Assembly: GCA_023406895.1 (NCBI GenBank)
Contig: JAEXTV010000016.1
Location: 64,663-128,662, forward strand
Direction of reading: 5' to 3'
DNA length: 64,000 nucleotides
Source of the DNA: Bacillota bacterium
GTDB lineage: Bacteria > Bacillota > Clostridia > Christensenellales > SZUA-584
Part shown: positions 1 to 64,000 of the stretch, piece by piece
Numbering within the stretch: position 1 is the first letter of the stretch
Layout: the number at the start of each line of letters is the position of its first letter
Translations under genes and position numbers: made by a program
Notes under the pieces: generated by a model
Told to the model about the DNA's origin: nothing
What the model saw: only the letters and a program-made list of their open reading frames with translations
Database searches by the model: none

Positions 1-1156
1 TATTCAATAAATTGCGCATCACCTGACAGATTTTCATCCCATCTGCGTAAACGGGGATATCGCTGCGCGTCCTTTTAAACGCCAACGCTATTCCGTATTC
101 CGCCGCATTTTTCTCACAGAGGGCCATTTCTGATTCTATGATTTCACAAAGATTATACCAATCTTTTTTGAGCTGGATGTACCCGGCCTGCAGCTGAGAA
201 TAATCCATAATATCACTGACCATCTCACTCATGCGCCCGGCCTCCTGTATGATCAGCGTCAAATTCTCATAACGCTTCTCATCATCTTTCCAGTTGATAT
301 CCCGAACCATTTCGGCGTAACCTGCGATAAGCGCGAGAGGCGAGCGCAATTCATGTGACACATTGGCAATCACCTCTTTGCGCAGAACATCCACGCGCTG
401 CAGGGCCAGCCCCAGCGCCTCCACCGAACCCGACAACTGACCGAGTTCATCCTTCAAGTGCAGCCCCGGTTTCGCCGTCAGCTCGCCTTGGGCGAGGCTG
501 TCCACGGTTCTTTTAATCACGCGGATCGGCTTCACAAAATGTCTGGATAACAAAGCCGCCGCAACGGCTGTAACAAGGGTAAGGCTGACGGTGAGAATGA
601 CAAGCTGATTTCGGTTCATATGGAGCACCGTCTGCAGCTGATCCAATCTCTGATACAGAATGACCGACGCCTGCCGGTTATTAAACTGCGCCGGTATTCC
701 GATTTCCATTGTAATCGGATCGGTGCCGTTGCGTATGATTTTGGTGTATGACTTCCCTTGAGACAGCCCTTTAAATTCTTTGCTGTATTTCAAATTGCGC
801 TGTATGTACAAGGATGCCGATCCGTATGACTGCGAATCGAGTTGATGCCCCGTGCTGTAAAGAGCCACAAGCTTCCCGTCGCTGTTGATCACCATCATTT
901 TTCCGTTGGTGAGTTTGCTTAATGAAAGAATCAGCTGTTCGTTGCCGGATAGGTCTTTGGTTTTCAAACGTTCCATGATCGGTTCCAGCTGCTCCTGCAT
1001 GTCGGCAACTGAGGCATTCACATAATTCTGCTCGAACAGAAAAATTTGAGCCACCAACATGAACACGATACCCAAAACCACCAACAGCATCATAATCAGC
1101 CATAAGCGGACAACAATCTTGGAGCGAAAGGGCGATTTTTTACACTGTTTCTTCAT
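1..1156 (-). CDS. Sensor histidine kinase (partial; C-terminal ATPase domain lies beyond the left window edge)
   Basis: The minus frame is open from the ATG at 1154-1156 to position 1, so it is absent from the ORF track (no stop in the window). My translation gives MKKQCKKSPFRSKIVVRLWLIMMLLVVLGIVF (TM), a second TM, a HAMP-like linker and the H-box VIANVSHELRSPLALIAGYAEM. The ATG overlaps the end of the RR gene. Confidence 0.85.
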   Translation of the reverse strand, partial: MKKQCKKSPFRSKIVVRLWLIMMLLVVLGIVFMLVAQIFLFEQNYVNASVADMQEQLEPIMERLKTKDLSGNEQLILSLSKLTNGKMMVINSDGKLVALYSTGHQLDSQSYGSASLYIQRNLKYSKEFKGLSQGKSYTKIIRNGTDPITMEIGIPAQFNNRQASVILYQRLDQLQTVLHMNRNQLVILTVSLTLVTAVAAALLSRHFVKPIRVIKRTVDSLAQGELTAKPGLHLKDELGQLSGSVEALGLALQRVDVLRKEVIANVSHELRSPLALIAGYAEMVRDINWKDDEKRYENLTLIIQEAGRMSEMVSDIMDYSQLQAGYIQLKKDWYNLCEIIESEMALCEKNAAEYGIALAFKRTRSDIPVYADGMKICQVMRNLLN

Positions 1157-1814
1157 ATTCAAACTTATACCCAACTCCCCATACGGTTTGAATGGTCTTG
1201 CGGTAACCACCCAGATGCTCCCGCAGGGATTTTATATGTGTATCAACCGTGCGGGCGTCACCATAGTAATCATATCCCCAAACCCTGTTCAGCAGCTGCT
1301 CACGGCTCAGCACAAGCCGTTCGTTTTGTGCAAGATATAATAACAAATCAAACTCTTTGGGCGGCAAACTAAACACCTTTTCACCCGCAGAGACCCTCCG
1401 CGACCCGGGAGATATGCATAGATCGCCAAACAGGAGATGATCACCCGTCTTTCCGCTGCGTTTGAGAACGGCGCGGATGCGAGCCATCAATTCCTTTGGA
1501 CTAAACGGTTTTGGCACATAATCGTCCGCGCCGAGATTAAAGCCCAGAATTTTATCGTACTCCTCGCTGCGTGAAGTCAGCATAATCACCGGCACTTCAC
1601 TGTCCCTGCGAATTTCCGAAAGCGTTTCAAAACCATCGAGCCCCGGCATCATCACATCCAGCACGATCATATCAAACTGCGTCTCATGTGCTTTTTCGAT
1701 AGCTATCCGTCCGTTTTCCGCCTCCTCACACTGGAATCCTTCCAGCTCACCGTATGTAAGAACCAGCTTGCGAAGATGTGTATCATCGTCAACAATCAGC
1801 AGCTTAGGCATCAT
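1140..1814 (-). CDS. OmpR/PhoB-family response regulator
   Basis: ORF 1140..1859. I moved the start to the ATGATG at 1814/1811, which follows GGAGGGG. Receiver domain (MPKLLIVDDD, VLDVMMPGLDG) plus a winged-helix output domain (RVWGYDYYGDARTVDTHIKSLR). Confidence 0.9.
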   Translation of the reverse strand: MMPKLLIVDDDTHLRKLVLTYGELEGFQCEEAENGRIAIEKAHETQFDMIVLDVMMPGLDGFETLSEIRRDSEVPVIMLTSRSEEYDKILGFNLGADDYVPKPFSPKELMARIRAVLKRSGKTGDHLLFGDLCISPGSRRVSAGEKVFSLPPKEFDLLLYLAQNERLVLSREQLLNRVWGYDYYGDARTVDTHIKSLREHLGGYRKTIQTVWGVGYKFEYEETV

Positions 1815-1868
1815 GCACCCCTCCTTCCATAAACAGTATACATCTTCCATGGCTCTCAATCCAGTGCA

Positions 1869-2777
1869 TCATGTCACAAGGTCAACCAGCATACCGGACA
1901 AAAAGGCGAACATCACACTGAACAGAATATACAGGACAAACCGCTTACCCCCAAGCACAATCTTCATTGCGCCCAGATTGGTAATTTTGGTGGCAGGGCC
2001 GGTAATCATAAAAGCCGTGGCCGACCCCAAGCTCATGCCGCTCCACAGCCATTCCTGCAGCAACGGAATTGTCCCGCCGCCGCACATATATAACGGAACA
2101 CCGATCGTGGCCGCCATCAACACCCCAAACCCCCGCTGGTTTCCGAATAGATCGGCAAACCCTTCGGCGGGAACATACCGCTGAAAGATGGCGGAAAGCG
2201 CGATTCCCAGCAAAAAATAAGGCCCTGTGGTTTTAACGTTCCGCCACATGTTTTTGAGCAGGCGTATCATAAGATTCGGGTCGGAATCGCGGTTTGCCAA
2301 TTTGCCGATACCCGAGAAATTAAAAAAGCGCTTTCCTTGACGGCTGTAAAAAAACCAGACACATAAACCGGCGGTCATTCCGCATAGCAGGCAGGAAGCC
2401 ACGCGAATCACCAGCGCCTGCGTGCCCAGCGCCGCGCTGTATATAATGAGCTGGGGGTTTAACAAAACTGAGCTCATCATAAAAGCGGCGAGCCAATCGT
2501 CTCTCATGCCCTTTTCAGAAAATGAAGCGGCAATCGGTATGGTGCCATACATACAAAGCGGAGAGGCGATTCCGATGATACTTGCCGGAATCGCCCCCAG
2601 CACCCCCAGCTTCTTGTCTTGCAGTTTTGAAAACAAACGATGTATTTTTTGCTTTCCGAATACCGAAATGACAGACCCGATGACGATGCCTATCACCCAG
2701 TACAGAAAAATCTGCTCGAACTGAACGGAAAAATAATACCAAAGGTAAATACCTTCCCGCCGCAGGATCTCAATCAT
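1869..2777 (-). CDS. Predicted permease of the ArsP_1/DUF318 type, with two internal repeats
   Basis: 302 aa polytopic membrane protein. Each half carries a related motif: SPLCMYGTIP and PLYMCGGGTIP. The start overlaps the upstream gene by 8 nt. Confidence 0.7.
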   Translation of the reverse strand: MIEILRREGIYLWYYFSVQFEQIFLYWVIGIVIGSVISVFGKQKIHRLFSKLQDKKLGVLGAIPASIIGIASPLCMYGTIPIAASFSEKGMRDDWLAAFMMSSVLLNPQLIIYSAALGTQALVIRVASCLLCGMTAGLCVWFFYSRQGKRFFNFSGIGKLANRDSDPNLMIRLLKNMWRNVKTTGPYFLLGIALSAIFQRYVPAEGFADLFGNQRGFGVLMAATIGVPLYMCGGGTIPLLQEWLWSGMSLGSATAFMITGPATKITNLGAMKIVLGGKRFVLYILFSVMFAFLSGMLVDLVT

Positions 2778-3858
2778 CTATACTCACCAATCGATAGGCG
2801 CGGCTGCCAAAACCAATTTCTTCGGCATGCTCCAAAATGTGCGTCCCGTTTCTCGATTCAATGCGTTTAATCACAGATTTGCTGTCCGGGGCGGCATAAA
2901 TCAAATCGACACAGGCCTGATCGAGAGCCACCGGATCCAGCGAGGCGAGAATGCCGATGTCGTGCATATCCGGTTTGTTGGGGAATGCATCGCAGTCACA
3001 GTCCACCGAGATATTATTCATCACGTTGATACAGAGCATCTTGTTACCGTTATCAAGGTAGTCATATACCGATTTCGCGGCCTCTGCCATACTCTCGGTA
3101 AAGGTATCCGCGGGCGTACTCGGGCTATAGCCTGTTTTATTGGCTCCGGCACTGTGAATGAGTGATTTTCCTTCTTTTGAGGCAATACCGATCGACATAT
3201 TTTTGAGAGCACCGCCGAACCCGCCCATCATATGGCCTTTAAAATGCGAAAGAACAATGCAGAAGTCGTAATCCATAAAATGAGAACCAACCTGGTTTGT
3301 GGTCAGTCGTGTGCCGCCGTTGACGGGGATTTCAGTGCCGCCGTCGGCATCCATGATATCAACAGGTGCAATGGCCGTATAGCCGCGGTCCTCCGCCACT
3401 TGCATATGCATCGCCGTGCTGGCGCGTGAGCCACCATAAGCCGTGTTGCACTCAACAATTGTCCCGTCGACTGACTGAACAAGGTCTTTAATTAAATCGG
3501 GCTCGAGATTATAGCTACCCTCTCCTTCACCGGTATTCAGCTTCACCGCCACTTTGCCCTCAGCGGTGCGGCCCAAGGCATTATAGATGGCCATCAAGCC
3601 CTCCGGGCTTAAATCGGTGGTCATATACACAATGGGCGCGTCTTCCGAGTCTGTTTGATGTTCGAGCATGCCCGATGCCTGCGGGCTGGTGCTGCTGTCT
3701 GCGCTTTCCGAGGATTCCGGTGCGGCCAAAGGGCTTGGCGAAGGGCTTGCAGCCGGGCTGGCGGTTGCGTCACCGGTTTGACCGGCAACCTCGCTGCATC
3801 CGGCCAGCAAGCTCATCGTCATGACAATAGCGAAAAGGAGTGATAAAAAACGTTTCAC
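2770..3858 (-). CDS. Exported lipoprotein with a DUF362-like domain
   Basis: Signal peptide plus lipobox (MSLLAGC), a Ser/Pro-rich linker, then a core with FKGHMMGGFGGALKNMSIG, VDCDCDAF and LDPVALDQACVDLI, which I recognise as DUF362-like. Confidence 0.6.
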   Translation of the reverse strand: MKRFLSLLFAIVMTMSLLAGCSEVAGQTGDATASPAASPSPSPLAAPESSESADSSTSPQASGMLEHQTDSEDAPIVYMTTDLSPEGLMAIYNALGRTAEGKVAVKLNTGEGEGSYNLEPDLIKDLVQSVDGTIVECNTAYGGSRASTAMHMQVAEDRGYTAIAPVDIMDADGGTEIPVNGGTRLTTNQVGSHFMDYDFCIVLSHFKGHMMGGFGGALKNMSIGIASKEGKSLIHSAGANKTGYSPSTPADTFTESMAEAAKSVYDYLDNGNKMLCINVMNNISVDCDCDAFPNKPDMHDIGILASLDPVALDQACVDLIYAAPDSKSVIKRIESRNGTHILEHAEEIGFGSRAYRLVSIDD

Positions 3859-3907
3859 ATGACACCTCCAAAATTGACTTGTATAATGGCTTATATTTGA
3901 AGGCTAA

Positions 3908-3945
3908 TTGAGAATTGTGAGAAAACTGTGAGAAGACCGTGAGAA
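3908..3945 (-). promoter_or_regulatory. Phased direct-repeat array (candidate response-regulator binding sites) upstream of the 3858->1 operon
   Basis: GTGAGAA starts at 3917, 3928 and 3939, an exact 11-bp period. A degenerate TTGAGAA sits at 3908. The array ends about 50 nt upstream of the lipoprotein start. Confidence 0.45.
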
Positions 3946-3973
3946 TATAATGAAAATGACAGCATTATTCTTT

Positions 3974-4090
3974 GGCTTACGTTGGGGCGTAAGCCATCCA
4001 CTGCGCAGTGGATTGCAATCCCGTGTTAAAATCGTTTTGCCATGGGATGCATTCGCCCGCTTGCTCCTCAGCATGACATGAGGAGGGGGT
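3974..4090. repeat. Composite intergenic palindromic repeat element
   Basis: Hairpins GGCTTACG..CGTAAGCC and ATCCACTGCGCAGTGGAT. The minus strand carries GTCATGCTGAGGAGCAAGCGGGCGAATGCATCCCATGG, matching the element at 44150. Confidence 0.6.
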
Positions 4091-4306
4091 TATCGGCACT
4101 CTGAAGTATACTTGTGTATACTCAAATAGGAGTCCTTTATTGCAGAAATACGATGGAGTCTTTTAGTGTCTGGCTTAAGACAGTCATGATGACTTTTGCC
4201 AATCTAAAAGGCTTGCGCGCGTTGTTCACCAAGCGGCAAGCCCATTATACTTCCTGTCGACGTATTTGTTCAGATTTTCAGTTCACATAATCATTCTCTT
4301 GTTATC

Positions 4307-6655
4307 CTACAGATGCCATATCTCCTGCGCATACTGCCTCACCGTCCTGTCAGACGAGAACTTTCCGGCCGACGCCACATTGGCAAGGCCCTTGCGCCCG
4401 AAGCTGAGCCTGTCCGCATAATCGCAGTTCACACGCAGCTTGGCTTCCACATACGGCATCAAATCGAGCAGCAGGAAGTAATGATCCGCCCGGTGCCAGC
4501 AGGCCCCCTCGAGTAACGCATCATACAGCTCCTTGAAGTAACCGAAACCGTCGTCGCTGAGTGTGCCGTCTATCAGCGTATCGAGCACGCGCTTCACCCT
4601 CGGGTTGCTCTCATAAATCGCTTTGGGGTTGTAGCTTGCGCTTTCGCGCCGGATGTCTTCCACGCGCGCCCCGAATATGTAGTTGTTGTCCTCACCGGCC
4701 TCTTCCACAATCTCCACGTTCGCGCCGTCGTACGTGCCAAGCGTGACCGCGCCGCTCAGCATCAGCTTCATGTTGCCTGTGCCGCTCGCCTCGGTGCCCG
4801 CGGTCGATATCTGCTCGGAAACATCCGCCGCCGGAATAATCGCCTCGGCATACGAGCAGTTGTAGTTCTGCACAAACACGACACGCAGCTTATCGTTCGT
4901 TTGCGGGTCTGTGTTGACGAGCCGCGCAATCTCATTGATCAGCTTGATAATCGCCTTGGCCCGAAAATATCCCGGGGCCGCCTTCGCGCCGAAAATAAAC
5001 ACCGTCGGATGAAAATCTTGAAGGCTGCCATCTTTGAGGCCGTAATAGATATCGAGTATCGACAGCGCGTTGAGCAGCTGGCGTTTGTATTCGTGCAGCC
5101 GCTTCACCTGCACATCGAATATGAATTCGGGCGGGATTTCCGTGTCCTCACGCTCGGCAATCAGCGCGGCGAGCTGCCGCTTTTTTTGCTGCTTCACGGC
5201 GTTAAAGCGATGCACAAAATCATCGTCTATGCTGTCTTTGAGCTTCCCAAGCTGACTTAAGTCAGTCAGAAAACCGCTGCCAATACGGCTTTCGATCAAC
5301 GCCGTGAGCTCCGGGTTGCAGAGCCCGAGCCAGCGCCGCTGCGTCACGCCGTTGGTCTTGTTCTGAAATTTATCCGGATACAGCTCATACCAGTTTTTAA
5401 ACACATCGTGCTTCAAAATCTCGGTATGCAGCCGGGCCACGCCGTTCACATACGTTGACATAAACACCGCGAGCCGCGCCATATGCACCGTGTCGCAGTC
5501 GATTATGCGCATGCTTCCCGTCTTTTCCGCAGGAACCCCCGCCTCACCGAGCACCGCGCAAAGCTTTTCGTCAATCCGCGTGATGATCGCTCTGATCTCC
5601 GGGATCACGGCGTCCATCAGCGCCACGTGCCATGTTTCGAGCGCCTCGCCCATCACGGTATGGTTCGTATACGAAAACGTCCGCTGCGCCATTGCAAATG
5701 CGTCGTCAAAACTGAATCCCTCAGCCATCAGCAGCCGCATCAGCTCGGGCACGCAGATCACCGGGTGCGTATCATTAAGCTGAATCGCGCAGTGCGCCGC
5801 GAATCCCGAAAGATCGCTGCCGTGTGTGCGCTTGTACCGCGCGATGATATCCTGCAGCGACGCACTCGCGAGAAAATACTGCTGCTTGAGGCGCAGCTTT
5901 TTGCCCGCGTCGTCACAGTCGTTCGGGTACAGCACGCGCGAGATATCCTCCGCGTCGTTCTTCTCCCGCACGGCCTGGGCGTAATCCTGATTGTTGAAAG
6001 CGGTAAAATCGAGTTCCTGCACCGCCTCGCTCTGCCACAGCCGCAGCGTGCCCACATGGCCGCTTTGGTAACCGATCACGGGCATGTCGTACGGCACCGC
6101 GCGAACGGTCTGATCCGCGAATGTCACCGTCACCGCCCTGTCGTCGCGGCGGCAGCTCCACGGGTCGCCGTCCGTCTGCCAATCGTCGGCGGTTTCGCAC
6201 TGCATGCCGTCGACAAACAGCTGTTTAAAAAGCCCGAACTTGTAGCGGATGCCGTAACCGTCGAGCGGCAGCGCCATCGTCGCCGCACTGTCTAAGAAAC
6301 ACGCCGCGAGACGGCCCAGCCCGCCGTTGCCGAGCGCCGCGTCCTCAATGTCTTCCAGTGCGGCTAAATCCGCGCCGCGCTCCCGCAGCTTTTCGCGCAC
6401 CTCACCCAGCACACCGAGGCAATAGAGGTTGTTAAACACCATCCGTCCGATTAAGAACTCAATAGAAAAATAATAGGCGCGCCGCGCCGTGCTATGTTTA
6501 TTTTTGCTGATGATCCAGTCGTCTGATATCAATGCCATCACGGCCTTCGAGAGCGCGTCGTGCAGCTGAGCCGCACTTGCGCTTTTCATATCCTTCTGGT
6601 AACTGCTTTTTAGGTTTTGTTCCGTCATGCGCAATATCTGGTTGCTGTCGGTCAT
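4307..6655 (-). CDS. glgP: Glycogen/maltodextrin phosphorylase
   Basis: 782 aa with the PLP-lysine motif EASGTGNMKLMLSGAVTLGTYDGANVE and a typical GT35 N-terminus. ATGA overlap with malQ. Confidence 0.95.
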   Translation of the reverse strand: MTDSNQILRMTEQNLKSSYQKDMKSASAAQLHDALSKAVMALISDDWIISKNKHSTARRAYYFSIEFLIGRMVFNNLYCLGVLGEVREKLRERGADLAALEDIEDAALGNGGLGRLAACFLDSAATMALPLDGYGIRYKFGLFKQLFVDGMQCETADDWQTDGDPWSCRRDDRAVTVTFADQTVRAVPYDMPVIGYQSGHVGTLRLWQSEAVQELDFTAFNNQDYAQAVREKNDAEDISRVLYPNDCDDAGKKLRLKQQYFLASASLQDIIARYKRTHGSDLSGFAAHCAIQLNDTHPVICVPELMRLLMAEGFSFDDAFAMAQRTFSYTNHTVMGEALETWHVALMDAVIPEIRAIITRIDEKLCAVLGEAGVPAEKTGSMRIIDCDTVHMARLAVFMSTYVNGVARLHTEILKHDVFKNWYELYPDKFQNKTNGVTQRRWLGLCNPELTALIESRIGSGFLTDLSQLGKLKDSIDDDFVHRFNAVKQQKKRQLAALIAEREDTEIPPEFIFDVQVKRLHEYKRQLLNALSILDIYYGLKDGSLQDFHPTVFIFGAKAAPGYFRAKAIIKLINEIARLVNTDPQTNDKLRVVFVQNYNCSYAEAIIPAADVSEQISTAGTEASGTGNMKLMLSGAVTLGTYDGANVEIVEEAGEDNNYIFGARVEDIRRESASYNPKAIYESNPRVKRVLDTLIDGTLSDDGFGYFKELYDALLEGACWHRADHYFLLLDLMPYVEAKLRVNCDYADRLSFGRKGLANVASAGKFSSDRTVRQYAQEIWHL

Positions 6656-8145
6656 TCAGTTGTGTCTCCTGTTCTATGATACGCTTTATTTATACTTAAA
6701 ATATCGTCCTTGAGAGTATCTGTCAACTGTTCAGGCCTTATGCGCCACTTCCAGTTGAGCCCCACCGTGCCCGGCGTGTTCATCCGCGCTTCGCTGCCCA
6801 GCCGTAAATGATCCTGCATGGGGATCACAACGGTATCGGCGCAGCTCGCGTAAGCCGCGCTGATCAGCGCTTTGCAGACGTCCGCGTCGTCATCCATATT
6901 GAGATACGCGCGCGCAAAGCTTTTTTCGGCTTCCCCGGCCTTCTGCCACCAGCCCGCTACAGTATCGTTATCATGCGTCCCCGTGTAAAGCACGGTATTG
7001 GAGCTGATATTGGCCGGCAAATGCATATTCTTCTCATCGGAATCAAAGCCGAACAACAGCACCTTCATACCCGGATAGCCGCAGACTTTGAGCAGCCGCT
7101 TCACCTTGGGCGTGACCACACCCAGATCCTCGGCGACAATACGCAGTGACGGGATTTCGCGGCTCAGCACCTGAAAGAAATAGCTGCCCGGCCCGTTTCT
7201 CCATGTGCCGATCTTCGCTGTGGGGGCATCCGCGGGAATCTCATAGTAATTCGCGAATCCGATAAAATGGTCCACACGCATGATATCGCAATAGTCGAAC
7301 ATCGCGCGCATACGGCGTACCCACCATTCGTACCCGGTTTTCTTATGCAGCGGCCAGTTGTAAATGGGGTTGCCCCACAGCTGGCCATCCTCGGTGAAAT
7401 AATCGGGCGGTACCCCCGCCACGCAGAGCGGCCGCCTTTGTTCATCAAGCAAAAACAGATGCGGCTCTGCCCACGTGTCGGCGGAATCCATCGCGACGTA
7501 TATCGGCATATCGCCAAAAATCAGCACACCGTTTTGATTCGCATAAGCTTTGAGCTTCGCCCACTGCCCGAAAAAAAGATACTGCACAAACGAATGAAAC
7601 GCGATATCCTCACTGAGCGCGCGAGCATATTTCGTCATTGCGTCGGGCTCGCGGAAACGGATCTCTTCGTCAGGCCATTCGCTCCAGGCCTTGCCGCCGA
7701 ATCGGTCTTTGAGCGCGGAGAAAAACGCGTAATCGAAAAGCCACGGCCTTTGTGCCGAAAACGCATCCACACGCGCCTTAAGCATCGGATAGGCATTCTT
7801 AAACGCAGCGCGAAGCACCGCATACCGCGTTAAATAGAGATATTCGTAATCCACAGCGTCCGCGTCTTTATCGGGATCGAGATGAGCGTAATCGGATTCC
7901 TTGAGTATGCCTTCTTCTTTGAGCATATCGAGGTCTATAAAATACGGGTTGCCTCCAAATGTGGAAAAGCTCTGGTAGGGCGAATCCCCATAGCTTGTCG
8001 GGCCGATCGGCAGCACCTGCCAGATTTTCGTCCCGGACTCCCGCAAAAAATCAACGAATTTGTAAGCCTCCCACCCCATAGTCCCTATTCCATACGGAGA
8101 GGGCAGGGACGATATGTGCATCAATATGCCGCTGCTGCGCTGCAT
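6652..8145 (-). CDS. malQ: 4-alpha-glucanotransferase (amylomaltase)
   Basis: 497 aa. The N-terminus MQRSSGILMHISSLPSPYGIGTMG and the segment VDHFIGF are typical of GH77. Confidence 0.95.
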   Translation of the reverse strand: MQRSSGILMHISSLPSPYGIGTMGWEAYKFVDFLRESGTKIWQVLPIGPTSYGDSPYQSFSTFGGNPYFIDLDMLKEEGILKESDYAHLDPDKDADAVDYEYLYLTRYAVLRAAFKNAYPMLKARVDAFSAQRPWLFDYAFFSALKDRFGGKAWSEWPDEEIRFREPDAMTKYARALSEDIAFHSFVQYLFFGQWAKLKAYANQNGVLIFGDMPIYVAMDSADTWAEPHLFLLDEQRRPLCVAGVPPDYFTEDGQLWGNPIYNWPLHKKTGYEWWVRRMRAMFDYCDIMRVDHFIGFANYYEIPADAPTAKIGTWRNGPGSYFFQVLSREIPSLRIVAEDLGVVTPKVKRLLKVCGYPGMKVLLFGFDSDEKNMHLPANISSNTVLYTGTHDNDTVAGWWQKAGEAEKSFARAYLNMDDDADVCKALISAAYASCADTVVIPMQDHLRLGSEARMNTPGTVGLNWKWRIRPEQLTDTLKDDILSINKAYHRTGDTTE

Positions 8146-8167
8146 ACATAACCTCCTGTTTGCTGGT

Positions 8168-8572
8168 CTATCCTTTCACCGCACCGGCGACGACACCTTT
8201 GATAATATACTTCTGACACGACAGGTAAACCACGATAATCGGAATAATCGCGAGTGTCAGCATGGCCATCATCGCGCCCATATCGATCGACCCATACCCG
8301 CCTTTGAGATATTGTATCACAATTGGTATCGTTCTGTGATCGCTCAATATCTACGGGTATGGATTTGACAAAACCGCTGAACATAAACGTGGAAAGGCCC
8401 GCACCAAACCCCAGATAAATCACAATGATACCAAAAGGATTGTCAAGATGCAGCATGTTGGCAAACTTGGACATCGTGAACATCACCATTTGGAACGGCA
8501 CGATCATTAACATGCTGCAAAAGCTGCGATACACATGAGAATGACAAGAAGGAGCGATAGGGTTTTCTTCAT
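8168..8572 (-). pseudogene. Deletion remnant of a sugar ABC importer (binding-protein signal peptide fused to fragments of a MalG-type permease)
   Basis: After the RBS AAAGAGGTGG there is a 21-codon ORF, MKKTLSLLLVILMCIAAFAAC, then a stop. In another frame comes a mid-permease segment, MLMIVPFQ..FGAGLSTFMFSGFVKSIP. After a further frame change comes the permease C-terminus, TIPIVIQYLKGGYGSIDMGAMMAMLTLAIIPIIVVYLSCQKYIIKGVVAGAVKG plus stop at 8168. The EAA-loop region is missing. Confidence 0.7.
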
Positions 8573-8633
8573 TGATTCCACCTCTTTCAAAGATTTGTTC
8601 TCATTGCACGGAGTGGCTCCGTACAAACTCATT

Positions 8634-9686
8634 TTAAGAATGGTTCTCACAAACGGAGTTTCCCTGCCGGAACTTTGTGCCGGGCACCACGTGGCGGTTT
8701 TCACCGCTGCCTTCAATCAGATTGATCAATATATCCGTACTTTCCTTGGCCATCACGTCTGCCGGCTGTTCGAGCGTTGTGAGCGTGGGGATGGTATAGT
8801 TTGAAAGCTCGAGCCCATCGATGGAAATCACCGAGCAGTCTTCCGGGACACGGATGTTATGATCGTTTAAAGCCTTGATAGCGGCCATCGCCATCACATC
8901 CGCTATGGTGAACACCGCCGAAAAGGGCTGCCCGCTTTCGATCAGCCGTTTTGTCCCTTCGTATGCATCCGGCATATTAAAGCTGTCGGCCAATATCACC
9001 AACGACATATCCAGCGGACATCCGCAATCCTCAAGCGCCTGTTTATAGCCGGAAAATCTTAGCTCACTGATGGACTTATCATCCGTGCTCGCCACGAGCG
9101 CCGCAATACGCCTGTGCCCGCTGTTATATAGCCGTGTCACCGCGTCGTAGGCTTCCTTCTTATCATCAATGGCCACAGACGAATACGATTTTGGGTCAAG
9201 ACTTCCAAAAGTATTGGTATATGTGCAGCACACATAAGGGATGCTCAAGAGATCCGTTTCTTCGGGCGAATAATTAAAGCGCCCTCCGAGGAAAAGAATT
9301 CCGCGAAGACGTTTTTCCTTGGTAATCATCGCCGCTGTTTTGATTTCATCGTCGCCGCTGCCAATTTGGTGCAGCACCATCGAATAACCTCTTTGGTATA
9401 TCTCGTGCTCCACACCTTTGATGATGCGCGTAAAAAATGGGTTGGAAACGCCGCGGACAATCAGCGCAATGGTATCCGAGCTCGTGCGCACAAGATTTCT
9501 CGCGCTGTTGTTGGGAATATAGCCGTTTGCCTGAATCACACTCATCACGCGCTTGCGCATGTCATCGCTGACGTCCTGATGATCGTTGAGCACGCGCGAG
9601 ACGGTGCTGACGCTGACATTGCATAGTCTGGCGATGTCTTTAATCGTTTGCTGCTTCAATGTGACACTCATCCTTTCGCGGGACAT
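8634..9686 (-). CDS. LacI-family transcriptional regulator
   Basis: N-terminal HTH (IKDIARLCNVSVSTVSRVLN) followed by a periplasmic-binding-protein-like sugar-binding core. Confidence 0.9.
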   Translation of the reverse strand: MSRERMSVTLKQQTIKDIARLCNVSVSTVSRVLNDHQDVSDDMRKRVMSVIQANGYIPNNSARNLVRTSSDTIALIVRGVSNPFFTRIIKGVEHEIYQRGYSMVLHQIGSGDDEIKTAAMITKEKRLRGILFLGGRFNYSPEETDLLSIPYVCCTYTNTFGSLDPKSYSSVAIDDKKEAYDAVTRLYNSGHRRIAALVASTDDKSISELRFSGYKQALEDCGCPLDMSLVILADSFNMPDAYEGTKRLIESGQPFSAVFTIADVMAMAAIKALNDHNIRVPEDCSVISIDGLELSNYTIPTLTTLEQPADVMAKESTDILINLIEGSGENRHVVPGTKFRQGNSVCENHS

Positions 9687-9702
9687 GTGGCCTAAATTAT
9701 TT

Positions 9703-9729
9703 CCGGTAACGTTATCGGAAACGTTTCCG
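9703..9729. promoter_or_regulatory. Two overlapping LacI/GalR-type operators
   Basis: CCGGTAACGTTATCGG (9703-9718, near-palindrome) and a perfect 14-bp palindrome CGGAAACGTTTCCG (9716-9729). Both are centred on AACGTT, just upstream of the LacI gene. Confidence 0.55.
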
Positions 9730-9966
9730 GTCCCGACAATGGTTATATTATTGCCAAGTCAGCGCAATGTCAATAGATCAACTCTCGTTGCTGCCAGCTG
9801 CGGATTCCTTGGAAGTTAGCGTTTTAATATAAATATGAAAAAAAGTGGTGATTTATTTTCATGAAATTGTTATAATATACATCAATAGTATCAGAGCATC
9901 GAAAACCTCAGCGGACATTCACTCATCACGGAATTTATAAAAGTATAACAGTCGGGAGTTCAACAA

Positions 9967-10872
9967 ATGCGAATTCTTATTGCCGATGACAGCCAAACAT
10001 GCCGCATGATTCTCTCCGGAGCATTAAAGGAATACGGTTACGACGTGCTCGAAACAGTTGATGGCATGCAGGCTTGGGGGGAACTCATTAAACCCAACGC
10101 ACCGTCTATTGCGATACTCGACTGGGTGATGCCCAAGCTCGACGGCTTGGAACTGATTCAAAAAGTCCGTGAGGCAAATTCTGAGCGGCCGCCCTATATC
10201 ATCATGCTCACCGGCAAAAGCGAAACAAAAGATATCATTTTGGGGCTCGATGCGGGTGCCAACGATTATTTGATTAAGCCGTTTGATCCGAACGAGCTGC
10301 GTGCGCGGGTTCAGGTGGGCCGGCGCATGATAGAATTGCAGGATGCGCTGATGAAAACAAACGAGAAGCTCAATTATCAGGCCACCCACGATCCGCTTAC
10401 TGGGCTGCTTAACCGCAGAGCCATATTTGATAAGCTCGGCGATTTGTTTTCGCAGACGGGTATCGGTGACACGGTGTTGTGTGCGGGCATTTTGGATATC
10501 GACCATTTTAAGCGTATCAACGATACTTACGGCCATCAGACCGGTGACGATATATTATGTAAATTGACGAGCATTCTCGAGGAGATCATAGGAGAATCGG
10601 ATTCTATCGGCCGCATCGGCGGAGAGGAGTACCTGATCATCACCACGGCCGCCTCCGAAGAAGAGATGAGTGCGCGGTTTGAAAGATACCGCCGCCAGAT
10701 TGCCGAAACCCGGCTGATGACCCGGTCAGGAGCGCTGTCTATTTCAGTCAGCATCGGTGTGGCCTGCAGCATGTACAAATCCACCGTCGACGAGCTGCTG
10801 GCCGCTGCGGATACCGCGCTGTATGAAGCGAAAAACCTAGGCCGCAACCGCGTCATCACACATAAGCTTTAG
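9967..10872 (+). CDS. Response-regulator receiver fused to a GGDEF diguanylate cyclase
   Basis: Receiver domain (MRILIADD, ILDWVMPKLDG) plus a GGDEF domain with active-site RIGGEEYLI. Confidence 0.9.
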   Translation: MRILIADDSQTCRMILSGALKEYGYDVLETVDGMQAWGELIKPNAPSIAILDWVMPKLDGLELIQKVREANSERPPYIIMLTGKSETKDIILGLDAGANDYLIKPFDPNELRARVQVGRRMIELQDALMKTNEKLNYQATHDPLTGLLNRRAIFDKLGDLFSQTGIGDTVLCAGILDIDHFKRINDTYGHQTGDDILCKLTSILEEIIGESDSIGRIGGEEYLIITTAASEEEMSARFERYRRQIAETRLMTRSGALSISVSIGVACSMYKSTVDELLAAADTALYEAKNLGRNRVITHKL

Positions 10873-10927
10873 GGCTAACCCGCCAATATGTCAATCAAAG
10901 TGTCTTTATCATCCCAAAAAGCCAATC

Positions 10928-10953
10928 AGCGGCGCGCCTGCCGCTTTTATTTG
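10928..10953 (+). terminator. Rho-independent terminator
   Basis: AGCGGC-gcgcct-GCCGCT followed by TTTTATTT. Confidence 0.6.
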
Positions 10954-11316
10954 TTCATCGTTGCTTAACCACCCCCGCCTTATCCGCTGATAGCGCAGAC
11001 TCTGTTCTATAACGTAAAGGCTAGTCGTCAGGTCAATGGTATTCACGTGACAGTCGCTATCGTCGAATACTCTTCATTTTTATTTGACTATAAAAGCGTC
11101 GCTATTAAAACACATATTTCCTCGAGGGAAAGCTGCTATACGTGGCTGATAAGATGTTTGTTTGAGCTTTTTTGATATCGTATTTCGTACCACCTTATCC
11201 AGCTCCCCTCGAAGAGGCGAGTCTCCTCAAATGCATTTAAGCTATCTAAGACGCATTTTTAGGCTTCTCCTTGAGGAAAAGGCTTTCACGCCACTGTTTC
11301 CATGGGGTAATCCTAG

Positions 11317-11351
11317 ACAAAAAAACAGGCCGGAACGAATCCCGGCCTGTC
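11317..11351 (-). terminator. Rho-independent terminator of the surface-protein gene
   Basis: On the minus strand: ACAGGCCGG-gattcgtt-CCGGCCTGT followed by TTTTTTTG, directly after the stop at 11365. Confidence 0.75.
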
Positions 11352-11364
11352 TGCGCGTCAGCTG

Positions 11365-12954
11365 TTAAACCGCGTCGCCTGTTTTCTTATGCCGCTTCGC
11401 CTGTGTGACCAGAATCGTCACAATCGCGCCGGCAAGCACAGCCGCCACAACGACCCACAGCCACGGGAAGGGCTGAGACCCGCTGTCGAACGTGCCCGGA
11501 ATGTCCTCATCGTTGCTGCTGACATTCTGTTTGTACTGGGCTGTCACAGTAATATCGCCGACGATCTTGCTGTAATCTTTATCCCAGCTTGTGAATGTGT
11601 ATCCGCTCCGCGCGGGATTCGCGGGTGCAACGGCAGCGCTGCCATGGTTCACCGACTGAGTGCTCAGCACCTTGCCGTCAAAATCCACAAACTTGACGGT
11701 GTACGTGTTGATCTTATACAGCGCCGTCACGGTCAGGTCGCCCGTGATTTTGCTATAGTCTTTGTCCCAGCCTGTAAACGTATAGCCGTCTCTCGCCGGA
11801 TTCGCAGGAGCTGTGGCTGCGCTGCCGTAGTTCACCGACTGCGCACCCAGCACTTTGCCGTCGAAATCCACAAACTTGACGGTATACGAGTTGATCGCCC
11901 ATTTTGCGTACAGCGTCACATCACTCAGCCCCACCGCATCATTATCGAAATCCCAGTCCTGAAGGAAGGTATCGTTGTCAAGATACCAGCCCTTAAAGCT
12001 GTAACCCGTTTTGGACGGATCCGCCGGTTTCACAACTTTTCCGGCATAAGGAATCGTCTGTGGTGCCACATCATTGCCTCCGTTGGAGACAAATTTGACA
12101 TTCACGATTTTTTCAGCCACCGTCAATGTGCCCGGATTAAACGCAATGTTATAATTGTCCGATGTAAGACCGCTCGGCGTAATCGGGTACGTCCCAACCG
12201 CCGACATCGCTGCATACGTGCAGTCAATGGCAAGCGTGCCACCGAGCACGGATTCACTCTCGCCTTCCACAAAGCCGCTGTATTGTACCGTGTACGTCGG
12301 TGCGGCATCTCCAAAGACAACCGATTTGTCATCGGCAGTGACCGTCAGCGCTTTTTTACCCACAGTCAGCGTTCCGTTTTTCACACACACCATATAGTTG
12401 AAGCATTTGGGGAAAACCGAACACTTATCGATCTCAATCGGATAGCTTCCCGGGCCTTTGCCTTTCTCATAGGTGCAGCTGAGTTTCGGCGTGCCGCCAA
12501 TCACACTTTCGTCATCCGAGCCCACAAATCCGCTGATCGAATAGGTCAGCGACGGCGCGTCCTCTCCGTATGTGGCTGTTTTGTCATCGGCAGTCACCGT
12601 AATTTTGGCAGGTGTTATACAGATCTGAACCATTTTTTCGGCGAGAAGCTTGTTGCCTTTCCAAACCTGCACAAAGACGTTATGGAAACAGACGTCTTTA
12701 AACTGCGGAGCCGGAGTTGGACATCCGTCCGTCAAATATAAAACCGTGTCTCCGGGCTTAGTTCCCGATACTTGAACACCATGCCAATCGCCGTCATAGA
12801 CGCCGCTGTAACCCGATATCTCAATCTTTTGGGGGGGCATGCCCGGTCCGCCCATCGTTTCAGCCATATCGTCGCTGGCCAAAGCCGGAGACGTAAACAG
12901 GCAACTGAGCATCAGCATCACAGCAATGGCAACAACAAATCTTTTCTTTTTCAT
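11365..12954 (-). CDS. Cell-surface repeat protein (signal peptide, MBG-like repeats, Listeria-Bacteroides/Flg_new repeats, C-terminal TM anchor)
   Basis: Signal peptide MKKKRFVVAIAVMLMLSCLFTSPALA. Two segments of the type TATYGEDAPSLTYSISGFVG..GTLTV. Three G(Y)(S/T)F(K/T)GW repeats. C-terminal TM WLWVVVAAVLAGAIVTILV followed by KRHKK. Confidence 0.75.
   Translation of the reverse strand: MKKKRFVVAIAVMLMLSCLFTSPALASDDMAETMGGPGMPPQKIEISGYSGVYDGDWHGVQVSGTKPGDTVLYLTDGCPTPAPQFKDVCFHNVFVQVWKGNKLLAEKMVQICITPAKITVTADDKTATYGEDAPSLTYSISGFVGSDDESVIGGTPKLSCTYEKGKGPGSYPIEIDKCSVFPKCFNYMVCVKNGTLTVGKKALTVTADDKSVVFGDAAPTYTVQYSGFVEGESESVLGGTLAIDCTYAAMSAVGTYPITPSGLTSDNYNIAFNPGTLTVAEKIVNVKFVSNGGNDVAPQTIPYAGKVVKPADPSKTGYSFKGWYLDNDTFLQDWDFDNDAVGLSDVTLYAKWAINSYTVKFVDFDGKVLGAQSVNYGSAATAPANPARDGYTFTGWDKDYSKITGDLTVTALYKINTYTVKFVDFDGKVLSTQSVNHGSAAVAPANPARSGYTFTSWDKDYSKIVGDITVTAQYKQNVSSNDEDIPGTFDSGSQPFPWLWVVVAAVLAGAIVTILVTQAKRHKKTGDAV
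11530..11895 (-). repeat. Two tandem 183-bp (61 aa) near-identical coding repeats
   Basis: INSYTVKFVDFDGKVLGAQSVNYGSAATAPANPARDGYTFTGWDKDYSKITGDLTVTALYK is followed directly by INTYTVKFVDFDGKVLSTQSVNHGSAAVAPANPARSGYTFTSWDKDYSKIVGDITVTAQYK. Confidence 0.85.
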
Positions 12955-13376
12955 CCTTATATTCCTTTCCTAGATGGCGGCAAATATTAAGCCGCGCATG
13001 AATTGAGGCAGCCGAACGGTCATAGCGCGTGCGCTTTAGACTTCATAGCTTTGCGTCCCCGGCTTTCGCCGGGTTTGCCTTTCTCAGAAGTTGACAGAAC
13101 CATTACCAGCCATCCTTTACCGCTTGTCTTATGGCGGCCTACTCATCACAACACACTCCTTCGCAGAATTTCCCCAACATCAAAGTCTTTTGCAGACTTT
13201 TGCATCCTTTTTGCCCATACAAAATAATTCTAACATCGGGGTTGTTGTCGTCAATTTCTATTATTGTTAATATATGTCGATTTCTGTAGACTTTTTTATC
13301 GGAAAATATCATTTTGCATTGCCCACATGTTCTTGCGCCTTTTGCCATATATATAGAGCAAGAAAGCGAGGAAGCC

Positions 13377-14171
13377 ATGGAAAGCATCAAGCGCAGCGTC
13401 ATGGTGCTGAAAAGCGACAGCACCATCCCACAATTTGATCATGATATGAAGGCTGTTCTGAAGCTGCAATCATCAGGAAGCAGCCTGATTATCGATCTGT
13501 CCGCGCCATCCCTTCCTGCGCAGCCCTGTGCGCTTTATCTGTTTAATCATGAAGGAAGCGACCATTTCGCGGGTCATATAATGGAAGGAGGTCTCCGCAC
13601 CGAGCTCGTTGCATTGCCGTTGGATTCCATTGCGGGTGCTGCCGTGATCAATCCGGATACCTTCACGTTTATACTCAAATCTCAAGGCCCAAACTGGACG
13701 GATATCGCCGCACGATTCAAATTCAAACATGCTGCGCCGAAGCCCGATTTAAAAAAGCCGGAAACAGCGCCGATAGCGCCGCCTCAGCCGGAAGAACCCG
13801 TTGCGGTTCCTAAGGAGCCGCCTACACAAAGCCAGCCGCGCATCTGTGACACCTGCCCGCATGTGATTCGGCAGGATAAAATCAATCCGTTCCCGTCGGC
13901 TTTTCCGAACAGCGAATGGGTTAAAATTTCCTATCCCGGGCCCACAGGCTGGTGGCATTACATTTCCGGCAAAATCCGCAGCGGTGAAACCGTTGTCATT
14001 AAAGTGCTCGGCGTTCCGGGTGAGTACGGCATGGCCCCGCCCATTTGGCTGGAGGGATTCGGCACTTACATGCGCAGCGCCATTCCGGACGCGTCCGGTT
14101 ACTGGCTCATGTTTCAGGACGCAGAGACAGGAGAGGTTCTGGACATGGGTCTATCTCCACATGGTGTGTAA
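13377..14171 (+). CDS. Hypothetical two-domain protein with a Pro-rich linker
   Basis: ORF 13314..14171. I moved the start to MESIKRSV, which follows GAGGAAG. The N-terminal domain, a PKPDLKKPETAPIAPPQPEEPVAVPKEPP linker, and a C-terminal domain with CDTCPH and WWHYISG..GVPGEY..WLEGFG. I recognise no family with certainty. Confidence 0.55.
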   Translation: MESIKRSVMVLKSDSTIPQFDHDMKAVLKLQSSGSSLIIDLSAPSLPAQPCALYLFNHEGSDHFAGHIMEGGLRTELVALPLDSIAGAAVINPDTFTFILKSQGPNWTDIAARFKFKHAAPKPDLKKPETAPIAPPQPEEPVAVPKEPPTQSQPRICDTCPHVIRQDKINPFPSAFPNSEWVKISYPGPTGWWHYISGKIRSGETVVIKVLGVPGEYGMAPPIWLEGFGTYMRSAIPDASGYWLMFQDAETGEVLDMGLSPHGV

Positions 14172-14373
14172 GCACCTCGGAATATGAAAAGCAGTACCGC
14201 CGTTTATACCCATGCTCTTTAACAAGGACGGTAAAAACTTCAGGGTAAAGCCCTTCAATAATGCCGCCAAGTTCAACGCCGCCCCGCCGTCCGTAGCGAG
14301 TTTTCAGCGTCACACGGACACCCTTGCTAGAGCGCATCTGCTTTTTGATTGAATCCAGCGTGTCGTTCATCAT
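14107..14373 (-). CDS. veg: Veg-like protein (biofilm formation stimulator family)
   Basis: 88 aa. LDSIKKQMRSSKGVRVTLKTRYGRRGGVELGGIIEGLYPEVFTVLV..FSYSEVLT aligns by eye with B. subtilis Veg. Confidence 0.85.
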   Translation of the reverse strand: MMNDTLDSIKKQMRSSKGVRVTLKTRYGRRGGVELGGIIEGLYPEVFTVLVKEHGYKRRYCFSYSEVLTHHVEIDPCPEPLLSLRPET

Positions 14374-14833
14374 ATTCGTACCGCCTTTTTATAGGATGTT
14401 GCTATGATTCCCATTTTTTCATACCTTATCCTTCATTTGGACATCGCATCAACGCAATTTTGAATATATTTTATCTTTTGATGCATAATCTTTCGCAGCG
14501 CGGGGCAATGCTTGCACGCTAATTCGTATTGAATCCTATATAGGGTGTATAACAGAAGCATTCACAATGCATAAATCCATCCCACTTATCCACATGGTTG
14601 TCCACATTATATGAAAAAACGAGCATTTGGGACCATTATCGAGATCACAAATCTCCTGCTTTTTTTCAAAAATGAATAAAAAAAATAATGTCGATATATG
14701 TCGACACTTTATTGGCTTATATTTATTCATTAAAATATATTGAACCAAAATTTTGATAAAACCGTGACGCCAAATCCGATGACATTATGGTATAATGAAA
14801 TATCTCAATCTTGTTCAATTAAATTGGTGAAAG

Positions 14834-15949
14834 ATGAAAAAAAAGTACGACATTGTGGCGGCAGGGCATATTTGTCTTGATTTGTGTCCCACTTTCGAAA
14901 CACATCAATCACAGGATGTCGGCGCCTTTTTCCGTCCGGGCAGGCTCATCAATATGGATGGGATCACGATCTCCACCGGAGGCTCCGTGGCCAACACCGG
15001 CTTTGCCCTATCAAGAATGGGGCTTCGTGTGCTGCCCGCCGCCAAAATCGGCGACGACCCCTTTGGCACGCTGATTGCCGATATGGCGCAAAAAGAAACA
15101 GGCAGCCGCATTGCGATGCGGTCGGGCGCACGCTCATCCTATTCCATCGTGCTGACGCCGCCCGGAGTCGACAGGATTATACTGCACGATCCCGCAGGTA
15201 ACAACGAATTCAGCGCGGACGATATCGATTTTGCGCAGGTGCAGGATGCCGGTTTTTTTCATTACGGTTATCCGCCGGTCATGAGGAAAATCTATCGGGA
15301 CGGCGGCCGCGAGCTCGTTCGCCTGTTCACCGCTGCCAAGGAGACAGGCGCAGTGACATCGCTTGATATGTCACTGCCGGATCCGGAAAGCGAATCGGGC
15401 TGCGTGGACTGGTCGTCAGTGCTTGCCAAAACATTGCCGTTTGTCGATCTGTTTATGCCGAGTGCGGAAGAAGCGTTTTATATGTTGAACCGTGTTGAAT
15501 ATGAAAGAATTGCCCGGGGCGCCCCGCTAAGCTTTGCGGCTGTTCGGGCACTCGGCACGACAATCCTCGATATGGGCGCGAAGCTTGCGCTGATCAAGTG
15601 CGGTATGCACGGTATCTATATCAAAACCTCGCTCGGGATGGACGGCAGTTTTCGGGGCAGGGAAATCTTCCAGCCGTCGTACGTCGCAAAGAATTTCAAA
15701 TCGGCGCTTGGCAGCGGCGACACGGCCATTGCGGGCTTTCTTGCCGCCATGATAAAAGGCATGAGCCTCAATGACTGTGCGCGCATGGCCTGCGCGTCGG
15801 GCGCGCTCTGCTGCACCACATACGATGCCATCGGGGCCATGTGTCCCATCGGGCAGATACAAAAAATGCTGGACGGTCCGCTGAATCGGACGACGCTGCC
15901 CGAAGCGCCTTTACATTACGATAAAAAGGAACGGTTATATACAATATGA
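14834..15949 (+). CDS. PfkB-family carbohydrate kinase
   Basis: N-terminal GG motif (TGGSVANTG) and C-terminal GSGDTAIAGFLAAM. Preceded by an extended -10 (TGGTATAAT). Confidence 0.85.
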   Translation: MKKKYDIVAAGHICLDLCPTFETHQSQDVGAFFRPGRLINMDGITISTGGSVANTGFALSRMGLRVLPAAKIGDDPFGTLIADMAQKETGSRIAMRSGARSSYSIVLTPPGVDRIILHDPAGNNEFSADDIDFAQVQDAGFFHYGYPPVMRKIYRDGGRELVRLFTAAKETGAVTSLDMSLPDPESESGCVDWSSVLAKTLPFVDLFMPSAEEAFYMLNRVEYERIARGAPLSFAAVRALGTTILDMGAKLALIKCGMHGIYIKTSLGMDGSFRGREIFQPSYVAKNFKSALGSGDTAIAGFLAAMIKGMSLNDCARMACASGALCCTTYDAIGAMCPIGQIQKMLDGPLNRTTLPEAPLHYDKKERLYTI

Positions 15950-16104
15950 AGGAAAAGCTTCGTGAGGTTCTTGAGAAAATACGCAACCCGCAGCGCGATG
16001 AGCACGAACAGGAATTTGTTCAGCGTATGAATCTGACACGCCTGTTCTTCTTTATCCCGTTTCTGATTGCGGCGCTTATCGTTCTTCTGTTGTCTTTAAA
16101 ATAA
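15946..16104 (+). CDS. Small (52 aa) tail-anchored membrane protein, translationally coupled to the kinase gene
   Basis: Its ATG overlaps the kinase stop (ATATGA). Translation is MKEKLREVLEKIRNPQRDEHEQEFVQRMNLTRLFFFIPFLIAALIVLLLSLK. It is below the ORF-track cutoff. Confidence 0.35.
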   Translation: MKEKLREVLEKIRNPQRDEHEQEFVQRMNLTRLFFFIPFLIAALIVLLLSLK

Positions 16105-16177
16105 ATGGCAGTTGCCCTTTGTTTATATGGTTAATTATGTTATTATGGTTCATATTGCATGAAATGGCGGTGCGGTC

Positions 16178-16549
16178 ATGGATGTCAGCGAATCCCTGGA
16201 AATGTATCTGGAAGCGATCTTAGAGCTGGAAACCCAAAACAGCGTGGTACGCTCGGTGGACATCGCGCGCTTTTTGGGCGTCACAAAACCCAGCGTGAAC
16301 AGAGCCATGAGCAATTTGAAAAAAGAAGGGTACATCCATCAGGAGCCCTACGGCGATGTGACTTTTACGGAAAAAGGGCGAGGCAAAGCCTTGCGCATCC
16401 ACGAGCTTCATCATGTGATCACGGATTTTCTGGTTAAGTCCCTCGGTATCGATATGGCGGTGGCTGAATCTGACGCCTGCCGCATGGAGCATGTGATCTC
16501 GCCTGAGACGGTCAAAGCCATGAAAGCATACCTGAGAAACAAACCGTAA
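16178..16549 (+). CDS. DtxR/MntR-family metal-dependent repressor (short form)
   Basis: SESLEMYLEAILEL..VRSVDIARFLGVTKPSVNRAMSNLKKEGYI winged helix plus a metal-binding helix region (HELHHVITDFL, MEHVISPE). Confidence 0.85.
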   Translation: MDVSESLEMYLEAILELETQNSVVRSVDIARFLGVTKPSVNRAMSNLKKEGYIHQEPYGDVTFTEKGRGKALRIHELHHVITDFLVKSLGIDMAVAESDACRMEHVISPETVKAMKAYLRNKP

Positions 16550-16551
16550 CG

Positions 16552-16707
16552 TTATTCGTACATTTCTAGGCTGTTCTGGCAATCGCTGCAGTACCCGCTG
16601 TTTAAGTCGTAGCAGTCCTGGCACATGTAGGTGTTACAGCCCTTGCAGTGCTGCATTGAGCGCGACTCCATCGTTTTCTTACAGCCCGAGCAGTTCATTT
16701 TCGACAT
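16552..16707 (-). CDS. 51 aa cysteine-rich protein with four CxxC pairs (predicted double zinc ribbon)
   Basis: I moved the start to the ATG after GAAGGAA. Translation is MSKMNCSGCKKTMESRSMQHCKGCNTYMCQDCYDLNSGYCSDCQNSLEMYE. It is convergent with the DtxR gene, 2 bp away. Confidence 0.5.
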   Translation of the reverse strand: MSKMNCSGCKKTMESRSMQHCKGCNTYMCQDCYDLNSGYCSDCQNSLEMYE

Positions 16708-16815
16708 CACATTTCCTTCTTTCCTAGTGCTGCTCATAGTATCTGCAAAACCCGTTCTTTCATACTTTGAACCACCGCAAGAAAAAAACACCTCTTGTCT
16801 GCCGTAATTTTTATG

Positions 16816-16844
16816 TTGTCAGCGCCCCGCAACGATGTTATAAT
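16816..16844 (+). promoter_or_regulatory. Sigma-70-type promoter of the rpsF-ssb-rpsR operon
   Basis: TTGTCA (16816-16821), a 17-nt spacer, then TATAAT (16839-16844). Confidence 0.65.
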
Positions 16845-16946
16845 CAAGCGATATAGCGTCTTTCTTGCTCTGCACGTTTGATGCAGGGCCAACATCCGGC
16901 GTGAAACGTTCGGTTTTGGCCGGAGAGTCCATAAGGGAGGTAGAAA

Positions 16947-17228
16947 ATGAATAAGTACGAAAGCATGTATATTTTGAAGCCCGACTTAGCCGAGGAAGCG
17001 CGCAAAGCGCTGATTGAAAAGTTCTCGGGTATCGTCACTGAAAACGGCGGCAAAATAGAAAACGTCGACGAATGGGGCCAGAGAAAACTGGCTTATGAAA
17101 TCGACTACATCAAAGAAGGTTACTATGTGCTCATGACTTTTGAAGCACCGTCTGAGTTACCTTTAGAGCTTGAACGTAATTACAACATCAGCGACAGTGT
17201 ACTAAGATTTAATGTAATAAGACTGTAA
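16947..17228 (+). CDS. rpsF: 30S ribosomal protein S6
   Basis: [25 protein letters not shown], in the canonical S6-SSB-S18 gene order. Confidence 0.97.
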
Positions 17229-17243
17229 AGGCAGGTTTGTATT

Positions 17244-17672
17244 ATGAACAGAGCTATTTTAATCGGGAATCTTACCAAAGACCCCGAGCTGAGAACAACA
17301 CCGCAGGGCATCTCGGTATGCAGTTTCACGATTGCGGTCAACAGAGGGTTTGGAGACAAAAAAGACGTTGACTATATCCCGATTGTCACATGGCGGGCAC
17401 TGGCGGACAATTGTGCCAAGTTTTTAGCGAAGGGCCGCAAGGTGGGTGTATCCGGGCGTATATCGGTGAGAAGCTACGACGCGAACAACGGTGAGAGACG
17501 CTATGTCACCGAGATCGTGGCGGATGATGTGGAGTTCTTAACACCCAAGGGCGAAGGGGGCGGCAGCTACAGCCGCAGCCAAGATGTTCCCCCGCCGCCG
17601 GATGACGCAGGTCTTTTCGGTGATGAACCCGACGATTTTGAGCCTCTGGATGATGAACAGATGCCTTTTTGA
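17244..17672 (+). CDS. ssb: Single-stranded DNA-binding protein
   Basis: OB fold (MNRAILIGNLTKDPELRTT), a Gly/Pro-rich tail and an acidic tip (DDEQMPF). Confidence 0.95.
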   Translation: MNRAILIGNLTKDPELRTTPQGISVCSFTIAVNRGFGDKKDVDYIPIVTWRALADNCAKFLAKGRKVGVSGRISVRSYDANNGERRYVTEIVADDVEFLTPKGEGGGSYSRSQDVPPPPDDAGLFGDEPDDFEPLDDEQMPF

Positions 17673-17689
17673 CAAAATAAGGAGGAGCC

Positions 17690-17941
17690 ATGATGAACGA
17701 CGATAAGTCGCAGAAGAAAATGCGGCGCGGAAAACCCCGGCGTAAAATTTGTGCGTTTTGTGCGGATAAATCGAAAAGCATTGATTATAAAGACGTCATG
17801 AAATTAAAACGCTTCCTGACCGAACGCGGCAAAATTCAGCCGAGACGGACATCCGGCGTTTGCGCCAAGCATCAGAGAGATCTCGCGATGGCGGTGAAAC
17901 GGGCGCGTATGATGGCGCTGCTGCCGTATTCGCAGGACTAA
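17690..17941 (+). CDS. rpsR: 30S ribosomal protein S18
   Basis: [50 protein letters not shown]. Confidence 0.97.
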
Positions 17942-17953
17942 GACAAGCCTAAC

Positions 17954-17982
17954 AAAAGAGCGGTTCATCCCGCTCTTTTTTG
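17954..17982 (+). terminator. Rho-independent terminator
   Basis: AAAAGAGCGG-ttcatc-CCGCTCTTTT followed by TTG. Confidence 0.8.
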
Positions 17983-17994
17983 TTGCTTATTAAT

Positions 17995-18040
17995 CTCTTC
18001 TCAAAGAGGAGAAGGTGGTGCGAAGCACCGGATGAGGTGT
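17995..18040 (+). repeat. Intergenic repeat, B-type arm
   Basis: CTCTTCTCAAAGAGGAGAAGGTGGTGCGAAGCACCGGATGAGGTGT. Its reverse complement recurs at 24957-25002 with one mismatch in the 32-nt core. Confidence 0.7.
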
Positions 18041-18325
18041 CAGTAAACATGCTGTCAAAACGAACACCCTATCAGCCGCCGATCGGGCCATTTTCTCAGG
18101 CAGGTATGCTGTCTGACAGTGCCGTTAAACGCAGCGACTTGTATGCCGTTTTCCGCGCCGCCTATCGCAGACAGTCCTCTGCGATCTCCCCACGGCCAGC
18201 GAACGATAAGAGGTTTTTCCACCAGTCAACGCTCCACAGCAGATACCATGATTGCATGCCTGTTTTGCGCCTCGTTTTAGCAGATAGCGAGCAAAGTCAG
18301 CAGATGAATGCTTAAACTTGCATTC

Positions 18326-18952
18326 TCACATTTCTTTTTTTCGGTAAACTGCGCTGGATATGCGAAATGACAGGATGCCGAAGACCACCACGATCAACGG
18401 CGAGAACCAGAGCATCTGCGTCACCGTCTGCACGCTGATTTGGGGCAGCGCTCCCGCTTGGCTCAGCGCAAAGCCTGCCGCCACCGGAACAGCCACCACC
18501 GCGATGATGATCACGCGCGCGCGTTCCACGCCGAATTTATAGACGAACGGCAGCAGTATGCTGATGAACAGCAAACCCACGGCGCACAAAGCGTAAGCCG
18601 TCAGCAGCGTTTCCGAAAAGTTGCCGATATTCCGGATGAGGCCGATCACCCATCCCAGCAGCACAGCCAGCAGCCCGCCAACTAAGATAAGGACTAGCGA
18701 CAGCAGATATTTGCTCAGCACCGCATCGTTTCTCGACACAGGCAATGTGTTCACATACACATCCCACCCGGACTGGCTGTCGTAAGCAAACGAGGTGACC
18801 GTTGTGATGGCAAACATGATCACGATCATACCCAGGAATACATCCGCGTTATCCTTCATAAACGACAGCATAAAATAGAGCGCCGCAATCAAAAACAGTG
18901 TTTTCCCGTATTTTCTCAAGTTGTAAATGTCCTTAAGTATCAGCCCTTTCAT
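18326..18952 (-). CDS. ABC-2 family transporter permease
   Basis: 208 aa with about 6 TM segments. It overlaps the ATPase gene by 4 nt in a GntR-ATPase-permease operon. Confidence 0.7.
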   Translation of the reverse strand: MKGLILKDIYNLRKYGKTLFLIAALYFMLSFMKDNADVFLGMIVIMFAITTVTSFAYDSQSGWDVYVNTLPVSRNDAVLSKYLLSLVLILVGGLLAVLLGWVIGLIRNIGNFSETLLTAYALCAVGLLFISILLPFVYKFGVERARVIIIAVVAVPVAAGFALSQAGALPQISVQTVTQMLWFSPLIVVVFGILSFRISSAVYRKKEM

Positions 18953-19809
18953 GATGCCTCACTCCTCACATAAAACAGCATGATATCCTCAATATGCGCA
19001 GGGTCCACCGTGAGCCCCGGATACTTTTGCCGCACCGCACCCGGGTTCTTCATCAGCACCTCATAACCAAACTGCCCCCGCCGCTGCCCCTCAATGTCAG
19101 TGCGGTCGATACGCGCAAAGTCGTTCTGACCGCACTTTAAAATGCCATAGCCGTATTTCAAATCGTCCGCGGCCTGCGAGAAGATGAGCTGCCCGTCCTT
19201 GATCAGCGTGACATAATCGGCCACCTTCTCAAGATCACTGATGATGTGTGTGGATAAGAATATCGACCGTTCCTCGTCCTGTATGATATCGAGAAATATA
19301 TCGAGAATCTCGCTGCGCACCACGGGATCGAGCCCGCTCGTGGCCTCATCAAGCAGCAGCACGCGCGGCCTGTGCGCAAGCGCCACCGAGAGTGATAGCT
19401 TTGTTTTCATGCCTTTAGACATCTGCTTCACCGTATTTTTTGCGGAGACGCCGAAACGCTTTAACAAAGATTGGTAGAGGGCATCGTCCCAGCCCGCGTA
19501 AATAGACCGCATCACCGAGGAGATATCGTCTGGCTTCAGGCTCTCGTGGAAATAGCAGTTGTCGAGCACCACGCCCAGCTGCTGTTTGATGTCCTTCTCG
19601 CGCTTGGTATGGTCCATCCCAAACACCCGAATGCTGCCGCTGTCCTTTTTGATCATATTGAGTATGAGCTTGAGCGTGGTGGTTTTGCCCGCTCCGTTCT
19701 CTCCGATAAACCCCATTATGCTGCCTTGGGGAAGCGCAAAGCTCACATCTTTGAGTGAAAAGCTTCCGTAATCCTTGCACAGCCCGCTGACTTCGAGCAC
19801 GTTTTCCAA
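18949..19809 (-). CDS. ABC transporter ATP-binding protein
   Basis: Walker A (GENGAGKTTT), signature (MSKGMKTKLS) and Walker B (LLLDEATSGLD). Confidence 0.9.
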   Translation of the reverse strand: MENVLEVSGLCKDYGSFSLKDVSFALPQGSIMGFIGENGAGKTTTLKLILNMIKKDSGSIRVFGMDHTKREKDIKQQLGVVLDNCYFHESLKPDDISSVMRSIYAGWDDALYQSLLKRFGVSAKNTVKQMSKGMKTKLSLSVALAHRPRVLLLDEATSGLDPVVRSEILDIFLDIIQDEERSIFLSTHIISDLEKVADYVTLIKDGQLIFSQAADDLKYGYGILKCGQNDFARIDRTDIEGQRRGQFGYEVLMKNPGAVRQKYPGLTVDPAHIEDIMLFYVRSEAS

Positions 19810-19813
19810 AGCT

Positions 19814-20188
19814 TTAATCCTCCTTGTACAAAAGTGTCAATATTTCCGACAGCTCAGAGAGCGCAATGCCGCTGCTTTTGGCGATCTCCACCGCTTTTTG
19901 CAGATGCGTTTCCGCCATGCGAAGCTGTTCTTCTCTGATTAATTCCATATTGCGGCCTGCCACATAGCTGCCCTTGCCCATCACGGTTTCAATAAACCCG
20001 TCGCGTTCGAGATCCTCATAGGCGCGCTTGGTGGTGATGACGCTGATGCGCAGCTCCTTGGCAAGCAGCCGCATGGACGGCAGCAAATCGCCTTCGTTGA
20101 GTGCGCCGCTGACAATTAGATTCTTGATCTGCGACGTGATCTGCTCATAGATCGGCTTGTCGCTCGCGTTGCTGATGATGATGTCCAA
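19814..20188 (-). CDS. GntR-family (YtrA-like, short) transcriptional regulator
   Basis: PIYEQITSQIKNLIVSGALNEGDLLPSMRLLAKELRISVITTKRAYEDLERDGFI. TTG start after GGGGGAA. Confidence 0.9.
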   Translation of the reverse strand: MDIIISNASDKPIYEQITSQIKNLIVSGALNEGDLLPSMRLLAKELRISVITTKRAYEDLERDGFIETVMGKGSYVAGRNMELIREEQLRMAETHLQKAVEIAKSSGIALSELSEILTLLYKED

Positions 20189-20217
20189 ACCGGCAATTCC
20201 CCCTGACCGCGCTTAAT

Positions 20218-20246
20218 CTACTGTATATATACGTTATATACAGTAG
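20218..20246. promoter_or_regulatory. Palindromic operator upstream of the GntR operon
   Basis: CTACTGTATATA-tacgt-TATATACAGTAG. The 12-bp arms are perfect, and the site lies 30 nt upstream of the GntR start. Confidence 0.55.
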
Positions 20247-20375
20247 AGCACCTTTTTATGCATTTGTCAATAAAAAATCTTTGCCGCAACATCATACAGA
20301 GAAGGCTAGAGTTTGATTCATCCGGCTTTATATTGTATAATTTAGGTATATATTCATGAATAGAGGAATAAAATT

Positions 20376-20873
20376 ATGTTTGGAAAATCCAAAAGAGAAA
20401 ACACAAATGACGAAAATCCTTTTTATGGTTTAAGAAATCAGGCTTTCAATCTGACACCCGCAGATATAGGCATCGCCCTTGATAATAATGAACAAGTATA
20501 TGCCGCTGTAGTTGATATGCCGTTTCCCAAAGGAAAAATTGTGACTCTCGTATGTATCATAGACGGTACTGTCAGCTTATATTACAATACAGGCGGCGGG
20601 TTGCTTGGTCTCGGCCAAAAGCATGAAGCCATCCGCAAAGCAGGCGGATCATTCCTTTACAGTGCAGGCCAAACGCTGAAATTTCTTAATAGCACCACGC
20701 AATTTAACTTGCCAGACGGCAATCTTGCTTTCGTTTATTTATTTGCAGGCAATGGTGTTTATAAAGCTCAGTTTAATATGAGTCATACCGAGAAATGCGA
20801 TAAACATTTACAATTTCTAAATTTTCTGATTCAAAACACGCTAAACAAGATTCGCGAAAATACCAACATCTGA
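20376..20873 (+). CDS. Hypothetical protein (orphan, visibly AT-rich gene)
   Basis: 165 aa with RBS AGAGGAATAAAATT before the ATG. I recognise no motifs. Composition is clearly AT-richer than the flanking genes. Confidence 0.5.
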   Translation: MFGKSKRENTNDENPFYGLRNQAFNLTPADIGIALDNNEQVYAAVVDMPFPKGKIVTLVCIIDGTVSLYYNTGGGLLGLGQKHEAIRKAGGSFLYSAGQTLKFLNSTTQFNLPDGNLAFVYLFAGNGVYKAQFNMSHTEKCDKHLQFLNFLIQNTLNKIRENTNI

Positions 20874-20888
20874 TTCACTTTTGGCTAA

Positions 20889-20916
20889 CAAAAAAACCGT
20901 CGGGATTCCGGCGGTC
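20889..20916 (-). terminator. Probable terminator after fprA (hairpin usable on both strands)
   Basis: On the minus strand: ACCGCCGG-aatc-CCGACGGT followed by TTTTTTTG. Confidence 0.5.
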
Positions 20917-20929
20917 GTTCAAATTCCTT

Positions 20930-22132
20930 CTATTTCATTTTATCCAGCGCCGCGCATATCGCCTCACCGAGCTTGTCCGCTTCGGCCAGCTCTTTGTCGT
21001 CGGGCCGCAGCTTCGCGCTGCACGTGCCCACCACGTCCGCGCCCAAGGCGCGCAGCCGCTCGCTCATGTATTTAATCGATTCGCCGCTCCATCCGAACGA
21101 GCCGAATGCCGCCGCCGTTTTTCCCTTCACAACCAGCACCGAGAGCGACGTGAGCACATCCCACACGGGCTTAATCGCGTCGCGGTTCACCGTCGGCGAG
21201 CCGATCGCAAACGCATCCGCCGCATGAATTTTGGCCGCGCACTGCGCGGCATCCGCGGCAGATATATCCTCGAGTTCCACATCGTAGCCCGCGTCCTTCA
21301 CCGCTTTTGCAATATGCTCCGCAAGCATGCCTGTAAACCCGTAGCACGACACATAGCCGATATACACTTTTTTGGGGTCGTTCACGGCAAGCACGTCTGA
21401 CGCCCATTGCTCGTACCGGTCCACCGCAGCCCACGGATCCTTGCGCAGCACCGGCCCATGCGACGGGCCGATCACATCGATATGCAGCGCGCGCGTTTTC
21501 TTCACCGCCTCGAGCACATACGTTTTAAACGGCCCCATAATCACATCAAAATAATACTTCTGCGCCTCAGTCATCTCGGTGTTGACCGGTGTTAAATCGT
21601 CAAACACGTGTTCCGCAGAAAAATGAAAGCCGAACATATCGCCCGTCAGCAATATCGCGTCTTCGGTGATATAGGTAAACATTGAGTCCGGCCAGTGAAG
21701 AAACGGTACGGAAATAAATTTGAGCGTCTTGCCGCCGAGTTCGAGCGTATCGCCGTCCTCTACAACCTTGCACTCAAATTTATCGTTTAATATGTTGCCG
21801 AGAAAAACGCTGGCTGGTTTTGTGCACACCACCACCGCATTCGGCGCCATTTTAAGGAGTTTTAAGAGCCCGCCGGAATGGTCGGGCTCTGTGTGGTTAC
21901 AGATGATATAATCGATAGACGCTGCGTCACACGCACCGGCTATCTTTTCGATATGCTCGTCTGAAAAACCGTCTTTAACCGTATCCACGACGGCAATTTT
22001 TTCGCTACCCTTCACAAGGTAACTGTTATAGGATGTGCCCCACCGCGTTTGCATGATCACATCAAACACGCGCAGCCCCGGGTTCAAAACGCCCACCCAG
22101 TACACACCCTTTGTGATTTCTACAGGCAGCAT
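20930..22132 (-). CDS. fprA: Flavodiiron protein (FprA-type A-flavoprotein; O2/NO reductase)
   Basis: Metallo-beta-lactamase-like domain with HTEPDHSG, plus a C-terminal flavodoxin domain. Confidence 0.92.
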   Translation of the reverse strand: MLPVEITKGVYWVGVLNPGLRVFDVIMQTRWGTSYNSYLVKGSEKIAVVDTVKDGFSDEHIEKIAGACDAASIDYIICNHTEPDHSGGLLKLLKMAPNAVVVCTKPASVFLGNILNDKFECKVVEDGDTLELGGKTLKFISVPFLHWPDSMFTYITEDAILLTGDMFGFHFSAEHVFDDLTPVNTEMTEAQKYYFDVIMGPFKTYVLEAVKKTRALHIDVIGPSHGPVLRKDPWAAVDRYEQWASDVLAVNDPKKVYIGYVSCYGFTGMLAEHIAKAVKDAGYDVELEDISAADAAQCAAKIHAADAFAIGSPTVNRDAIKPVWDVLTSLSVLVVKGKTAAAFGSFGWSGESIKYMSERLRALGADVVGTCSAKLRPDDKELAEADKLGEAICAALDKMK

Positions 22133-22147
22133 ACCTTTCTCCGGGAA

Positions 22148-22306
22148 TTAAGATTCTTCAAACATGTCCTTGGACGCGCCGCAGAGCGGGCAGACCCAAT
22201 CGTCGGGGATGTCTTCAAACGCCGTGCCGGGTGCGATTCCGTTATCCGGGTCGCCGACTTCGGGATCATAAACATAGCCGCAAACAGTACATTCGTATTT
22301 TTTCAT
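22148..22306 (-). CDS. rd: Rubredoxin
   Basis: Not in the ORF track (52 aa). My translation is [52 protein letters not shown], with the two CxxCG knuckles. RBS GAGGAG lies 6 nt upstream. Confidence 0.9.
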
Positions 22307-22321
22307 GGGCATCTCCTCACT

Positions 22322-22531
22322 TTATTTATTTTGAAAATAATTATTGAGATTGGATACAAGTTCGTCCACATCAAGGCCGTGGACAGCGCCGGCTTCCTCA
22401 AGGCTTTCTCCGGCGGACGCAGGGCAGCCGATGCAGTGCATGCCGGCTTCCATCAGCACCTTAGCGCATCCGGGATCGAGCGAGAGCAACTGTGCGATTG
22501 TCATATCTTTTGTAATCTGTGCCATTTTCAT
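22322..22531 (-). CDS. DUF1858 / hybrid-cluster-protein-associated redox disulfide domain protein
   Basis: ITKDMTIAQLLSLDPGCAKVLMEAGMHCIGCPASAGESLEEAGAVHGLDVDELV. Confidence 0.75.
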   Translation of the reverse strand: MKMAQITKDMTIAQLLSLDPGCAKVLMEAGMHCIGCPASAGESLEEAGAVHGLDVDELVSNLNNYFQNK

Positions 22532-22547
22532 ACCTCTTCATTTTTGC

Positions 22548-22922
22548 TTATGTGTTTCTGATCATTTTATGCCCGCACTTGGAGCACTTGATGGATACCT
22601 TGCCTTTGCCTCTTGGCACCCGGAGCTTTTGCGAGCATTTGGGGCATTTAAAAATTTTATACAGCTTTCGCTGCTGGCCTTTTGCTTTATTCCTATAATA
22701 CCACGATTTGATTTTATTAACCACATTCATGAACATTAAATTCTCTTTTTGCCGCTGCGAAATATTACGTGAAAACATGCGCAGTATCGCAAGCCCTGTG
22801 ATGATAAGCGTAATGACAAACATATACACCCATGGCACAAAGCTCAAAAGCAGCGAGAGAATGATCAGCGCGAATGACAGCTGATCGGGGCCGTTGCGCC
22901 CGATAAACATTTTGTTAAACAT
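22548..22922 (-). CDS. Membrane protein with a C-terminal zinc ribbon
   Basis: Two TM helices followed by CPKCSQKLRVPRGKGKVSIKCSKCGH. Confidence 0.5.
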   Translation of the reverse strand: MFNKMFIGRNGPDQLSFALIILSLLLSFVPWVYMFVITLIITGLAILRMFSRNISQRQKENLMFMNVVNKIKSWYYRNKAKGQQRKLYKIFKCPKCSQKLRVPRGKGKVSIKCSKCGHKMIRNT

Positions 22923-22948
22923 TATGCACCACCCTCATTTTCGTCACT

Positions 22949-23638
22949 TCAGGCATCGCAGGTCACGATGAGCTCCGGCGTCCTGATGTCCTTATAAAAA
23001 TCGATAAACGACGATATGTCTATCACACTGCCCGGCAGCATGATGCCGCTTTTGCCGATATCCTCACTCATATGCACATCCCCGCCCGCAATCACCATCA
23101 CATCGTGCTCAAAGGCAAACTTAAGCGAGAGCTGGTTGCGGCTTTTGTTTCTTGTCTGCGTGTTGACAATCTCGATGCCGTCATAATACGCGAGGTTCTC
23201 GGGCGACAGCCCAAACCGGAACGGGTGCGCCTGAAACACGAGGAAACCGCGCTGGTGCATGAGGCTGTAAATCTCATCAATCGGCAGCTGGTAAAAAGGC
23301 CCCGCTTCGATCAAAAACGCTTCATCCGGCCCGTAGATCAAAAATTCGTAGGGCGAGCCTTCCGGCTGCACCTCGAGCCCCAGAAACACCTTAAGCCCCA
23401 CCTGACCGCCGCGCTTTCTTGCCGCCCGGTAGCCCGTTAGATAGCGATCCACCTTTTCGCGCCACGATAGACCCTGCATGTCCTGTCTTTCAAAAAAGCG
23501 GGAATAAAAGTGGTCCGTGATAAACGTGCCCGTATAGCCGGCCGCTTTAATGCCTTCCACCGCCTGGGCGGCGCTTATCATTCCGCACGGACTCGTCTCC
23601 GCCGTATGGCAATGCGTTTCAAACTGGTAAAGCTTCAT
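22949..23638 (-). CDS. PHP-domain (polymerase/histidinol-phosphatase-like) metal-dependent phosphoesterase
   Basis: N-terminal FETHCHTAETSPCG, with later His/Asp motifs (QAHPFR, GGDVH). Confidence 0.75.
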   Translation of the reverse strand: MKLYQFETHCHTAETSPCGMISAAQAVEGIKAAGYTGTFITDHFYSRFFERQDMQGLSWREKVDRYLTGYRAARKRGGQVGLKVFLGLEVQPEGSPYEFLIYGPDEAFLIEAGPFYQLPIDEIYSLMHQRGFLVFQAHPFRFGLSPENLAYYDGIEIVNTQTRNKSRNQLSLKFAFEHDVMVIAGGDVHMSEDIGKSGIMLPGSVIDISSFIDFYKDIRTPELIVTCDA

Positions 23639-23864
23639 CGTCTTTCCTCGGTACTATCATACTAAAAAGTTGCGTCTAAAATATAAACAAAACGCCGTTT
23701 TCACACAATGTTTACAACTGCTATGATAGCAAGCCGCATTGACCAAAGTCAACGGGGGGCTGTTCTTGACTTATCAGCTTTGTCAATTGATATAAAGGCT
23801 GATATAATGACAGAAATAGCAAATAGGTTTCGCTCTCAAAATCCGTATGAAGAAGGACGGCGTT

Positions 23865-24845
23865 ATGAACCTGTTCGTATTTTTGATTTTCTATATCACG
23901 TTTTATATCATCAGCATACCGATCCACGAGCTCGGGCATCTGGTTTTCGGGCTTCTGACGGGCTCTCGGTTCAGCTCGTTTCGCGTGCTGTCCTTCGTTT
24001 GGTTCAAAGAAAACGGCAAGCTGCGTTTTAAAAATTCGGGAAGCCGATTTATGCTCGGCCAATGCCTGATGGCCCCTCCGGCAAACGAAGCAGACTTTCG
24101 TTTCGTGCTGTACAATCTCGGCGGCGGCATCTTCAACCTGCTGACCGTCGCGATCCTCTTCGGCATTGCCGCGCTGACCGGCGGACTCTCCGCCGCCTTG
24201 TTTGCGGGCATGTTGGCCAGTGCGGTCACGGCGCTGATGAATCTGATTCCGATGACCGTTCAGGTGCCCAACGACGGCATGAACGTGGTGAAGGCACTGC
24301 AGTCGCCCGAAGCCCGGCACGGGCTTTATACGATGATGCTTGTCAACGAGCAGATGATGAACGGCAAGCGGTTCCGCGATTATGATGAGCGGTGCTTCAC
24401 GCTGCCGCCGCACGCGAACCTGCGCAATCATTTTACGGCGTATATTCTGCTCTGTGACGCGGCCCGTCTTTACGACCTTGGCCAGTATGAGGCGTGCATT
24501 GAAAAATACAACGCGCTCGATTTAAACAAGCTGCCGTCCTATTTTAAAAAATCAATCCAACTCGATGTTCTCTATCATTGTTGCGTCCACAAACCGGATT
24601 ATGATAAAGCCAGAGAGATTTATGCCCAGCGCGGCATAAAAAAGTACCTCGAAGCGCCGCTGCCGATGATCACCCGCGTGCGCGCGGCCTATGAGTTTTT
24701 TGTCTGCGGCGACCGCGAGAAAGCAGCGGAGTCTTTAACAAAAGCAAAGGTTCAGGCCGATAACTTCCCGAACAAAGGCTTTCAGCTGATGGAGTGGGAC
24801 TACCTTGATCATTTGGAAAAGCTCATGCAGGAGCAACCAAGATAA
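23865..24845 (+). CDS. Membrane zinc metallopeptidase (HExxH; M50/DUF3267-like) with a helical C-terminal domain
   Basis: I moved the start to MNLFVF, which follows GAAGGA. IPIHELGHLVFGLLTG lies in TM1, with further TM segments and a TPR-like tail. Confidence 0.6.
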   Translation: MNLFVFLIFYITFYIISIPIHELGHLVFGLLTGSRFSSFRVLSFVWFKENGKLRFKNSGSRFMLGQCLMAPPANEADFRFVLYNLGGGIFNLLTVAILFGIAALTGGLSAALFAGMLASAVTALMNLIPMTVQVPNDGMNVVKALQSPEARHGLYTMMLVNEQMMNGKRFRDYDERCFTLPPHANLRNHFTAYILLCDAARLYDLGQYEACIEKYNALDLNKLPSYFKKSIQLDVLYHCCVHKPDYDKAREIYAQRGIKKYLEAPLPMITRVRAAYEFFVCGDREKAAESLTKAKVQADNFPNKGFQLMEWDYLDHLEKLMQEQPR

Positions 24846-24956
24846 AAACACATTAAGCTTCCTCTATAAGTATTAAGCCCGGGTCACACCGACGGACAAG
24901 GGAGTAAAGCCGCCGACAAGCACGTGATGAGGGCCTTAGCAAACCGTTTATGGGTA

Positions 24957-25002
24957 ACACCTCATCCGGTGCTGCGCACCACCTTCTCCTCCAGGAGAAG
25001 GC
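24957..25002 (-). repeat. Intergenic repeat, B-type arm (inverted copy of 17995-18040)
   Basis: ACACCTCATCCGGTGCTGCGCACCACCTTCTCCTCCAGGAGAAGGC. Confidence 0.7.
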
Positions 25003-25080
25003 TTTTCTCTTACATAACAAAAGCCGTATCCGAAAGAATCGAATACGGCACAGGTTATTGCTATGTCAAGCCACTCATTT

Positions 25081-25182
25081 GGTCATTCTGAACGAGCGAA
25101 GCGGAGTGACTACGAAGTGGATGAGAATCTGTCCAGATCCTATTTCACTGCGTAGTCATCGCTTCGCTCCTCTAGGATGACC
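25081..25182. repeat. Intergenic palindromic repeat, A-type (about 100-nt hairpin)
   Basis: GGTCATTCTGAACGAGCGAAGCGGAGTGACTACG pairs with the reverse complement of CGTAGTCATCGCTTCGCTCCTCTAGGATGACC. Confidence 0.7.
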
Positions 25183-25290
25183 GCAAACCGCAGCTATAGT
25201 CTATAGTCACGATTTCTCTGCTGATCCTGACAGCAGGCTTCTTATCATGCTAAGCCTTTTCCATTTGCCAGACAAGTATTCCGCCTTACT

Positions 25291-27318
25291 TTATGCGGTT
25301 GCGCCCGTGAACTGGCTGTTGTACAAATCGGCGTAGAAGCCGTTTTTGTCCATCAGCTGCTTGTGCGTGCCCTGCTCGATAATCTTACCCTCGTTCATCA
25401 CGAGTATCGTCGACGCGTTGCGTATTGTGGAAAGCCGGTGCGCGATCACGAAGTTCGTGCGGCCCTTCATCAGCGCAATCATCGCGTTTTGTATATACGC
25501 CTCGGTGCGTGTGTCCACGTTGCTCGTCGCCTCGTCGAGTATCAGCACAGCCGGGTCGGCCAGCAATGCGCGCGCAATGGTCAACAGCTGCTTCTGGCCC
25601 GAGGATATGTTGGACGCTTCCTCGTTTAGAACCGTGTCGTAGCCGTCCGGCAGCGTGCGGATGAAATGATCCGCGTGCGCCATTTTGGCGGCTTTCATAA
25701 TCTCCTCCTCCGTCGCGCCCTCGCGGCCGTAAGCGATGTTGTCGCGAATCGTCCCGCCGAACAGCCATGTATCCTGCAGCACCATGCCAAACCGCTGCCT
25801 CAGGGTTTCGCGCGGCATCGTGCTGATGTCGGTGCCGTCCACGAGAATGCGCCCTTCATCCACCTCGTAAAACCGCATGAGCAGGTTCACGAGTGTGGTT
25901 TTGCCAGCGCCCGTGGGGCCCACAATCGCGACCACATCGCCCGGCTTCACCTTCAGGTTCATATCCTTAATCACCGTTTTGCCCGGTTCATAACCAAAGC
26001 TCACGTGTTCGAAGTCCACTGCGCCGTGCGCCTTGGGCACCTCCGCCAGCTGCACATCGGGTGTCATTTCGGGCTCGTCAAGCACCTCAAACACACGCTC
26101 CGCCGCCGCGATGGTGGACTGCATCACGTTCGCGATCTGCGCCACCTGCATAATCGGCTGCGTAAACTGGCGCGAATACTGTATGAACGCCTGCACATCG
26201 CCGATCGTAATCTGGCCGTTGATCACGAGCACACCGCCGATCACACAGACGAACACATACGAGATGTTGCTCAAGAAGTTCATGAGCGGCATCATGATGC
26301 CCGAGAGAAACTGCGCCTTCCAGCCCACGCCATACAGGCGCTCGTTGATCTCGTTGAATTTGCCTTCACTATCCTCTTCCTTGCCGAACGCCTTCACAAC
26401 GGTATGCGCTGCGTACATTTCCTCCACATGGCCGTTGATATGCCCAATCTCCGCCTGCTGCTTTTTGAAATACTTTTGCGATTTTTTGATGACCGCTCTC
26501 GTGACGAGAAAGCTCATCGGCAGCACCACGAGCGACACGAGCGTGATGATCCACGATATTGTGAACATCATCACGATGATGCCGAGCAGCGTGGTCACAG
26601 CGGAGATGACCTGCGTCAGCCCCTGCTGCAGCGATGTGGACACGGTATCGATATCATTCGTCACGCGCGAGAGAATCTCGCCATGCGTGCGCCCGTCAAA
26701 ATATTTGAGCGGCAGCTTCGCAAGCTTTTTATCCACCTCGGCACGCATGTCGTACACAATCGTCTGCGAGGTTCTTGCCATCACAAACTGCAGGATAAAG
26801 GTGAACAGCGAGCTCAAAAGGTACAGCGCCAGCACCGTCAGAATGATGCCGCCGACCTTCCTTAAGTCAATCGTGAGCTCCCTCGCCGCTTTCAGTTCCT
26901 GCACTGCCGGCATCGCTTTCGCCACCACATCCTTATCGGGCGAACTCATCACAGCGCCTATCACCTGTTCGGGTGTGAGCGAGCCGTTTTCGAGCTGCGC
27001 TTTTAAGTCGTCCGGCAGCACCTCTTTGAGATGCGCAAAGGCCTCTCCCTGGGCCGAAGCCGGTTTAAAAATCTCCGTGGTCGCCTCACCGAGCACCTTG
27101 GGGCCGAATATCGCAAACACTGTCGCAAGTACCGACATCACGATGACGATGACGAGCGCCGCTTTGTGCTTCGTCAGGTATGTCATCAGACGGCTGAAGC
27201 CCGCCTTGAAATCTTTGGCCTTTTCCATGGGCATGCCGTGCCCCATCGGGCCGCCGCCCATTGCGCCGCGGCCGCGGCCTTTTCCCTGTTTGGCTGTATT
27301 ATGATTATCGTTGCTCAT
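25291..27318 (-). CDS. ABC exporter, fused permease/ATPase (heterodimer subunit B)
   Basis: Six-TM domain plus Walker A (GPTGAGKTT), signature (SSGQKQLL) and ILDEATS. Overlaps its partner gene by 4 nt. Confidence 0.9.
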   Translation of the reverse strand: MSNDNHNTAKQGKGRGRGAMGGGPMGHGMPMEKAKDFKAGFSRLMTYLTKHKAALVIVIVMSVLATVFAIFGPKVLGEATTEIFKPASAQGEAFAHLKEVLPDDLKAQLENGSLTPEQVIGAVMSSPDKDVVAKAMPAVQELKAARELTIDLRKVGGIILTVLALYLLSSLFTFILQFVMARTSQTIVYDMRAEVDKKLAKLPLKYFDGRTHGEILSRVTNDIDTVSTSLQQGLTQVISAVTTLLGIIVMMFTISWIITLVSLVVLPMSFLVTRAVIKKSQKYFKKQQAEIGHINGHVEEMYAAHTVVKAFGKEEDSEGKFNEINERLYGVGWKAQFLSGIMMPLMNFLSNISYVFVCVIGGVLVINGQITIGDVQAFIQYSRQFTQPIMQVAQIANVMQSTIAAAERVFEVLDEPEMTPDVQLAEVPKAHGAVDFEHVSFGYEPGKTVIKDMNLKVKPGDVVAIVGPTGAGKTTLVNLLMRFYEVDEGRILVDGTDISTMPRETLRQRFGMVLQDTWLFGGTIRDNIAYGREGATEEEIMKAAKMAHADHFIRTLPDGYDTVLNEEASNISSGQKQLLTIARALLADPAVLILDEATSNVDTRTEAYIQNAMIALMKGRTNFVIAHRLSTIRNASTILVMNEGKIIEQGTHKQLMDKNGFYADLYNSQFTGATA

Positions 27319-29054
27319 GCGAGTTCCTCCACTGAAAGCTGCGATTCCACAATCTCCCGGTACGTTCTGCAGCTTTGCATCAGTTCCCGGTGCGTGCCCT
27401 GACCAACCAGCCGGCCTTCGTCGAGCACAAGGATGTTGTCGGCATTCATCACGGTGCTCACGCGCTGGGCCACAATCAGCACGCTGGCTTCCTTCACTTG
27501 TGAGGCAAGCGCCTGCCTCAGCTTTGCGTCCGTTTTAAAATCGAGCGCCGAAAAGCTGTCGTCAAAAATATAAACCTCGGGTTTTCTGATCAGCGCGCGG
27601 GCGATGGAAAGCCGCTGCTTCTGTCCGCCCGAAAAATTCATGCCGTCCTGCGATACGGCGGCTTCCACCCCGCCCTCAAGCGCGGAAACAAATTCCTCCG
27701 CCTGCGCGACGGACAGCGCCTCATTCATTTCTTCCAGCGTCGCTTCGGAGCGGCCGAACCGCAAGTTATCCGCAATCGTGCCGCTCACAAGGCTTGCCTT
27801 CTGCGGCACAAAGCCGATCTTTCCGCGCAGCACATCCTGCGGGTAATCACGCACGTCCACACCGTCAATAAGCACCTGTCCTTTTGTCACATCGTAAAAC
27901 CGGGGAATCAGCTTGATCAGCGTCGATTTGCCCGACCCCGTGCCGCCGATAATCGCCGTGATCTGGCCGGGCTTTGACACAAAGCTGATGTCACAAAGCA
28001 CGAGGTCTTCAACACCCTCCTCAGAACCCGCATAACTGAAGCTCACGTTCTTAAACTCCACCTGGCCGCGCAGCGCCGTCTGCGGCGCGGCGGTCACTTG
28101 ATCGGTGACAGTCGCTTTCATATTGAGCACTTCGTTGATACGTTCGGCCGAAGCGGACGCGCGCGGCAGCATCACAAACATCATCGTTGCCATGATCACT
28201 GCGAACATCACCTGCATCACGTATTGCTGGAACGCCATCAGCTGCCCCACCTGCACGTCGCCGCTGTTCACGCGGATACCGCCGAACCAGATGACCGCAA
28301 CGGTCGCAAGATTCAGCACCATCATGATCGCCGGGAACATCGCTGCCATCCAGCGGTATACCTTGACCGAGGTGTTTGTCAGATCCTTGTTTGCCTCATC
28401 AAAGCGCTCCTGCTCATGGCCTGTTTTGTTAAACGCGCGAATCACACGGATGCCTGTAAGGCCTTCACGCATCACAAGGTTGACCTTATCTATCTTCTTT
28501 TGCAGAGACTTGAACAGCGGCAGCGCATAGCGCGCCACCATGAGTATCAGACCCGTCATCAGCACGATCGCGGCCACGATAATCCACGAAAGGCCGGTGC
28601 CTTCTCTAACCGCCATGATGATGCCGCCGACACACATGATGGGGGCCATCAGCAGCATGCTAAGTATCATCACCATCGCGTTCATAATCTGCGTGACATC
28701 GTTGGTGGAACGCGTAATCAGCGACGCCGTGCCAATTTTGTCAAACTGGTTCATTGAATAATTGGTGACTGTTTTAAAAATATCGGCGCGCAGGTCGCGC
28801 GCGAACCCCACCGACACCTGCGAGCTGAATAGGCGTGCCAGCACAGTGCATACGGTGACCACGAGCGAGAAACCGAGCATGATGAGCCCTGTTTCTATGA
28901 TGAGCCCGATATCTTTGCCGATAACGCCTTTATCGACAATATCAGACATCAAATCCGGCAGGTAGAGCTGGCTGATCGACTGCCCTGCCGTCAGCAGCAC
29001 CACCAAAAGTGCCGGCCATTTGTATGGCATGATGTATGTAAATAATTTTCTCAT
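27315..29054 (-). CDS. ABC exporter, fused permease/ATPase (heterodimer subunit A)
   Basis: I moved the start to MRKLFTYIMPYKW (ATGA overlap with the TetR stop). Motifs GGTGSGKST, SGGQKQRLSIARAL and FDDSFSALD. Confidence 0.9.
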   Translation of the reverse strand: MRKLFTYIMPYKWPALLVVLLTAGQSISQLYLPDLMSDIVDKGVIGKDIGLIIETGLIMLGFSLVVTVCTVLARLFSSQVSVGFARDLRADIFKTVTNYSMNQFDKIGTASLITRSTNDVTQIMNAMVMILSMLLMAPIMCVGGIIMAVREGTGLSWIIVAAIVLMTGLILMVARYALPLFKSLQKKIDKVNLVMREGLTGIRVIRAFNKTGHEQERFDEANKDLTNTSVKVYRWMAAMFPAIMMVLNLATVAVIWFGGIRVNSGDVQVGQLMAFQQYVMQVMFAVIMATMMFVMLPRASASAERINEVLNMKATVTDQVTAAPQTALRGQVEFKNVSFSYAGSEEGVEDLVLCDISFVSKPGQITAIIGGTGSGKSTLIKLIPRFYDVTKGQVLIDGVDVRDYPQDVLRGKIGFVPQKASLVSGTIADNLRFGRSEATLEEMNEALSVAQAEEFVSALEGGVEAAVSQDGMNFSGGQKQRLSIARALIRKPEVYIFDDSFSALDFKTDAKLRQALASQVKEASVLIVAQRVSTVMNADNILVLDEGRLVGQGTHRELMQSCRTYREIVESQLSVEELA

Positions 29055-29638
29055 AGATTGTCCTTCCCTGTCTCTGTACTTAAAATCCCGATGACCTGAT
29101 TTAGCATCCAATCAAAATACGTGTCGTCGGTATCACGCTTTCCATTTGTCATCACTTCTTTCATGATGCTGCCTGTGATGTTTGTCATAAAAAACTTAAT
29201 CGCCATCTCGGGCGGCACACTGAGCGCTCCTGAGCTACTCATCGCGTTGAAATACGCGAGAAGGCTGCTTTGCATATGATGTTCTTTGTTCATCATGTCC
29301 TTCTCAGGTACCGAATCTCTGATTTTGTCACGCATGATCATACGGATCATGGGCGCGTTTTTTCTGAAATTGTCGCGCGTTTCACGGGCGATGTGTTTTA
29401 AATCATGTTTCAGATCATAGGTCACCCCGTTTTTGAGGTATTCCTCCAGCGTGTAAGGATGCAGGCAGCTGTGCAGCGTCTCGTTAAACAACGCCCGCTT
29501 GGTCGGAAAATGCCGGAACAATGTGACTTCGCTCACACCAGCCAGTTCGGCTATATCCTTGGTCGTCGCGGCAGCAAACCCGCGTTTCTCGAAAAGCTCG
29601 CGCGCTGCTGTTAAAATATTGTTCCGTGTGTCTTTCAT
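29051..29638 (-). CDS. TetR/AcrR-family transcriptional regulator
   Basis: NILTAARELFEKRGFAAATTKDIAELAGVSEVTLFRHFPTK. Confidence 0.9.
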   Translation of the reverse strand: MKDTRNNILTAARELFEKRGFAAATTKDIAELAGVSEVTLFRHFPTKRALFNETLHSCLHPYTLEEYLKNGVTYDLKHDLKHIARETRDNFRKNAPMIRMIMRDKIRDSVPEKDMMNKEHHMQSSLLAYFNAMSSSGALSVPPEMAIKFFMTNITGSIMKEVMTNGKRDTDDTYFDWMLNQVIGILSTETGKDNL

Positions 29639-29676
29639 CGGCTTCCCTCCTTTTTGATGTAAAATGCAAACTTTTT

Positions 29677-29692
29677 AAGTAAGTGCTTACTT
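29677..29692. promoter_or_regulatory. Palindromic candidate TetR operator
   Basis: AAGTAAG-tg-CTTACTT, about 40 nt upstream of the TetR start. Confidence 0.5.
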
Positions 29693-29842
29693 TCATTCGT
29701 CTCACTATACGCTTAAAAGTATTAATGATCAACCGCACAAATGAATGTTCACAGTTATTTCAAATTTTATTTACCTAATAAATGTAAGAGTCCCTCATAC
29801 GACCGGTTGCGGCGCAGACCGTAAAACACTATAATAAAAGGC

Positions 29843-30850
29843 ATGAAAAAAAGGATCACAGCCTGTATTTTGCTGACAGCAGCCACAGCGCTGCTTATTG
29901 GTGCTTGTGCGCCCGCTGAAAAAGCGAGCGAAACATTCGCGCTCGATACGATATGCACACAGCAGGTGACAGGCCGGAATGCGGACGTTGCCATCAACGA
30001 CGTTAATCAGATGCTCACGCGCATCTCAAAAGAATTGTCAACAAACGAAGGCTCATATATCTATGCTGTAAACCAAGGCGCGCCGCAGGGCGTGGCCGTT
30101 AGCGACGAAGCGGCGCAGCTCGTTTCGGATGCGTTGAGTTTTGCCGCTGATACAAACGGCGCTTTCGACCCGGCGATCGGCGCGTTGTCATCGCTTTGGA
30201 ATATATCCGAAAACCCGCGCGTTCCGTCTGAGGATGAAATCGCCGCCGCGCTGCCGCTCGTCAATTTCCGTGATGTCACGGTGGACGGCAGCACCGTCAC
30301 GCTTAATAAAAGCGGTATACAGCTGGATCTCGGCGGCATTGGCAAAGGGTACGCAGCCGACCTCGCGGTGCAGATTTATAAAAAATACGGCATCAGCAAC
30401 GCCATCCTCAATCTCGGCGGCAACGTGTATGTGTATGGCGATAAAGGGGACGGAAGTGATTATCGTATCGGACTGAGAGACCCGCTCGGCAGCGAAAACG
30501 ATTATGCCGCCATCATCCCTGCAAAAAATACGTCGGTGGTCACTTCGGGCGTTTACGAGCGTTATTTTGAAAGCGACGGCAAAACGTACCACCACCTGCT
30601 CGACCCCAAAACGGGGTATCCGGCCGATAACGGGCTGCTTGCCGTCACCGTGGTTTGTGAACGCAGCACCGAGGCGGATGCGCTGTCAACCGCGCTTTTC
30701 GTGATGGGGCTTAAGGACGGGCTCACCTATGCGGAAAATGCTCAAGGTGTTGAAGCCGTGTTTTTTACGGACGATCAGGGCATTTATGTCACAAGCGGAC
30801 TGGAGGATAAAATAGAAATCACCAATGAAGCATATACTCTCAAAAGCTGA
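29843..30850 (+). CDS. apbE: FAD:protein FMN transferase (ApbE family) lipoprotein
   Basis: Lipobox (LLIGAC) plus FDPAIGALSSLWN, LDLGGIGKGYAAD and YHHLLDPKTGYP. Confidence 0.9.
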   Translation: MKKRITACILLTAATALLIGACAPAEKASETFALDTICTQQVTGRNADVAINDVNQMLTRISKELSTNEGSYIYAVNQGAPQGVAVSDEAAQLVSDALSFAADTNGAFDPAIGALSSLWNISENPRVPSEDEIAAALPLVNFRDVTVDGSTVTLNKSGIQLDLGGIGKGYAADLAVQIYKKYGISNAILNLGGNVYVYGDKGDGSDYRIGLRDPLGSENDYAAIIPAKNTSVVTSGVYERYFESDGKTYHHLLDPKTGYPADNGLLAVTVVCERSTEADALSTALFVMGLKDGLTYAENAQGVEAVFFTDDQGIYVTSGLEDKIEITNEAYTLKS

Positions 30851-31178
30851 TATCCTATTATTTTTGATCATTATCGCCGTCGCCGTGGGGGGCATCTTTT
30901 TGCTGTCCGGCAGCGGCAGCGCGCAAACGGCTCTTATTCGAGTGGATGGCCGCATTGTGAGGGAAGTCAAGCTCGATGTCGATCAATCGTTTCAGGTTGG
31001 CGACGTGCGTTTTGAAGTGAAAAACGGCGCCATTGCTTTCGTCGAGTCCGACTGCCCCGGGCAGGAGTGCATCCACGCGGGGTGGCTTTCTTCCCCGGGC
31101 AGCAGCATGGCCTGCCTGCCGAACAAGACTTCCGTCACGCTCACAGGAGAAAGCGGGGTGGACGTGATTGCGGAATAA
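30825..31178 (+). CDS. NusG domain II-containing (DUF1312) membrane-anchored protein
   Basis: N-terminal TM, then VRFEVKNGAIAFVESDCPGQECIHAGWLSSPGSSMACLPNK. Confidence 0.7.
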   Translation: MKHILSKADILLFLIIIAVAVGGIFLLSGSGSAQTALIRVDGRIVREVKLDVDQSFQVGDVRFEVKNGAIAFVESDCPGQECIHAGWLSSPGSSMACLPNKTSVTLTGESGVDVIAE

Positions 31179-31698
31179 GATGACGCCGCGCCGCATGGCG
31201 CTGCTCAGCGCGCTGCTGGCCATTTCGCTTGTGCTTTCCGTGGTGGAAAACATGCTGGGCGCACTCGTGCCGCTGCCCATTCCCGGCGTGAAGCTCGGCC
31301 TTGCCAACATTGTGTCCATGTTTCTGCTGAGCTATTTTTCTCTGCCCGCCACACTCACTGTGGGTTTGCTGCGCTCACTGCTCGCGTCGTTTTTCTCGGG
31401 CGGGTTCGGTATGTTCTTGTATTCGGCGCCGGGCGTTGTTTTGAGCGTTCTTGCGATGTTTGCCGCGATGAAAATGATCAAGCCGCTGACCATCGTTGGC
31501 ATATCCATGATCGGCGCGTGCATGCACAACCTCATGCAGGTGGGTGTGGCCGTGCTGATGACGGGAGAAACGCGGCTGTTTTATTACGCGTTTATACTGC
31601 TCATCATCGGCGCTGTGTCCGGCACGATCACCGGCGTGGTGGCGCATGCCGTGTTTCCGAGAGCCGCCGGTGCATTGAAGCTGAAAATATACAAATAA
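31168..31698 (+). CDS. Gx transporter family protein (heptaprenyl diphosphate synthase component I-like)
   Basis: LSALLAISLVLSVVENMLGALVPLPIPGVKLGLANIV with 5 TM segments. The start is uncertain (TTG at 31168 or ATG at 31180). Confidence 0.7.
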   Translation: MRNKMTPRRMALLSALLAISLVLSVVENMLGALVPLPIPGVKLGLANIVSMFLLSYFSLPATLTVGLLRSLLASFFSGGFGMFLYSAPGVVLSVLAMFAAMKMIKPLTIVGISMIGACMHNLMQVGVAVLMTGETRLFYYAFILLIIGAVSGTITGVVAHAVFPRAAGALKLKIYK

Positions 31699-31722
31699 TA
31701 AACGTGATACGGAGGTGCTGCT

Positions 31723-32418
31723 ATGTTTCAATTTGCGAATTACTATTATATGGACTGGACGATATTTTTGATCATACCCGGCATCATCGTGGCGATGTGG
31801 GCCCAGTCAAAGGTCAACCGCGCTTATCAGACATATTTAAAAATACCCGTGATGAGCGGCATCACGGGCCGCGAAGCCGCTTCGCGCATACTCGCGGCAA
31901 ACGGTATTCATCACGTCGAGATTGTGCCCACCGGCGGCAGGCTGTCTGACCATTACAACCCGCGCAAGAAAACGCTGAATCTTTCCGAATCCAACTATTC
32001 GGGCAGTTCGGTGGCCGCGGTGGCGGTAGCCGCGCACGAATCGGGCCACGCCATTCAGCACAGTACGGGGTATTTCGCGCTGAACCTGCGCAGCCTGATC
32101 GCGCCCGTGGTCAGTGCCGCGTCATATCTGCTCTGGCCGATACTGATACTCGGGCTGATGATGGGCTTTAAGGATACGATCAATATCGCCGTGTATATCT
32201 TTCTCGCCATCTTCATATTTCAGCTCATCACGCTGCCCGTGGAGTTCAACGCATCAAGGCGTGCCATGGCCGCTATACAGTCGCAGGGTGTTCTCACAGA
32301 CGAAGAGCAATACGGTGCAAAAAAAATGCTTGAAGCCGCGGCGCTCACCTATGTGGCCGCCACGCTTGTCGCGCTGCTCAATGTGCTGCGTTTTACCATG
32401 CTTTCCCGCCGCAGATAA
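31723..32418 (+). CDS. YugP-like putative neutral zinc metallopeptidase
   Basis: Membrane-anchored, with AVAAHESGHAIQH. Confidence 0.85.
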   Translation: MFQFANYYYMDWTIFLIIPGIIVAMWAQSKVNRAYQTYLKIPVMSGITGREAASRILAANGIHHVEIVPTGGRLSDHYNPRKKTLNLSESNYSGSSVAAVAVAAHESGHAIQHSTGYFALNLRSLIAPVVSAASYLLWPILILGLMMGFKDTINIAVYIFLAIFIFQLITLPVEFNASRRAMAAIQSQGVLTDEEQYGAKKMLEAAALTYVAATLVALLNVLRFTMLSRRR

Positions 32419-32545
32419 GAAATTAGCTTTTTCGTTATTGTGATTTACAAGAATAAACACTATAATGGGTCTGATATGTTCAAAACCTGCGAAACCCTTA
32501 CGAAAACAGACGGTTTATCCGTATAATATTCTTGAGGAGGACACA

Positions 32546-34528
32546 ATGAATAACGTGGACAACCTATTCGTCAACACCATCCGTATACTGGCTGTTGAGG
32601 GCGTACAAAAAGCAAACAGCGGCCATCCCGGCCTGCCCCTCGGTGCCGCCCCCATGGCATATACGCTCTGGGCCAAACATCTGAAACACAACCCCAAAAA
32701 CCCGTCCTGGGCGGACAGAGACCGTTTCGTGCTCTCGGCCGGTCATGGTTCGATGCTGCTTTACGCATTGCTGCACACTTTCGGTTATGAAGACGCCACC
32801 ATCGACGAGCTCAAGAACTTCCGTCAATACGGTTCAAAAACCGCCGGTCACCCCGAATACGGCCACATCGCGGGCATCGAGACGACCACCGGCCCGCTCG
32901 GGCAGGGCATTGCGAACGCCGTCGGTATGGCGATGGCCGAAGCGCATCTCGCCGGAATGTTCAACAAAGACGGCTACAACGTGATTGATCACTACACATA
33001 CACGCTGTCGGGCGACGGCTGCCTGATGGAAGGCGTGGCATCCGAGGCCTGTTCTCTTGCGGGCACACTGAAACTCGGCAAGTTAATACTGCTTTACGAC
33101 CGGAACAAGATCACCATCGAAGGTGAGACGGACTTCGCGTTTGATGAAGATGTCGCGAAGCGCTTTGACGCTTACGGCTGGCAGGTGCTCAGCGTGGACA
33201 ACGGCAACGAGGACATGGACAGCATCGACAAAGCGATTGCCGCCGCGAAAGCGGAAACGGGCAAGCCCTCCATCATCATCATCAATACGGCCATCGGCTA
33301 CGGCTGCCCGGCTGTGCAGGGCAAGGCCTCGTGCCATGGGTCACCGCTCGGCGACGAGAACATCGGCTTACTCAAAGAGACGCTCGGCTGGACATATAAG
33401 GAAAGCTTTTATGTGCCGGATGAAGTGAAGGCCGAAGCCGAAAAGCGCCAGAAGGCCTATACCGAAGCGGAAGAAAAATGGAACAAGATGTTCGCGGACT
33501 ACTGCGCAAAGTTCCCCGAGATGGCGGAGCTTTGGAAGCAATGCTTCAACCCGGTTGATTTAAGTGTTCTCAACGACAAATCGTTCTACGAGTTTGATAA
33601 GCCGCTGGCCACGCGCCAGTCCTCCGGCATTATGCTGAACCGCCTTGCCGAGAAGCTGCCCGGCCTGTTCGGCGGCAGCGCCGACCTTGGCCCCTCGAAC
33701 CTCTCGGTGATTAAAAACAAACCGTATTTCGCGCCCGACTGCCCTGAAGGGAGCAACATCCATTACGGCATCCGCGAATTCGCGATGGCGGCGATTGCGA
33801 ACGGCCTTGCGCTGCACGGCGGCGTGATTCCGTATGTGGCGACGTTCTTCGTATTCACCGATTATTTAAAGAACGCAGTGCGTATGTCCGCGCTGATGGG
33901 CCTGCCGGTGATTTATGTGATGACGCACGACAGCATCGGCGTGGGTGAAGACGGCCCGACGCATCAGCCCATTGAGCAGCTGGCCTGCATGCGCGCCACA
34001 CCCAACACCTATATGTGGCGTCCGGCCGATTCCAAGGAAACGGCAGCGGCCTACATCTCCGCGCTGACCGCCACCGGCCCGTCTGTGATTGCGCTCTCGC
34101 GCCAGACACTGCCGCTGTATAACGAATCCGGCGAAGCCGCGCTCCTCGGCGGCTATGTGTTAAAAGACTTCGGCGCAGACCCGTCGGTGATCCTCATCGG
34201 TACGGGCAGCGAAGTGGAAATCTGCTACAAGGCGGCCCAGAAGCTGTTTGACGAGGGCATTAGCGCGCGTGTGGTTTCCATGCCGTGTGTGGATGTGTTT
34301 GAAGAGCAGAGCGACGACTACAAGCAGAGCGTGCTGCCTGATGCGCTTGATAAGCGCGTGATAGTGGAAGCGGCGGCCTCGTTCGGCTGGCACAAGTACG
34401 CGGGCAAGGGCACGATTGTGGCGCTCGATCATTTTGGCGCGTCCGGCCCCGCACCCAAGCTCTACGAAGAGTTCGGCCTCACGCCGGACAACGTGGCGCA
34501 GAAAGCCATTGAAGTGCTCGGGAAATAA
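32546..34528 (+). CDS. tkt: Transketolase
   Basis: I moved the start to [13 protein letters not shown], which follows GAGGAGG. Motifs [11 protein letters not shown] and GDGCLMEGV, with all three transketolase domains present. Confidence 0.95.
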
Positions 34529-34544
34529 TCCCCTTATAAGCAAC

Positions 34545-34577
34545 GAAAGCCTTCGGCAAACACCGAAGGCTTTTTTG
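34545..34577 (+). terminator. Rho-independent terminator
   Basis: GAAAGCCTTCGG-caaaca-CCGAAGGCTTTT followed by TTG. Confidence 0.8.
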
Positions 34578-34614
34578 ATTTGATGTTTCGATAAAAGGGG
34601 CATACGCCCGCTCT

Positions 34615-34721
34615 GCCATCATGTCATTCTGACGACCGCAGGGAGGAAGAATCCCATGTCTAATATCGATAGCTGTTTTCTTGCGGTTTCTTTCAATCCT
34701 CAGTCAGCTTCGCTGACAGCT
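34615..34721 (+). repeat. Intergenic repeat unit 1 (A-type core plus CAGTCAGC hairpin)
   Basis: GCCATCATGTCATTCTGACGACCGCAGGGAGGAAGAATCCCATG...CAATCCTCAGTCAGCTTCGCTGACAGCT. Confidence 0.75.
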
Positions 34722-34755
34722 AATTAAATCAGTCTGATCTATGATTTCTCAGTTT

Positions 34756-34856
34756 GCCATCACTGTCATTCTAACGACCGCAGGGAGGAAGAATCCCATG
34801 TTCTATATCAATAGCTGGGTTATACCCTCAATCCTCAGTCAGCTTCGCTGACTGCT
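34756..34856 (+). repeat. Intergenic repeat unit 2 (direct copy, 141-nt offset)
   Basis: GCCATCACTGTCATTCTAACGACCGCAGGGAGGAAGAATCCCATG...CAATCCTCAGTCAGCTTCGCTGACTGCT. A B-type arm follows at 34895-34945. Confidence 0.75.
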
Positions 34857-34979
34857 CCTTTCCAAAGGAGCCTTCAAAACATAAACGCTTTAAGAGAAAG
34901 CCTCCTTTTGAAAGGAGGTGGCGCACGCAGTGCGACGGAGGATTGCGATATTAAAAGTCGATGTTGTCAGCGCGTCTTC

Positions 34980-35831
34980 TTATCTCAGCCCTGCTTTTCT
35001 TTCCGCCGCTTCCACCGTCTGCTCAATCAGCTTCGCAATGGTCACCGGCCCCACGCCGCCCGGCACCGGCGTGTACGCGCTCGATTTCGCCGCCGCGTTC
35101 TCCAGATCGATATCGCCCACGTAGCCGACGTTGTACCCCGCGTCAATCAGCACCGCGCCGTCCTTCACCCAGTCCGCCTGAATGAACTTCGCGCGCCCCA
35201 CGGCCGCCACGACGATATCGGCGCGCCTGACAATCTCGGGCAGATTTTTCGTTTTGCTGTGGCAAATCGTCACGGTCGCGTCTGCATTGAGCAGCAGCAT
35301 CGCCGCGGGCTTGCCAAGAATCGGGCTGCGGCCCACCACCACGGCCTCCTTCCCCGCCACATCGATGCCATACCGTTTGAGCAGCGCCATCACCGAGAGC
35401 GGCGTGGCGGGCTTAAACGCACCAAGTGCCATCGTCATCGCGCCGAAGCTGCTCGTGTTCACGCCGTCCGCGTCCTTATCCATCGCAATCGCGTTAAAGC
35501 ATCGCTGCTCATCGATCTGCGCCGGCACGGGATGCTGCAGCAGGATGCCGCAGACGTTATCATCCGCGTTGAGCTCCTCAATTTTGCTAAGCAGCTGCTC
35601 CGTCGTCGTGCTCTCCGGCAGCTCCACGCGCAGCGAATCTATGCCCACGCGCTTGCACGCGTTGCCCTTCATGCGCACATACGTGACAGACGCGGGGTTA
35701 TCCCCAACGAGTATCGTCGCAAGTACGGGCACCTTGCCCGTTTTTTCGATGACACGCCGGGCGCGCACAGTCAAATCCTCTTCAATCTCTTTGGCAAGCA
35801 CCCTGCCGTCCATGATGATGGGCTCTTTCAT
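34980..35831 (-). CDS. folD: Bifunctional methylene-THF dehydrogenase / methenyl-THF cyclohydrolase
   Basis: I moved the start to [16 protein letters not shown], which follows GGAGG. Motifs [28 protein letters not shown] and [10 protein letters not shown]. Confidence 0.95.
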
Positions 35832-35852
35832 TCGCAACCTCCGTTTTTGACT

Positions 35853-35950
35853 CAAAAATAAAAACCGCCGGACAAGCTTATGCCCAGGCGGTCGACAATC
35901 TACAACGCCCATACTCCCCTGTGGTCAATCCACTTCCGCCAGTCGTATGG
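35853..35950 (-). promoter_or_regulatory. ZTP (pfl motif) riboswitch with terminator expression platform, upstream of folD
   Basis: On the minus strand: CCATAC-GACTGGCGGAA-GTGG-attga-CCAC-AGGGGAG-GTATGG, a linker, then CCGCCTGGGCA. P1 is CCATAC/GTATGG and P2 is GTGG/CCAC. The conserved ACUGGCG, GGGGAG and CCGCCUGGGCA blocks are all present. The terminator GACCGCC..GGCGGT plus TTTTTATTTTT shares CCGCC with the 3' subdomain. Confidence 0.85.
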
Positions 35951-35959
35951 TTCAAAAAA

Positions 35960-35988
35960 AGTATACGGGCAGTGTTGGCTTAAGTCAA
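35960..35988 (-). promoter_or_regulatory. Sigma-70-type promoter driving the ZTP riboswitch and folD
   Basis: On the minus strand: TTGACT, a 17-nt spacer, then TATACT. Confidence 0.65.
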
Positions 35989-36008
35989 GACGCAACGTCC
36001 ATAAATGC

Positions 36009-36317
36009 CTATTGCAGACAGCGTTCTCTTGCTTTGTCCAATTTCGCGTTGCGGAAGTAAAGACATATATCGATGGTGATTTCTATGATGTTCAACATAT
36101 AAAAAACCCAGCCCATATAGAACAGAAAACTCAAGCCTGTGCCCGATGCATACTGCATAAACTTGCGTGTGATGCCGAATATGTAGCCGATCCAGACAAA
36201 CACTTCAAAAAGCAGGCTTTTGCCCTTTGCTGTGCGCGATTTGTACGACCGATAGATGGAAATCGGCCACGACAAACCAAAACAGATAATCATTAAAGCT
36301 TCCAAAAGATCAATCAT
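36009..36317 (-). CDS. Small 3-TM membrane protein, PQ-loop/SemiSWEET-like
   Basis: 102 aa. GLSWPISIYRSYKSRTAKGKSL resembles the PQ-loop motif (PQxxxNxKxKSxxGxS). RBS CAGGAGAG. Confidence 0.5.
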   Translation of the reverse strand: MIDLLEALMIICFGLSWPISIYRSYKSRTAKGKSLLFEVFVWIGYIFGITRKFMQYASGTGLSFLFYMGWVFYMLNIIEITIDICLYFRNAKLDKARERCLQ

Positions 36318-36823
36318 AATACGTCTCTCCTGTGATGCAAATTACATCTGTGATCATACACCTATGCATCGGATAGGGAAAGCTTATTATCGAAAAGATC
36401 TTCTAAGTGAAAACCTATTTCATCGACAGAATGAAAGGGAGTTTATATAAGCTGATATTGACGTAAAAGAATTTAGATCATTCAATACTTATTTATCTCT
36501 TAACTGATCGTACAAGCGTATAGTTGAGCCTATTGCTCTTTCAGTCCACCGTTTTTGATTTTCTCTCCCACAGACTCCGAATCGGTGACAGCCCTCAATT
36601 CACCCTAATAAGGCAGTCGTCAGAAAAGCCCGCTGTAAGAGGGCTTTATTCCATTTTCATATGGATGGCGCTGATTGAATGAGGCGGGATGATTTATTTC
36701 ATTGAACCGGGGTTCGTAGGGGATGCCACCGCAGGAATCGCCGCGCTGTTATAAGGCTTTTGCGCCTCAGCAGCGTGCAAAATCGGCCGTCAAGACAGCG
36801 AATCGACTTAATCAGAACTGACT

Positions 36824-36990
36824 GAAAAAGAAAAACGGCGCATGCTGCGCCGCTTCGAGCTTCCCCGTATCCGGGGCGTGGTTAGGAGGTCAGTCTAAAC
36901 TTTGTAGGTATCTGAGCGCCATTGCTGCAGGCGTTTATAAGCTGCGTTTCCTCTGAGACCTTTCTTCACCGCTCCACCGTTTGCCATTGA
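36824..36990 (-). ncRNA. Candidate small RNA or cis-regulatory leader (promoter plus terminator unit, class unknown)
   Basis: On the minus strand: TTGCGT (37023-37018), a 17-nt spacer, GATAAT (37000-36995), then about 165 nt ending in CGGCGCA-tgc-TGCGCCG plus TTTTTCTTTTT (36852-36824). It has an internal hairpin CCCCG-gata-CGGGG and no SD-preceded ORF. Confidence 0.25.
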
Positions 36991-37057
36991 TTTTATTATC
37001 CATAACCCCGGAGCAAAACGCAAACGCCGTCCATGCACAAAAAATAAAGGAAACCAC

Positions 37058-37092
37058 AGAAAAAAGAAGCGTCGTGGATTTGTTACGCTTCT
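37058..37092 (-). terminator. Rho-independent terminator downstream of the UDG genes
   Basis: On the minus strand: AGAAGCGT-aacaaatccacg-ACGCTTCT followed by TTTTTCTG. Confidence 0.65.
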
Positions 37093-37276
37093 ATGACTTT
37101 TTTAATATTTTTGTAACATGTCCCATTTTTGCTGTTCAGATCTGCTTTTGTGTACAATTAACCGGAATATGAACGGTTTCCTTTACTAAAGCGATCTATC
37201 CTTCTTGATAGATATCGCCTTTGCGTATTGACTCGTTTAAGCTTTTAAGGTTATTAACTTATTAGTGTCACCGATT

Positions 37277-37879
37277 TCATTTGAGTGTGGGCTTAATCCC
37301 AAGCGCATCCAAAAAGCTCCGGAGCTTTTTTAAGTCCTCATCGTAAACGGCTTTGAGCGCCCTGTTGTAAATGATGCTCGCCGGATGGTAGAGCGGAAAC
37401 AGCATAAACCGGTGCGACAGCGCGTGCGCAGTCACAGGCATGGCATGGCTGCCGCCGATTGTCGCACCGCTGCCATGCAGCGCCTTTAACGGCACGTTTC
37501 CGAGTGTCACCACCACGCGCGGTGAGATCGCCTCAATCTCGCGCAGCAGCAGCGGCGTCATCGCGGCAAGCTCATCCTTTTCAGGAGGACGATTGGAGAG
37601 CGTCCCTTTTTCGCTCTGCTTGTACGGCCTGAATTTAACCACGTTCGATATATAGATGTCCTCCCGGCGCAGCTTCAGCGCAAGTAGAAACTCATCGAGA
37701 TTCTTGCCCGCTTTGCCCACGAACGGGCGCAGCAGCCGCGTTTCCTCGGCACCCGGCGCTTCGCCGATCAGCATCACGGCGGCGTTCTCGTCGCCTTCCC
37801 CATAAACAAGATCCTTTTCGGTTCTGTGAAAAGCGCGGGCGGCTTTCAGCACGTCGGCATAGATGCTGTCAAGCTTCAT
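37277..37879 (-). CDS. Family-4-like uracil-DNA glycosylase superfamily protein lacking all cysteines
   Basis: I moved the start to MKLDSIYADV, which follows AGGGGA. Motifs GEGDENAAVMLIGEAPGAEE..RPFVGKAGKNL and HPASIIYN. It has no Cys anywhere, and an extra loop FRPYKQSEKGTLSNRPPEKDE sits where canonical family 4 has CRPPxNR. Confidence 0.75.
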   Translation of the reverse strand: MKLDSIYADVLKAARAFHRTEKDLVYGEGDENAAVMLIGEAPGAEETRLLRPFVGKAGKNLDEFLLALKLRREDIYISNVVKFRPYKQSEKGTLSNRPPEKDELAAMTPLLLREIEAISPRVVVTLGNVPLKALHGSGATIGGSHAMPVTAHALSHRFMLFPLYHPASIIYNRALKAVYDEDLKKLRSFLDALGIKPTLK

Positions 37880-38430
37880 TGTTGTCCCCTGTCTCATTGT
37901 ATTTTTGCTTTATGGCCAGCAGGTCTTTGTACGCGTCCTTTTTCAGCTGCTCGTTTCGAAGCAGCGCGGCCGGATGGTACGTGGCCATGATTGAAAATCC
38001 CTTTACCTCGTGCCACACCCCGCGGTCTCTCATAATGCGAACGTCCTGATTGAGTATATATTTCGCCGAAATGCGCCCGAGGCACACGATGATCTTGGGC
38101 TTGATCAGTGCCACCTGCCCGCGCAGATACCCGATGCACGCGGCCGCTTCCTCCGGCTCGGGGTCCCGGGCGACACTTTAGCACATTCGCGATGTACACA
38201 TCGTTGCGCGTGAGCGCAATGCTGCCGAGCATTTTGTCGAGCAGTTGCCCCGCGCGCCCCACAAACGGACGCCCAAGATCATTCTCATCGCGCCCCGGTC
38301 CTTCGCCGATAAACATGATGCGCGCGTGACAATTGCCCTCGCCGAACACCGTGTGTGTGCGGGTTTTGCATAGGCCGCATTTTTGGCATGCCGCCACTTC
38401 ATTCATGATTTGTATAAGGCTTGTATACAT
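37869..38430 (-). pseudogene. Canonical family-4 (Fe-S) uracil-DNA glycosylase interrupted by a frameshift near 38161-38172
   Basis: ORF 37894..38430 is UDG4-like up to CQKCGLC..GEGNCHARIMFIGEGPGRDEN..VYIANVLKCRP. The rest, RDPEPEEAAACIGYLRGQVALIKPKIIVCLG..ATYHPAALLRN, continues in another frame (ORF 37869..38114). The junction is at TGTCGCCCGGGACCCCGAG. Confidence 0.7.
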
Positions 38431-38663
38431 GGTATGATTATATCAAAGTGGCCCGTCTATCTCAAGACGAGGGATGGCCGGCCCAATTGTCATCATGTGG
38501 TTTCGAAATTAAATCTATCCAAAAAACGTAATTTTTTTGGGATTTTTTTGATACGGGTATGCTTTTTATCGATAATCGTTTATAATATATAAAAGTGACA
38601 TTGACATTTTTACATCCTTTGGTGTTATTCGTGGTGGAATGATTTTCGAAAGGTGACTTCGTA

Positions 38664-39512
38664 TTGGAAAGTATTATCAATGGCATTATCAACAGCCTAA
38701 CCGACTTCGAAATCGTTGATCTCATTGATATTATCCTTTTGGCTGTCATCATTTATTGGCTCTTAAAGCTGACATCCAAAACCCGTGCCATGCAGGTGCT
38801 CAAAGGCCTCGGCATTATTTTGCTTGCCACCTGGGTGACGGACTTTTTGGGTTTCGTGGGCACCACATGGCTATTAAACTATGTGCTAAACGCGGGCGCT
38901 ATCGTCATCGTGATCATATTCCATCCTGAAATCCGTCGGGCATTGGCGCGTATCGGCCGCGGTCATATCGATTTATCAACGTCTCAGTCCACCAACGCGC
39001 AGGAGAATGTGGAAAGCATTCTCAAAGCCGTGCTCAACCTTTCTAAAAAACGCGTGGGTGCATTGATCGTGTTTGAGCGCAAAACCGGCCTTAAAGACGT
39101 AATCGAAAGCGGTACGCGTATCGGTGCCATCATTTCACCCGAGCTGCTCGAGAACCTGTTCTTTACGAATTCGCCGCTGCACGACGGCGCGGTGATTATC
39201 CGTGAGGATGTGATCGAGGCGGCCGGCTGCTTTTTGCCGCTCAGCGACAACAAGCAAATCGGCCAGGAGCTCGGAACACGCCACCGCGCCGCACTCGGCG
39301 TTTCGGAGGTGTCCGACTGCGTCACGCTGGTCGTTTCGGAGGAAACGGGCGTTATTTCGGTCGCGCAGGACGGCACGCTGATACGCTACCTCGATTCCAA
39401 AGCCATACGCGATTTACTTGAAGATATGTATATGATCAACAAACAGCCGCAGAAATTCAGAGGTCTTCGCATCATACGAAAAGGACGTGATAAAGATGAA
39501 GACCGTGCTTAA
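38664..39512 (+). CDS. cdaA: Diadenylate cyclase CdaA (DacA)
   Basis: Three N-terminal TM segments plus a DAC domain (GALIVFERKTGL, SPLHDGAVII, LGTRHRAALGVSE, VVSEETGVISVA). TTG start after AAAGGTGA. Confidence 0.93.
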   Translation: MESIINGIINSLTDFEIVDLIDIILLAVIIYWLLKLTSKTRAMQVLKGLGIILLATWVTDFLGFVGTTWLLNYVLNAGAIVIVIIFHPEIRRALARIGRGHIDLSTSQSTNAQENVESILKAVLNLSKKRVGALIVFERKTGLKDVIESGTRIGAIISPELLENLFFTNSPLHDGAVIIREDVIEAAGCFLPLSDNKQIGQELGTRHRAALGVSEVSDCVTLVVSEETGVISVAQDGTLIRYLDSKAIRDLLEDMYMINKQPQKFRGLRIIRKGRDKDEDRA

Positions 39513-40752
39513 TGCCATATGGAGCGTGATTAAAAGCAATCTTATCCTAAAGATCATGGCCGTGCTTTTTGCCGTCATTCTCTGGAGCTATGTGCTCTCG
39601 ATTATCAATCCGGTCAGAACGCGTCCGGTTGAGCACGTCCCCGTGCATTTTGCGAATGTCGATGAGCTGCACGATAAAAATCTTTGGATCACCGGAAGCC
39701 TGTCGGATGCGCTCAATGAGGTCAGTGTCAAAATCCTCGTCAATCAGAGCGATATCAAGCTCTTGAGCAAAGAAAATATCGACGCCTATGTCGATTTGTC
39801 CACGATCAACGGTCCGGGCGATTACCCGCTGAAGGTCGAGGCAAAACCCACCGGCATCAGCGGTCAAATCACCGACATCAGCCCGTCACTGGTCAATCTG
39901 CATGTGGATTGGCATGATGTCAAACTCGTCCCTGTGACGGTGAACGTCACCGGCAGCGTCCCAACCGGTTACTACGCGAGCACGCCCGAAATCACGCCCA
40001 CCACGGTGGAGGTGGAAGGCGCGCGCACCGATGTGCAAAAGGTGGCCAGCGCCGTCTGCAATGTGAATTTAACAGGCCTCACCAAAGGCTACAGCAAGAA
40101 CATGGAGATTGATCTGCTCGATAACGAAGGCAATCTCATCGATAAGAATCTGTTCCCAAGCAAGCAGCCGTCCGTCATCGTCACGCTCAATGTCCAGTCG
40201 ATGAAAACGGTGCCGATAGACGCCGCGGGGTCAATCACAGGTCAGGACGAAGTAGCCGCTGGCTATGAGGTGTCGGAAATCTCATGCGAGCCGCAGCGCG
40301 TGGCCATCGCGGGAGACGCACAGACGCTGGCGGGTATCAGCAGCATCAGCCTCGTGCCGTACAGCATCAGCGGCAAAAGCATGAGCGAATCCGTCGCGCT
40401 CGATTACCAACCGCCCGAAGGCGTCACCGTGCTGACACAGCAAAAGGCGCAGGTGAACATCGCGATCCGTGAATTGACAAAAACGAAGACCTTTAAGGAT
40501 GTGACGATAAAGACCAAAGATATCGGCAGCGGGCTGAATGCGATCGTCAGCACACCGAAGGTGGATGTCACAGCGATGGCGGGCGTCTCAGTGATGTCGA
40601 AGCTGAGCCGCAGCAGCATCGTTCCCTATGTGGATCTGGACGGCCTGAAACCGGGCATATACAGCCTCAAAGTGCTGTTTGAAATCCCTAAGGGGTTCTC
40701 GGAGCAGAACTTCACCGCAAGCACCGGAACCGTGACCGTCACGATATATTAA
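39496..40752 (+). CDS. cdaR: CdaR (YbbR-domain) regulator of CdaA
   Basis: N-terminal TM followed by repeated YbbR-like beta domains. It overlaps the cdaA end. I moved the start to the ATG at 39496. Confidence 0.85.
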   Translation: MKTVLNAIWSVIKSNLILKIMAVLFAVILWSYVLSIINPVRTRPVEHVPVHFANVDELHDKNLWITGSLSDALNEVSVKILVNQSDIKLLSKENIDAYVDLSTINGPGDYPLKVEAKPTGISGQITDISPSLVNLHVDWHDVKLVPVTVNVTGSVPTGYYASTPEITPTTVEVEGARTDVQKVASAVCNVNLTGLTKGYSKNMEIDLLDNEGNLIDKNLFPSKQPSVIVTLNVQSMKTVPIDAAGSITGQDEVAAGYEVSEISCEPQRVAIAGDAQTLAGISSISLVPYSISGKSMSESVALDYQPPEGVTVLTQQKAQVNIAIRELTKTKTFKDVTIKTKDIGSGLNAIVSTPKVDVTAMAGVSVMSKLSRSSIVPYVDLDGLKPGIYSLKVLFEIPKGFSEQNFTASTGTVTVTIY

Positions 40753-40821
40753 ACCGTTTGGCGTATACTATGAGGGGGCGGGATACCGTCCCCTTTTTAA
40801 AGTTTTGGAAAGGACAAGCTC

Positions 40822-42408
40822 ATGGCCATCATATTGTCCGGCATCAGCATACCGCTGCAAAGCGGCGAGGAGGATATGCGGCAAGCCGCCGCGGAGGCGC
40901 TTGGCATACAGGCAGACGAAATCGCGTGTCTTCGTGTGAAAAGGCAGTCCATCGATGCACGTCGCGCGACGCTGCGCCTTGCGCTCACCGTGCTTGTTGA
41001 GCTGCACGACGGCGAGCGCCAAAAGGCTCTGGAAGGCATTCATGGCTGCGCCCAAGACTATCGGGATCCGGACATCGCCTACGGCGACAAACCGGCCGGG
41101 CGCGTTGTTGTGGTGGGCGCAGGGCCATGTGGCCTTTTCGCTGCGCTGACGCTCGCGAAGCATGGCTATAAACCGCTGCTGATTGAGCGCGGCCGCGATA
41201 TCGTTTCGCGAAGCGCCGATGTCGCACGGCTGTGCGAAAAAGGCCTGTTAAATCCCGAAAGCAACGTCTGTTTCGGTGCGGGCGGCGCGGGTGCGTTTTC
41301 CGACGGAAAGCTCACCACGCGCATCAAGGACCCGCGCAGCGACTACATACTGCAAACGCTCGCGGACTGCGGCGCGCCGGCCAGCATACTCACCGACGCC
41401 AAGCCGCACACGGGCACCGAACACATCCGCACGGCGGTATCGGGCATCATTGAGAAAATTATGAGCCTCGGCGGAGAGATTTCTTATGACAGCCGCCTGA
41501 CGGATATATGCCTGAACGGGGATGAGGTATCCGGCATCTCTTATATCAAACACGGCATCACACAGACCATCGAAACGCATGCGGCGGCGCTCTGCATCGG
41601 GCACAGCGCACGTGACACTTACCTTATGCTGCTGCAAAAAGGTGTGGCTGTTACGCCTAAGCCGTTTGCGGTGGGCGTGCGCATCGAGCACCCGCGCGCG
41701 TTTATCGACAAAGCGCAGTACGGCGCAGCTCTCGGGCACCCGATGCTCGGCGCGGCGGAATACCGGCTCACATCATCGTCCGGCGGGCGCGGCGTCTACA
41801 CGTTCTGCATGTGCCCGGGCGGCGAGGTCATCTGCTCGTCCACCGAGCCGGACGGCGTCGCGGTAAACGGCATGAGCTATTACGCGCGCGACATGGAGAA
41901 CTCCAACAGCGCATTGGTGGTTGGCGTCTCCGCCGCCGATTTTGAGAGCGGCCCTCTGGGCGGCGTTCTTTTTCAGCAGCGGCTTGAGCGCGCGGCCTTC
42001 GCACTCTCCGGAGGTCAGGGCGCACCCGCCCAGACGCTGCGCGACTTTTTTGAAAGCAGAACCTCTCGCCGGTTCGGCAGCGTGATGCCGTCTTACCGCC
42101 CGCATGCGGTTCCGGCCGATCTTCACGGCTGTCTGCCCCCCGTTGTCACCAACGCGCTTAAGGAGGGGCTCAGCGATTTTAACCGTAAGCTTTCCGGCTT
42201 TGCGATGCCGGACGCGGTATTGACAGGTGTGGAAACGCGCACGTCATCGCCCGTGCGTTTATCGCGCGGCAGCGATTATCAGGCGCAAGGCTTTCGCGGC
42301 CTGTTCCCCGCAGGTGAAGGCGCAGGGTACGCGGGCGGTATCGTCTCCGCAGCGGCAGACGGCATCAAATGCGCAGAGGCCCTCATGAGCCTTTATGCGC
42401 GGCCTTAA
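40822..42408 (+). CDS. FAD-dependent oxidoreductase (COG2509-type uncharacterised dehydrogenase)
   Basis: Dinucleotide fold VVVVGAGPCGLFAALTLAKHGYKPLLIERG and C-terminal GEGAGYAGGIVSAAADG. Confidence 0.8.
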   Translation: MAIILSGISIPLQSGEEDMRQAAAEALGIQADEIACLRVKRQSIDARRATLRLALTVLVELHDGERQKALEGIHGCAQDYRDPDIAYGDKPAGRVVVVGAGPCGLFAALTLAKHGYKPLLIERGRDIVSRSADVARLCEKGLLNPESNVCFGAGGAGAFSDGKLTTRIKDPRSDYILQTLADCGAPASILTDAKPHTGTEHIRTAVSGIIEKIMSLGGEISYDSRLTDICLNGDEVSGISYIKHGITQTIETHAAALCIGHSARDTYLMLLQKGVAVTPKPFAVGVRIEHPRAFIDKAQYGAALGHPMLGAAEYRLTSSSGGRGVYTFCMCPGGEVICSSTEPDGVAVNGMSYYARDMENSNSALVVGVSAADFESGPLGGVLFQQRLERAAFALSGGQGAPAQTLRDFFESRTSRRFGSVMPSYRPHAVPADLHGCLPPVVTNALKEGLSDFNRKLSGFAMPDAVLTGVETRTSSPVRLSRGSDYQAQGFRGLFPAGEGAGYAGGIVSAAADGIKCAEALMSLYARP

Positions 42409-42422
42409 ATAAAGGAGATAAC

Positions 42423-43094
42423 ATGAAGAAAATCACCGTACTTTTCGGCAATTACGGCAGCGGCAAAACCGAGCTGTCTTTAAACATTGCATTGATGCTC
42501 GCGACGCAGCATACGGATGTGATGCTGATCGACCTTGATATCGTCAACCCGTATTTTCGCTCATCGGAGCACACAAAGATGCTTCAAGAGAACGGCATCC
42601 GCGTGATCGCGCCCGTATACGCGAATTCCGGGGTGGACCTTCCGTCGCTGCCGCCCGATATCTATGCGGCGTTTCAGGGCGGGCATGCCGTGTTCGACTG
42701 CGGCGGCGATCCCGTGGGTGCCGCAGCACTCGGCACATTAAAGCCGCAGTTCGATGCCCAGCGCGACAATGTGGAATCGCTTTTTGTGATCAACACCAAC
42801 AGGCCGTTTCAAACGGACACTGAGCACCTTCATGAAAGCCTTCAGCGCATCGAGCACAGTGCGCGCCTGACGGCCGACGGCTTTGTGCTGAACACCAATC
42901 TCGGCAGCGGCACCACCGGCCGCGAACTCAGCGAAGGCCTAGGCACAGTTCAAGCGCTTTCGGCGCTCACTGGCACACCGCTCAAATACGTCAGCGGCAC
43001 CAAAGAATCGCTGGAAAACTTCGCGGCGCAGCACCCGGACGTGACGGCACAGTTTATCGAGCTCAAAATCTATACGCGGCCCGAGTGGCTGTAA
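42423..43094 (+). CDS. P-loop NTPase (MinD/ParA/CooC-like), function unknown
   Basis: I moved the start to MKKITVLFGNYGSGKTELSLNIA, which follows AAAGGAG. DLDIVNPYF resembles a Walker B/switch motif. Confidence 0.55.
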   Translation: MKKITVLFGNYGSGKTELSLNIALMLATQHTDVMLIDLDIVNPYFRSSEHTKMLQENGIRVIAPVYANSGVDLPSLPPDIYAAFQGGHAVFDCGGDPVGAAALGTLKPQFDAQRDNVESLFVINTNRPFQTDTEHLHESLQRIEHSARLTADGFVLNTNLGSGTTGRELSEGLGTVQALSALTGTPLKYVSGTKESLENFAAQHPDVTAQFIELKIYTRPEWL

Positions 43095-43167
43095 CACTTG
43101 CATTGCCGCCCATATACACTATAATAAAAAGGGTTTAAATTTCAGGGGGAACGGAGATACGCATCAT

Positions 43168-44061
43168 ATGAATGTTTATGGCAATATATTAAGCACGATC
43201 GGCAACACGCCTCTGGTACGGATCAATAAACTCATACAAAAGCCCGGCGTCGAGATATACGCCAAGAACGAAGGCACCAACCCGACAGGCAGCATAAAAG
43301 ACCGTATTGCGCTTAAAATGGTGGAGCAGGCCGAAGCCGAAGGCACGCTGCATGCGGGCAAAACGATTATCGAACCCACATCGGGCAACACGGGCATCGC
43401 GCTCGCGATGATCGGCGCGGTAAAGGGCTACCCTGTGGAGATCGTGATGAGCAGCGCGGTATCCGAAGAGCGGCAGAAGATGATCACGGCATTCGGCGGT
43501 ACGGTCATACTCACGGCGGCGGAGGAAGGCACCGACGGCGCAATACGCAAGGCGCGCGAGCTCGTGGCGGCCAATCCCGAAAAATACTTCATGCCCGATC
43601 AGTTTACCAACCGTTACAATAAAATTGCGCACTATTCGACCACGGCCGAAGAGATGATCCGCGATACCGAGGGGCGCATCACGCACTTTGTTTCGGCGCT
43701 TGGGACCTCGGGCACGCTGATGGGCACAGCCAAGCGCTTAAAGGAGCTCAATCCCGAAATACGCATCGTGGAGGCGCATCCGGTGCGCGGCCATTACATA
43801 CAGGGTCTAAAGAATATGACGGAGGCCATTGTGCCGGATATCTATAACCCGTCAATGATCGACATTTCGATTATGATCGATTCGGAAGAAGCGTTTGATA
43901 TGGTGCGCCGCATCGTGAAGGAAGAGGGCATTTTCTGCGGTATGTCGTCCGGCGCGGCAATGCTCGCGGCGCTTAAGGTTGCCGAGCAGATTGACAAGGG
44001 CGTAATCGTCTGCATATTCCCCGACCGCGGAGAGAAGTATTTAAGCACGAAGCTGTTTTAG
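43168..44061 (+). CDS. cysK: Cysteine synthase (O-acetylserine sulfhydrylase)
   Basis: PLP-lysine context NPTGSIKDRIAL, plus TSGNTGIALA and GTSGT. Confidence 0.9.
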   Translation: MNVYGNILSTIGNTPLVRINKLIQKPGVEIYAKNEGTNPTGSIKDRIALKMVEQAEAEGTLHAGKTIIEPTSGNTGIALAMIGAVKGYPVEIVMSSAVSEERQKMITAFGGTVILTAAEEGTDGAIRKARELVAANPEKYFMPDQFTNRYNKIAHYSTTAEEMIRDTEGRITHFVSALGTSGTLMGTAKRLKELNPEIRIVEAHPVRGHYIQGLKNMTEAIVPDIYNPSMIDISIMIDSEEAFDMVRRIVKEEGIFCGMSSGAAMLAALKVAEQIDKGVIVCIFPDRGEKYLSTKLF

Positions 44062-44149
44062 GAGAAAATCCTCAAGACAAGACATGATCAAATTAACAAA
44101 GAGTAAAAAAACCACCTGAGTGGCTCAGCTTGATGAAGAGCACCACCCT

Positions 44150-44243
44150 GTCATGCTGAGCGGAACGTGAGTGAAGTGAAGCATCCCATGGTTAAACGCT
44201 CTAAACATGGGATTTTTCGAGCGCTGCGCTCACTCAAAATGAC
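44150..44243. repeat. Intergenic palindromic repeat, A-type
   Basis: GTCATGCTGAGCGGAACGTGAGTGAAGTGAAGCATCCCATGG pairs with the reverse complement of CATGGGATTTTTCGAGCGCTGCGCTCACTCAAAATGAC. Confidence 0.7.
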
Positions 44244-44288
44244 CATAGTCATTTTGTCAGCAGTCCGATCGGCATGTCTGGGCTTTTT

Positions 44289-44795
44289 TTATTTTAGCAT
44301 CTGCCCCGCCGTCAACAGCCTCACACCCGCTGCTTCCATCTCACGGTTTGTCTGCGCAATGATCGTCTCCGCGTTCTTATAAAACGTGCTGTGCGCGTCG
44401 CTGAGCAAAAAGACATCATACCCTCTCTGAATTGCAGAAAGGCAGGCCGTCTTCACGCACCCGTTGGAAATGAGCCCCGCAACGATCAGCGTATTGATAC
44501 CTCCTGCTTTGAGCAGGCCATCAAGACCGGTGTCCACAAAAACGTCCGGATGCTTTTTCTCCAGAATCACATCGTATTCGCGGACATCGATTTCATCAGC
44601 GGTCCGCCAGCCCGGCGTTCCCTTTATGAGAAAGCTCTTGTTTTCATGCCGCGTGAAAATGACCTGAACGCCGCCCACCCGCGCTGCGTTGATTGCCGCA
44701 TTGACAGACCGAATCAAACCGTCCGCCGCATAAACGGGCCTCTTCAGCTCAAATATGGCTTTCTGCATGTCGATCACAAGCAGCGCGCATCGCAT
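44289..44795 (-). CDS. Isochorismatase-family cysteine hydrolase
   Basis: I moved the start to MRCALLVIDMQKAIF. Includes TLIVAGLISNGCVKTACLSA with the nucleophile Cys. Confidence 0.8.
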   Translation of the reverse strand: MRCALLVIDMQKAIFELKRPVYAADGLIRSVNAAINAARVGGVQVIFTRHENKSFLIKGTPGWRTADEIDVREYDVILEKKHPDVFVDTGLDGLLKAGGINTLIVAGLISNGCVKTACLSAIQRGYDVFLLSDAHSTFYKNAETIIAQTNREMEAAGVRLLTAGQMLK

Positions 44796-45000
44796 ACGTT
44801 TTACCTCGACCGAATGAAATGAAGAATCGTATCCGTATTGGGGATTGGAAAGATGATACTGTCTGCGGGACAATGCTAAAAGAGCTTCTTTTAACATGTG
44901 CGGACAAAAGTGCACGCTGTTTAGCAGTTCCTCTTCTGATCACGCTCCATCGGACCCATCATGCACGATGGCACCACAATAAACGAAAAGATAGGCTAGC

Positions 45001-45102
45001 GGTCATTCATTCGACTTTGTAGTGAACGAGTGTAGCGAAGCGAATGATCTGTTGCAACAGATCCTGTTCCACTTCGTAATCGTCGCTTTTTCAGTATGAC
45101 CG
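45001..45102. repeat. Intergenic palindromic repeat, A-type, with a central perfect 18-nt palindrome
   Basis: GGTCATTCATTCG...CAGTATGACC ends, with GATCTGTTGCAACAGATC at 45046-45063. Confidence 0.65.
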
Positions 45103-45198
45103 GAAAATTGACTTTCCATAGCAATGACACTTGTGGCTTTGTCCGGCAACTTAAGCTGCAAATAGCCTCTCATTGATTTCAGTTTCGCGTCATCCGTG

Positions 45199-46284
45199 TC
45201 AGCACGATACCGAATGCACGAACTCGGCAGCCGTTTTGATTAGCGCGTCCATCTGCTCGTCCGTGCCGATCGTAATGCGCAGGTAATCAAAAATGCGCGG
45301 TTTATTGAAATGCCGCACATATATGTTGTTCTCCGCAAGATACGCCTTGAGCGCCGCCGCGCTGACATTCGGATGTGATGCGAACACAAAATTCGCGTTG
45401 GACGGCAGCACCTTGAAACCCAGCTCACAAAGCCGCTGCGTCGTGCGCTCACGCGTCGCAATGATCTTCTCGCTCATCGCCGCGCAGTATGCCGTATCGC
45501 GTATCGCCGCCGCCGCCGCGTCCTGCGCGATCATGTCGAGCGGGTACGAATTAAAGCTGTCCTTAATGCGCAGCAGTCCTCCAATCAAATGCGGCTGCCC
45601 GAGCGCAAAAGCCACGCGCAGCCCCGCCAGCGCGTGAGATTTGCTCATGGTCGACACGATCAGCAGATTCGGATACTTCGGAATCAGCGACGCCGCACTG
45701 CCCGCGCCGAACGATGCGTACGCTTCATCGACAATGACGACGTGCTCGCTGTTGTTTTGCAAGATGCGTTCCACCTCGGCAAGCCCCAGCGCAATGCCTG
45801 TGGGCGCGTTGGGGTTCGCGAGCACCACACCGCCGCCCGTCAACGCGTCAACGGGAACCGTGAAATCGTCCTTGAGCGGCACGGTTCTGTAGCTGAGGCC
45901 GTACAAATCGGCCCAGACCGGATAAAAGCTGTATGTGATATCGGGAAACACGATGTCCCCGTCAAAGAACGCCTGAAACGCGAGCCCCAGCACCTCGTCC
46001 GAGCCGTTGCCGCAGAACACATGGTCCTCCGTCAGCCCATAAATTTGCGCCACTGCGCTTTTGAGGCGGCCCCCATCGGGCTGCGGGTAAAGCCTCAGCC
46101 GCTCGCCCGCAAAGCTTTTAAGCACCTCGAGCGCCTTCGGCGACGGCGGATATGGGTTCTCGTTGGTATTAAGCTTGATGATGCCGAGGCCTTGCGGCTG
46201 CTCCCCCGCCTCATACGGCGTGATAGACGCGGCCCGACGGCTTAAAAACTGTGTCAAAATCAAACCTCCCGAAAACATTGGCAT
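45199..46284 (-). CDS. hisC: Histidinol-phosphate aminotransferase
   Basis: KLNTNENPYPPSP and the PLP-lysine context STMSKSHALAGLRVAF. Confidence 0.9.
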   Translation of the reverse strand: MPMFSGGLILTQFLSRRAASITPYEAGEQPQGLGIIKLNTNENPYPPSPKALEVLKSFAGERLRLYPQPDGGRLKSAVAQIYGLTEDHVFCGNGSDEVLGLAFQAFFDGDIVFPDITYSFYPVWADLYGLSYRTVPLKDDFTVPVDALTGGGVVLANPNAPTGIALGLAEVERILQNNSEHVVIVDEAYASFGAGSAASLIPKYPNLLIVSTMSKSHALAGLRVAFALGQPHLIGGLLRIKDSFNSYPLDMIAQDAAAAAIRDTAYCAAMSEKIIATRERTTQRLCELGFKVLPSNANFVFASHPNVSAAALKAYLAENNIYVRHFNKPRIFDYLRITIGTDEQMDALIKTAAEFVHSVSC

Positions 46285-46358
46285 TTCTGATCTTTCTCAT
46301 ATTAACACAGCCGTATAAAAAGATTAACAGTTTTTTCAGCCTGTGATAAAATGAGCCT

Positions 46359-46856
46359 ATGAACAGATGTTTTTGGGCAAGCGGCAGCGATGAGCTGATG
46401 CGCGATTACCACGACAACGAATTTGGGCAAAGAAAAAACAGCGACAATGCGCTGTTTGAAAAGCTGTGCCTCGAGTGCTTTCAGGCGGGCCTCAGCTGGC
46501 GCACCGTGCTCTATAAGCGCGAGGCGTTTCGCCGTGCGTTTCACGGCTTTAACCCGGGTCAGGTCGCGCTCATGACGCCGGACGACGTGGAAACGCTCAT
46601 GCGCGACAGCAGCATCATCCGCAACCGTCTCAAAATTGAAGCGGCGATTCATAACGCGCGGCTGCATCTGATACAATTCCCGCAGGAAGGCAGCTTTGCC
46701 GCGTATGTCTACAGCTTCACGGACGGCGGCGCGCTCTGCCGCGAATTCAAAAAGCGCGGTTATCGTTTTCTCGGGCCCACCATATGCGAATCGTTTCTCG
46801 GCAGCGTGGGCGCCATTGAAGGCCACGAGCCGGGCTGCGACCTTTACAAAGGCTAA
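46359..46856 (+). CDS. tag: DNA-3-methyladenine glycosylase I
   Basis: CFWASGSDELMRDYHDNEFG..LFEKLCLECFQAGLSWRTVLYKREAFR. Confidence 0.9.
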   Translation: MNRCFWASGSDELMRDYHDNEFGQRKNSDNALFEKLCLECFQAGLSWRTVLYKREAFRRAFHGFNPGQVALMTPDDVETLMRDSSIIRNRLKIEAAIHNARLHLIQFPQEGSFAAYVYSFTDGGALCREFKKRGYRFLGPTICESFLGSVGAIEGHEPGCDLYKG

Positions 46857-47839
46857 TATCCCTTCTCGATGAAAAAGCCGGCCATGTCACGTGCCATCTG
46901 TTTGCGTTCCTCCGAAACGTCCATATCCGTTAACCGTTGTGCGAGTTCCTTCGAATGAAACGGCGCGCCGATGAACACGCATGGCAGCACGTCGATAAAA
47001 TCGGCGTCGAGCGCATCGGAATACACATGCGCATCCGTCACTTTACCGTCCTTGAGCGAGAAATAGAAGTCCACACGCCCCCACGGGAACCGCACACCCG
47101 TCTCGATATCGAAGCCCGGCGAACACCCGAGCTTCCACTCCCATGAGGCGTTGCGCGCTTCAATCGCGGCCACGGCCTCTTTATCTTTAAGCACAAGCGG
47201 CTCAAACTTGCCGTATATCTTTTCAAAACTCTCGCAAAGCGCTCCGATCATCTTTTCCACGGTGATATCGGGATTGCGCTCTTTTAAATTGCACACGCGT
47301 GCGCGCACCGACTCGACGCCCTTGGAGACGATCTTGTCCTGCGATACCGAGAGATAACGCGCAAGCCGCGTCATATCGGCATCAATCAGTATCGTGCCGT
47401 GGTGAACCGCACCCGTTTTCCTGTAGCAAAACGCATTGCCCGAGAACTTCGCGCCCTCCGAGAGAATATCATTGCGGCCCGAAAATTCGGCCTCAATCCC
47501 AAGCGACTTCACCGCCTCGAGTATCACGCTGAGCTGCCGGTTTAAATCATAATCGTTTTTATCCACAATGAATGAAAAGTTGAGGTTGCCCATATCGTGA
47601 AACACCGCACCGCCGCCCGATATGCGCCGCGCGAGCTTGCCGCCTTCGCTTTCAAGCAGCGCATGCCGGCATTCCTTCCACGCGTTCTGGTTCTTGCCGA
47701 TCACGACGGTGTTCTGGTTCTGGTACAGATACAACACGCATGTGTCGGGAGGCAAAGTGTTCAGCACATGCTCCTCGACTGCGAGATTGGTCCACGGGCA
47801 TACCGAATCCGACATATGAAAATAAAAATGTTTGAGCAT
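46853..47839 (-). CDS. lplA: Lipoate-protein ligase A
   Basis: I moved the start to MLKHFYF, which follows GGGAGG. Motifs RRISGGGAVFHDMGNLNFSFI and KFSGNAF. Confidence 0.9.
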   Translation of the reverse strand: MLKHFYFHMSDSVCPWTNLAVEEHVLNTLPPDTCVLYLYQNQNTVVIGKNQNAWKECRHALLESEGGKLARRISGGGAVFHDMGNLNFSFIVDKNDYDLNRQLSVILEAVKSLGIEAEFSGRNDILSEGAKFSGNAFCYRKTGAVHHGTILIDADMTRLARYLSVSQDKIVSKGVESVRARVCNLKERNPDITVEKMIGALCESFEKIYGKFEPLVLKDKEAVAAIEARNASWEWKLGCSPGFDIETGVRFPWGRVDFYFSLKDGKVTDAHVYSDALDADFIDVLPCVFIGAPFHSKELAQRLTDMDVSEERKQMARDMAGFFIEKGY

Positions 47840-48144
47840 CGTTGTCCTCCCAATATCGATTGATGCCACTATACCATAACCGGCCGTCAGCGCGCCATGC
47901 CGATTTTTGGGAGGCAGCAGACGGTTTTCTCTTTAACAGTATTTACGTCATTTAATATAACAGATGTCATGAGTCGATTGATATTGATTTCATGATCATG
48001 GAAGCAGTCGATGAATCGATATCATTTAGCAACTATCTGATTACATGATCATTTCATCGATATAAGGATGCACCCCAATTAATGATGATGTGGCTGAAAA
48101 TACCGAACGAATGAGAAGACAGAGGGTTGTATCCTATGTCTTTT

Positions 48145-49893
48145 TTAAAACCCCTGCGTTTTGAGTATAAACTGCACCGCCGCGTTGTTGCGCGCATCCA
48201 TGAACGAGGTATACTTTTCGGCCATCTGCGAAAGCTTATCGAGATACGCTTCCATGCCGTCAATGTTGTCTTTGAGCGGCCGCAGGCCTTCCTCATCCAT
48301 TTCCGATATCCCGCCTTTGAGCTGTGCCATGCCGCTGATCAGTTCATCGAGCGCGCCCAACAGTTTGGGCAGCTGCGCTTTTGCGTCTGCCATTCCCGCC
48401 GCAATATCGTCCGCGCCGCCCGCAAGCCGAGCCGCGCCGCCGCTGAGCGCCGTGCAGGCTGCCTGCAGCTTATAAGCACCGTCCAGCAGCTGCAAACAGG
48501 AGGCGTAAAGCGTTGCGCTGCCGCCGCGCAGCTGATTCACACTGTCTGTGAAAACTCCCGAGAAGCCTGTGTAAAGCTGCTGCATACCCGTATTGAGCAG
48601 GGCTGAATTGTCTTTCAAATCCGATGCCGAGCTCACGAGTGCGTTGATGACGTCCTGCTGCGCGCTGAGTCCCGCCGCAATCGGCGCGGCAGCGGGGTCT
48701 GTTCCAGCCAGGGCGGCTGCATTTGAAGCCAATGTGCTGTTGGAGGTTGAGAGGCCGCCGAGAACCGTGCCGATACCGCCCACACCGGCATCCACACCCG
48801 CCGCGAGATTCTTCAAATCCGATATTTTTTTGGTCATCTCTGTCACCGACGCTTGCAGTTCACCTGCGCCCGTGTCGAAAGCCGCGAACGACGCAGCAAA
48901 GGCCGACATCCCCGCGTAAAAATCGTCCGCCGCGCTTTTTAGCGCTTTGGTATTGGCATTCAGCGAATCCATGCCGTTCTCAAGCGACGACGCGCCGGAT
49001 GCAAGGCCATTCATGCCGCTTTGCATATCCTTTACGGCGCTCCTCATTTGCTTGAGGCCACTCAGCAGCGCGTCCGCGCCCGACTGCATATCGTCCGCAC
49101 CCGCGAGCAGATCGTCCGCTCCATCCGTCAGGCCGTCAATGTCGATCACGTCGCCAAAGCTATCGAGCCCCGGCAACGCCTTAGGGAGCACGATGATGCT
49201 GATTGGCTCCAGCGTCATATTGGTGCCGAATAGTGTGAACGAAAACGTGCTTTCGGGCAGCGGAAACGCCGAATATGCCACCGTATAATCAGAACCCGCG
49301 AGCACCGTCGAAGCGGTATCCGGAATCTCGCGAACGGTATACATGCTGCTGGCGAGTGACAGCGACACTTGCACCGCGAACGGTGTCATAATCTCACGGT
49401 CCGTGAGGTCATCCATTTCGCCCGTGCCCGAGTTATTCCTCACGGTCATTTCAATTTTCAGCTCTCCCGTCCGCCCCGAAATCTCCTCCGGCTGTATTTT
49501 TTCGCCGTTCAGATAATAGGCGATAGCAAAGCTTACGGGCAAAGCTTTTTGTGTTTCGCCCTGATAATAGAAACCGTCCTCTCCGGCAAGCCCAGCGGGC
49601 CATGTGATCTTTTCGCCGTCTACAACTGGCGTATCCGCGCCGGTGAGATTTTTCACCTGTGTGTATGTGCCGTAATCAACGATCTCTCCGTCTGCAAAAA
49701 AGCGGTTGACCACGGTCGCGCCTGCGTAGCTGCCGTCATTGGCAAGCACGGCGTACACCGTTTCGCTCTTGGGTTTTTCGCCCTCCATTCGGGCTGGTGC
49801 AGCGCCCGAAAAACCGGCGGCAAACACGGCCGCCGCCGTGATGAGCGCGCCCACACGCAGTGCCTTATGTGTGGATAGGGTTAACCGTTTCAT
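48145..49893 (-). CDS. Exported YhgE/Pip-type heptad-repeat (xxxLxxG) protein
   Basis: I moved the start to MKRLTLSTHKALRVGALITAAAVFAAGFSG (signal/anchor). The long central region has LxxG heptads (LLAGADDMQSGADALLSGLKQMRSAVKDMQSGMNGLASGASSLENGMDSL...). It starts 4 nt after the MMPL stop. Confidence 0.6.
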   Translation of the reverse strand: MKRLTLSTHKALRVGALITAAAVFAAGFSGAAPARMEGEKPKSETVYAVLANDGSYAGATVVNRFFADGEIVDYGTYTQVKNLTGADTPVVDGEKITWPAGLAGEDGFYYQGETQKALPVSFAIAYYLNGEKIQPEEISGRTGELKIEMTVRNNSGTGEMDDLTDREIMTPFAVQVSLSLASSMYTVREIPDTASTVLAGSDYTVAYSAFPLPESTFSFTLFGTNMTLEPISIIVLPKALPGLDSFGDVIDIDGLTDGADDLLAGADDMQSGADALLSGLKQMRSAVKDMQSGMNGLASGASSLENGMDSLNANTKALKSAADDFYAGMSAFAASFAAFDTGAGELQASVTEMTKKISDLKNLAAGVDAGVGGIGTVLGGLSTSNSTLASNAAALAGTDPAAAPIAAGLSAQQDVINALVSSASDLKDNSALLNTGMQQLYTGFSGVFTDSVNQLRGGSATLYASCLQLLDGAYKLQAACTALSGGAARLAGGADDIAAGMADAKAQLPKLLGALDELISGMAQLKGGISEMDEEGLRPLKDNIDGMEAYLDKLSQMAEKYTSFMDARNNAAVQFILKTQGF

Positions 49894-49897
49894 ATCA

Positions 49898-51976
49898 TCA
49901 TCCCCTGTTCTTCTTTTTCCGCAAAGAAAGCGTTGTGGCCCGAAGAGGCTTGTCGAACAATATAAACAACGCGGGCAGCGCAAACATGATCACCACAAAG
50001 CTGATCAGCGCACCGCGCCCGACCACCGATGCGATCTCTCTCGTCGCCTTGATCGAGCTGATCGTCGTGATGGAGAGCGTCGCAAAATAGAATGTGAGCA
50101 CGCTGGTCAGCATCGGCTTGGTGGCCGTCGCAATGGCCTGCCTGATCGCCGTCTTCGGGTCGTCTGTCCTGCGTCTGAACTCAATGTAGCGTGACGTAAA
50201 CAATATTGCGTAGTCCACTGTCGCGCCGAGCTGTATCGAGTTCACAAGCACAGGCGTTAAAAATATCATGTCTTCGCCGAAATAAAAATCCCAGCCCACA
50301 TTGATATAGATTGCGGCTTTAATCACTGCCACGAGGAAAACGGGAATCAGCAGCGAGCGGAAAGCGATCATAATGATAATAAAGATGAACACCATTGAAA
50401 TCACATCCACGGTCAGGTTGTCGGTATCCGCCGTGGAGGCCATATCCGCCGCGCTCGCGTAGGATCCCGTCACATAGCTGTCTTCACCAAAGTACTCTTT
50501 GGCGGCGGCACGCACATCGCCGATGGCGGCAAACAGCGTGTCGTTGTCCATGCCGGGCTTCATCGTCACGGTAAACCGGCGGTATGTTTCGCCCACATAC
50601 GCGTCTTTGAGCACATCCGGAATAAACGCCTCCGGCACCATCGCCGCTGCGCTGTCCGAATACGCGGCAACATCGCGCACGCTGGGAAGCGCCTTGATCG
50701 TTTGCACCGCCGCCGGCTCCGCATCCGCCAATGCCTTACCGTACAGCACATGCACGGTATCCGTGATGCCGAAGGTGTCGCTGATTTTTTCCGACGCGAC
50801 GATGGGTTTTGTGTTTTCCGGCATAAATCTATCTGAAGTATAATAATATTGCTGATTCGCGCTGCCGATGATACCCGGTATTAACGCAGCCGCCACCACG
50901 GCCAGCAGCACAAATCGGTATTTGATGAGCGGGCCGGAGAGCTTTTTGAGTGACGGCATCAGCACGCGGTGCTTGCGTTTGCCGAGCGGGTATGTGGCAA
51001 GGATCGCGCAGGGCAGAAACGTTAAGCTGATCACAAGGCTGAAAACCACGCCCTTACATAGCACGATGCCGATGTCCGCGCCGATCAGGTTCTGCATGAA
51101 CATCAGCGCGATAAACCCGGCGCAGTCGGTCAGCGCGCTGGAGGAAATGGCGGTCAGTGTCGTACGCATAGAGGAAACCATCGCCGCATTCACGTCGCCG
51201 TTGACCGTTTTCAAGTCTTCTTCAAAGCGGTGTATCAGAAATATCGAAAAGTCCATGGAGATAGCGAGCTGCAATACCGCCGCAATCGCCACAGTCAGGA
51301 ACGACACCTGATCCCGCAACAGAAAGTTTGTGCCGTAATTGAGCACAATCGCGATGCCGATATTAACAATGCATAGCAGCGGCGCGATATACGACGACAG
51401 CGAGATCGCGAGTATGCCGATCAGTATGGCCCCCGCGATGGCGAGATAAAGGCCTTGCTCACGCTGCAATGTCTGCCGGAGTTCACTTAATACCACAGGC
51501 TGCCCGCCAAAATACTCGCCGTCTTCCATCATCGCCGAAATCTCACTCACAGCGGATTCGGAAAAGTCGCTTTGATCCGCGCCCTCAAATGAAACGATGA
51601 GCAGCGTGGCATCACCCTTTTTAAACTGCGCAAGCACATCGCCGGACAAAAAATCCTCGGGCTGGTAGATATCGAGCATATCGTCCATCCACGACACGGT
51701 TTTAACGCCGTCAATGGTTTCGATGCGCTGCTTTAATTGTTTTGCCTGCCAGTTTTCTTTGCCCTCAATAAGAATATACCCTTGCGCGGAGGAGGAAAAT
51801 TCTCTGTTCTCTATGGCGCTGCCCGTAACGGAATTCGCCCCTGCGGGCATAAAGGCGGACATTTCAAAGCTCGTTTTCACAAGCGGAATGCCGAGCAGAG
51901 AAGCCCCGCAGCAAAAAATTAAGAAAATAATGACCAAAACCTTATGACGAACCAAAAACCTAAAGAGTTTATTCAT
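49898..51976 (-). CDS. MMPL/RND-superfamily membrane transporter
   Basis: I moved the start to MNKLFRFLVRHK, which follows GGTGG. Two 6-TM bundles separated by extracytoplasmic domains. Confidence 0.8.
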   Translation of the reverse strand: MNKLFRFLVRHKVLVIIFLIFCCGASLLGIPLVKTSFEMSAFMPAGANSVTGSAIENREFSSSAQGYILIEGKENWQAKQLKQRIETIDGVKTVSWMDDMLDIYQPEDFLSGDVLAQFKKGDATLLIVSFEGADQSDFSESAVSEISAMMEDGEYFGGQPVVLSELRQTLQREQGLYLAIAGAILIGILAISLSSYIAPLLCIVNIGIAIVLNYGTNFLLRDQVSFLTVAIAAVLQLAISMDFSIFLIHRFEEDLKTVNGDVNAAMVSSMRTTLTAISSSALTDCAGFIALMFMQNLIGADIGIVLCKGVVFSLVISLTFLPCAILATYPLGKRKHRVLMPSLKKLSGPLIKYRFVLLAVVAAALIPGIIGSANQQYYYTSDRFMPENTKPIVASEKISDTFGITDTVHVLYGKALADAEPAAVQTIKALPSVRDVAAYSDSAAAMVPEAFIPDVLKDAYVGETYRRFTVTMKPGMDNDTLFAAIGDVRAAAKEYFGEDSYVTGSYASAADMASTADTDNLTVDVISMVFIFIIIMIAFRSLLIPVFLVAVIKAAIYINVGWDFYFGEDMIFLTPVLVNSIQLGATVDYAILFTSRYIEFRRRTDDPKTAIRQAIATATKPMLTSVLTFYFATLSITTISSIKATREIASVVGRGALISFVVIMFALPALFILFDKPLRATTLSLRKKKNRG

Positions 51977-52269
51977 AGAATTACCACCCGATATTTGGTT
52001 GCACAAATTATACCAAATCTCACGCATCCACTCAAAGCCGACGTTATACGCTGTCTATTCAAATATATTCATAAACTCACAAATATTCGGCCAAAGTGCA
52101 CAGCGGCTGTGAAATCCCGTGATTATCCGCTGTTTTTCATAGGTTCAGGGTTTGCCGTGACGGATAAAATTTTCATCTCAGGGCAGGAAGGGTGTATAGC
52201 GACACCGAATATTGAATATACTCCCATAATCAGACGAATATCGTCAAAGGAGACTGTAAGGAGGATCGC

Positions 52270-53097
52270 ATGAACCGTATCAACCGATGTTTTGGGGTTC
52301 TCGGCATTTTGGCCGCCGCTGTGATGGCCGGCGCGTTGATAGCTTCAGTCGTCTGCGATACCGGCGGTTTTTCTCCGCTCAACGCGTTTTATAACGAGCT
52401 CGGCCTCTTTTCGGGCGGATACTTCGTGCCCTCGTTTGCGATGCTTATCAATCTCTGCTTCGTGCTTCTGGGTCTCGTTTTCGGTGCCCTCATGATGTTT
52501 GATGCGTTTCGCAAAGACACCGTGTGGTCAACCGTGCTCGGCTTTTTCGGTGCACTGACGGGTGTGCTCGCGATGGCTCATGGCATTTTTACGCTCAACG
52601 TCGCGCCTTATCACTATATCGCCGCATCAGCTTTTTATTTCTCAGCCGCTGTGTTCTGCGCGCTTTATCTGATAGACAAGCTGCGCGAACGCGGCAAAAA
52701 TCCTTTTGCGACGATCATCGTCGCGGTTCTCACATGCGCTGCGGGCAGCGTTAACGCGTGGTACATCCTCTCAGGCGGTATGTCGGCTTATCTCGTGAAC
52801 AGCGCGTCACTCACAGGCCGCAGCGGCATTGAGCCGTTCGCGCTGGTCGGTTGGGCCGCGCTTGTACTGTTTTTGGTGTTCACCGTGCTGTATTCCGTGG
52901 GGTTGCTCGGCACAAGGCGGAAAAAAGCTGATTCGCCCGAAATGCCGGAGCTTAAAGAAACCGACGATGAGGACAAAAGCCTCGATGAAGCCATAGAAAA
53001 TCTGACAGATGAGAACCTTGAAGAGACGCTCGGCGCAGGGTTGCAAAAAAGCTTTGATGAAAGCACGGAAGACGACGATCAGCCGTATGGGTTATAG
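52270..53097 (+). CDS. Polytopic membrane protein with an acidic C-terminal tail (possibly DUF998-like)
   Basis: RBS TAAGGAGGA. About 6 TM segments, then the tail KETDDEDKSLDEAIENLTDENLEETL..STEDDDQPYGL. Confidence 0.5.
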   Translation: MNRINRCFGVLGILAAAVMAGALIASVVCDTGGFSPLNAFYNELGLFSGGYFVPSFAMLINLCFVLLGLVFGALMMFDAFRKDTVWSTVLGFFGALTGVLAMAHGIFTLNVAPYHYIAASAFYFSAAVFCALYLIDKLRERGKNPFATIIVAVLTCAAGSVNAWYILSGGMSAYLVNSASLTGRSGIEPFALVGWAALVLFLVFTVLYSVGLLGTRRKKADSPEMPELKETDDEDKSLDEAIENLTDENLEETLGAGLQKSFDESTEDDDQPYGL

Positions 53098-53196
53098 ATA
53101 GGGTCAATCAAACACTTCAGTCATGCAGCTGCCGAAAAAGCAGCTGCCCCATCACCTGTCGGTGACAACGGAAAAGGAATAAAATATGATAATACA

Positions 53197-53225
53197 AAGC
53201 GCGCTTCAATCAGCGCGTTTTTGAT
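53197..53225 (+). terminator. Rho-independent terminator
   Basis: CGCGCT-tcaatc-AGCGCG followed by TTTTTGATTT. Confidence 0.6.
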
Positions 53226-53374
53226 TTGAAAAGTATCTTCTTCTGTTATGCAGGAAATTAACTCATTCGGTTATCCAGCTCACTGCGCATTAAAAACTGC
53301 GAAACAAACAATATCTGTAACAGATTCTTCAGTCGCTGACGCTCCATCAGAATGACACACGTTAAGTTTTCTGA

Positions 53375-53950
53375 TTACCAATGTTTCTTATCCGGGTCAA
53401 ACGTCTTTTCTTTTAAGTTGATGCCAAGGTCCTCAACCGCGGCATATGCGGCCACCGCAATCACCGTCCACCACACAATGGGATGGCTGATGAGAAGATT
53501 CAGCGGCAGCGCGAGAAAAATCAGCAGCCCGGCCAGCTTGCCGGCCCAGGTGTGCCGAACACCGAAAACCCTGTGCTTCACATAGACCACAATGATGGAA
53601 GTAACTCTGATCACACCGATGGCAACAATCCACGGCCAGACCAAAGCGATGATGCCGATGTCGATCAGCTTATATAAAATCACACCCATCATCACCATGT
53701 CCGCGATTGAATCGAGCCGCGCCCCTGTCACGCTTTGGGTTCTCATGCGCCGCGCAATGATGCCGTCCGCCATATCGGTGATACCAGCCAGTGCATACAG
53801 CACCAGAAAAAGCCCGATGCTTAAAGGAAGCAGCAGACAAAGAGAGAGCGGTACACGAAGCAGCGTGATGATATTGGCAGCGTGCCTTTTCAAAATTTCG
53901 TCCTTAATTGTTAATACTAACAGTATACCATAGCGGCGTTCACGCTTCAT
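53375..53950 (-). CDS. CDP-alcohol phosphatidyltransferase family protein
   Basis: The DG(x)2AR..G(x)3D(x)3D motif is present: GITDMADGIIARRMRTQSVTGARLDSIADMV. Confidence 0.85.
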   Translation of the reverse strand: MKRERRYGILLVLTIKDEILKRHAANIITLLRVPLSLCLLLPLSIGLFLVLYALAGITDMADGIIARRMRTQSVTGARLDSIADMVMMGVILYKLIDIGIIALVWPWIVAIGVIRVTSIIVVYVKHRVFGVRHTWAGKLAGLLIFLALPLNLLISHPIVWWTVIAVAAYAAVEDLGINLKEKTFDPDKKHW

Positions 53951-54033
53951 ACGAAAACCCCGGGCATTTTTATATTGCCGGATTTCGTGATATAATCATA
54001 ACAAGTTTGTATTTTTAATTTGGGAGAACGTCT

Positions 54034-54831
54034 ATGAAAACACGAAAGAAGACCGTTTGGCTGACGCTTGTCCTCAGTTTGCTGCTCGCACTCACAGCCT
54101 GCACGCCCATCACATCGGAGGAATCGGATGGCACCGCGGCGGACGACGGTACGGCGACCGAAACCGCGCCCCCAAAGCTTGTGATGGCCACCGATCCCAC
54201 TTTCCCGCCTTATGAATACAACGGCGATCAGGGCATTGCAGGCATCGATATTGATATTGCCAATAAAATTGCCGCCAAGCTCGGCCTTGAGCTCGAAATC
54301 AAAACAATCCCCTTTAACGATATCGTCGCCGCCGTTCAGAATAAGCAGGTTGATATCGGCATGGCGGCACTCACCGCCGATGAAACAAGGCTTGCGGCCG
54401 TCGATTTTACGTCGCCGTACGCCACAGGCAAACAGGTGATTATTGTCAACAAGGATTCGGACATCACCGCGCCTGCCGGGCTGGCCGGAAAAAGAATCGG
54501 CGTTCAGCAAAACACAGCGGGCAGCACCTACTGCACCGAAGAGTTCGGCACAGCGGCGGTGCAAAGCTTCGGCACAGGCGCAGATGCCCTTCAGGCGCTG
54601 CTGCAGGGCAGCGTGGATGCCGTTGTGATTGACGACGGCCCGGCCAAGGTGCTGGCACAGACGAGTCAATCCGTTGTGATTCTTGATACAGAATATAAGC
54701 TGGATAAGTATGCAATAGCAGTGAATAAAGACAGCTCCTCACTGCTTAAAAAAATCAATTCGGCATTGGCCGAGCTCAAAGCTTCGGGCGAGATTCAGAG
54801 CATTATTGATAGCTATATTAAGGCCGAATAA
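54034..54831 (+). CDS. Amino-acid ABC transporter substrate-binding lipoprotein (copy 1)
   Basis: Lipobox (LALTAC), an acidic linker and a type-3 SBP core (FPPYEY, DIGMAALT, DFTSPYATGKQVIIV). Confidence 0.88.
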   Translation: MKTRKKTVWLTLVLSLLLALTACTPITSEESDGTAADDGTATETAPPKLVMATDPTFPPYEYNGDQGIAGIDIDIANKIAAKLGLELEIKTIPFNDIVAAVQNKQVDIGMAALTADETRLAAVDFTSPYATGKQVIIVNKDSDITAPAGLAGKRIGVQQNTAGSTYCTEEFGTAAVQSFGTGADALQALLQGSVDAVVIDDGPAKVLAQTSQSVVILDTEYKLDKYAIAVNKDSSSLLKKINSALAELKASGEIQSIIDSYIKAE

Positions 54832-54999
54832 ACACGGATTCATCGCGATCTCATTAATGTTTGCTGTGCCAAAGCCCAACGCATGAAAATTTGATTTGTG
54901 CGGGGCTTTATATTTTTGAATAAAAAATGAATATGGGTTGAAAATATTCTATAAATATAATATACTATTCATAAATTTTTAAAACTGGGGGACCAATAA

Positions 55000-55854
55000 A
55001 TGAAAGTGTTGAAAACAATCGCCTCTCTGGCTGTTGTATTGTGCATGATGTTTGCATTTGCCGCTTGCGCGCCGCAGGCTTCAAATGAACCGTCAGAATC
55101 GCCGAGCGAATCCGCTGCTTCTGTGGCAAGCGAAGAACCGAGTGAATCCGCTTCTGCAAGCGAAGAAGCGTCCGCGCCTGCGGAAAACGTCCTGACAATG
55201 GGTACCAACGCGGCTTTCCCGCCGTATGAGTACACCGAAGGCGACAAAATCGTGGGTATCGATGCCGAAATCGCCGCGCTGATCGCTGAGAAGCTCGGTA
55301 TGACGCTGAAGATCGAGGATATGGAGTTTGATTCGGTTATTCCCTCTGTCCAGAGCGGTAAGGTCGATATGGGTATGGCCGGCTTAACCGTCACCGATGA
55401 GCGCAAACAAGCGGTAGATTTCACCTCTTCTTACGCAACAGGCAAACAGGTCATCATCGTCGCCGAGGGTTCCAAGATCGCAACTGCGAAAGACCTTGAA
55501 GGCAAAACCATCGGCGTGCAGCTTTCCACCACGGGCGATCTCTATATCACATGGGATCTCGTTGACGAAGGACTGGCTCAGATTGAACGCTACAACAAGG
55601 GTGCCGATGCGGTGCAGGCGCTGGTACAGGGCAAGATCGACGCGGTCGTTATCGATAACGAACCCGCCAAGGTGTTTGTGGAGCAGGCTAAGGGCCTCAA
55701 GATTCTCGAAACCGAATATGTGCTCGAAGACTACGCGATTGCAGTTGCTAAGAACAACACGGAATTGCTTGATAAAATCAATACCGCGCTCGAAGAACTC
55801 ATTGCTTCGGGTGATGTTCAGAAGATTTTGGATAAATACATCAAGGCCGAATAA
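55000..55854 (+). CDS. Amino-acid ABC transporter substrate-binding lipoprotein (copy 2, paralog)
   Basis: Lipobox (FAFAAC), a Ser/Glu-rich linker and the same core motifs (FPPYEY, DMGMAGLT, DFTSSYATGKQVIIV). Confidence 0.88.
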   Translation: MKVLKTIASLAVVLCMMFAFAACAPQASNEPSESPSESAASVASEEPSESASASEEASAPAENVLTMGTNAAFPPYEYTEGDKIVGIDAEIAALIAEKLGMTLKIEDMEFDSVIPSVQSGKVDMGMAGLTVTDERKQAVDFTSSYATGKQVIIVAEGSKIATAKDLEGKTIGVQLSTTGDLYITWDLVDEGLAQIERYNKGADAVQALVQGKIDAVVIDNEPAKVFVEQAKGLKILETEYVLEDYAIAVAKNNTELLDKINTALEELIASGDVQKILDKYIKAE

Positions 55855-55915
55855 ACCTTGACAAAGCACTCATCCGCTGTTACCTTTGAAAGGGCAGAAC
55901 GGATACGATAACAGC

Positions 55916-55946
55916 AAGGCTGCCTGGTGACGGGCAGCCTTTTTTA
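55916..55946 (+). terminator. Intra-operon terminator/attenuator between the SBP and permease genes
   Basis: AAGGCTGCC-tggtgacg-GGCAGCCTT followed by TTTTA. Confidence 0.75.
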
Positions 55947-55978
55947 CATTATAAATCCCGTTAAAGGAGGGAATTCAT

Positions 55979-56683
55979 ATGGCTGAGTGGTGGCAAGAAT
56001 TGGTCAACATGTTTACACTCGCCTTCATCGATCATAATCGCTGGTTGTCCCTGTTGAAGGGCCTTGGCAACACGCTGCTTATCACTTTTTTTGCCGTCAT
56101 TATCGGCATTGTGATCGGCTTTATCGTCTCGATCATCCGTACCACACACGATAAAACCGGCAAACTCAAAATTGGCAACGCCATCTGTCAGGTCTATCTC
56201 ACTGTGATCCGCGGTACGCCGGTGATGGTGCAGATCATGATATTCTACTTCGTGATTTTCGCCGCCGCTCCCACCGAGTTTAAGATTCCGATCGCCATAC
56301 TCTCATTCGGTATCAACTCGGGCGCATATGTGGCGGAAATATTCCGCAGCGGTATCAACTCAATTGATTCGGGACAGTTTGAAGCGGGACGGAGCCTTGG
56401 CTTTAACTATACACAAACCATGTGGCACATCGTGATGCCGCAGGCTTTTAAAAATGTCATTCCGGCGCTCGCCAACGAGTTCATCGTGCTGCTCAAGGAA
56501 ACCTCGGTTGCGGGTTATATTGCCGTGGAAGACCTGACACGCAGCGGCTTCACAATCGGCGGAGCGATTTACAACTATACGCTGCCGCTGATCGCTATCG
56601 CTCTGATTTATCTGCTGCTGGTTATCCTGCTCTCATGGGGAGTTCGCAAGCTGGAAAGGAGGCTGAGACGCAGTGACCGATAA
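55979..56683 (+). CDS. Amino-acid ABC transporter permease (HisM/GlnP type)
   Basis: EAA-loop region ([24 protein letters not shown]) and 5 TM segments. Confidence 0.9.
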
Positions 56684-57413
56684 CGACGTATTGATCCGCA
56701 CGCAGGGTCTGGAAAAGCATTACGGCCCCATCAAAGCATTGGACGGTATTGACGCCGAGATTCATAAGGGCGATGTCGCGGTGGTCATCGGGCCTTCCGG
56801 TTCGGGTAAATCCACATTTCTGCGGTGTCTGAACCTACTTGAAGACCCGACAGGCGGCCATGTTTACTTTGAAGGCATCGACATCACCGATCCCAAGGTG
56901 GATATCAACATCCACCGTCAAAAGATGGGCATGGTGTTTCAGCAGTTCAATCTGTTTCCGCATATGAGCGTGCTCAAAAACATGACGCTCGCACCCGTCA
57001 AGCTGCTTAATCTGTCTCAGCAGGAGGCTGACGAACGCGCGATGAATCTGCTGCAGCGCGTGGGGCTTTCCGACAGAGCCAAAGCCTATCCGGCGCAGCT
57101 TTCGGGCGGCCAAAAACAACGCATCGCCATCGTGCGCGCGCTGTGCATGAACCCCGACGTGATGCTGTTTGACGAACCCACCTCCGCACTCGATCCGGAA
57201 ATGGTCGGCGAGGTGCTCGACGTGATGAAATCGCTCGCGCAGGGCGGCATGACTATGGTCGTCGTCACGCACGAAATGGGCTTTGCGCGCGAGGTTGGCA
57301 CCCGCGCAATATTCATGGACGAAGGAAAAATCGTGGAAGAAAACAAGCCGAGCGAGCTTTTTGAAAACCCGCGAAGCGAGCGGCTCCAAAGCTTTCTTGC
57401 CAAGGTACTCTGA
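56673..57413 (+). CDS. Amino-acid ABC transporter ATP-binding protein (GlnQ type)
   Basis: [24 protein letters not shown] and [13 protein letters not shown]. Confidence 0.93.
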
Positions 57414-57425
57414 TAACCGATTCCA

Positions 57426-57456
57426 AAACGGCAGGCACTAGCCCGCCGTTTTTTTG
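57426..57456 (+). terminator. Rho-independent terminator
   Basis: AAACGGCAGGC-acta-GCCCGCCGTTT followed by TTTTG. Confidence 0.6.
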
Positions 57457-57744
57457 TTTCAGGCACAATATCTCTAATCGGACAGCCGCAAAACATCTCA
57501 CGCCTGAGGCATCTATATGGAGAATTACTGTCTCAGCGTCATAAAAATCTCTTATATCATCCAACAGCTGCCCTTTGAGGTGGATTGCGGCTGTCACCGA
57601 CAGGTGACCGGGGGGGATAAAGAGCGGCTCAAAACCAGTCACATCACGGGCACTTCATACCGACTCCCGATTCGTCGCTTCGGAACGGGCCATCACAGGT
57701 TGGTTTCAAGGCTTAGTGGCAGCGCGAAGCAGCCTTTCTTCTTA

Positions 57745-57773
57745 TTGTCTTAATGGCTTTGATGGATTATAAT
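57745..57773 (+). promoter_or_regulatory. Sigma-70-type promoter of the phzF-like gene
   Basis: TTGTCT, a 17-nt spacer, then TATAAT. Confidence 0.6.
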
Positions 57774-57805
57774 GGCTCAAAACCGGCTGAAAGGCGGTGC
57801 CCTTC

Positions 57806-58684
57806 ATGAATTCATATGCTTACAAAAAAATCGACGCGTTCACATCGGGTGAGTCTCTTGGAAATCCGGCCGCCTGCCTGTTTCTTCGCGAAGGTGAAAA
57901 ATTCACCGAAGACCAAATGCAGTTTATTGCCGCTCAGCACAAGGGCTTTGTCTCCGAAGTGGTCTATTGCTTTGAGGCTCGCGGCGAATACACGCTTTAT
58001 TATTATTCCTCCGAATGCGAAGTCAATTTCTGCGGACATGGCACCATCGCCTGTATGCACAGCCTGATCAAACAAACACCGCGTCTGCTTTCTTTAAGCG
58101 CGTTCACTGTTCGCACGCACAAAAAAGGCATTCTGACCGTTTATAACCGGATTTGCGACGAAGACGCGGTTTATATCGCCGCGCCCGAGCCCATTTTTAT
58201 CGGCACGGCGCTGACAAAAAAGGACACCGCACAGGCACTCTGCATCGCTGAAGACCGTCTGGACAGCGCGTATCCGCTCGATTTGATTGACGCGGGGCTC
58301 AGAACGCTGATCGTGCCGGTTTGCTGCCTCGCGGACGAAATCAGCCTCTATCCCGACGAATCACAGCTCAAAGCATTCTGCGAAAATGCCGATATCGACA
58401 TCGTCCTCATTTTCTCCATGCAAACTCAGGGCAGCAGCTTTCACGCACACACCCGCGTTTTCGCGCCGCGCTTCGGATACCTCGAAGACCCTGCCACCGG
58501 CTCCGCCAACAGCGCTTTCGGGCATTATATGCGCAAATACGGCTTTTGGGACGGCTCCGCCGTCGCACTTGAGCAGGGCGGTGACAACCGCGTTTTTAAC
58601 ACCGTGAGGCTGCGGGTGCACGAGGGTCATCTGCTCTTCGGCGGCAGCGCCACCGTCCGTATAAATGGGCAATATTCACTATAG
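57806..58684 (+). CDS. PhzF-family isomerase
   Basis: I moved the start to MNSYAYKKIDAFT. Motifs GNPAAC, EVNFCGHGT and EDPATGSANSAFG. Confidence 0.85.
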   Translation: MNSYAYKKIDAFTSGESLGNPAACLFLREGEKFTEDQMQFIAAQHKGFVSEVVYCFEARGEYTLYYYSSECEVNFCGHGTIACMHSLIKQTPRLLSLSAFTVRTHKKGILTVYNRICDEDAVYIAAPEPIFIGTALTKKDTAQALCIAEDRLDSAYPLDLIDAGLRTLIVPVCCLADEISLYPDESQLKAFCENADIDIVLIFSMQTQGSSFHAHTRVFAPRFGYLEDPATGSANSAFGHYMRKYGFWDGSAVALEQGGDNRVFNTVRLRVHEGHLLFGGSATVRINGQYSL

Positions 58685-59077
58685 CGAATTCGCCGCGGCA
58701 TTTTCTCTCATAAAAGCAGCACATCAAGTGTGCAAATCTTATGGAGCGGGTGATCTTCTCTGCCGTGTCCTCAACTCTTGTCATAAGATAAAGACATATT
58801 CGTCTCTTGCTTAAGCTCGTTTCGGCTTTTTTAACCTTGCCGGTACCCTGATAATACGCAAACAAGGCTGCGCAGCTTAATATTTTCACAAAGCCCCGAT
58901 CAACAGGAATGGCCTTTCCGGCGAACCTGTTTTCGTAAGATTTTTCATTTCTTAAACGTTTTCGTAAGTAAATTGCCAATTATGCTGCGATAGGTAAAAA
59001 AAGTACTTATTTACGGTAATAATAGTGCGTTCTCTATCGATACGCGCATGGTATGATGGCTGTATAACAATGATAAG

Positions 59078-60571
59078 GTGGTATTGACTTTGAAAAAATT
59101 TCTGGTTGCCGGTCTTATTTTCGCACTGTTCTTTGCCGCTGCATGCAGCCCGACGGAAACCGCTGTCATCACAGAAACCGTCACCCCCGCAGATTCCGCG
59201 GATACCGCGGCACCGGCTGAAGAAGCCATCAGCGCCGATTGGATGTGTTCCACTCAAAACGATCCTTGGCAGGTCTGTGATCCGGTACCGGTTGTTTCCG
59301 ACGGCTCTTCAAAAGCTGACATCACCATCGATACAACAAAGTTAAAACAGGAAGTCACAGGGTTCGGCGGCGCTTTTAATGAAAAGGGCTGGGAGGCGAT
59401 TTCCGTGCTGACACCCGAAGAAAAAGATGCCGTAATCGCCGCGATGTTCGATCCCGTGGACGGCGCTAAATTCAATCTCGGCCGTGTGCCCATCGGCGCG
59501 AGCGATTATGCCGTTTCCCGCTATACGCTGAATGAAACCGACGGCGATTACGAAATGAACGATTTTTCCATTGACCGTGACAAAGAAAACCTGATTCCGT
59601 ATATCAAAGCTGCCATGGCATACCAGCCGAACCTCAAGGTTTGGGGCTCCGCCTGGACGCCGCCCGCCTGGATGAAAACCAACGGCGATTATGACGGCGG
59701 CAGCATGAAGGATGACCCAAAGATCTATGACGCTTACGCGCTGTATCTGCAGCGGTTCGTGGAAGCCTACCAAGCGGAAGGTATCAATCTTTATGCAGTG
59801 GCCGTGCAGAACGAACCCGACATCGAGCGGAACTACCCGACCTGCCTTTGGAAGCCCGCGCAGATACGCACTTTCGTCGCGGAACATCTGGGGCCGCTTT
59901 TTGAGGCGAACGACGTGGATGCTGAAATTATGCTCGGCACGTTTGATGACGGCAAATTTGTGAAATACCCGAAATTATTAAACGATGCGGATGTGAACAA
60001 ATACACGTCCATCGTGGGTTACCAATGGAGCGGTCTGGACGCTGTCGCACAGACTCGCAGCATGTTCCCCGATAAACAGATCTATCAAACCGAAACCAAG
60101 TGCGGCAATCACAACTGGGAGCCCGGCTATAACCCGGATCGCCCGCCGAACGACTGGGCCTACGGCATTTACACATGGAACCTGATCAAGGACTACTTTG
60201 ACCAGGGCGTGAATGCCTATTTTCTTTGGAATATGGTGCTCGACGAGGAAGGCAAGAGCATTGATTCGCAAAACCCGTGGCCGCAAAATGCCGCAATTAC
60301 CGTGGATAAAAGCACAGGTAAAGTCACCTGCACACCGATGTTTTATGCGTTTAAGCACTTTACGTATTATGTGGCACCGGGCGCGCGTTATGTGGATATC
60401 GCCCGTGCCGAGGATGCCGTTGCGTTTCTGAACCCTGATGGCAGCCTTGTGATTGAGCTGCAGAACCAGAATGCGCAGCCCAAGACTGTCACCATCAGCG
60501 CAGACGGGCAAACGCTCACGGTGCAGCTTCCTGCGATGTCTTGGAGCACTCTGATGATCCCTGGTCACTAA
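59078..60571 (+). CDS. Glycoside hydrolase family 30 lipoprotein
   Basis: Lipobox (FFAAAC) plus GFGGAFNEKGW, WTPPAWMK and AVAVQNEPD (acid/base Glu context). The exact start is uncertain (GTG/TTG). Confidence 0.85.
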   Translation: MVLTLKKFLVAGLIFALFFAAACSPTETAVITETVTPADSADTAAPAEEAISADWMCSTQNDPWQVCDPVPVVSDGSSKADITIDTTKLKQEVTGFGGAFNEKGWEAISVLTPEEKDAVIAAMFDPVDGAKFNLGRVPIGASDYAVSRYTLNETDGDYEMNDFSIDRDKENLIPYIKAAMAYQPNLKVWGSAWTPPAWMKTNGDYDGGSMKDDPKIYDAYALYLQRFVEAYQAEGINLYAVAVQNEPDIERNYPTCLWKPAQIRTFVAEHLGPLFEANDVDAEIMLGTFDDGKFVKYPKLLNDADVNKYTSIVGYQWSGLDAVAQTRSMFPDKQIYQTETKCGNHNWEPGYNPDRPPNDWAYGIYTWNLIKDYFDQGVNAYFLWNMVLDEEGKSIDSQNPWPQNAAITVDKSTGKVTCTPMFYAFKHFTYYVAPGARYVDIARAEDAVAFLNPDGSLVIELQNQNAQPKTVTISADGQTLTVQLPAMSWSTLMIPGH

Positions 60572-60629
60572 GTACCATTACTCATCTTTTTCTCTTCATT
60601 GATTTGACGTTATTTCCTTTCCTTTTTGG

Positions 60630-60661
60630 TTTCTGCTATTTGTCAATAGCAGAAATTTTTT
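60630..60661 (+). terminator. Rho-independent terminator
   Basis: TTTCTGCTATT-tgtc-AATAGCAGAAA followed by TTTTTT. Confidence 0.85.
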
Positions 60662-60662
60662 A

Positions 60663-60691
60663 TTGACATGCGTAACAGTGTTATGTTACGC
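60663..60691 (+). promoter_or_regulatory. Promoter -35 box plus palindromic operator upstream of the YhbD-like operon
   Basis: TTGACA (60663-60668) is followed immediately by GCGTAACA-gtgtta-TGTTACGC (60670-60691). Confidence 0.45.
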
Positions 60692-60714
60692 TCTAAACAC
60701 AGGAGGAACAGTAA

Positions 60715-61353
60715 ATGGAAGAAGAACTGATATCCAAGAAAGACCTGCTTGAACGCGCGGATATTTCATACGGTCAGCTTTACCGCTGGAAGCGCAAAGG
60801 GCTGATTCCGGAAGACTGGTTTATCCGCAAGTCTACTTATACGGGACAGGAAACCTTTTTCCCGCGGGCCAAGGTGCTCTCGCGCATCGAAAAAATAAAG
60901 AATTTGAAAGAGGACGTCTCTCTTGATGATATTGCCGATGTGTTTTCGCCCGGTCAAGGCGATGCGGCGCTGTCGTATGAAGAAATAAAGGGCAAAGGGC
61001 TGGTGTCGTCCGACGTGCTCGATATTTACTTAAAGGACCGCGGCGAGATCACACGCTTCGATTTCAGCGAGATTCGGCTGATTTATATTTTTAATAGCCT
61101 GCTCGTCTCGGGAAGCGTCAGTCTCGATGAAGGTCGGCTCGTTCTCGACTTGCTGCGCACCGGATTGCTGCGTTTTGACGGCGCGTCTTTTGATGCGATC
61201 CTCGCGCGCAAGCTTGGCAGCTTTTGCTGCTTCGCGGTTCCCGCCGGAAGCGAAGTATGCCTTGATAAAGACATGCGGCTGTTAAGCCGCATCAGTCTGC
61301 CGGCCGTCACCGAAGAATTGAAATTAAAAATGTTTGAGGAGGAAAATAGATGA
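60715..61353 (+). CDS. YhbD-like (DUF4004) protein with a MerR-like N-terminal HTH
   Basis: ISKKDLLERADISYGQLYRWKRKGLIPEDWFIRKSTYTGQETFFPR. Confidence 0.65.
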   Translation: MEEELISKKDLLERADISYGQLYRWKRKGLIPEDWFIRKSTYTGQETFFPRAKVLSRIEKIKNLKEDVSLDDIADVFSPGQGDAALSYEEIKGKGLVSSDVLDIYLKDRGEITRFDFSEIRLIYIFNSLLVSGSVSLDEGRLVLDLLRTGLLRFDGASFDAILARKLGSFCCFAVPAGSEVCLDKDMRLLSRISLPAVTEELKLKMFEEENR

Positions 61354-62084
61354 GTCAAAATGAAGGGCTTGCTGATCTTCAGATCAGCGGATACGGCAGT
61401 GTGCCGGGCGGAAAGTTTGCATCCGTGAAGATTCTCGGGCGGGGTAAAATCACGGGGGATCTGGACTGTGAAGAATTTGTGATCAGCGGCTCGGGCGACG
61501 TGATCGGCGCGCTGACCTGTAAGCAGATGTTTGTGAACGGTTCGGGTGATATGGCCGGTGAAGTGACGACCGGCGTGCTGAAAGTGCGCGGCTCGGCCAA
61601 TTTCAACGCCCATGTTAAAGCGGATGACACATCGATATCCGGCTCAGCCACAGTGAAAAACGGCCTCGAGGCACAAACTGTAAAGGTCAGCGGATCCGTG
61701 AAAATAAAAGGCGATGTGAGCGCGGAGACCTTCAGCTCGACAGGGCGTTTTGAAGTGGACGGCCTCTTAAACGCTGAGAATGTAGATGTTCACCTTGACT
61801 GGAGCACAAGCAAAGCCAAAGAAATCGGCGGCGAATCCATCACCGTGATGAACGGCACGAAGGGGTTCAGTCTCATATCCATCGTGACGCTCGGCACACA
61901 CAGCCCGCGCCTCGAAGCGGATCTCATTGAGGGTGAGCGTATCATACTCGAAAACACCACGGCAAAAGCTGTTCGCGGTACCCATATCACAATCGGCGAC
62001 GGCTGCGACATTGGTGTTGTGGAATACAAAGGGGCTTACCACAAATCCGGCAGCGCCAAAGTGGGCGACGAGAAGAAGATCTGA
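61350..62084 (+). CDS. Polymer-forming cytoskeletal (bactofilin-like, YhbE/YhbF-type) protein
   Basis: Repetitive beta-helix-type segments (GSGDVIGALTC..VNGSGDMAGEV..VRGSANFNAHV..ISGSATVKNGL..VSGSVKIKGDV). ATGA overlap with the upstream gene. Confidence 0.7.
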   Translation: MSQNEGLADLQISGYGSVPGGKFASVKILGRGKITGDLDCEEFVISGSGDVIGALTCKQMFVNGSGDMAGEVTTGVLKVRGSANFNAHVKADDTSISGSATVKNGLEAQTVKVSGSVKIKGDVSAETFSSTGRFEVDGLLNAENVDVHLDWSTSKAKEIGGESITVMNGTKGFSLISIVTLGTHSPRLEADLIEGERIILENTTAKAVRGTHITIGDGCDIGVVEYKGAYHKSGSAKVGDEKKI

Positions 62085-62144
62085 CATTGGCTTTTGGCAT
62101 AAACCCCTTTGGTCCGCGGAATTCCAACCGCTGAAAATCTATAG

Positions 62145-62249
62145 GTTCTCCTTTGAGGAAAGGTTGTTGCCGTCCGGCGACTGAGGGGTGCGATTCCGTC
62201 ATTCAAATGCCCCTCATCCGGCCTCGGCCGCTTTCCCCCGACGGAGAAC
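62145..62249. repeat. 105-nt composite palindromic element with 7-bp terminal inverted repeats
   Basis: GTTCTCC...GGAGAAC termini. The arms are B-type (CTCCTTTGAGGAAAGGTTGTTGCCGTCCGGCGACTGAGGGGTG). The core has GATTCCGTCATTC and the hairpin GAGGGG..CCCCTC. Confidence 0.7.
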
Positions 62250-62368
62250 TTTTGTTTTGTATAAACTCCGAACGATTTGAGCGCACACGGATTTTCACCA
62301 TATCCGGAACTGTTCCTATCTTGCGTTGCCGGATGATCATTCCATAAAAAAAGGCCTGATATCACAAA

Positions 62369-62944
62369 CTACTCTAGGTCGAAACAATATGCGCCGTAAT
62401 CCATCTGCGTTTGGATCTTCTTTCGCACCTCTTTGCCCGCGATCTTCTCGCAGAGATACAGCCCCAAATCGATCGCGGACGTCACGCCCCGCGCCGTGAT
62501 GACACTGCCTTCATCCGCAATGCGATCCTCGCTAGGCTGCTCTGTAAAACGGGCAAGGTACTGCATCAGCGACGGATGCGTGGTCGCGCGCTTTTCCTTC
62601 AGGTATCCCGCCGCGCCAAGCACAAGCGTTCCCCCGCATACCGCCGTCATCACGGTATGCGATGCCGCGCTTTTGATCCAGCGCATAAAAGCCATGTCGC
62701 TAAGCAGCGCAGAGACGCCGTTGCCGCCCGGTATGAAAATGTAGTCATAGCCCCCAAGCCGGCCTTCCACCTGATCCACGGTAATCTGCAGTCCCTCAAT
62801 CGTGCGCACCGTCGGCTTCATCGCGCACACGCTGTATTCGAACGTCTCTATAAATCCCATCGTTTTGAGCCGCGTCACCGGATCGTAAACGCCCGCGAAA
62901 TCCAGCAGCGTGAGCCCATCGTAAACAATAAACGCGAACTTCAA
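62369..62944 (-). CDS. DJ-1/PfpI-family protein
   Basis: Nucleophile-elbow Cys context (VMTAVCGGTLVLGAAGYL). Confidence 0.85.
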   Translation of the reverse strand: MKFAFIVYDGLTLLDFAGVYDPVTRLKTMGFIETFEYSVCAMKPTVRTIEGLQITVDQVEGRLGGYDYIFIPGGNGVSALLSDMAFMRWIKSAASHTVMTAVCGGTLVLGAAGYLKEKRATTHPSLMQYLARFTEQPSEDRIADEGSVITARGVTSAIDLGLYLCEKIAGKEVRKKIQTQMDYGAYCFDLE

Positions 62945-63002
62945 AGCGATCCCCTTCTTTCGGTAAAGAATATCTCACAGCAGCGCCATAACGCGCGCCA
63001 GC

Positions 63003-64000
63003 TCAGCCGCCAAGCCCGCAGACGTTCACAAGCTTTTTGAATATATCCGTGTTGTCATATGAACCGCTGAATGTTTCCGCGCCCGCACCATACGCGTAAA
63101 CGGGCACAAGGCTGCCCGTATGCACGTACGACGCCCAGCCGATGCCCGCCTTATTGTTGAGCAAGTGCGTCAGCGTCACCGTGAGCGGCTCATAGCCGCC
63201 GTACAGAAGCCGGGCCTCCGCCGTATCCGGCGGCCCGTTCAGTGAGGCCTCGAGCGCTTCCGCGAGCTTTTCATAATCGTCCGCGGTCAGCACGCGCGCC
63301 GCGTTTTCCTCCAAAGCCGCCTCCGCGTCATCGGGCGAAATGAGCCCGAAATGTTGCTTGATCACGGGCAGCACGTCGCTCATCAGCAGATTCGGGTTCT
63401 CCTTTTTCATCGTCTCAAAAATTTTATCAAACGCGGAATATGAAACCGTTTGCCCCGAAAGCAGCGAATAATTCGTGTTGTAGCCGGTGCCCGCATAGCC
63501 AAGCGCCATACCGCCCGTCTCATGGTCCCCCGTCACGAGGATCAGCGTTTCATCAGGATGTGCCTGCGCGAAATTGACCGCCGCCGACACGGCCTCCTCG
63601 AGCACAAGCGTCTCGGCAATCGACGTTGCCGCGTCGTTGGCGTGGCATGCCCAGTCGATCATGCCCGATTCGCAGACCATAAAAAATCCATCGTCGTTAT
63701 CAAGCACGCGTATTCCCGCGCGCACAAAATCCGCAAGTTTCAGGTCATCTTGAGCCGCATCGAGCGCAAAAGGCATTGCGCCCTTGGTCTGCAGCGCCGG
63801 GCTCACCGCGTATACCTTTCCAAGGCTGCTATCAAGCGCCGCAATCTCCTCTTTGGTATCGGCGATGGTGTAGCCGTTCTGTTCGAGCAGCTCAAACACA
63901 TCCTGTTCATCTCCTTTGGCCCCCGCCGGATTCACCAACGAGCCGCCGCCGAAATAATCCACGCCGCTGTCCGGCATCTGCAGCGCAATGTCGTGGTAAT
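63003..64000 (-). CDS. Alkaline phosphatase (PhoA family), N-terminus outside the window
   Basis: FMVCESGMIDWACHANDA, LILVTGDHETGGM and SYVHTG. The frame stays open upstream of the listed Met to the window edge (..YHDIALQMPDSG). Confidence 0.88.
   Translation of the reverse strand, partial: YHDIALQMPDSGVDYFGGGSLVNPAGAKGDEQDVFELLEQNGYTIADTKEEIAALDSSLGKVYAVSPALQTKGAMPFALDAAQDDLKLADFVRAGIRVLDNDDGFFMVCESGMIDWACHANDAATSIAETLVLEEAVSAAVNFAQAHPDETLILVTGDHETGGMALGYAGTGYNTNYSLLSGQTVSYSAFDKIFETMKKENPNLLMSDVLPVIKQHFGLISPDDAEAALEENAARVLTADDYEKLAEALEASLNGPPDTAEARLLYGGYEPLTVTLTHLLNNKAGIGWASYVHTGSLVPVYAYGAGAETFSGSYDNTDIFKKLVNVCGLGG

Follow-up and report, generated by a model that had tools for sequence, protein, structure and literature searches.

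Two separate families of structure-forming intergenic repeats in a gut Clostridia genome

The palindromic repeats scattered through the window (the whole stretch of 64,000 nucleotides analysed, from a gut Clostridia genome, the host being a Clostridia MAG) belong to two separate, unrelated structure-forming families, A and B. Taking the evidence together, both are probably widespread non-coding families that act as structured DNA, with B being of the BoxC/PIT type. The initial annotation had described one composite family. This was not borne out because the A model (R2, made solely from sequences outside the window) gave 1 match in 267 kb where the B model (R1, built without window sequences) gave 256; A and B copies are adjacent in some spacers (24957-25182 and 34615-34945). 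The description of dispersed palindromes confined to intergenic DNA did hold. A and B sites were recovered by these models from other genomes, with E values of 8e-4 to 0.6 for A sites and 1e-18 to 0.01 for B sites. Copies in both orientations were seen as well, as (+) and (-) model matches. The window copies, including weak ones, are the following.

4017-4078 (-): A doublet with degraded right arm, left unit GTCATGCTGAGGAGCAAGCGGGCGAATGCATCCCATGG; R2 match at 4046-4077, E 0.13
11264-11281 (unstranded): isolated palindrome CTTCTCCTTGAGGAAAAG resembling B hairpin 1, a weak or degenerate member; partial R1 match, E 0.03-0.05
17995-18040 (+): B module with CTTCTC/GAGAAG hairpin 1, mini-hairpin GGTGC-GAA-GCACC and third strand/tail GGATGAGGTG; R1 match, 47 bits, E 6e-13
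18064-18101 (-): putative degenerate inverted partner of the preceding module, CACCCTATCAG...; weak, R1 E 7 and likeness to B' partners by eye
24880-24935 (+): putative degenerate inverted partner of the following module; conserved block in the window/L001 alignment
24957-25002 (-): B module GCCTTCTCC-TGGA-GGAGAAGG-T-GGTGC-GCA-GCACC-GGATGAGGTG; R1 65 bits, E 1e-18
25081-25182 (unstranded): A doublet, 102-nt palindrome GGTCAT...ATGACC of two A units; self-palindrome BLAST E 1.6e-15
34623-34653 (+): A unit in the first repeat of a tandem duplication (142 nt); R2 29.7 bits, E 8e-4
34693-34721 (-): truncated B' module GCTGTCAGC-GAA-GCTGAC-TGAGGATTGA without hairpin 1; 97% identity to 34828-34856, partial R1 match at 34703-34718
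34765-34795 (+): A unit, second tandem copy; R2 24.9 bits, E 0.0067
34828-34872 (-): B' module GCTCCTTT-GGAA-AGGAGC, GTCAGC-GAA-GCTGAC, third strand GAGGATTG; R1 34835-34871, E 0.14
34899-34945 (+): B variant GCCTCCTTT-TGA-AAGGAGG, CGCAC-GCA-GTGCG, third strand GGAGGATTG; R1 34901-34939, E 0.0055
44150-44243 (unstranded): A doublet, 94-nt palindrome GTCATGCTGA...TCAAAATGAC; R2 44150-44185 (+), E 0.0024, and 44211-44243 (-), E 0.01
45001-45102 (unstranded): diverged A doublet GGTCATTCATTC...CAGTATGACC; DNA fold z -2.6, R2 E 3.8 at 45060-45100 (-)
53257-53357 (unstranded): A doublet with degraded left arm, right unit 53323-53356 (-); R2 E 0.0014
62144-62249 (unstranded): doublet of B'-like (+) and B-like (-) copies, tails inward, 18-nt spacer; R1 62144-62189 (+), E 0.013, and 62209-62249 (-), E 0.003; DNA fold z -2.7

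Of the sites listed in the initial annotation, 53320-53362 is the right arm of the doublet 53257-53357. Three of the twelve are weak or unsupported. Site 11196-11290 contains only the first-hairpin match at 11264-11281 and a tail-like match (E 2.6), while 53105-53160 and 57565-57625 gave R1 E values of 5-8 and have in common only a 28-nt GTCACC-GACA-GGTGAC hairpin (E 0.008).

The A unit is a hairpin GTCAT-N-CTGA...AG-N'-ATC with the layout GTC-ATNCT-GA-[inner mini-hairpin]-GA-AGN'AT-C. In its 25-nt core form, N and N' were paired in all 147 copies, with neither of them fixed by the search pattern, and the core is present in more than 120 IMG/VR phage contigs. Inverted pairs of A units form palindromes about 100 nt long, and tandem arrays also occur. 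Under a strict definition (GTCAT-N-CT, 8-40 nt, AG-N'-AT), the window holds 6 matches, all of them intergenic, against 0.18 expected and a maximum of 2 in 200 order-2 Markov simulations, so that the units are enriched over random sequence. The eight best R2 matches in the window were all A sites, in the order 34623-34653 (+), 53323-53356 (-), 44150-44185 (+), 34765-34795 (+), 44211-44243 (-), 25082-25129 (+), 4046-4077 (-) and 25136-25181 (-). BLAST between intergenic regions aligned 4017-4078 to 44214-44149 (E 7e-7) and 25054-25132 to 45128-45057, overlapping the diverged doublet (E 2e-7). The 25081-25182 doublet, which comprises the sixth and eighth of these matches, folds as DNA with -28.6 kcal/mol (z -7.9). 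The two tandem copies at 34614-34721 and 34755-34856 are 82% identical. No partner gene was found for A; of 45 inverted pairs, 40 are separated by at most 85 nt that contain no ORF.

The tandem copy number of A doublets varies among strains that are 97-99% identical. The 44150-44243 doublet is present once in the window and in L250, twice in L248 and at least three times in L247 and L249, the flanks being identical, and the single 53257-53357 doublet corresponds to four tandem copies in L253 that recur about every 107 nt. In more distant relatives (82-90% identity) elements are missing, such as the region 17983-18322 around a B module in L119 and L122. The 25081-25182 doublet is missing in L001 and L002. 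The strain comparisons revealed tandem copy-number polymorphism and no clear case of an element inserted on its own with a defined change of the target site. Since the observed strain differences are changes of tandem copy number, no transposase is needed for them; slippage or unequal recombination at hairpin-forming DNA is the likely cause of the amplification and collapse of the A arrays.

The B module consists of a pyrimidine arm and a purine arm, which form a hairpin, followed by a mirror-symmetric third strand. The third strand is made of G, A and T and mirrors the purine arm: GGAGAAGG/GGATGAGG and AAAGGAGG/GGAGGATT in the window, GGGGAGAGGG/GGGTGAGGGG in E. coli. A scan of the window using the triplex rule only returned 17993-18039, 24961-25002 and 34900-34943, the three best B modules. 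The allowed triads counted by script were 8/8 at 17995, 8/9 at 24957, 7/8 at 34901 and 6/7 at 34828, the shortfalls at the latter three arising because the parsed arm has an extra end base; by eye, their cores match fully. In the register extended by eye, GAGGATTG mirrors the purine arm GAAAGGAG at 8/8 positions in the 34828-34872 module, and GGAGGATTG mirrors GAAAGGAGG at 9/9 positions in the 34899-34945 variant. These two copies make a 118-nt palindrome (34828-34945, DNA fold -32.2 kcal/mol, z -7.5, in a nearest-neighbour model that leaves triplexes out of account). Only 5/7 and 5/6 triads are allowed in the copies at 62144 and 62209.

The second loop of B is a covarying C(GNA)G mini-hairpin. 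Among 108 copies, 42 different stems were found; the closing pair is C-G in 101 copies, the loop is of GNA type in 84 and the contiguous stem is 4-5 bp long in 84. All five pairs were changed on both sides and none of 500 shuffles reached the observed covariation score. The 17995-18040 region (DNA fold z -3.3) is 91% identical to 24957-25000, and the 24957-25002 module is kept at the orthologous L001 site with one compensatory change in the mini-hairpin. Its putative partner at 24880-24935 resembles the B-partner types and is clearer in L001 (CACCTCACCACGCGCC...GGCGAC...). Of 127 B copies, 43 are paired with an inverted B' or B'' copy, and the B core was found in Clostridia, Negativicutes, Verrucomicrobiota, Bacteroidota, Alphaproteobacteria and Bifidobacterium. 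Judged from sequence, the predicted structure, a purine-motif triplex with GNA triloops, is one of DNA and not of RNA: RNA does not adopt purine-motif triplexes (PMC4666352), and the C(GNA)G loop is the stable mini-hairpin of DNA (PMC13037366).

B modules are linked to genes for DUF559 proteins. In other Clostridia, the gene for a putative nuclease of roughly 120 amino acids (Vsr-like PD-(D/E)XK fold) is bracketed by two inverted B modules, and in L030 and L013 the gene lies exactly between B and its inverted partner. Twelve such canonical elements of 448-557 bp were found in 11 unrelated contexts, the architecture being read directly in L322. In 80 metagenome loci chosen by protein similarity alone, 256 R1 matches clustered at the ends of DUF559 genes, with 2.98 matches/kb within 200 nt of the gene and 0.08/kb elsewhere (37 times denser), in a homologue set that was seeded by proteins first found through B matches and therefore may be one element lineage, which the cross-phylum check partly answers. 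In DUF559 loci from other phyla, triplex motifs were present in 9/9 (3.25/kb versus 0.03-0.18/kb in backgrounds), beside DUF559 genes in nine other genera. In many of the modules at DUF559 genes one triad is mismatched, and the mean fraction of allowed triads was 0.77 versus 0.65 in controls. In E. coli, the DUF559 gene ycjD is adjoined by BoxC, to which R1 aligns. The 64-kb window itself contains no DUF559 gene; the 62144-62249 doublet has the layout of the DUF559 elements minus the gene.

A lineage-specific REP/REPIN system, in which a domesticated Y1 (HUH) transposase (RAYT), encoded once elsewhere in the genome, would recognise the hairpins as single-stranded DNA and move them, is an unlikely source of these repeats. 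The tetranucleotide GTGG lies directly 5' of the B mini-hairpin, the GNA triloops and the CCGGATRAGGYG stem resemble enterobacterial REPs, in which C(GNA)G loops occur (table in PMC2817692), and the doublets and tandem arrays are reminiscent of REPINs and BIMEs. However, a link to a RAYT, for which the initial annotation proposed to look, was not supported: no Y1 transposase was found within the window or beside the A and B copies of the 2.2 Mb of loci retrieved, different hairpins flank the one Y1 homologue in these loci that is full-length (L100, some 600 nt away from its closest B module), and the gene bracketed by B is DUF559. The B stems of 4-7 bp are also shorter than the 7-20 bp of the REP definition (PMC6006769). 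REPs are species-specific, and because A and B are conserved across phyla and the window lacks Y1, such a system is unsupported. Separately, a second, partial Y1 match was observed at the edge of L081.

The repeats lie behind genes. According to the gene map of the window, 7 of 8 convergent gene junctions contain repeats and none of 11 divergent ones do (P about 1.6e-4), as the initial annotation had described for convergent or terminal genes, and every copy is 3' of at least one gene. This placement could reflect function if the hairpins worked at the RNA level, by protecting 3' ends, by serving as processing sites or by terminating transcription. In E. coli, REPs stabilise the mRNA that lies upstream of them. 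The 25081-25182 doublet lies inside the 3' UTR of an ABC-transporter operon, between the stop codon and the terminator, and in the phage-contig examples read A units are directly upstream of gene starts, which would also fit a role at the RNA level. Nevertheless, such a role is quite improbable as the primary function, since canonical terminators occur apart from the repeats (about 17957-17984, 34546-34580 and 25029-25060) and the B structure is predicted to be one of DNA. Most B copies lie beyond these terminators (17995-18040 is just after that of rpsR), both orientations occur, no U-tracts or T-runs follow A or B units, and no Rfam family matched the repeats at gathering or lax thresholds; PIT elements, moreover, showed no promoter or terminator activity in work cited by PMC4666352. 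The placement is best explained by accumulation in "safe" spacers behind gene ends. That B modules are mere leaders and trailers of DUF559 genes, solo copies being decay scars of an immobile gene-less form, is very improbable: the tail GAGGTG/GAGGAG does occupy the ribosome-binding-site position 5-7 nt before the DUF559 start codon in L322 and L030, and the gap from B(+) to ATG is 2-90 nt in the canonical elements, but only 6 of 116 loci selected by B carry DUF559, doublets with 17-60 nt spacers recur in many contexts, and no DUF559 remnant adjoins the window copies.

According to the preferred reading, structured DNA of two unrelated families, the arms of B would pair as a hairpin, the C(GNA)G mini-hairpin would serve as the turn and the third strand could fold back on the hairpin. 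The window B copies would be gene-less solo or doublet derivatives of DUF559 elements, which a DUF559 nuclease may spread or maintain in trans, as RAYTs do for REPINs and parent insertion sequences for MITEs. Since 1992, BoxC/PIT repeats have stood as orphans in E. coli and in hundreds of further genomes. We tentatively suggest, as a possibility somewhat short of an even chance, that they are the folded ends, as well as miniature derivatives, of a pan-bacterial family of tiny selfish elements whose sole gene is DUF559, with ycjD as a resident copy and DUF559 as a structure-specific nuclease that mobilises or homes them. If true, this would be a REPtron-like system based on the PD-(D/E)XK fold instead of the HUH fold.

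The REP/MITE-like reading of the initial annotation was broadly right, the behaviour of the repeats being REP/BIME/MITE-like in their doublets, tandem arrays, strain polymorphism and position behind gene ends. With REPs, BIMEs and REPINs they share short intergenic palindromes and GNA-type loops, and the single small nuclease gene flanked by inverted B copies is a REPtron-like layout. They differ in that this gene encodes a PD-(D/E)XK nuclease and not a HUH Y1 transposase (TnpA_REP), in that the stems are shorter than the REP definition asks, and in that the sequences are conserved across phyla. Of the REP head GT[AG]G 0-2 nt 5' of the hairpin, B has GTGG whereas A lacks such a head. Like MITEs (Correia/NEMIS, RUP), the repeats are non-autonomous palindromes of about 100 nt with terminal inverted repeats (GCCTTCCCC...GGGGAAGGC and GGTCAT...ATGACC) and AT-rich flanks (TAAA/TATA), and B has a longer gene-carrying relative. 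In contrast to MITEs, the termini are folded modules, and no consistent target-site duplication or DDE transposase was seen. The gene-carrying relative of B encodes DUF559, not a known transposase, and none was found for A.

In both families the hairpins end in C(GNA)G or GCGNAGC tips, like the DNA mini-hairpin d(GCGNAGC) (Hirao; PMC13037366), whose known natural examples are single sites (phage and plasmid replication origins, the N4 promoter) and not dispersed repeats. The homing endonuclease I-Bth0305I (PMC3424549) has a Vsr fold of the same PD-(D/E)XK clade as DUF559 and is likewise a small Vsr-like nuclease on a selfish element; it is, however, encoded in a group I intron without flanking triplex modules, and DUF559 is a putative nuclease.

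The closest likeness of B in grammar is to BoxC/PIT/TM_ECO: three blocks of pyrimidine arm, purine arm and mirror-symmetric G/A/T third strand (G.G, A.A and T.A triads), strictly intergenic location with either orientation, inverted pairing of two subtypes (62144-62249 and 34828-34945 in the window), very high sequence conservation across many genomes and a tie to rearranged loci. The E. coli BoxC/PIT element was reportedly described by Bergler in 1992 and Hoyne in 2000. The arms differ (CCTTCTCC/GGAGAAGG in B, in a Clostridia MAG, versus CCCCTCTCC/GGAGAGGGG in E. coli), and loop 2 of B is a structured mini-hairpin of 9-17 nt instead of TTA or CCG. This is a variant architecture, too long for ITxF, which searches loops of 1-6 nt. 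Holder et al. 2015 (PMC4666352) linked triplex repeats to no mobile elements and mentioned neither DUF559 nor ycjD, whereas B modules bracket DUF559 genes.

The scattered intergenic repeats of the window proved to be real at most of the sites listed in the initial annotation, although as two families and not as one. The window matches ENA ERZ28596070 (LEMO22-1_SAMN17278946_METAG-scaffold_3) at 100% identity, and its gene content was derived from a codon-usage gene map and the Pfam tables of contigs identical or nearly identical to it. Its transketolase, with 94% hits in MAGs and ~63% hits named Christensenellaceae or Christensenella, marks the source as a Christensenellales-like Clostridia MAG. 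Self-comparison of its intergenic DNA paired 4017-4078 with 44149-44214 (E 7e-7) and 25054-25132 with 45057-45128 (E 2e-7) within a group of GTCAT-type hairpins (A), revealed a self-palindrome at 25081-25182 (E 1.6e-15) and paired 17997-18040 with 24957-25000 (91% identical, E 4e-10) within a group of modules resembling BoxC/PIT repeats (B). A strict definition of the A unit matched six times in the window against 0.18 expected. Two covariance models trained solely on sequences of other genomes, R1 for the B module and R2 for the A unit, agreed with this: eight A sites come first in the R2 ranking of the window, and R1 scored 65 bits at 24957-25002 and 47 bits at 17995-18040, with E values of 0.003-0.013 at 62209-62249, 34901-34939 and 62144-62189. 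Among the other listed sites, 11196-11290 holds a weak fragment only, and 53105-53160 and 57565-57625 were unsupported, both being rejected as B members in the R1 search. The proposed composite family fell apart, as A and B share neither sequence nor distribution and are only adjacent within the same spacers.

No Rfam family matched the listed sites, lax thresholds included, and Rfam recognised just two riboswitches in the window:

13004-13089, minus strand: c-di-GMP-I riboswitch upstream of the Flg_new/MBG surface-protein gene (11365-12954)
35875-35956, minus strand: ZTP riboswitch upstream of folD (34980-35831)

Likeness of the repeats to the 16S 3' end is compositional only, and a hammerhead or other ribozyme was rejected, since the CUGA...GA and CUGAUGAG strings occur without the ribozyme core and Rfam is silent. 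A literature search by sequence strings of the repeats gave nothing relevant. Two further features of the window lie outside both families. The 183-nt direct repeat at 11531-11896 (78% identical), inside the Flg_new/MBG gene, represents repeated protein domains and not an intergenic element. The AT-rich nested palindrome at 47948-48063 (TCATGATCATG with ATCGAT motifs; E 3e-6), in the intergenic region that separates the LplA-like gene from a gene for a 582-aa protein, is unrelated to A or B and is possibly an operator.

The A unit is laid out as GTC-ATNCT-GA-[inner part]-GA-AGN'AT-C. The covariation expected of a structured element was found, as outer-stem changes are compensated among the window copies, read directly (ATTCT/AGAAT, ATGCT/AGCAT, ATCCT/AGGAT, ATTTT/AAAAT). 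The 25-nt core GTCAT-N-CTGAGCG-N-AGCGAAG-N-ATC, scanned in IMG/VR with all three N free, was present in more than 120 contigs at the least; among the matches listed, the first and third N were paired in 147/147 (TA 81, CG 52, GC 9, AT 4, TG 1) and the middle N was any base, i.e. a G-N-A triloop. Longer forms, to which the window units belong, add one more GA-bracketed layer, e.g. GA-GGAGCGAAGCGAC-GA. Two inverted units make a palindrome of ~100 nt with the ends GTCAT...ATGAC (DNA fold z -7.9 at 25081-25182), and tandem sheared G.A pairs and a GNA mini-hairpin are predicted in the hairpin. The A hairpin, of which no description was found in the literature searched, is likewise widespread, in both bacteria and phage contigs. 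Orthologous A units in the related phage contigs L139 (5382) and L145 (minus strand, 5108) are distinguished by a compensatory double change, ATTCT/AGAAT vs ATCCT/AGGAT; the A units of these phages immediately precede the ribosome-binding sites of genes. The A doublet at 3007-3132 of locus L191 resembles AaHKsRNA41 of Rfam below threshold (E 1e-8; 50.9 bits, the gathering score being 97); this Aggregatibacter sRNA may itself hold an A-like hairpin repeat. Moreover, A units directly adjoin B'/BoxC-like modules in four unrelated environmental viral contigs (L164, L176, L158 and L163), so their co-residence extends far past the source genome.

No partner gene for A was found among the loci examined. 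A doublets contain no gene, and the spacer between inverted units is at most 85 nt in 40 of 45 pairs; a gene-bracketing doublet was rejected on these grounds. GIY-YIG (COG2827), considered as a candidate partner, had no homologue in the fetched loci, and the viral scan yielded no more than two GIY-YIG genes, both of the phage homing type and neither close to an A unit.

The B module consists of hairpin 1 (pyrimidine arm CCTTCTCC, purine arm GGAGAAGG), a short hairpin 2 whose sequence varies, and the end (C)GGATGAGGTG. Scanning one genome per species with GGAGAAGGTGG-N9-15-GGATGAGGTG gave at least 116 loci, those listed being from Clostridia, Negativicutes, Verrucomicrobiota, Bacteroidota, Alphaproteobacteria and Bifidobacterium. 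Of the matches listed, 121/127 include the left arm as well, an arm not required by the pattern. Among the copies listed, hairpin 2 occurs with 42 different stems; it is closed by a C-G pair in 101/108 and has a GNA triloop in 84/108. Double changes occur at all five pairs, far above the shuffle and slide controls, so that covariation is evident in B as well. For a third of the copies listed, an inverted partner lies within 150 nt, either B' (..GGGGAAGCTGTC-hairpin-GACTGATGAGGTG) or a second subtype, B''. A small-ORF or 5'-leader element was rejected for B in the window, where the downstream ORFs are mutually unrelated and one B faces a convergent gene.

The repeats are intergenic and, as had been noted, lie near convergent gene ends: they occupy seven of the eight convergent junctions of the window gene map and none of the 11 divergent ones, and the canonical terminators are separate from them. 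Copy number varies between strains. Over ~50 kb shared with strains 97-99% identical to the window, exactly two places differ besides the 57565-57742 spacer and a gene-sized insertion, and both are A doublets varying in tandem copy number (1, 2 or at least 3 copies at 44150-44243; 1 vs 4 at 53257-53357). The A hairpin is thus a source of strain-level length variation. In relatives at 82-90% identity the elements are missing and the spacers are much shorter, the exception being the B at 24957, which is kept in the 87% identical L001 with one compensatory change. Neither clean insertion boundaries nor target duplications were resolved against these relatives because their intergenic DNA is too diverged, and no clean insertion of a single element was captured in the strain and relative comparisons. 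In two of the 97-99% identical strains (L247 and L249, ~10955-11300), scaffold gaps (runs of N) lie exactly inside the tandem A array, which indicates that this repeat breaks short-read assemblies; in practice both A and B give rise to spurious ORFs and assembly gaps.

Upstream of the PhzF gene, the spacer (57565-57742; 6278-6396 in strain L253) varies between 97% identical strains and retains the conserved block GACAGGTGACCGGGGG..GGCT.AAAA.C.GTCAC..C.CGGGCAC, which may be a leader RNA. This spacer has a GTCACC-GACA-GGTGAC hairpin in common with 53147-53174, and its membership in A or B is not demonstrable. The insertion, 519 nt at 11656-12175 of the 97% identical L253 against 63005-63011 of the window, between the DJ-1 and alkaline-phosphatase genes, looks like what is left of a short-chain dehydrogenase gene found intact in L256. 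In L001, a type I restriction-modification island with an HTH gene (12058-15260) occupies the spacer that contains A, A, B', B in the window (34576-34992), and folD is truncated.

The initial annotation had proposed a search for a REP-associated tyrosine transposase or other cognate enzyme. No Y1 link was found; clustering of the neighbours of the B copies listed gave no transposase and yielded instead a small DUF559 protein. Y1/RAYT association was rejected for the window and the fetched loci: in the Verrucomicrobiota contig L100, an IS200-like Y1 transposase gene (1806-2324) lies between its own inverted hairpins (CCCAGCCATTTATGGCTGGG; GTCCC-GTCA-GGGAC), and the B modules are at least 600 nt away. 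To our knowledge, DUF559 is among the commonest uncharacterised nuclease domains. In two loci (L030 and L013) a B module and an inverted B'' partner exactly flank its gene; in other places the arms of this pair are just 17-28 nt apart. In 80 metagenome loci chosen by DUF559 protein similarity alone, R1 gave 256 matches, nearly all within ~150 nt of the gene ends and typically as B(+) upstream and B(-) downstream. A sequence-only search gave 2.98 hits per kb within 200 nt of the gene vs 0.08/kb elsewhere. Twelve strictly defined DUF559 elements of 448-557 bp occur in 11 unrelated contexts; in one locus (L322) the tail GAGGTG lies 5 nt before the ATG and a second module starts 11 nt past the stop codon. 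As a specificity control, R2 had a single match in the 267 kb of these loci, on which count the idea that A units form alternative ends for DUF559 elements was rejected. The 64-kb window has no DUF559 gene. The layout and statistics suggest that DUF559 may be the nuclease that mobilises B elements. The nearest solved structure is 3hrl, and the domain sits in the Vsr clade of PD-(D/E)XK nucleases, which includes a homing endonuclease (PMC3424549). Among the papers searched that mention DUF559, none deals with repeats.

BoxC/PIT/TM repeats are abundant, extremely conserved and tied to genome instability, and we know of neither their origin nor an enzyme for them. The E. coli BoxC/PIT motif is an intrastrand triplex of a pyrimidine block, a purine block and a third strand mirroring the latter (Holder et al. 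2015, PMC4666352). B shares this rule: GGAGAAGG against GGATGAGG read backwards gives 8/8 allowed triads, compared with 10/10 for E. coli BoxC (GGGGAGAGGG with GGGTGAGGGG). In the variant at 34901, the arm AAAGGAGG changed together with the third strand GGAGGATT, i.e. the two covary. Scanning the window with the triplex rule alone gave four places, three of them B modules; a match at 49895-49930 (minus strand), at the junction of the 582-aa and MMPL genes, is probably due to chance. The two motifs differ in loop 2: at 9-17 nt and structured as a C(GNA)G mini-hairpin, that of B lies beyond the 1-6-nt loops covered by the published search for BoxC/PIT-type triplexes; in the R1 alignment to the BoxC beside E. 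coli ycjD, hairpin 2 is reduced to 2 nt. Because RNA does not form purine-motif triplexes (PMC4666352) and the classic stable mini-hairpin of DNA is C(GNA)G (PMC13037366), we read B as a structure that would act at the DNA level.

The association extends beyond Clostridia. E. coli ycjD, itself a DUF559 gene, has BoxC ~170 nt downstream and an upstream hairpin ending in ATGAGGTG. Triplex motifs stood beside the gene, mostly on both sides, in 9/9 further DUF559 loci (Azospirillum, Sphingomonas, Picosynechococcus, Synechocystis, Neisseria, Deinococcus, Sinorhizobium, Klebsiella and Methylobacterium), at 3.25/kb vs 0.03-0.18/kb in backgrounds. The K-12 hairpin upstream of ycjD (L345, 6762-6810; CACCTCATTCTGACAA...TTGTCAGAATGAGGTG) joins its B-like tail to the 9-mer TCATTCTGA, the head of the A unit, a single case that may be a coincidence. 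Holder et al. reported no mobile-element link and did not mention ycjD (PMC4666352). The tight physical association of B/BoxC with DUF559 from Clostridia to E. coli offers a testable function for each, and, if true, DUF559 and B would join RAYT/REPIN as a second kind of system that combines a nuclease with miniature repeats.

Follow-up and report, generated by a model that had tools for sequence, protein, structure and literature searches.

The CUT1 maltodextrin importers (TC 3.A.1.1) include MalEFGK2 of E. coli and MdxEFG of B. subtilis, in which a binding protein (SBP) is combined with MalF- and MalG-like permeases that carry EAA loops; the EAA loop is the part of the permease that docks the ATPase. 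In many Firmicutes a shared ATPase of the MsmK type is used, and the intact form of the importer described here would need one. Loss of genes at the level of strains is also familiar: the structural-variant survey of gut metagenomes by Zeevi et al. in 2019 reportedly describes strain-level deletion variants. The mal regulon of S. pneumoniae comprises MalR, MalXCD, MalM and MalP, and its MalR operators have been footprinted (CGCAAACGTTTKSG; PMC4451989).

We analyzed a 64 kb (64,000-nt) stretch of DNA, herein the window, in which a LacI-family regulator gene, a short scar (8572..8168), malQ and glgP follow one another on the minus strand (Table 1). With a probability of about 0.9, the 405-nt scar is a non-functional remnant of a CUT1-family, maltodextrin-type importer operon that was deleted recently in one sub-lineage.

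Table 1. Coordinates of the genes, remnants, junctions and candidate regulatory elements of the locus
Feature	Position in window	Strand	Evidence or content
Sigma-70-like promoter TTGACA-17-TAATAT upstream of lacI	9745..9773	-	10/12 match; hexamers conserved in L005, L032 and L004
Two abutting 14-bp LacI/MalR-type candidate operators	9704..9729	-	CGGAAACGTTTCCG (perfect palindrome) and CGATAACGTTACCG
LacI-family regulator gene	8634..9686	-	Pfam PF00356 LacI, PF00532 and PF13377 (Peripla_BP_1/3); intact
Hairpin UUGUACGGAG-CCA-CUCCGUGCAA between lacI stop and SBP RBS	8604..8626	-	10-bp stem; kept part of the old intergenic region
Remnant A: RBS, signal peptide and TAA	8507..8585	-	21 codons, equal to the first 21 of the intact 470-aa SBP of L084
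Junction 1 (2900-bp deletion)	8507..8509	-	SBP codon 22 joined to permease-2 codon ~122; permease 1 wholly lost
Remnant B: 55 codons of permease 2, residues ~123-177	8343..8507	-	99.4% DNA identity to L084 5490..5654
Junction 2 (149-bp deletion)	8343..8344	-	Permease-2 codons 178-226 (EAALIDG...LLLD) and 2 nt lost
Remnant C: last 58 codons of permease 2 and TAG	8168..8344	-	phmmer and blastn homology to intact loci
malQ, 4-alpha-glucanotransferase (GH77)	6652..8145	-	Pfam PF02446, E 2.7e-178, full length; intact
glgP-type alpha-glucan phosphorylase	4307..6655	-	Pfam PF00343, E 1e-285; intact

The interval between lacI and malQ

The preliminary description of this DNA took the regulator, malQ and glgP to be intact, and this is borne out: all three are full length with complete Pfam matches. 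The lacI product has 350 aa when read from the ATG at 9686 and 341 aa in public gene calls, which start at the TTG at 9659; Pfam assigns it an HTH and a periplasmic-binding-protein-like effector domain, and the protein is 98% identical to the allele of strains with an intact operon. malQ carries its own RBS (AGGAGG, 8157..8152), and glgP overlaps the malQ stop by 4 nt.

Three remnants of an importer had been proposed to lie between lacI and malQ, and all three were located there. Three-frame reading of 8720..8100 confirmed a lipoprotein signal peptide of 21 codons that stops at the lipobox Cys: the RBS (AGAGGTGG, 8585..8578) precedes an ATG at 8572, and the codons (MKKTLSLLLVILMCIAAFAAC) lead to Cys21 at 8512..8510 and a TAA at 8509..8507. 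Remnant B (MIVPFQMVMFTMSKFANMLHLDNPFGIIVIYLGFGAGLSTFMFSGFVKSIPVDIE) is out of frame with remnant A, as expected of the MalG-type permease piece in another frame that had been described, and has 55 codons rather than the ~60 claimed. Remnant C (SDHRTIPIVIQYLKGGYGSIDMGAMMAMLTLAIIPIIVVYLSCQKYIIKGVVAGAVKG, 8344..8171; TAG at 8170..8168) is indeed the C-terminal end of the permease, 22 nt before the malQ ATG at 8145, and counts 58 codons; the third frame attributed to it must be withdrawn, as it shares the frame of the signal peptide. The third reading frame at the locus is used by malQ and by none of the remnants. Similarly, the statement that the EAA loop and everything upstream of it are gone holds for the EAA segment, which is absent, but not for the upstream part, as remnant B lies directly upstream of the EAA motif and survives.

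The homology of the remnants to permease 2 is, on sequence comparison, far beyond chance. A phmmer search of all ORFs of the window with the intact permease 2 of a sister metagenome-assembled genome (MAG) matched the two fragments at E = 2.7e-33 and 6.6e-33. Compared by blastn with three sister loci, the interval aligned in three colinear blocks (E 1e-144 to 1e-59); these span the end of lacI to SBP codon 21, permease-2 codons ~122-177, and permease-2 codon 227 to malQ. When fragments B and C were fused and searched against a set of 5.8 billion proteins, relatives up to ~90% identical over the retained residues were found, mostly N-terminally truncated gene calls. One permease-2 homologue from ENA (P0108, 161 aa) has an internal gap of ~25 residues right after its EAA motif, between EEAAMID and LNAMWIW, which could reflect either an assembly error or independent pseudogene formation.

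A functional subunit of the importer cannot be made from the sequence that remains in the scar. The SBP, which in the intact allele has 470 aa and matches PF01547/PF13416, is reduced to 21 codons; permease 1 is absent; and permease 2 is left without codons 1 to ~122 and 178-226, the latter including EAALIDG. The permease fragments score 13 bits with the Pfam BPD_transp_1 model, against a cutoff of 26.4.

Intact relatives and the two deletions

Alignment with orthologous lacI..malQ loci, a check suggested in the preliminary description, revealed an intact SBP-permease-permease block at the same place in relatives. A MalQ scan of species-representative genomes yielded three sister MAGs, all labelled 'Bacillota bacterium' (L005, L032 and L004, with MalQ 92%, 87% and 85% identical, respectively), and each has the order lacI, a 470-477-aa ORF, a 281-aa ORF, a 284-aa ORF, malQ and glgP. 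Closer relatives (L084-L088), reached through a 90%-identity MalQ cluster, have the order lacI-SBP(470 aa)-permease(281)-permease(284)-malQ-glgP in flanking DNA that is 96-98% identical to the window. Their MalQ alleles fall into three groups: P0121 (98% aa, 11 contigs), with an intact SBP and two BPD_transp_1 permeases in every place shown, and P0242 (97% aa, 4 contigs including GCA_023415675.1) and P0243 (97% aa, 3 contigs), each with an intact importer in every place shown. These three groups have diverged from the window by 2-4% in DNA; aligned with them, the interval of the window falls into three colinear pieces with gaps of 2900 bp and 149 bp between them.

On these alignments, the importer is polymorphic (present or absent) among strains that belong to one species or stand at its edge, and the scar is the derived state. 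The short interval, which should recur in relatives if it were not a product of decay, occurs only in contigs with the window's own MalQ allele. The opposite polarity, in which a short interval is ancestral and the relatives gained the transporter by insertion, is virtually untenable: the interval holds out-of-frame pieces of the relatives' own genes, every outgroup is intact (three sister species and three allele groups), and SBP-P1-P2-malQ linkage is widespread in Bacillota.

The intact permeases are BPD_transp_1 proteins of the CUT1 type. The intact SBP, a lipoprotein of 470 aa, contains a low-complexity linker, and its closest solved relative (PDB 9xor, E 3.7e-34) was deposited as 'maltose-binding protein'. 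The block of SBP, P1 and P2 directly upstream of malQ recurs in ~20 loci of Lachnospiraceae, Oscillospiraceae, Acutalibacteraceae and actinobacteria. From the PDB relative and the linkage to malQ we infer, with good reason, a substrate class that we call maltodextrin-type; against this, the automatic JGI names of the homologues are of the raffinose/stachyose/melibiose (msm-type) kind.

Other differences between strains were observed in the same DNA. L084 carries a RES-domain gene (PF08808; L084:9889-10833, minus strand) inserted between glgP and a DUF362 gene, where the window has the gap 4296..3956; the gene is absent from the window, L087 and L088, which makes it a second structural difference between strains, lying a few kb away from the scar. 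In L090, a contig with the intact operon, FabF- and FabA-like genes (L090:406-2087) lie upstream of a GGDEF response-regulator gene; the window and the other strains have in their place the gene of a 529-aa MBG_2/Flg_new surface protein. In the window this gene (11365..12954, minus strand) encodes a secreted repeat protein with a C-terminal membrane anchor, MBG_2 and Flg_new being assigned in the public gene call, and a long spurious ORF of 450 aa runs antisense to it.

Measured against L084, the closest intact allele, the scar sub-lineage has lost 3049 bp in two deletions. The first removed L084 2589..5488 (window 8509 equals L084 2588, and window 8507 equals L084 5490), which comprises the SBP from codon 22, the SBP-P1 spacer, permease 1 and permease-2 codons 1 to ~122. 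The sequence at junction 1 is GCATGTT/(A)ATGATCG, and the TAA arises from the junction itself (TGT T/AA TGA); because the stop after Cys21 was created in this way, its position exactly at the lipobox Cys is a coincidence and not design. The second deletion removed L084 5655..5803, that is, EAALIDGCSPIRTYFKVVFPILRPTAITVAILNTMWIWNDYLLPYLLLD plus 2 nt, and shows a 2-nt AG microhomology. An origin of junction 1 by microhomology was also considered, as its endpoints share an imperfect 8/11 similarity, yet the product expected from it differs from the junction observed.

The flanks of both junctions contain no repeats, IS elements, or mobile element or site-specific signatures. Microhomology of at most 0-2 nt together with the lack of a repeat or mobile element points to illegitimate recombination or replication slippage as the route of deletion. 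An allele with only one of the deletions was not found among 26 contigs; the junctions would be compatible with either two separate events or one complex event.

Eight public contigs encode a MalQ protein identical to that of the window. Three of these (L001, L002 and L003), from different samples, display lacI, a 488-nt gap and then malQ, and the other five were grouped as having the same neighbors as the three displayed. When the interval of these three contigs is aligned with that of the window, the junctions are identical and three SNPs are the only differences; identity to the window is 100% over 18 kb for L001, 99.2% for L002 and 98.9% for L003. The contig names (k141_ contigs and LEMO22-1 scaffolds) suggest that at least two assembly pipelines were used.

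Misassembly is very unlikely, based on the concordance of independent assemblies. The preliminary description had itself named a collapsed assembly as the finding that would overturn it. In such a case the importer genes would be present in the organism but collapsed or left out by the assembler. Mis-joins are possible in metagenome assemblies, and the scar and intact alleles occur in the same sample series, hence strain mixtures exist. Set against this, the same junctions recur in 8 contigs from different samples and, to judge from their names, at least two pipelines; the junctions share no repeat able to cause a collapse; and there are two distinct breakpoints with a 165-nt island kept between them. 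We therefore regard an artifact as highly improbable.

Judged by its substitutions, the loss of the importer is recent. Read in their original frame, the remnants show 20 synonymous and 3 non-synonymous changes relative to L005; comparison with L032 and L004 gives similar ratios, which equal those between intact orthologues. As the differences are almost all synonymous, the remnants have spent nearly their whole history as working genes, which dates the deletion as recent. Remnant B differs from L084 at 1/165 nt. The scar has since been inherited by strains ~1% diverged in DNA (0.8-1.1% between L002/L003 and the window). In L002 and L003, lacI (1026 nt) and malQ (1494 nt) show 0 differences from the window, and the only differences in the whole lacI-to-malQ stretch are three derived SNPs clustered in remnant B (window 8503..8465; L002:9450-10050, L003:3365-3965). 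Two of the three are non-synonymous in the old frame; the counts are small, and the pattern in these three SNPs is suggestive of drift.

Among scar strains, glgP has 15.5 synonymous vs 3.5 non-synonymous differences (pN/pS ~0.07), by which measure it is still under purifying selection, and the MalQ protein is identical in all 8 scar-bearing contigs. Relative to intact-operon strains and L005, LacI of the scar lineage carries the derived substitutions R269I and L326P (numbered from the TTG at 9659), without disruption of the protein; in R269I all three bases of the codon differ (CGG to ATC).

Probable expression of the scar allele and the fate of uptake

The promoter upstream of lacI (Table 1) likely serves the whole lacI..glgP unit. 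The candidate operator CGGAAACGTTTCCG follows the -10 hexamer at a distance of 15 nt and has a central CG; GGAAACGTTTCC and GTAACGTTAC of the candidate operators are conserved in the sister loci, and their architecture matches that of the S. pneumoniae MalR operator (PMC4451989). The distance from lacI to the SBP start is only ~60 nt, and no conserved promoter was found there or nearer malQ; weak promoter-like hexamers (9/12 matches) occur within the scar at 8340..8311, 8260..8232 and 8229..8202. From the lack of a conserved nearer promoter, the tiny gaps between genes (22 nt or overlaps) and the RBS that malQ has of its own, we infer a single transcript. In the intact allele this would be an autoregulated lacI-(SBP-P1-P2)-malQ-glgP message made from the promoter and double operator; in the scar allele it would consist of lacI, ~490 nt of junk and malQ-glgP. 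As malQ keeps its AGGAGG, both malQ and glgP would remain expressed and under the control of the repressor.

Across four lineages the hairpin downstream of lacI keeps its stem but differs in the length and sequence of its loop. Over the next 33 nt, up to the ATG (8603..8573), conservation among the four lineages is 100%, compared with only 85-92% identity in the coding flanks. A role in processing or stability, or as a partial terminator, is conceivable for the hairpin; no known RNA family was matched when 8000..10000 was scanned with Rfam. An exact scan of JGI metagenome contigs with the conserved 33-nt 5'UTR gave 0 matches, the lineage being represented in ENA, Logan and NCBI assemblies.

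In cells with the scar, MalQ and GlgP would act on internal alpha-glucans (glycogen turnover) or on maltodextrins imported by another system. That another transporter elsewhere in the genome had taken over uptake, making this copy dispensable before it was deleted, is possible, and we hold it only tentatively, as somewhat less probable than its contrary. The retention of malQ, glgP and the repressor, with glgP under purifying selection, is compatible with continued use of imported maltodextrin, but glycogen turnover explains the retention of malQ-glgP equally well. The window has neither a second CUT1 permease nor a sugar PTS; phmmer and the Pfam annotation of 30 further ORFs identified no other CUT1 permease or sugar importer in the 64 kb, and the annotated ORFs include a polar amino-acid ABC importer (54034..57413), two ABC exporter genes, an MMPL protein and a GH30 enzyme. 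Relocation is not apparent, as every occurrence of the intact SBP protein in public contigs lies in the lacI..malQ context.

Two of the annotated regions have features of their own. The polar amino-acid importer, on the plus strand, is composed of two tandem SBP_bac_3 genes, one permease and one ATPase. Directly downstream of the MMPL-family gene (49898..52027), and overlapping it by ~85 nt, is a 612-aa ORF without a Pfam match (48145..49983, minus strand).

With its RBS and ATG intact, the 21-codon ORF of remnant A is probably translated. Junction 1 also made a TAATG stop/start overlap (8509..8505), which could permit re-initiation into a 129-codon chimeric ORF (8507..8121, minus strand) consisting of 55 permease codons and an out-of-frame tail that ends 24 nt inside malQ. 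Both ORFs would be by-products of the junction, the 21-codon ORF an accidental one. These same elements, along with the persistence of the scar across strains ~1% diverged, could be taken to mean that the remnant has acquired a function, with the 21-aa signal-peptide ORF giving a small peptide that is secreted or sits in the membrane, or with the ORF from the TAATG tuning malQ translation. We consider this improbable: junction 1 itself gave rise to both the stop codon and the overlap, the SNPs in remnant B of L002 and L003 beside an unchanged lacI and malQ look like drift, and no relative independently conserves such an ORF.

Enterococcal pheromones are cut from lipoprotein signal peptides, and by analogy the scar transcript might yield a free 21-residue signal peptide and/or a 129-codon two-helix chimera with a selected role; such a role could be that of a membrane-active or signaling peptide, or of a translational coupler for malQ. 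This proposal is a shade less probable again, and a non-functional remnant of the importer operon is the reading that we prefer.

Comparison with known systems

The scar is a real but ordinary, recent strain-level loss of a sugar-uptake module; the kind is well known and the instance is new. It reveals no new mechanism or new kind of system. Its value lies in showing, at base-pair resolution, how a carbohydrate importer was lost within a species of an uncultured Bacillota lineage of the gut type. Public metagenomes of the same sample series contain both alleles, which makes the locus usable as a natural marker, and as a natural knock-out, when asking whether the niche of this organism depends on maltodextrin uptake. 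It also indicates that malQ-glgP can stay under selection without an adjacent importer.

Set beside MalEFGK2 and MdxEFG, the fragments in the window belong to the permease in the MalG position. The importer of the intact relatives differs from these systems: besides the 470-aa lipoprotein SBP with its low-complexity linker, its NCBIfam matches to MalE, MalF and MalG are all sub-threshold (those to MalE and MalG far below the cutoff, and the match to GlcU is better), and there is no ATPase gene (MalK/MsmK) at the locus in either the scar or the intact allele.

With the mal regulon of S. pneumoniae (PMC4451989) the intact relatives share all four functional parts: a LacI-family repressor, a CUT1 importer made up of a lipoprotein SBP and two permeases, a GH77 enzyme and an alpha-glucan phosphorylase. 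The candidate operator found here (CGGAAACGTTTCCG) belongs to the same 14-bp type as that of S. pneumoniae (CGCAAACGTTTKSG). The S. pneumoniae genes form divergent operons, whereas here they are colinear, apparently with one promoter upstream of the repressor gene, and in the window the importer has been deleted. Compared with the deletion variants of gut bacteria, nothing is fundamentally different: in both, carbohydrate transport is lost on the scale of kilobases, the loss is polymorphic within a species, and short out-of-frame remnants are left behind, and at the present locus both breakpoints, and the island that survives between them, are placed to the base pair.

Follow-up and report, generated by a model that had tools for sequence, protein, structure and literature searches.

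The 960 nt without genes between two uracil-DNA glycosylase genes (UDG1 and UDG2) and a gene for a 102-aa membrane protein, positions 36318-37276 of the window (the whole stretch of 64,000 nt analysed here), appear to be a patchwork of independent elements and not one long leader, a riboswitch or a single RNA. One of these elements, a conserved unit of about 165 nt with its own promoter and terminator, is proposed to be an independent small RNA that would act in trans by pairing with ribosome-binding sites. Modest confidence, slightly above an even chance, is placed in both statements together. Comparison of 11 related lineages revealed four conserved modules in the region: a sequence designated box A, the promoter with the unit of about 165 nt, a rod-shaped element of about 155 nt, and a promoter-like box with a ribosome-binding site in front of the 102-aa gene (Table 1). 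The order on the minus strand would accordingly be read as UDG1-UDG2, terminator T1 inside box A, promoter, small RNA, terminator T2, rod, filler and 102-aa gene.

Organization of the gene-free region

All five features listed in the original prediction are present where it had placed them, and its view of the region as non-coding was confirmed. ORFs within 36318-37276 are short throughout (63 aa or less) and none is conserved, six-frame fragments gave no significant match to Pfam, and no relic of a protein was detected. Rfam searches left 36318-37276 unmatched at the gathering score, with nothing at E<1, and at E <= 10, with the RsaE model among those searched, only noise was obtained for 36200-37400 and 36815-37135. 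In the whole window, Rfam 15 recovered a ZTP riboswitch (35875-35956) and a c-di-GMP-I riboswitch (13004-13089) at the gathering score, both outside the region, and ZTP was also the sole match in the ten relatives scanned.

Table 1. Positions of the elements in and next to the gene-free region
Feature	Position	Strand	Description
102-aa gene	36009..36317	-	three-helix membrane protein, SemiSWEET-like fold; context, outside the conserved RNA modules
Control region immediately 5' of the 102-aa gene	36318..36381	-	TTTCCC 36381-36376, 17 nt, TATGAT 36358-36353, RBS GGAGAG 36330-36325
Window-specific filler	36390..36660	-	hairpin AAAGCCCTC..GGGCTTT 36647-36625; "second box" 36562-36545
Degenerate rod-shaped long-hairpin element ("module 2"), ~155 nt	36667..36820	+	convergent with the small RNA
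Terminator T2	36856-36825	-	stem 36856-36836, U run 36835-36825
Candidate small RNA, ~164 nt	36825..36988	-	variable 5' two-thirds, universal 3' third
Universal 3' third of the small RNA		-	ACCUCCUAACCAC 36890-36878; CCCCG-GAUA-CGGGG 36876-36863; CUCGAAGC; T2
GGUGGAGCGGUG in the variable 5' part	36980-36967	-	
Putative small-RNA promoter	36995..37023	-	-35 TTGCGT 37023-37018, 17-nt spacer, -10 GATAAT 37000-36995
T1, intrinsic terminator of the UDG1-UDG2 operon	37058..37092	-	stem AGAAGCGT/ACGCTTCT, then T run
Box A	37078..37125	-	TGGGACATGTTACAAAAATATTAAA-N8-CATAGAAGCGTAACAAAT; overlaps the UDG2 terminator
Variable spacer 3' of the UDG2 stop codon	37133..37276	-	holds hairpin GGCGATATCTATC..GATAGATCGC; closest relatives only

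The terminator noted earlier behind the UDG genes could be verified as a hairpin followed by T6 (37092-37060); it had been missed by a simple scan because its loop comprises 12 nt. Most relatives have it in the same position, with a 3' arm altered by G-U pairs and otherwise. The 5' arm and the loop are part of box A and persist in L106 and L111 as well, in which the 3' arm is different. Box A ranks among the most conserved non-coding sequences of the locus: identity is 90-100% to the seven closest lineages and 74-100% across all, while identity at third codon positions of UDG2 falls to 53-56% over these comparisons and is 53-70% in the overall comparison. In the most distant lineages its 5' part TGGGACATG is gone and the core TTACAAAAATATTAAA..CATAAAAGYGTAACA is kept, and in L115 a diverged copy is still located 3' of UDG2. 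The variable spacer is missing in L006, L019, L089, L110, L104, L106, L111 and L114, and box A directly abuts the UDG2 stop codon there. Box A is a single-copy sequence within the window and its pattern was not found in viral contigs (0 matches). On its plus strand there is a promoter-like sequence, TTGTTA-17-TAATAT, directed antisense into UDG2, and no conserved ORF; an ORF with ATGTCCCA starting from box A on this strand is broken or unconserved. An informal inspection by eye gave no convincing match of box A to sigma-54, ECF, SigE/F/G/K, LexA, CcpA and similar motifs.

At the other end of the region, GGTGTATGATC and GGAGA are invariant in all seven lineages that possess the 102-aa gene. The ribosome-binding site described for this gene is thus conserved, but the GATGCA..TGCATC hairpin described along with it is lost in relatives. 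The PQ-loop/SemiSWEET-like assignment of the protein, which has 2578 homologues, holds for the predicted structure: the AlphaFold model (pLDDT 78) shows three helices in about 100 aa, and the ten best PDB matches to it are without exception SemiSWEETs (TM 0.58-0.80). It does not hold at the sequence level, where identity to solved SemiSWEETs is 9-18%, no PQ-loop model of Pfam or NCBIfam is matched, and the Pfam PQ-loop/MtN3 models give nothing at E <= 10.

Of the approximately 500 nt between T2 and the 102-aa gene, some parts have been deleted or are absent in close relatives, and others occur in this genome alone. The unique part is a filler of about 270 nt that is missing in all relatives, even in L092 with its nucleotide identity of 99% in UDG2. 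It is not a recognizable repeat or MITE, for BLAST against the window and loci L001-L094 found only the filler itself. The mutually exclusive pairings of AAGCCCTC with GGGCTT proposed previously do exist (inverted repeat I20), but they lie within this stretch. The same stretch contains the second box AAAATCAA..AAACGGTGGA; it is present as proposed, but its score of 25 is at the level of chance (18.8 +/- 2.4 in shuffled sequences, maximum 32).

The candidate small RNA

The unit was predicted from TTGCGT-17-GATAAT, about 165 nt and a strong terminator, and this arrangement proved to be conserved and to be without a match in Rfam. Each of 11 lineages has a single copy per locus, located behind UDG2 in every case; loci with box A and the unit directly downstream of UDG2 are L001 (the window), L092, L004, L005, L006, L019, L089, L110, L104/5, L106-9, L111-13 and L114. 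In all 14 sequences aligned, TTTGY and GATAAT (TATGAAT in L106 and L111) are found at fixed spacing, and the sequence of the spacer varies. Since only 8 of 12 positions agree with the consensus, the promoter was not listed by a simple scan. From this sigma-70-type promoter, a small RNA of about 164 nt (36988-36825) would be transcribed that ends at T2.

Conservation is confined to one part of the unit. Identity of the 3' module is 69% in L106, the most distant lineage, and 81-100% in the others, at third-codon identities of UDG2 of 53-70%, and ACCTCCT.AC, CCCC..GGGG and CTC are invariant among the 14 sequences. The 5' two-thirds do not align in this set, and neither a conserved sequence nor a conserved structure was detected in them. 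The consensus structure consists of two 3' hairpins only, the CCCCG hairpin and T2. In the former, the fifth pair is changed from G-C to A-U in L111 (CCCCG/CGGGG to CCCCA/UGGGG) and, by reading of the sequence, likewise in L106 and L108. The T2 stem shows one compensatory pair (153/164, G-C to A-U in four sequences), and its G-U pairs are compatible with the minus strand only. No conserved ORF is present in the unit on either strand: a 30-aa ORF at 36987 lacks an ATG in L005, in L004 it contains an indel of 11 nt, and an ORF behind AGGAGGT on the plus strand of L106 is broken or unconserved.

Paralogues of the unit were detected neither in the window nor in about 120 loci. The exact pattern GACCTCCTAACCAC..AAGCTCG had 0 matches in JGI metagenomes, the small-RNA pattern had 0 matches in viral contigs, and nine matches to the exact pattern GGTGGAGC..CCTCCTAACCAC were all attributable to chance. 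Judged from these searches of JGI metagenomes and viral contigs by exact pattern, the unit family is seen in one narrow uncultured clade only.

The segment ACCUCCUAAC of the unit is identical to the anti-Shine-Dalgarno core, and the heptamer ACCUCCU is common to the unit and the 3' end of 16S rRNA. The part under selection would be the 3' third, where a short GC hairpin and the terminator follow the largely unstructured ACCUCCUAAC(C)AC. With this segment the small RNA would most likely act in trans: it would pair with target mRNAs at their Shine-Dalgarno regions (..GUUAGGAGGU..) and prevent initiation of translation, in the manner of the C-rich small RNAs of Firmicutes. In most lineages a 5' GGUGGAG segment is predicted to fold back on the seed and to mask it in part. 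The mean unpaired probability of ACCUCC is 0.27-0.50 where GGUGGAG is present and 0.69-0.89 where it is missing (L104, L111 and L114), L105 being an exception with 0.38. No convincing or conserved target of the ACCUCC seed emerged from the 64-kb window or from the 6-8 kb surrounding the element in eight lineages. A bare ACCUCCU seed would fit nearly any strong ribosome-binding site, which leaves specificity unaccounted for. The invariance of box A and of CUCGAAGC falls outside the small-RNA model.

The unit resembles the C-rich Firmicutes sRNAs RoxS/RsaE in a putative promoter of its own and a predicted intrinsic terminator, in a length of 100-200 nt, in a conserved pyrimidine-rich segment, predicted to be largely single-stranded and complementary to ribosome-binding sites, beside short GC hairpins, and in the poor conservation of the rest of the molecule. 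It differs from them by a single ACCUCCU in place of several CCCC motifs and shows no similarity at the level of sequence or covariance model; moreover, the candidate is known from the sequence of one uncultured clade. CsfG, another C-rich, trans-acting anti-Shine-Dalgarno sRNA of Firmicutes, is also comparable.

The rod element

Next to the candidate small RNA, the window contains a decayed copy of the rod (nhmmer E = 6e-22). Its covariance-model score is 18 bits compared to 105-123 bits in L006, L089, L110, L104 and L111, and in the same comparison 30 of 51 consensus pairs are kept versus 45-48, and the z-score of folding is -0.8 versus -1.7 to -5.7. L019, L106-109 and L114 have no rod, and that of L004 and L092 is half-deleted. 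In the family, 38-51 base pairs covary, and the folding energy is strongly asymmetric between the strands, the rod being stabilized on the strand opposite to the small RNA.

The family, which is unannotated, extends to Subdoligranulum, Limiplasma, Pseudoalteromonas and Shewanella, and full-length covariance-model matches across phyla (Bacillota and Gammaproteobacteria) scored 44-112 bits. In the Oscillospiraceae as well as in Limiplasma, Pseudoalteromonas and Shewanella, rods lie in 5'UTRs and in spacers between cistrons. In Limiplasma the rod is part of the 5'UTR of the 102-aa gene family on the sense strand, whereas in the window it is degenerate and on the opposite strand. Copies were found at 10-13 places per Pseudoalteromonas replicon, one in the 64-kb window and none in E. 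coli genomes. The tip, AATAGC-N3-GCTATT, is a near-perfect palindrome, and rods occur in both orientations relative to neighbouring genes. An 18-mer of the tip had one match in viral contigs, inside a long phage ORF, which was judged to be due to chance.

Several properties of the rod recall ERIC, REPIN and MITE sequences: it is an imperfect palindrome of about 115-165 nt forming one long hairpin, it is intergenic in either orientation and often within transcription units, and its copies decay or are partly deleted. So far, however, it is multi-copy in Pseudoalteromonas only, with the one copy in the 64-kb window, and it differs from such repeats in that its core is conserved across phyla and that, inside one clade, it is syntenic and maintained through compensatory changes. 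Like 6S RNA, it has a rod-like shape, measures about 150-180 nt and is closed by its own ends. Unlike 6S RNA, it has no large central bubble and no match to the Rfam 6S model, is dispensable in sister lineages and is multi-copy in Pseudoalteromonas.

Alternative explanations and possible novelty

The original prediction favoured a long structured leader of the 102-aa gene; in such a reading the unit would be a riboswitch or other cis-acting element and T2 would control read-through into the gene. As in transcription-terminating riboswitches, a conserved RNA with a promoter before it and an intrinsic terminator at its end is indeed located on the same strand as a small transporter-like gene and upstream of it. 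In L019, T2 is only about 75 nt away from the start codon, and in most close relatives the 5' GGUGGAGC can pair with ACCUCC..CCAC and GCUC, closing a three-way junction. But box A and the unit persist in five lineages that lack the gene (L110, L104/105, L106-109, L111-113 and L114), and the unit precedes a ZTP riboswitch and folD, or convergent genes, in these. A constant downstream gene does not exist, as the unit is followed by the 102-aa gene, by ZTP-folD or by convergent tkt in different lineages, and even where the 102-aa gene follows, its distance to T2 varies from about 75 to 510 nt. Conversely, in regions upstream of 102-aa gene homologues the unit was present at 0 of about 80 loci outside the clade; homologues with 75-81% identity have different surroundings, and the spacers in front of them measure about 100-190 nt. 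The 102-aa gene has its own conserved promoter-like box. As for the RNA itself, the 14 sequences reveal no covarying multi-helix aptamer core, the 5' two-thirds being conserved neither in sequence nor in structure, L104/105 and L114 lack the 5' pairing partner, which has diverged in L111, and no antiterminator pairing covarying with T2 was seen by inspection. As the unit does not depend on the transporter-like gene, there is no need to follow the riboswitch lead further; this explanation is very improbable and close to refuted already. Of the earlier description as a self-contained sRNA or riboswitch-like unit, only the sRNA alternative fits. Even less probable is that the entire 960 nt, or box A, unit and rod with about 500 nt, form a single large structured ncRNA. 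The region as a whole folds better than shuffled sequences (z = -3.9, from only 20 shuffles), and the three conserved blocks adjoin in several lineages. However, a promoter and two strong intrinsic terminators, T1 and T2, lie inside, the blocks occur independently with the rod lost or half-deleted in some lineages, the rod is stabilized on the opposite strand, and 270 nt are found in this genome alone.

A decayed protein-coding gene, or a small encoded protein, might be suspected from the short ORFs and from a reverse-strand translation of the rod, ..AGIAALF.GF.D.AE.KI.RQ.., that recurs across lineages. Yet stop codons or 1-nt indels interrupt this frame in the window, L005, L110, L111 and L092, a profile of the peptide was unmatched among 5.8 billion proteins, the six-frame Pfam search was negative, and the ORFs in the small RNA are not conserved. 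The columns of the peptide contain 13-21 compensatory base-pair changes, which points to a constraint at the RNA level. A coding origin is scarcely credible. Finally, the conserved blocks could act mainly as DNA, with box A as an operator or promoter, the rod tip as a regulator site and the "small RNA" as a by-product. The -35/-10-like hexamers on the plus strand of box A are conserved with 17-18 nt spacing around a variable centre, as for instance for an RNA antisense to UDG2, and box A stays with UDG2 even in L115. The palindromic tip of the rod in both orientations would also fit. Such an explanation is unlikely for the blocks in general and leaves unaccounted for the promoter, the terminator and the invariant ACCUCCUAAC-hairpin of the unit as well as the 38-51 covarying pairs and the strand asymmetry of the rod. 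For box A itself a role at the DNA level is a live possibility, compatible with a trans-acting small RNA in a composite spacer and not exclusive of it.

Two aspects of the locus could be new, although such a reading is distinctly unlikely. The small RNA, carrying the exact ACCUCCU tail of 16S rRNA, may compete with ribosomes for strong ribosome-binding sites; it would contain a built-in 5' masking segment and may be tied genetically to the two uracil-DNA glycosylase genes via box A. The rod may represent an undescribed cross-phylum class of structured RNA with a conserved GGAAUAGCAGCGCUAUUUC tip that is functional rather than a selfish repeat, and may serve, for example, as a platform for binding of a conserved protein or as a processing or stability element.

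With the riboswitch dropped, two unannotated conserved non-coding families remain, a clade-specific candidate small RNA and the rod-shaped element. In the candidate small RNA the anti-Shine-Dalgarno sequence is the only invariant single-stranded segment, which provides a simple and testable model of translational control in uncultured Bacillota. The rod, which is supported by covariation and recurs in more than one phylum, is a candidate for Rfam curation and bears on the question whether ERIC-like repeats are selfish or functional.

The locus and the content of its spacer

Fourteen distinct sequences were compared, representing 11 lineages within a single uncultured Bacillota clade (MAGs OH_*, LEMO22, and JGI contigs). 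Distant relatives were gathered via the 102-aa membrane protein (genome scan and contig look-ups) and via UDG2, the second of two tandem family-4 uracil-DNA glycosylase genes, whose identity to the window declines from 99% to 75% across the set. The genes cdaA, UDG1, and UDG2 and the spacer are common to all 11 lineages, and a spacer identical to that of the window is contained in three assemblies. The gene for the 102-aa protein follows the spacer in seven lineages (the window, L092, L004, L005, L006, L019, and L089) and is missing in five (L110, L104/105, L106-109, L111-113, and L114), where ZTP-folD or convergent genes are found instead. Compared with the close relative L092, UDG1, the first of the two, has an 11-nt deletion (CCGCCGGGCAA), through which a portion of the ..CRPPGNRDP.. 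segment is lost and the frame is shifted. As three independent assemblies (L001-L003) contain the same deletion, UDG1 is probably a pseudogene and not an assembly error.

Features of the locus and rod-element members outside the clade
Feature	Position	Strand	Remarks
UDG1	37894-38430	-	frameshifted
UDG2	37277-37897	-
Spacer	36318-37276	-	959 nt, between UDG2 and 102-aa gene
Box A	37125-37078	-	TGGGACATGTTACAAAAATATTAAA-N8-CATAGAAGCGTAACAAAT
Promoter of ~164-nt unit			TTTGY, 17 nt, GATAAT; fixed spacing kept; TATGAAT in most distant lineages
~164-nt unit	36988-36825	-	invariant parts shared by 14 sequences
Proximal region of 102-aa gene	last ~65 nt before ATG		invariant GGTGTATGATC (-10-like TATGAT, 36358-36353) and ribosome-binding site
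102-aa membrane-protein gene	36009-36317	-
ZTP (ZMP/ZTP, pfl) riboswitch	35875-35956	-	58.5 bits; immediately upstream of folD, the next gene; kept in most relatives; ordinary, known arrangement
c-di-GMP-I riboswitch aptamer	13004-13089	-	75.4 bits; far from spacer
Rod, Subdoligranulum variabile OY725836	intercistronic	genes' own	112 bits
Rod, two Limiplasma genomes	~200-nt 5'UTR of their copy of 102-aa gene	sense	75, 51 bits
Rod, Pseudoalteromonas replicons	one copy between two co-oriented genes		52, 48 bits
Rod, Shewanella plasmid			44 bits

The sequence features listed in the original prediction were all located at the coordinates given there. The region had been described as free of ORFs and of known RNA signatures, and indeed only short, non-conserved ORFs are present, no Pfam similarity was detected among six-frame fragments of the spacer, and Rfam gave no match to it at gathering score or E < 1. 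The filler between 36390 and 36660 is unique to this genome. It contains the proposed AAGCCCTC pairings and the supposed second copy of a short box (36562-36545 compared with 36994-36973), which was discarded, its similarity being at chance level. Sequence comparison marks the spacer as a recombination or indel hotspot.

With 2578 homologues, the three-helix membrane protein of 102 aa is highly conserved. Its designation as PQ-loop/SemiSWEET-like is reasonable at the fold level, the predicted structure (pLDDT 78) being closest to solved SemiSWEETs (TM 0.58-0.80), but PQ-loop models in Pfam and NCBIfam did not match.

A candidate small RNA

Conserved modules were defined from alignments A2, A4, and A7. 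In the ~164-nt unit, ACCTCCT(A/T)AC, a hairpin CCCCG/CGGGG, CTCGAAGC, and a GC-rich terminator stem are invariant in all 14 sequences. In the fifth pair of the hairpin, A-U replaces G-C in L111 and, by reading of the sequence, in L106/L108. In the terminator stem, a single pair has undergone compensatory change (G-C to A-U, four sequences), and the G-U pairs are compatible with the minus strand only. The 5' two-thirds can be aligned among the closest relatives only, and no common structure survived there across the 14 sequences. A 5' GGUGGAG(C) segment is able to pair with ACCUCC, CCAC or GCUC in most lineages; L104/105 and L114 lack this partner, and in L111 it has diverged. For L104, L111, and L114, folding predicts a mostly unpaired ACCUCC segment. 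No conserved ORF was detected in the unit on either strand. There is one copy per locus, and none was found at any locus examined outside the clade.

Two interpretations had been offered, a riboswitch or long structured leader of the 102-aa gene and, secondarily, a self-contained small RNA. The unit is retained in lineages without the gene, no unit is present upstream of the gene at the loci examined elsewhere, the distance from T2, the terminator of the unit, to the gene varies from about 75 to 510 nt, and the gene has a promoter-like box of its own. The leader or riboswitch was therefore rejected. The hairpins proposed in the proximal region, including that preceding the ribosome-binding site, are not kept in relatives. 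Comparative evidence supports the small RNA: with a body that varies, one single-stranded pyrimidine segment that is invariant, a short hairpin, and a terminator, the unit has the architecture expected of trans-acting base-pairing small RNAs. Within the invariant segment lies ACCUCCU, which in 16S rRNA is the anti-Shine-Dalgarno heptamer, and the most economical mechanism would be to occlude ribosome-binding sites that read GUUAGGAGGU. A search for targets across the 64-kb window and the flanks of eight lineages found none. The unit is regarded as a candidate small-RNA family that is new and unannotated but familiar in kind.

Box A and the rod element

In most lineages, box A immediately follows the stop codon of UDG2. 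It overlaps the 5' arm and loop of T1, the terminator of the UDG operon (37092-37058). Identity is 90-100% among the seven closest lineages, and the core is kept in all lineages, with UDG2 third-codon identity there down to 53-56%. Since its conservation persists in lineages with a different 3' arm of T1, box A is more than a terminator. Its + strand sequence, TTGTTA-17/18-TAATAT around a variable centre, is promoter-like and directed antisense into UDG2; no conserved ORF lies downstream. L115 (3592-3860) is a more distant genome in which synteny differs and UDG2 identity is 73%; a diverged box A is still found there 3' of UDG2, with the sequence TTAC..TATTAA..ATAAGTGTAACAT. The spacer downstream of this UDG2 also contains a short unit ending in UGUCUCCUCCGC and a terminator, possibly a positional counterpart of the small RNA in shortened form.

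Directly 3' of T2, several lineages harbor a ~155-nt sequence folding as one long hairpin (module 2, the rod element). In alignment A10 (L006, L089, L110, L104/105, and L111), 51 pairs were defined, 90.8% paired versus about 40% with partners slid, and 13 of them show compensatory changes versus 5.0 +/- 1.5 in shuffles (0/500); fold z-scores range from -1.7 to -5.7. In four of five lineages, folding favors the reverse complement by 14-29 kcal/mol; the RNA sense is therefore the + strand of the window, convergent with the small RNA. Module 2 is missing in L019, L106-109, and L114 and half-deleted in L004 and L092. The copy in the window is degenerate (30/51 pairs, z = -0.8), scoring 18 bits at 36673-36800 (+) versus 105-123 bits for intact copies. 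Between the window and L092, UDG2 is 98-99% identical including third-codon positions, and module 2 (36667-36820 versus L092 2737-2839, the latter with a 25-nt deletion) 67%. A peptide from module 2, a recurring reverse-strand pattern, was dismissed as a by-product, its frame being broken in five lineages; its profile matched none of 5.8 billion proteins.

Wider searches were performed with BLAST and covariance model R1, whose E-values are rough due to shortened calibration. R1 was built from alignment A11 without Pseudoalteromonas and Shewanella sequences; of its 38 pairs, 21 show compensatory changes versus 7.3 +/- 1.9 in shuffles (0/500). Since full-length members were found outside the clade, the rod element is, on sequence grounds, assigned to a dispersed rod-forming family across phyla with the conserved tip GGAAUAGCAGCGCUAUUUC. 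No Rfam family matched the members; the closest known kind are ERIC/REPIN/MITE-type repeats. Pseudoalteromonas replicons of 1.2-1.3 Mb contain 10-13 BLAST places each. In secondary replicons of this genus (L118 1451-1651 and 46 other places, plasmid collection), the rod core lies within an unannotated repeat of ~130-200 nt adjoined by a hairpin, AGGGATAACA..TGTTATCCCT. In L011 (Limiplasma), Rfam matched SpF59_sRNA (ldcC RNA) at 3521-3576 (-) with 55 bits, ~430 nt upstream of the 102-aa gene; this match is unrelated to box A, the unit, and the rod element.

Besides the candidate small RNA, the spacer also holds the highly conserved box A and a decayed copy of a structured repeat that is widely dispersed and unannotated.

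Follow-up and report, generated by a model that had tools for sequence, protein, structure and literature searches.

The pair of uracil-DNA glycosylase (UDG) genes described here is probably a conserved clostridial cassette whose first gene (gene A) was lost recently and whose second gene (gene B) encodes a conventional UDG without an Fe-S cluster. Both genes lie on the minus strand of the window, by which we mean the complete analysed stretch of 64,000 nucleotides. Gene A (37869 to 38430) was recognised from two reading frames and by comparison with orthologues as a pseudogene of a canonical [4Fe-4S] family-4 UDG (UDGa). Gene B (37277 to 37879) is an intact, cluster-free paralogue of family-4 type with 200 amino acids, identified with the Pfam UDG and TIGR00758 models. 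No further family-4 homologue was found in the 64-kb window. The pair is flanked by cdaA and cdaR, which diverge from it on one side, and by folD on the other. Textbooks present family-4 UDGs as DNA repair enzymes with a [4Fe-4S] cluster; what this cluster does is still debated.

The matches of both genes to the Pfam UDG family (PF03167) are far beyond chance; the E-value for gene B is 2e-30. Gene B passes the cut-off of the family-4 model TIGR00758 (UDG_fam4) by a narrow margin (134.3 bits, cut-off 125.3), and two other B-type representatives, P0123 and P0130, reach 144 and 134 bits. Its score with the UdgX model TIGR03914 is 93.7 bits, well below the cut-off of 189.95. The protein aligns end-to-end with the UDGa enzymes of Sulfolobus tokodaii, Thermotoga maritima and Thermus thermophilus, with a single 8-residue gap after K-F-R-P. 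All family-4 motif residues that were looked for are present: motif A, G39-E-A-P-G43 (37751 to 37765, minus strand), E46, F53, N79, K82, N96 and H165, the leaving-group-stabilising histidine of motif B (H165-P-A-S, 37376 to 37387, minus strand). For the cluster we looked for a CxxC near the N-terminus, a KCRP and a further cysteine about 16 residues later; the residues aligned with these four ligands are A, A, F and M, and gene B contains no cysteine at all. F83, at the position of the third ligand, and the 8-residue insertion FRPYKQSEKGTLS occupy 37595 to 37633 (minus strand) and are followed by the invariant N96-R97-P-P99, so that residues 83-99 read FRPYKQSEKGTLSNRPP. A preliminary description of this DNA had noted the GEAPG and HPA(S/A) motifs (the latter within YHPAS, residues 164-168), the lack of cysteines, a loop inserted where the Fe-S ligand loop normally sits, and an 11-nt overlap with gene A. 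All of this was confirmed; the loop lies between the third and fourth ligand positions, at the site of the R-loop of UdgX, and the overlap is that of the gene B ATG (37879) with the original stop codon of gene A (37871-37869). As to whether gene B belongs to a UDG family that has already been characterised, its family-4 score places it in one, while the subclade that it represents is distinct and we found no characterisation of it. Database records label such proteins “uracil-DNA glycosylase family 4” or, for some homologues in JGI, “DNA polymerase”.

When one genome per species was scanned, a B-type gene turned up in at least 590 species. Among the best 80 of these species loci, an A orthologue was found directly upstream of B on the same strand in 59, each time as a single unbroken tblastn segment. 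In about 47 of the 59 tandems, A overlaps the start of B by 4-44 nt, the B starts having been picked by a script and thus being approximate. B occurs without an adjacent A in 21 of the 80 loci; in Caloramator australicus and Fonticella tunisiensis, A and B are 635-678 nt apart. The tandem is found in Christensenellales, Oscillospiraceae, Faecalibacterium-labelled metagenome-assembled genomes (MAGs), Caloramator, Fonticella and other Clostridia. Over the best 80 loci, A and B move away from their window counterparts at the same pace, both starting at about 90% identity and both ending at about 55%. An intact A upstream of B in most loci and a similar divergence of the two genes argue against a replacement in progress, so that the functional replacement of one gene by the other, which had initially been suggested as a possible meaning of the pair, is not supported. 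The A-B pair is instead an old conserved cassette of Clostridia, ancestral and not transitional.

The two genes are conserved each in its own way. In 60 of 60 A orthologues the ligands C15, C18, C86 and C102 are present, as are GEGPG, N82, N91 and H156. Among 81 B orthologues none has a cysteine at position 83 and five have one at position 107, while GEAPG, F53, N79, K82, N96, R97, H165, P166 and A167 are found in all 81; R84, P85 and P99 are invariant too, G92 is present in 80 and S95 in 78. E46 is invariant in an alignment of 39 B sequences. Of the former ligand sites in B orthologues, position 17 is aromatic (70/81), position 83 is hydrophobic, and position 107 is Met or Phe (64/81).

An AlphaFold2 model of gene B has a mean pLDDT of 82.3, which falls below 50 at residues 47-55, including the stacking phenylalanine, and is about 72 over the insertion. 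The latter is modelled as a beta-hairpin with strands 86-88 and 94-96. In a Foldseek search of the PDB, the model matches UdgX best, followed by family-4 UDGs from three species (S. tokodaii, T. thermophilus and T. maritima); the S. tokodaii enzyme is essentially equal to UdgX (E ~1e-14). In the T. thermophilus enzyme, residues E47, F54, N80, N89 and H155 have catalytic or pocket roles (PMC5387724; PMC9796141), and N89 was proposed to position the attacking water (PMC5387724). E47, F54, N80 and H155 correspond to E46, F53, N79 and H165 of gene B (PMC5387724), and N89 corresponds to N96. With the pocket and catalytic residues kept, and an asparagine in the place of the crosslinking histidine of UdgX, gene B most likely encodes a uracil-specific glycosylase that works by ordinary hydrolysis, needs no cofactor and does not crosslink. 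Two published observations support this reading. Cys-to-Ser mutants of archaeal family-4 enzymes lost only about 40% of their activity (PMC5295032), and the UdgX variants H109S, H109G, H109A and especially H109S/Q53A act as conventional turnover UDGs (PMC10359453); gene B has Ala at the position of Q53 and no His at that of H109.

We read the locus as a cassette in which an orthodox [4Fe-4S] family-4 UDG, encoded by A, is followed by a cluster-free paralogue, B, whose four ligand cysteines have given way to Ala, aromatic or hydrophobic residues and which carries an 8-residue predicted beta-hairpin between ligand positions 3 and 4. In gene B, N79 would read the N3/O4 edge of uracil, F53 would stack on the base, E46 would exclude thymine, H165 would stabilise the leaving group and N96 would position the attacking water. 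The family-4 cluster is thought to stabilise a loop that is anchored by two of its cysteines (PMC5295032). The hairpin of gene B, with its conserved Lys and Gly, may buttress or extend this same DNA-contacting loop. In the window lineage, an 11-bp deletion between CCG repeats has recently inactivated gene A and left gene B untouched; B alone would now supply the family-4 activity of the locus.

The long-term retention of both genes in tandem suggests that gene B is not simply redundant with A, and substrate or context may differ between them. A stronger version of this idea, which we regard as rather unlikely, is that the substrate range of gene B has changed (to hypoxanthine, xanthine or 5-hydroxymethyluracil, or to a strict selectivity for single strands or mismatches) and that A and B are complementary. 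Complementary substrates would account for the retention of both genes, that is, for the tandem in 59 of the 80 species loci and the similar divergence of its members. It would also fit the much lower score of gene B than of gene A against canonical UDGa (102 vs 162 bits), the position of the insertion in the loop adjoining the catalytic Asn, and the altered properties of DR0022-like relatives within family 4 (PMC9796141). However, all residues that form the tight uracil pocket of the T. thermophilus enzyme, including E46, are invariant in B orthologues (PMC5387724), which speaks against a changed range.

In about 47 of the 59 tandems the stop codon of A overlaps the start of B, and this could also be taken as a sign that A and B form a physical pair, either a heteromer or a hand-off arrangement produced in equal amounts through translational coupling, with B as an accessory subunit. 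A physical pair appears improbable in view of the 21 of 80 loci in which B has no adjacent A, of the complete set of catalytic residues in gene B, and of the purifying selection under which gene B remains after the loss of gene A (see below). We know of no heteromeric UDG.

Gene A begins with an ATG at 38430 and reads MYTSLIQIMNEVAACQKCGLC...ANVLKCRPG, after which the family-4 frame is left and translation continues to a stop at 37894; from another ATG, at 38406, the protein would begin with MNEV.... The N-terminal extension MYTSLIQIM aligns in most orthologues. As it stands, the open reading frame (38430-37894) encodes 178 amino acids, of which the native sequence, with the motifs CQKC, GEGPG and NVLKCRPG, ends at KCRP; about 90 unrelated residues lie between the frame break and the stop. 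The remainder of the gene, RDPEPEEAAACIGYL...ATYHPAALLRN...NNEA, continues in another frame up to the original stop that ends at 37869, which puts the fourth ligand, C102, as well as motif B outside the frame of KCRP. A full-length gene A frame with all motifs and the four cysteine ligands is thus absent from the window; the intact orthologue in the related contig L001 has 182 amino acids.

The cause of the break can be read from a DNA alignment with three related contigs. L001, L003 and L004 have GTGCCGC-CCGCCGGGCAA-CCGGGACCCC, whereas the window has GTGTCGC-CCGGGACCCC, which is an exact 11-nt deletion of CCGCCGGGCAA. Bases 38169 and 38170 meet at the junction (38167 to 38172, minus strand), which has a CCG repeat of 3 nt on its flanks; the bases past the gap are CCGGGAC in the window as well as in the relatives. 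With these 11 nt, the P-P-G-N codons after KCRP, including that of the water-positioning Asn, were lost and the frame was shifted. When the four lost codons are restored, gene A matches Pfam UDG (PF03167) with an E-value of 8.5e-40, TIGR00758 with 211.3 bits (cut-off 125.3) and the T. thermophilus UDGa (PDB 1ui0) with an E-value of 1.2e-46; with TIGR03914 it reaches 140.3 bits, below the cut-off of 189.95. These results support the view that gene A encoded a canonical Fe-S enzyme of family 4 until a small deletion at a microhomology inactivated it. The preliminary description was thus right in taking gene A for a frame-broken Fe-S family-4 UDG with CxxC and KCRP, and right about a slipped deletion; its coordinates need correction, as the 19-mer across the frame change lies at 38157-38175, and so does its repeat, which is CCG (3 nt) and not CCGG.

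In its shifted frame, gene A ends in a TGA (37896-37894, minus strand) that overlaps an in-frame ATG (37897) upstream of gene B to form ATGA. This ATG is a possible alternative start of gene B, giving MRQGTTMKLD.... The ATGA at 37894-37897 is probably coincidental; relatives have the same string in another frame.

Gene A data come from metagenome assemblies, and in principle gene A could be functional, the frameshift being either programmed or an error of sequencing or assembly. We consider this very improbable. The identical 11-nt gap is present in an ENA scaffold of 646 kb (L087), in the NCBI MAG GCA_023413795.1 (L088) and in a Logan assembly of SRR13400328 (L089), which were built by different pipelines from samples that may overlap and possibly belong to one study. 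These are the three that were compared for the gap out of eight public contigs with the exact gene B protein. Gene callers produced the same 170-aa frameshift product in these records. An identical gap in three differently built records indicates a real allele of gene A and makes an assembler artefact unlikely, which disposes of the assembly error that had to be considered when the break was first noticed. A loss of 11 nt is also atypical of homopolymer-type sequencing errors. Programmed frameshifting was ruled out on other grounds: four codons, including that of the catalytic Asn, are gone as well, and a product of ribosomal frameshifting would still be without PPGN.

The closest population with a different allele is represented by L001, L003 and L005, in which gene B is 97% identical and gene A is intact with 182 amino acids, and relatives with a gene B of 77-97% identity have an intact gene A. 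We polarised the substitutions on the window branch with L004 as the outgroup. Gene A has accumulated 8 synonymous and 3 non-synonymous changes on this branch, with no further stops or indels, and gene B 15 synonymous and 4 non-synonymous changes. A gene that is otherwise undamaged and in which synonymous changes dominate points to a young pseudogene. The loss of gene A is recent and restricted to the window lineage, and gene B is still under purifying selection after it. A long-standing pseudogene was ruled out by the lack of other lesions and the excess of synonymous changes. The break in gene A is an ordinary recent pseudogenisation and of local interest only.

Upstream of gene A we found a promoter-like sequence, TTGAGA-17 nt-TATAAT with an extended TG (38437 to 38465, minus strand), which is a consensus match with 11 of 12 positions. 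It ends 6 nt before the gene A ATG, so that the A-B transcript may be leaderless. The A-B unit may end at an intrinsic terminator, GAAGCG...CGCTTC with a T6 run behind it (37060 to 37091, minus strand), which forms a hairpin in the predicted fold and whose sequence is kept in L001 and L004; a pattern scan for terminators omits it, which we attribute to its long loop. Between gene B and an ORF for a membrane protein of 102 amino acids there is a non-coding block at about 36830-37125 (minus strand) that is also present in L001 (about 4420-4730) and L004. It has a hairpin with T6 at its start and a strong terminator hairpin (36832-36856) at its end; its conservation among window, L001 and L004 is above that of the flanking genes, and its indels are not multiples of three. 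The block may be an unannotated small RNA; it has no match among Rfam families, and the z-score of its folding energy is -0.44. In the same intergenic region, about 190 nt at about 36440-36640, including the GC-rich hairpin GCCCTCTTACAGCGGGC, are present in the window and missing from L001 and L004. Directly upstream of folD lies a ZMP/ZTP riboswitch (RF01750; 35875-35956, minus strand; 58.5 bits, gathering score 39, E = 3e-8). This is a usual association for that riboswitch.

To place gene B within family 4, an exhaustive profile-free search was made against 1.84 billion representatives. It returned 67 clusters (50% identity) at E <=1e-30 and 8480 at <=1e-10. We classified those of the 150 best representatives that had full coverage (138), a sample that is biased towards the neighbours of gene B. 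The loop is present in 71 cluster-free representatives, in 12 with one or two stray cysteines and in 12 with all four; it is absent from 20 with all four cysteines (the canonical form), 14 with one or two stray cysteines and 9 that are cluster-free. Nearly all of the 138 keep the catalytic Asn, Glu and His; four have Asp or Ser in the Asn column, and one of these also has Asn in the His column. In a neighbour-joining tree of 136 sequences (a simple method, with the sequences reclassified by slightly different rules, loop columns removed and UdgX not included), the sequences that have the loop and no cluster come together in an almost pure clade (77/79), whose nearest outgroups are loop-bearing Fe-S forms. 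Groupings of this kind were obtained again in 54 and 59 of 60 bootstrap resamples. The position of these outgroups suggests that the loop came first, in an ancestor with an Fe-S cluster, and that cluster loss followed. The idea that the hairpin merely compensates for cluster loss is weakened by the 12 Fe-S representatives with a similar loop and by 9 to 17 cluster-free ones without it. Gene B belongs to a coherent and diverse cluster-free subfamily of family 4, which forms a distinct subclade.

Several members of the wider group deserve mention. The loop-bearing branch includes proteins much longer than 200 amino acids, namely P0145 (586 aa), P0122 (370 aa) and P0267 (827 aa), which presumably are fusions with further domains; in P0267 the full set of four cysteines is combined with a loop of 17 residues. 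Cluster-free family-4-like UDGs with RSRP for KCRP and a 22-residue loop at the same site were found in L085 (235-885) and L086 (250-891). These GenBank records are named Enterococcus phage Efs 1-1-1 and Listeria phage LM 4-11-1 (UNVERIFIED_ORG), and we suspect that both contigs are host DNA rather than phage.

Full-text literature searches gave us no study, whether biochemical or structural, that deals with a family-4 UDG without a cluster or with the A-B tandem; an earlier mention of the clade is possible. Family 4 is described as consisting of Fe-S enzymes and the loop of UdgX as unique (PMC8307549, PMC10359453). The gene B clade is of interest as a large natural group that has dispensed with the cluster, kept the catalytic apparatus and gained a predicted hairpin at the site of UdgX crosslinking. 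As such it is a natural experiment on the role of the cluster, on that of the inter-ligand loop in uracil recognition, and on how the chemistry of UdgX may have evolved. The tandem with an Fe-S paralogue in many Clostridia of the gut and of anaerobic digesters, together with its occasional loss, bears on cofactor economy in anaerobes. Cofactor-free family-4 enzymes could also be easier to produce as reagents.

Among known systems, the family-4 enzymes of T. thermophilus (1ui0), T. maritima (1l9g/1vk2) and S. tokodaii (4zbx) have the same fold as gene B and share with it motif A (GE[A/G]PG), motif 3 (N..K and the Asn of NR.P) and motif B (HPA/S); HPASIIYN of gene B resembles HPAAALYN of the S. 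tokodaii enzyme. Unlike them, gene B is without all four [4Fe-4S] ligands and has the 8-residue insertion between ligand positions 3 and 4. Gene A is orthodox in these respects, but broken in the window genome.

The UDG-like N-terminal domains of phage family-A DNA polymerases (SPO1/N4 type) are, like gene B, of family-4 type. Gene B has weak matches to PHROG 17 and PDB 9qhs. Its polymerase-fused phage matches (e.g. Bacillus phage Shanette) have an identity of <=36% and align over a shorter length than gene B, and we read them as lacking the insertion. In contrast to these domains, gene B is chromosomal and stands alone, and the housekeeping neighbourhood in which it lies is conserved. PADLOC gave no defence-system match for gene A or B, anti-phage glycosylases such as Brig1 included. 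A defence or phage origin was rejected on the basis of this result, the low phage identity, the weak PHROGs match and the housekeeping neighbours.

Clusterless MutY (MutYX) is another glycosylase lineage in which the [4Fe-4S] cluster was lost, in this case more than once (PMC12631127). The relatives of gene B likewise include cluster-free forms, both with and without the loop. This is an analogy only, as MutYX belongs to the helix-hairpin-helix superfamily, whose fold is unrelated, and acts on another substrate.

A further comparison is with UdgX of Mycobacterium smegmatis (6ail, 6ajo and the 8ii* series), whose R-loop (KRRIH) lies at the insertion site of gene B. The loop between the motif-3 Lys and NR.P or HK.P is nearly equal in length (13 residues in gene B, 14 in UdgX), and the two align with a single-residue gap that puts N96 on the nucleophile His109. 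That gene B is a UdgX-like protein which uses its inserted loop to crosslink or tightly bind DNA, as this match in site and length, the top Foldseek rank of UdgX structures and an early hint at altered or covalent chemistry might suggest, is hardly credible given Asn96 for His109, GEAPG for GEQPG, the missing Fe-S cluster, a TIGR03914 score of 93.7 bits whose ratio to the family-4 score is as in canonical enzymes, and a family-4 structure (4zby) that is about equal in Foldseek. UdgX membership was therefore rejected on the TIGR03914 score, Asn96 and GEAPG. As a conventional hydrolytic UDG, gene B is predicted not to form a covalent SDS-stable complex with DNA, and it resembles the engineered “reverted” UdgX H109S/Q53A, a turnover UDG (PMC10359453).

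A more distant kinship is another matter. The ratio of the UdgX-model score to the family-4-model score is about 0.70-0.74 for B-type proteins, 0.62-0.70 for canonical enzymes and 0.70-0.89 for Fe-S forms with the loop, and a specific kinship of gene B and the other loop-bearing forms with UdgX is possible. In its widest form, the proposal would be that the insertion of the loop-bearing branch of family 4, i.e. of the Fe-S forms with the loop and the large cluster-free clade containing gene B, and the R-loop of UdgX go back to a common ancestor, and at the same time that the A-B cassette is a set of two non-redundant UDGs. Taken jointly, these two statements are doubtful, and we put them forward tentatively. 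If they were true, the R-loop would not be unique to UdgX, and the loop-bearing proteins, with Asn for His109, would be the natural hydrolytic counterparts and the source of the crosslinking enzyme. The co-translated A-B pair would then combine an Fe-S-dependent and an Fe-S-independent UDG and give anaerobes a built-in cofactor-independent backup.
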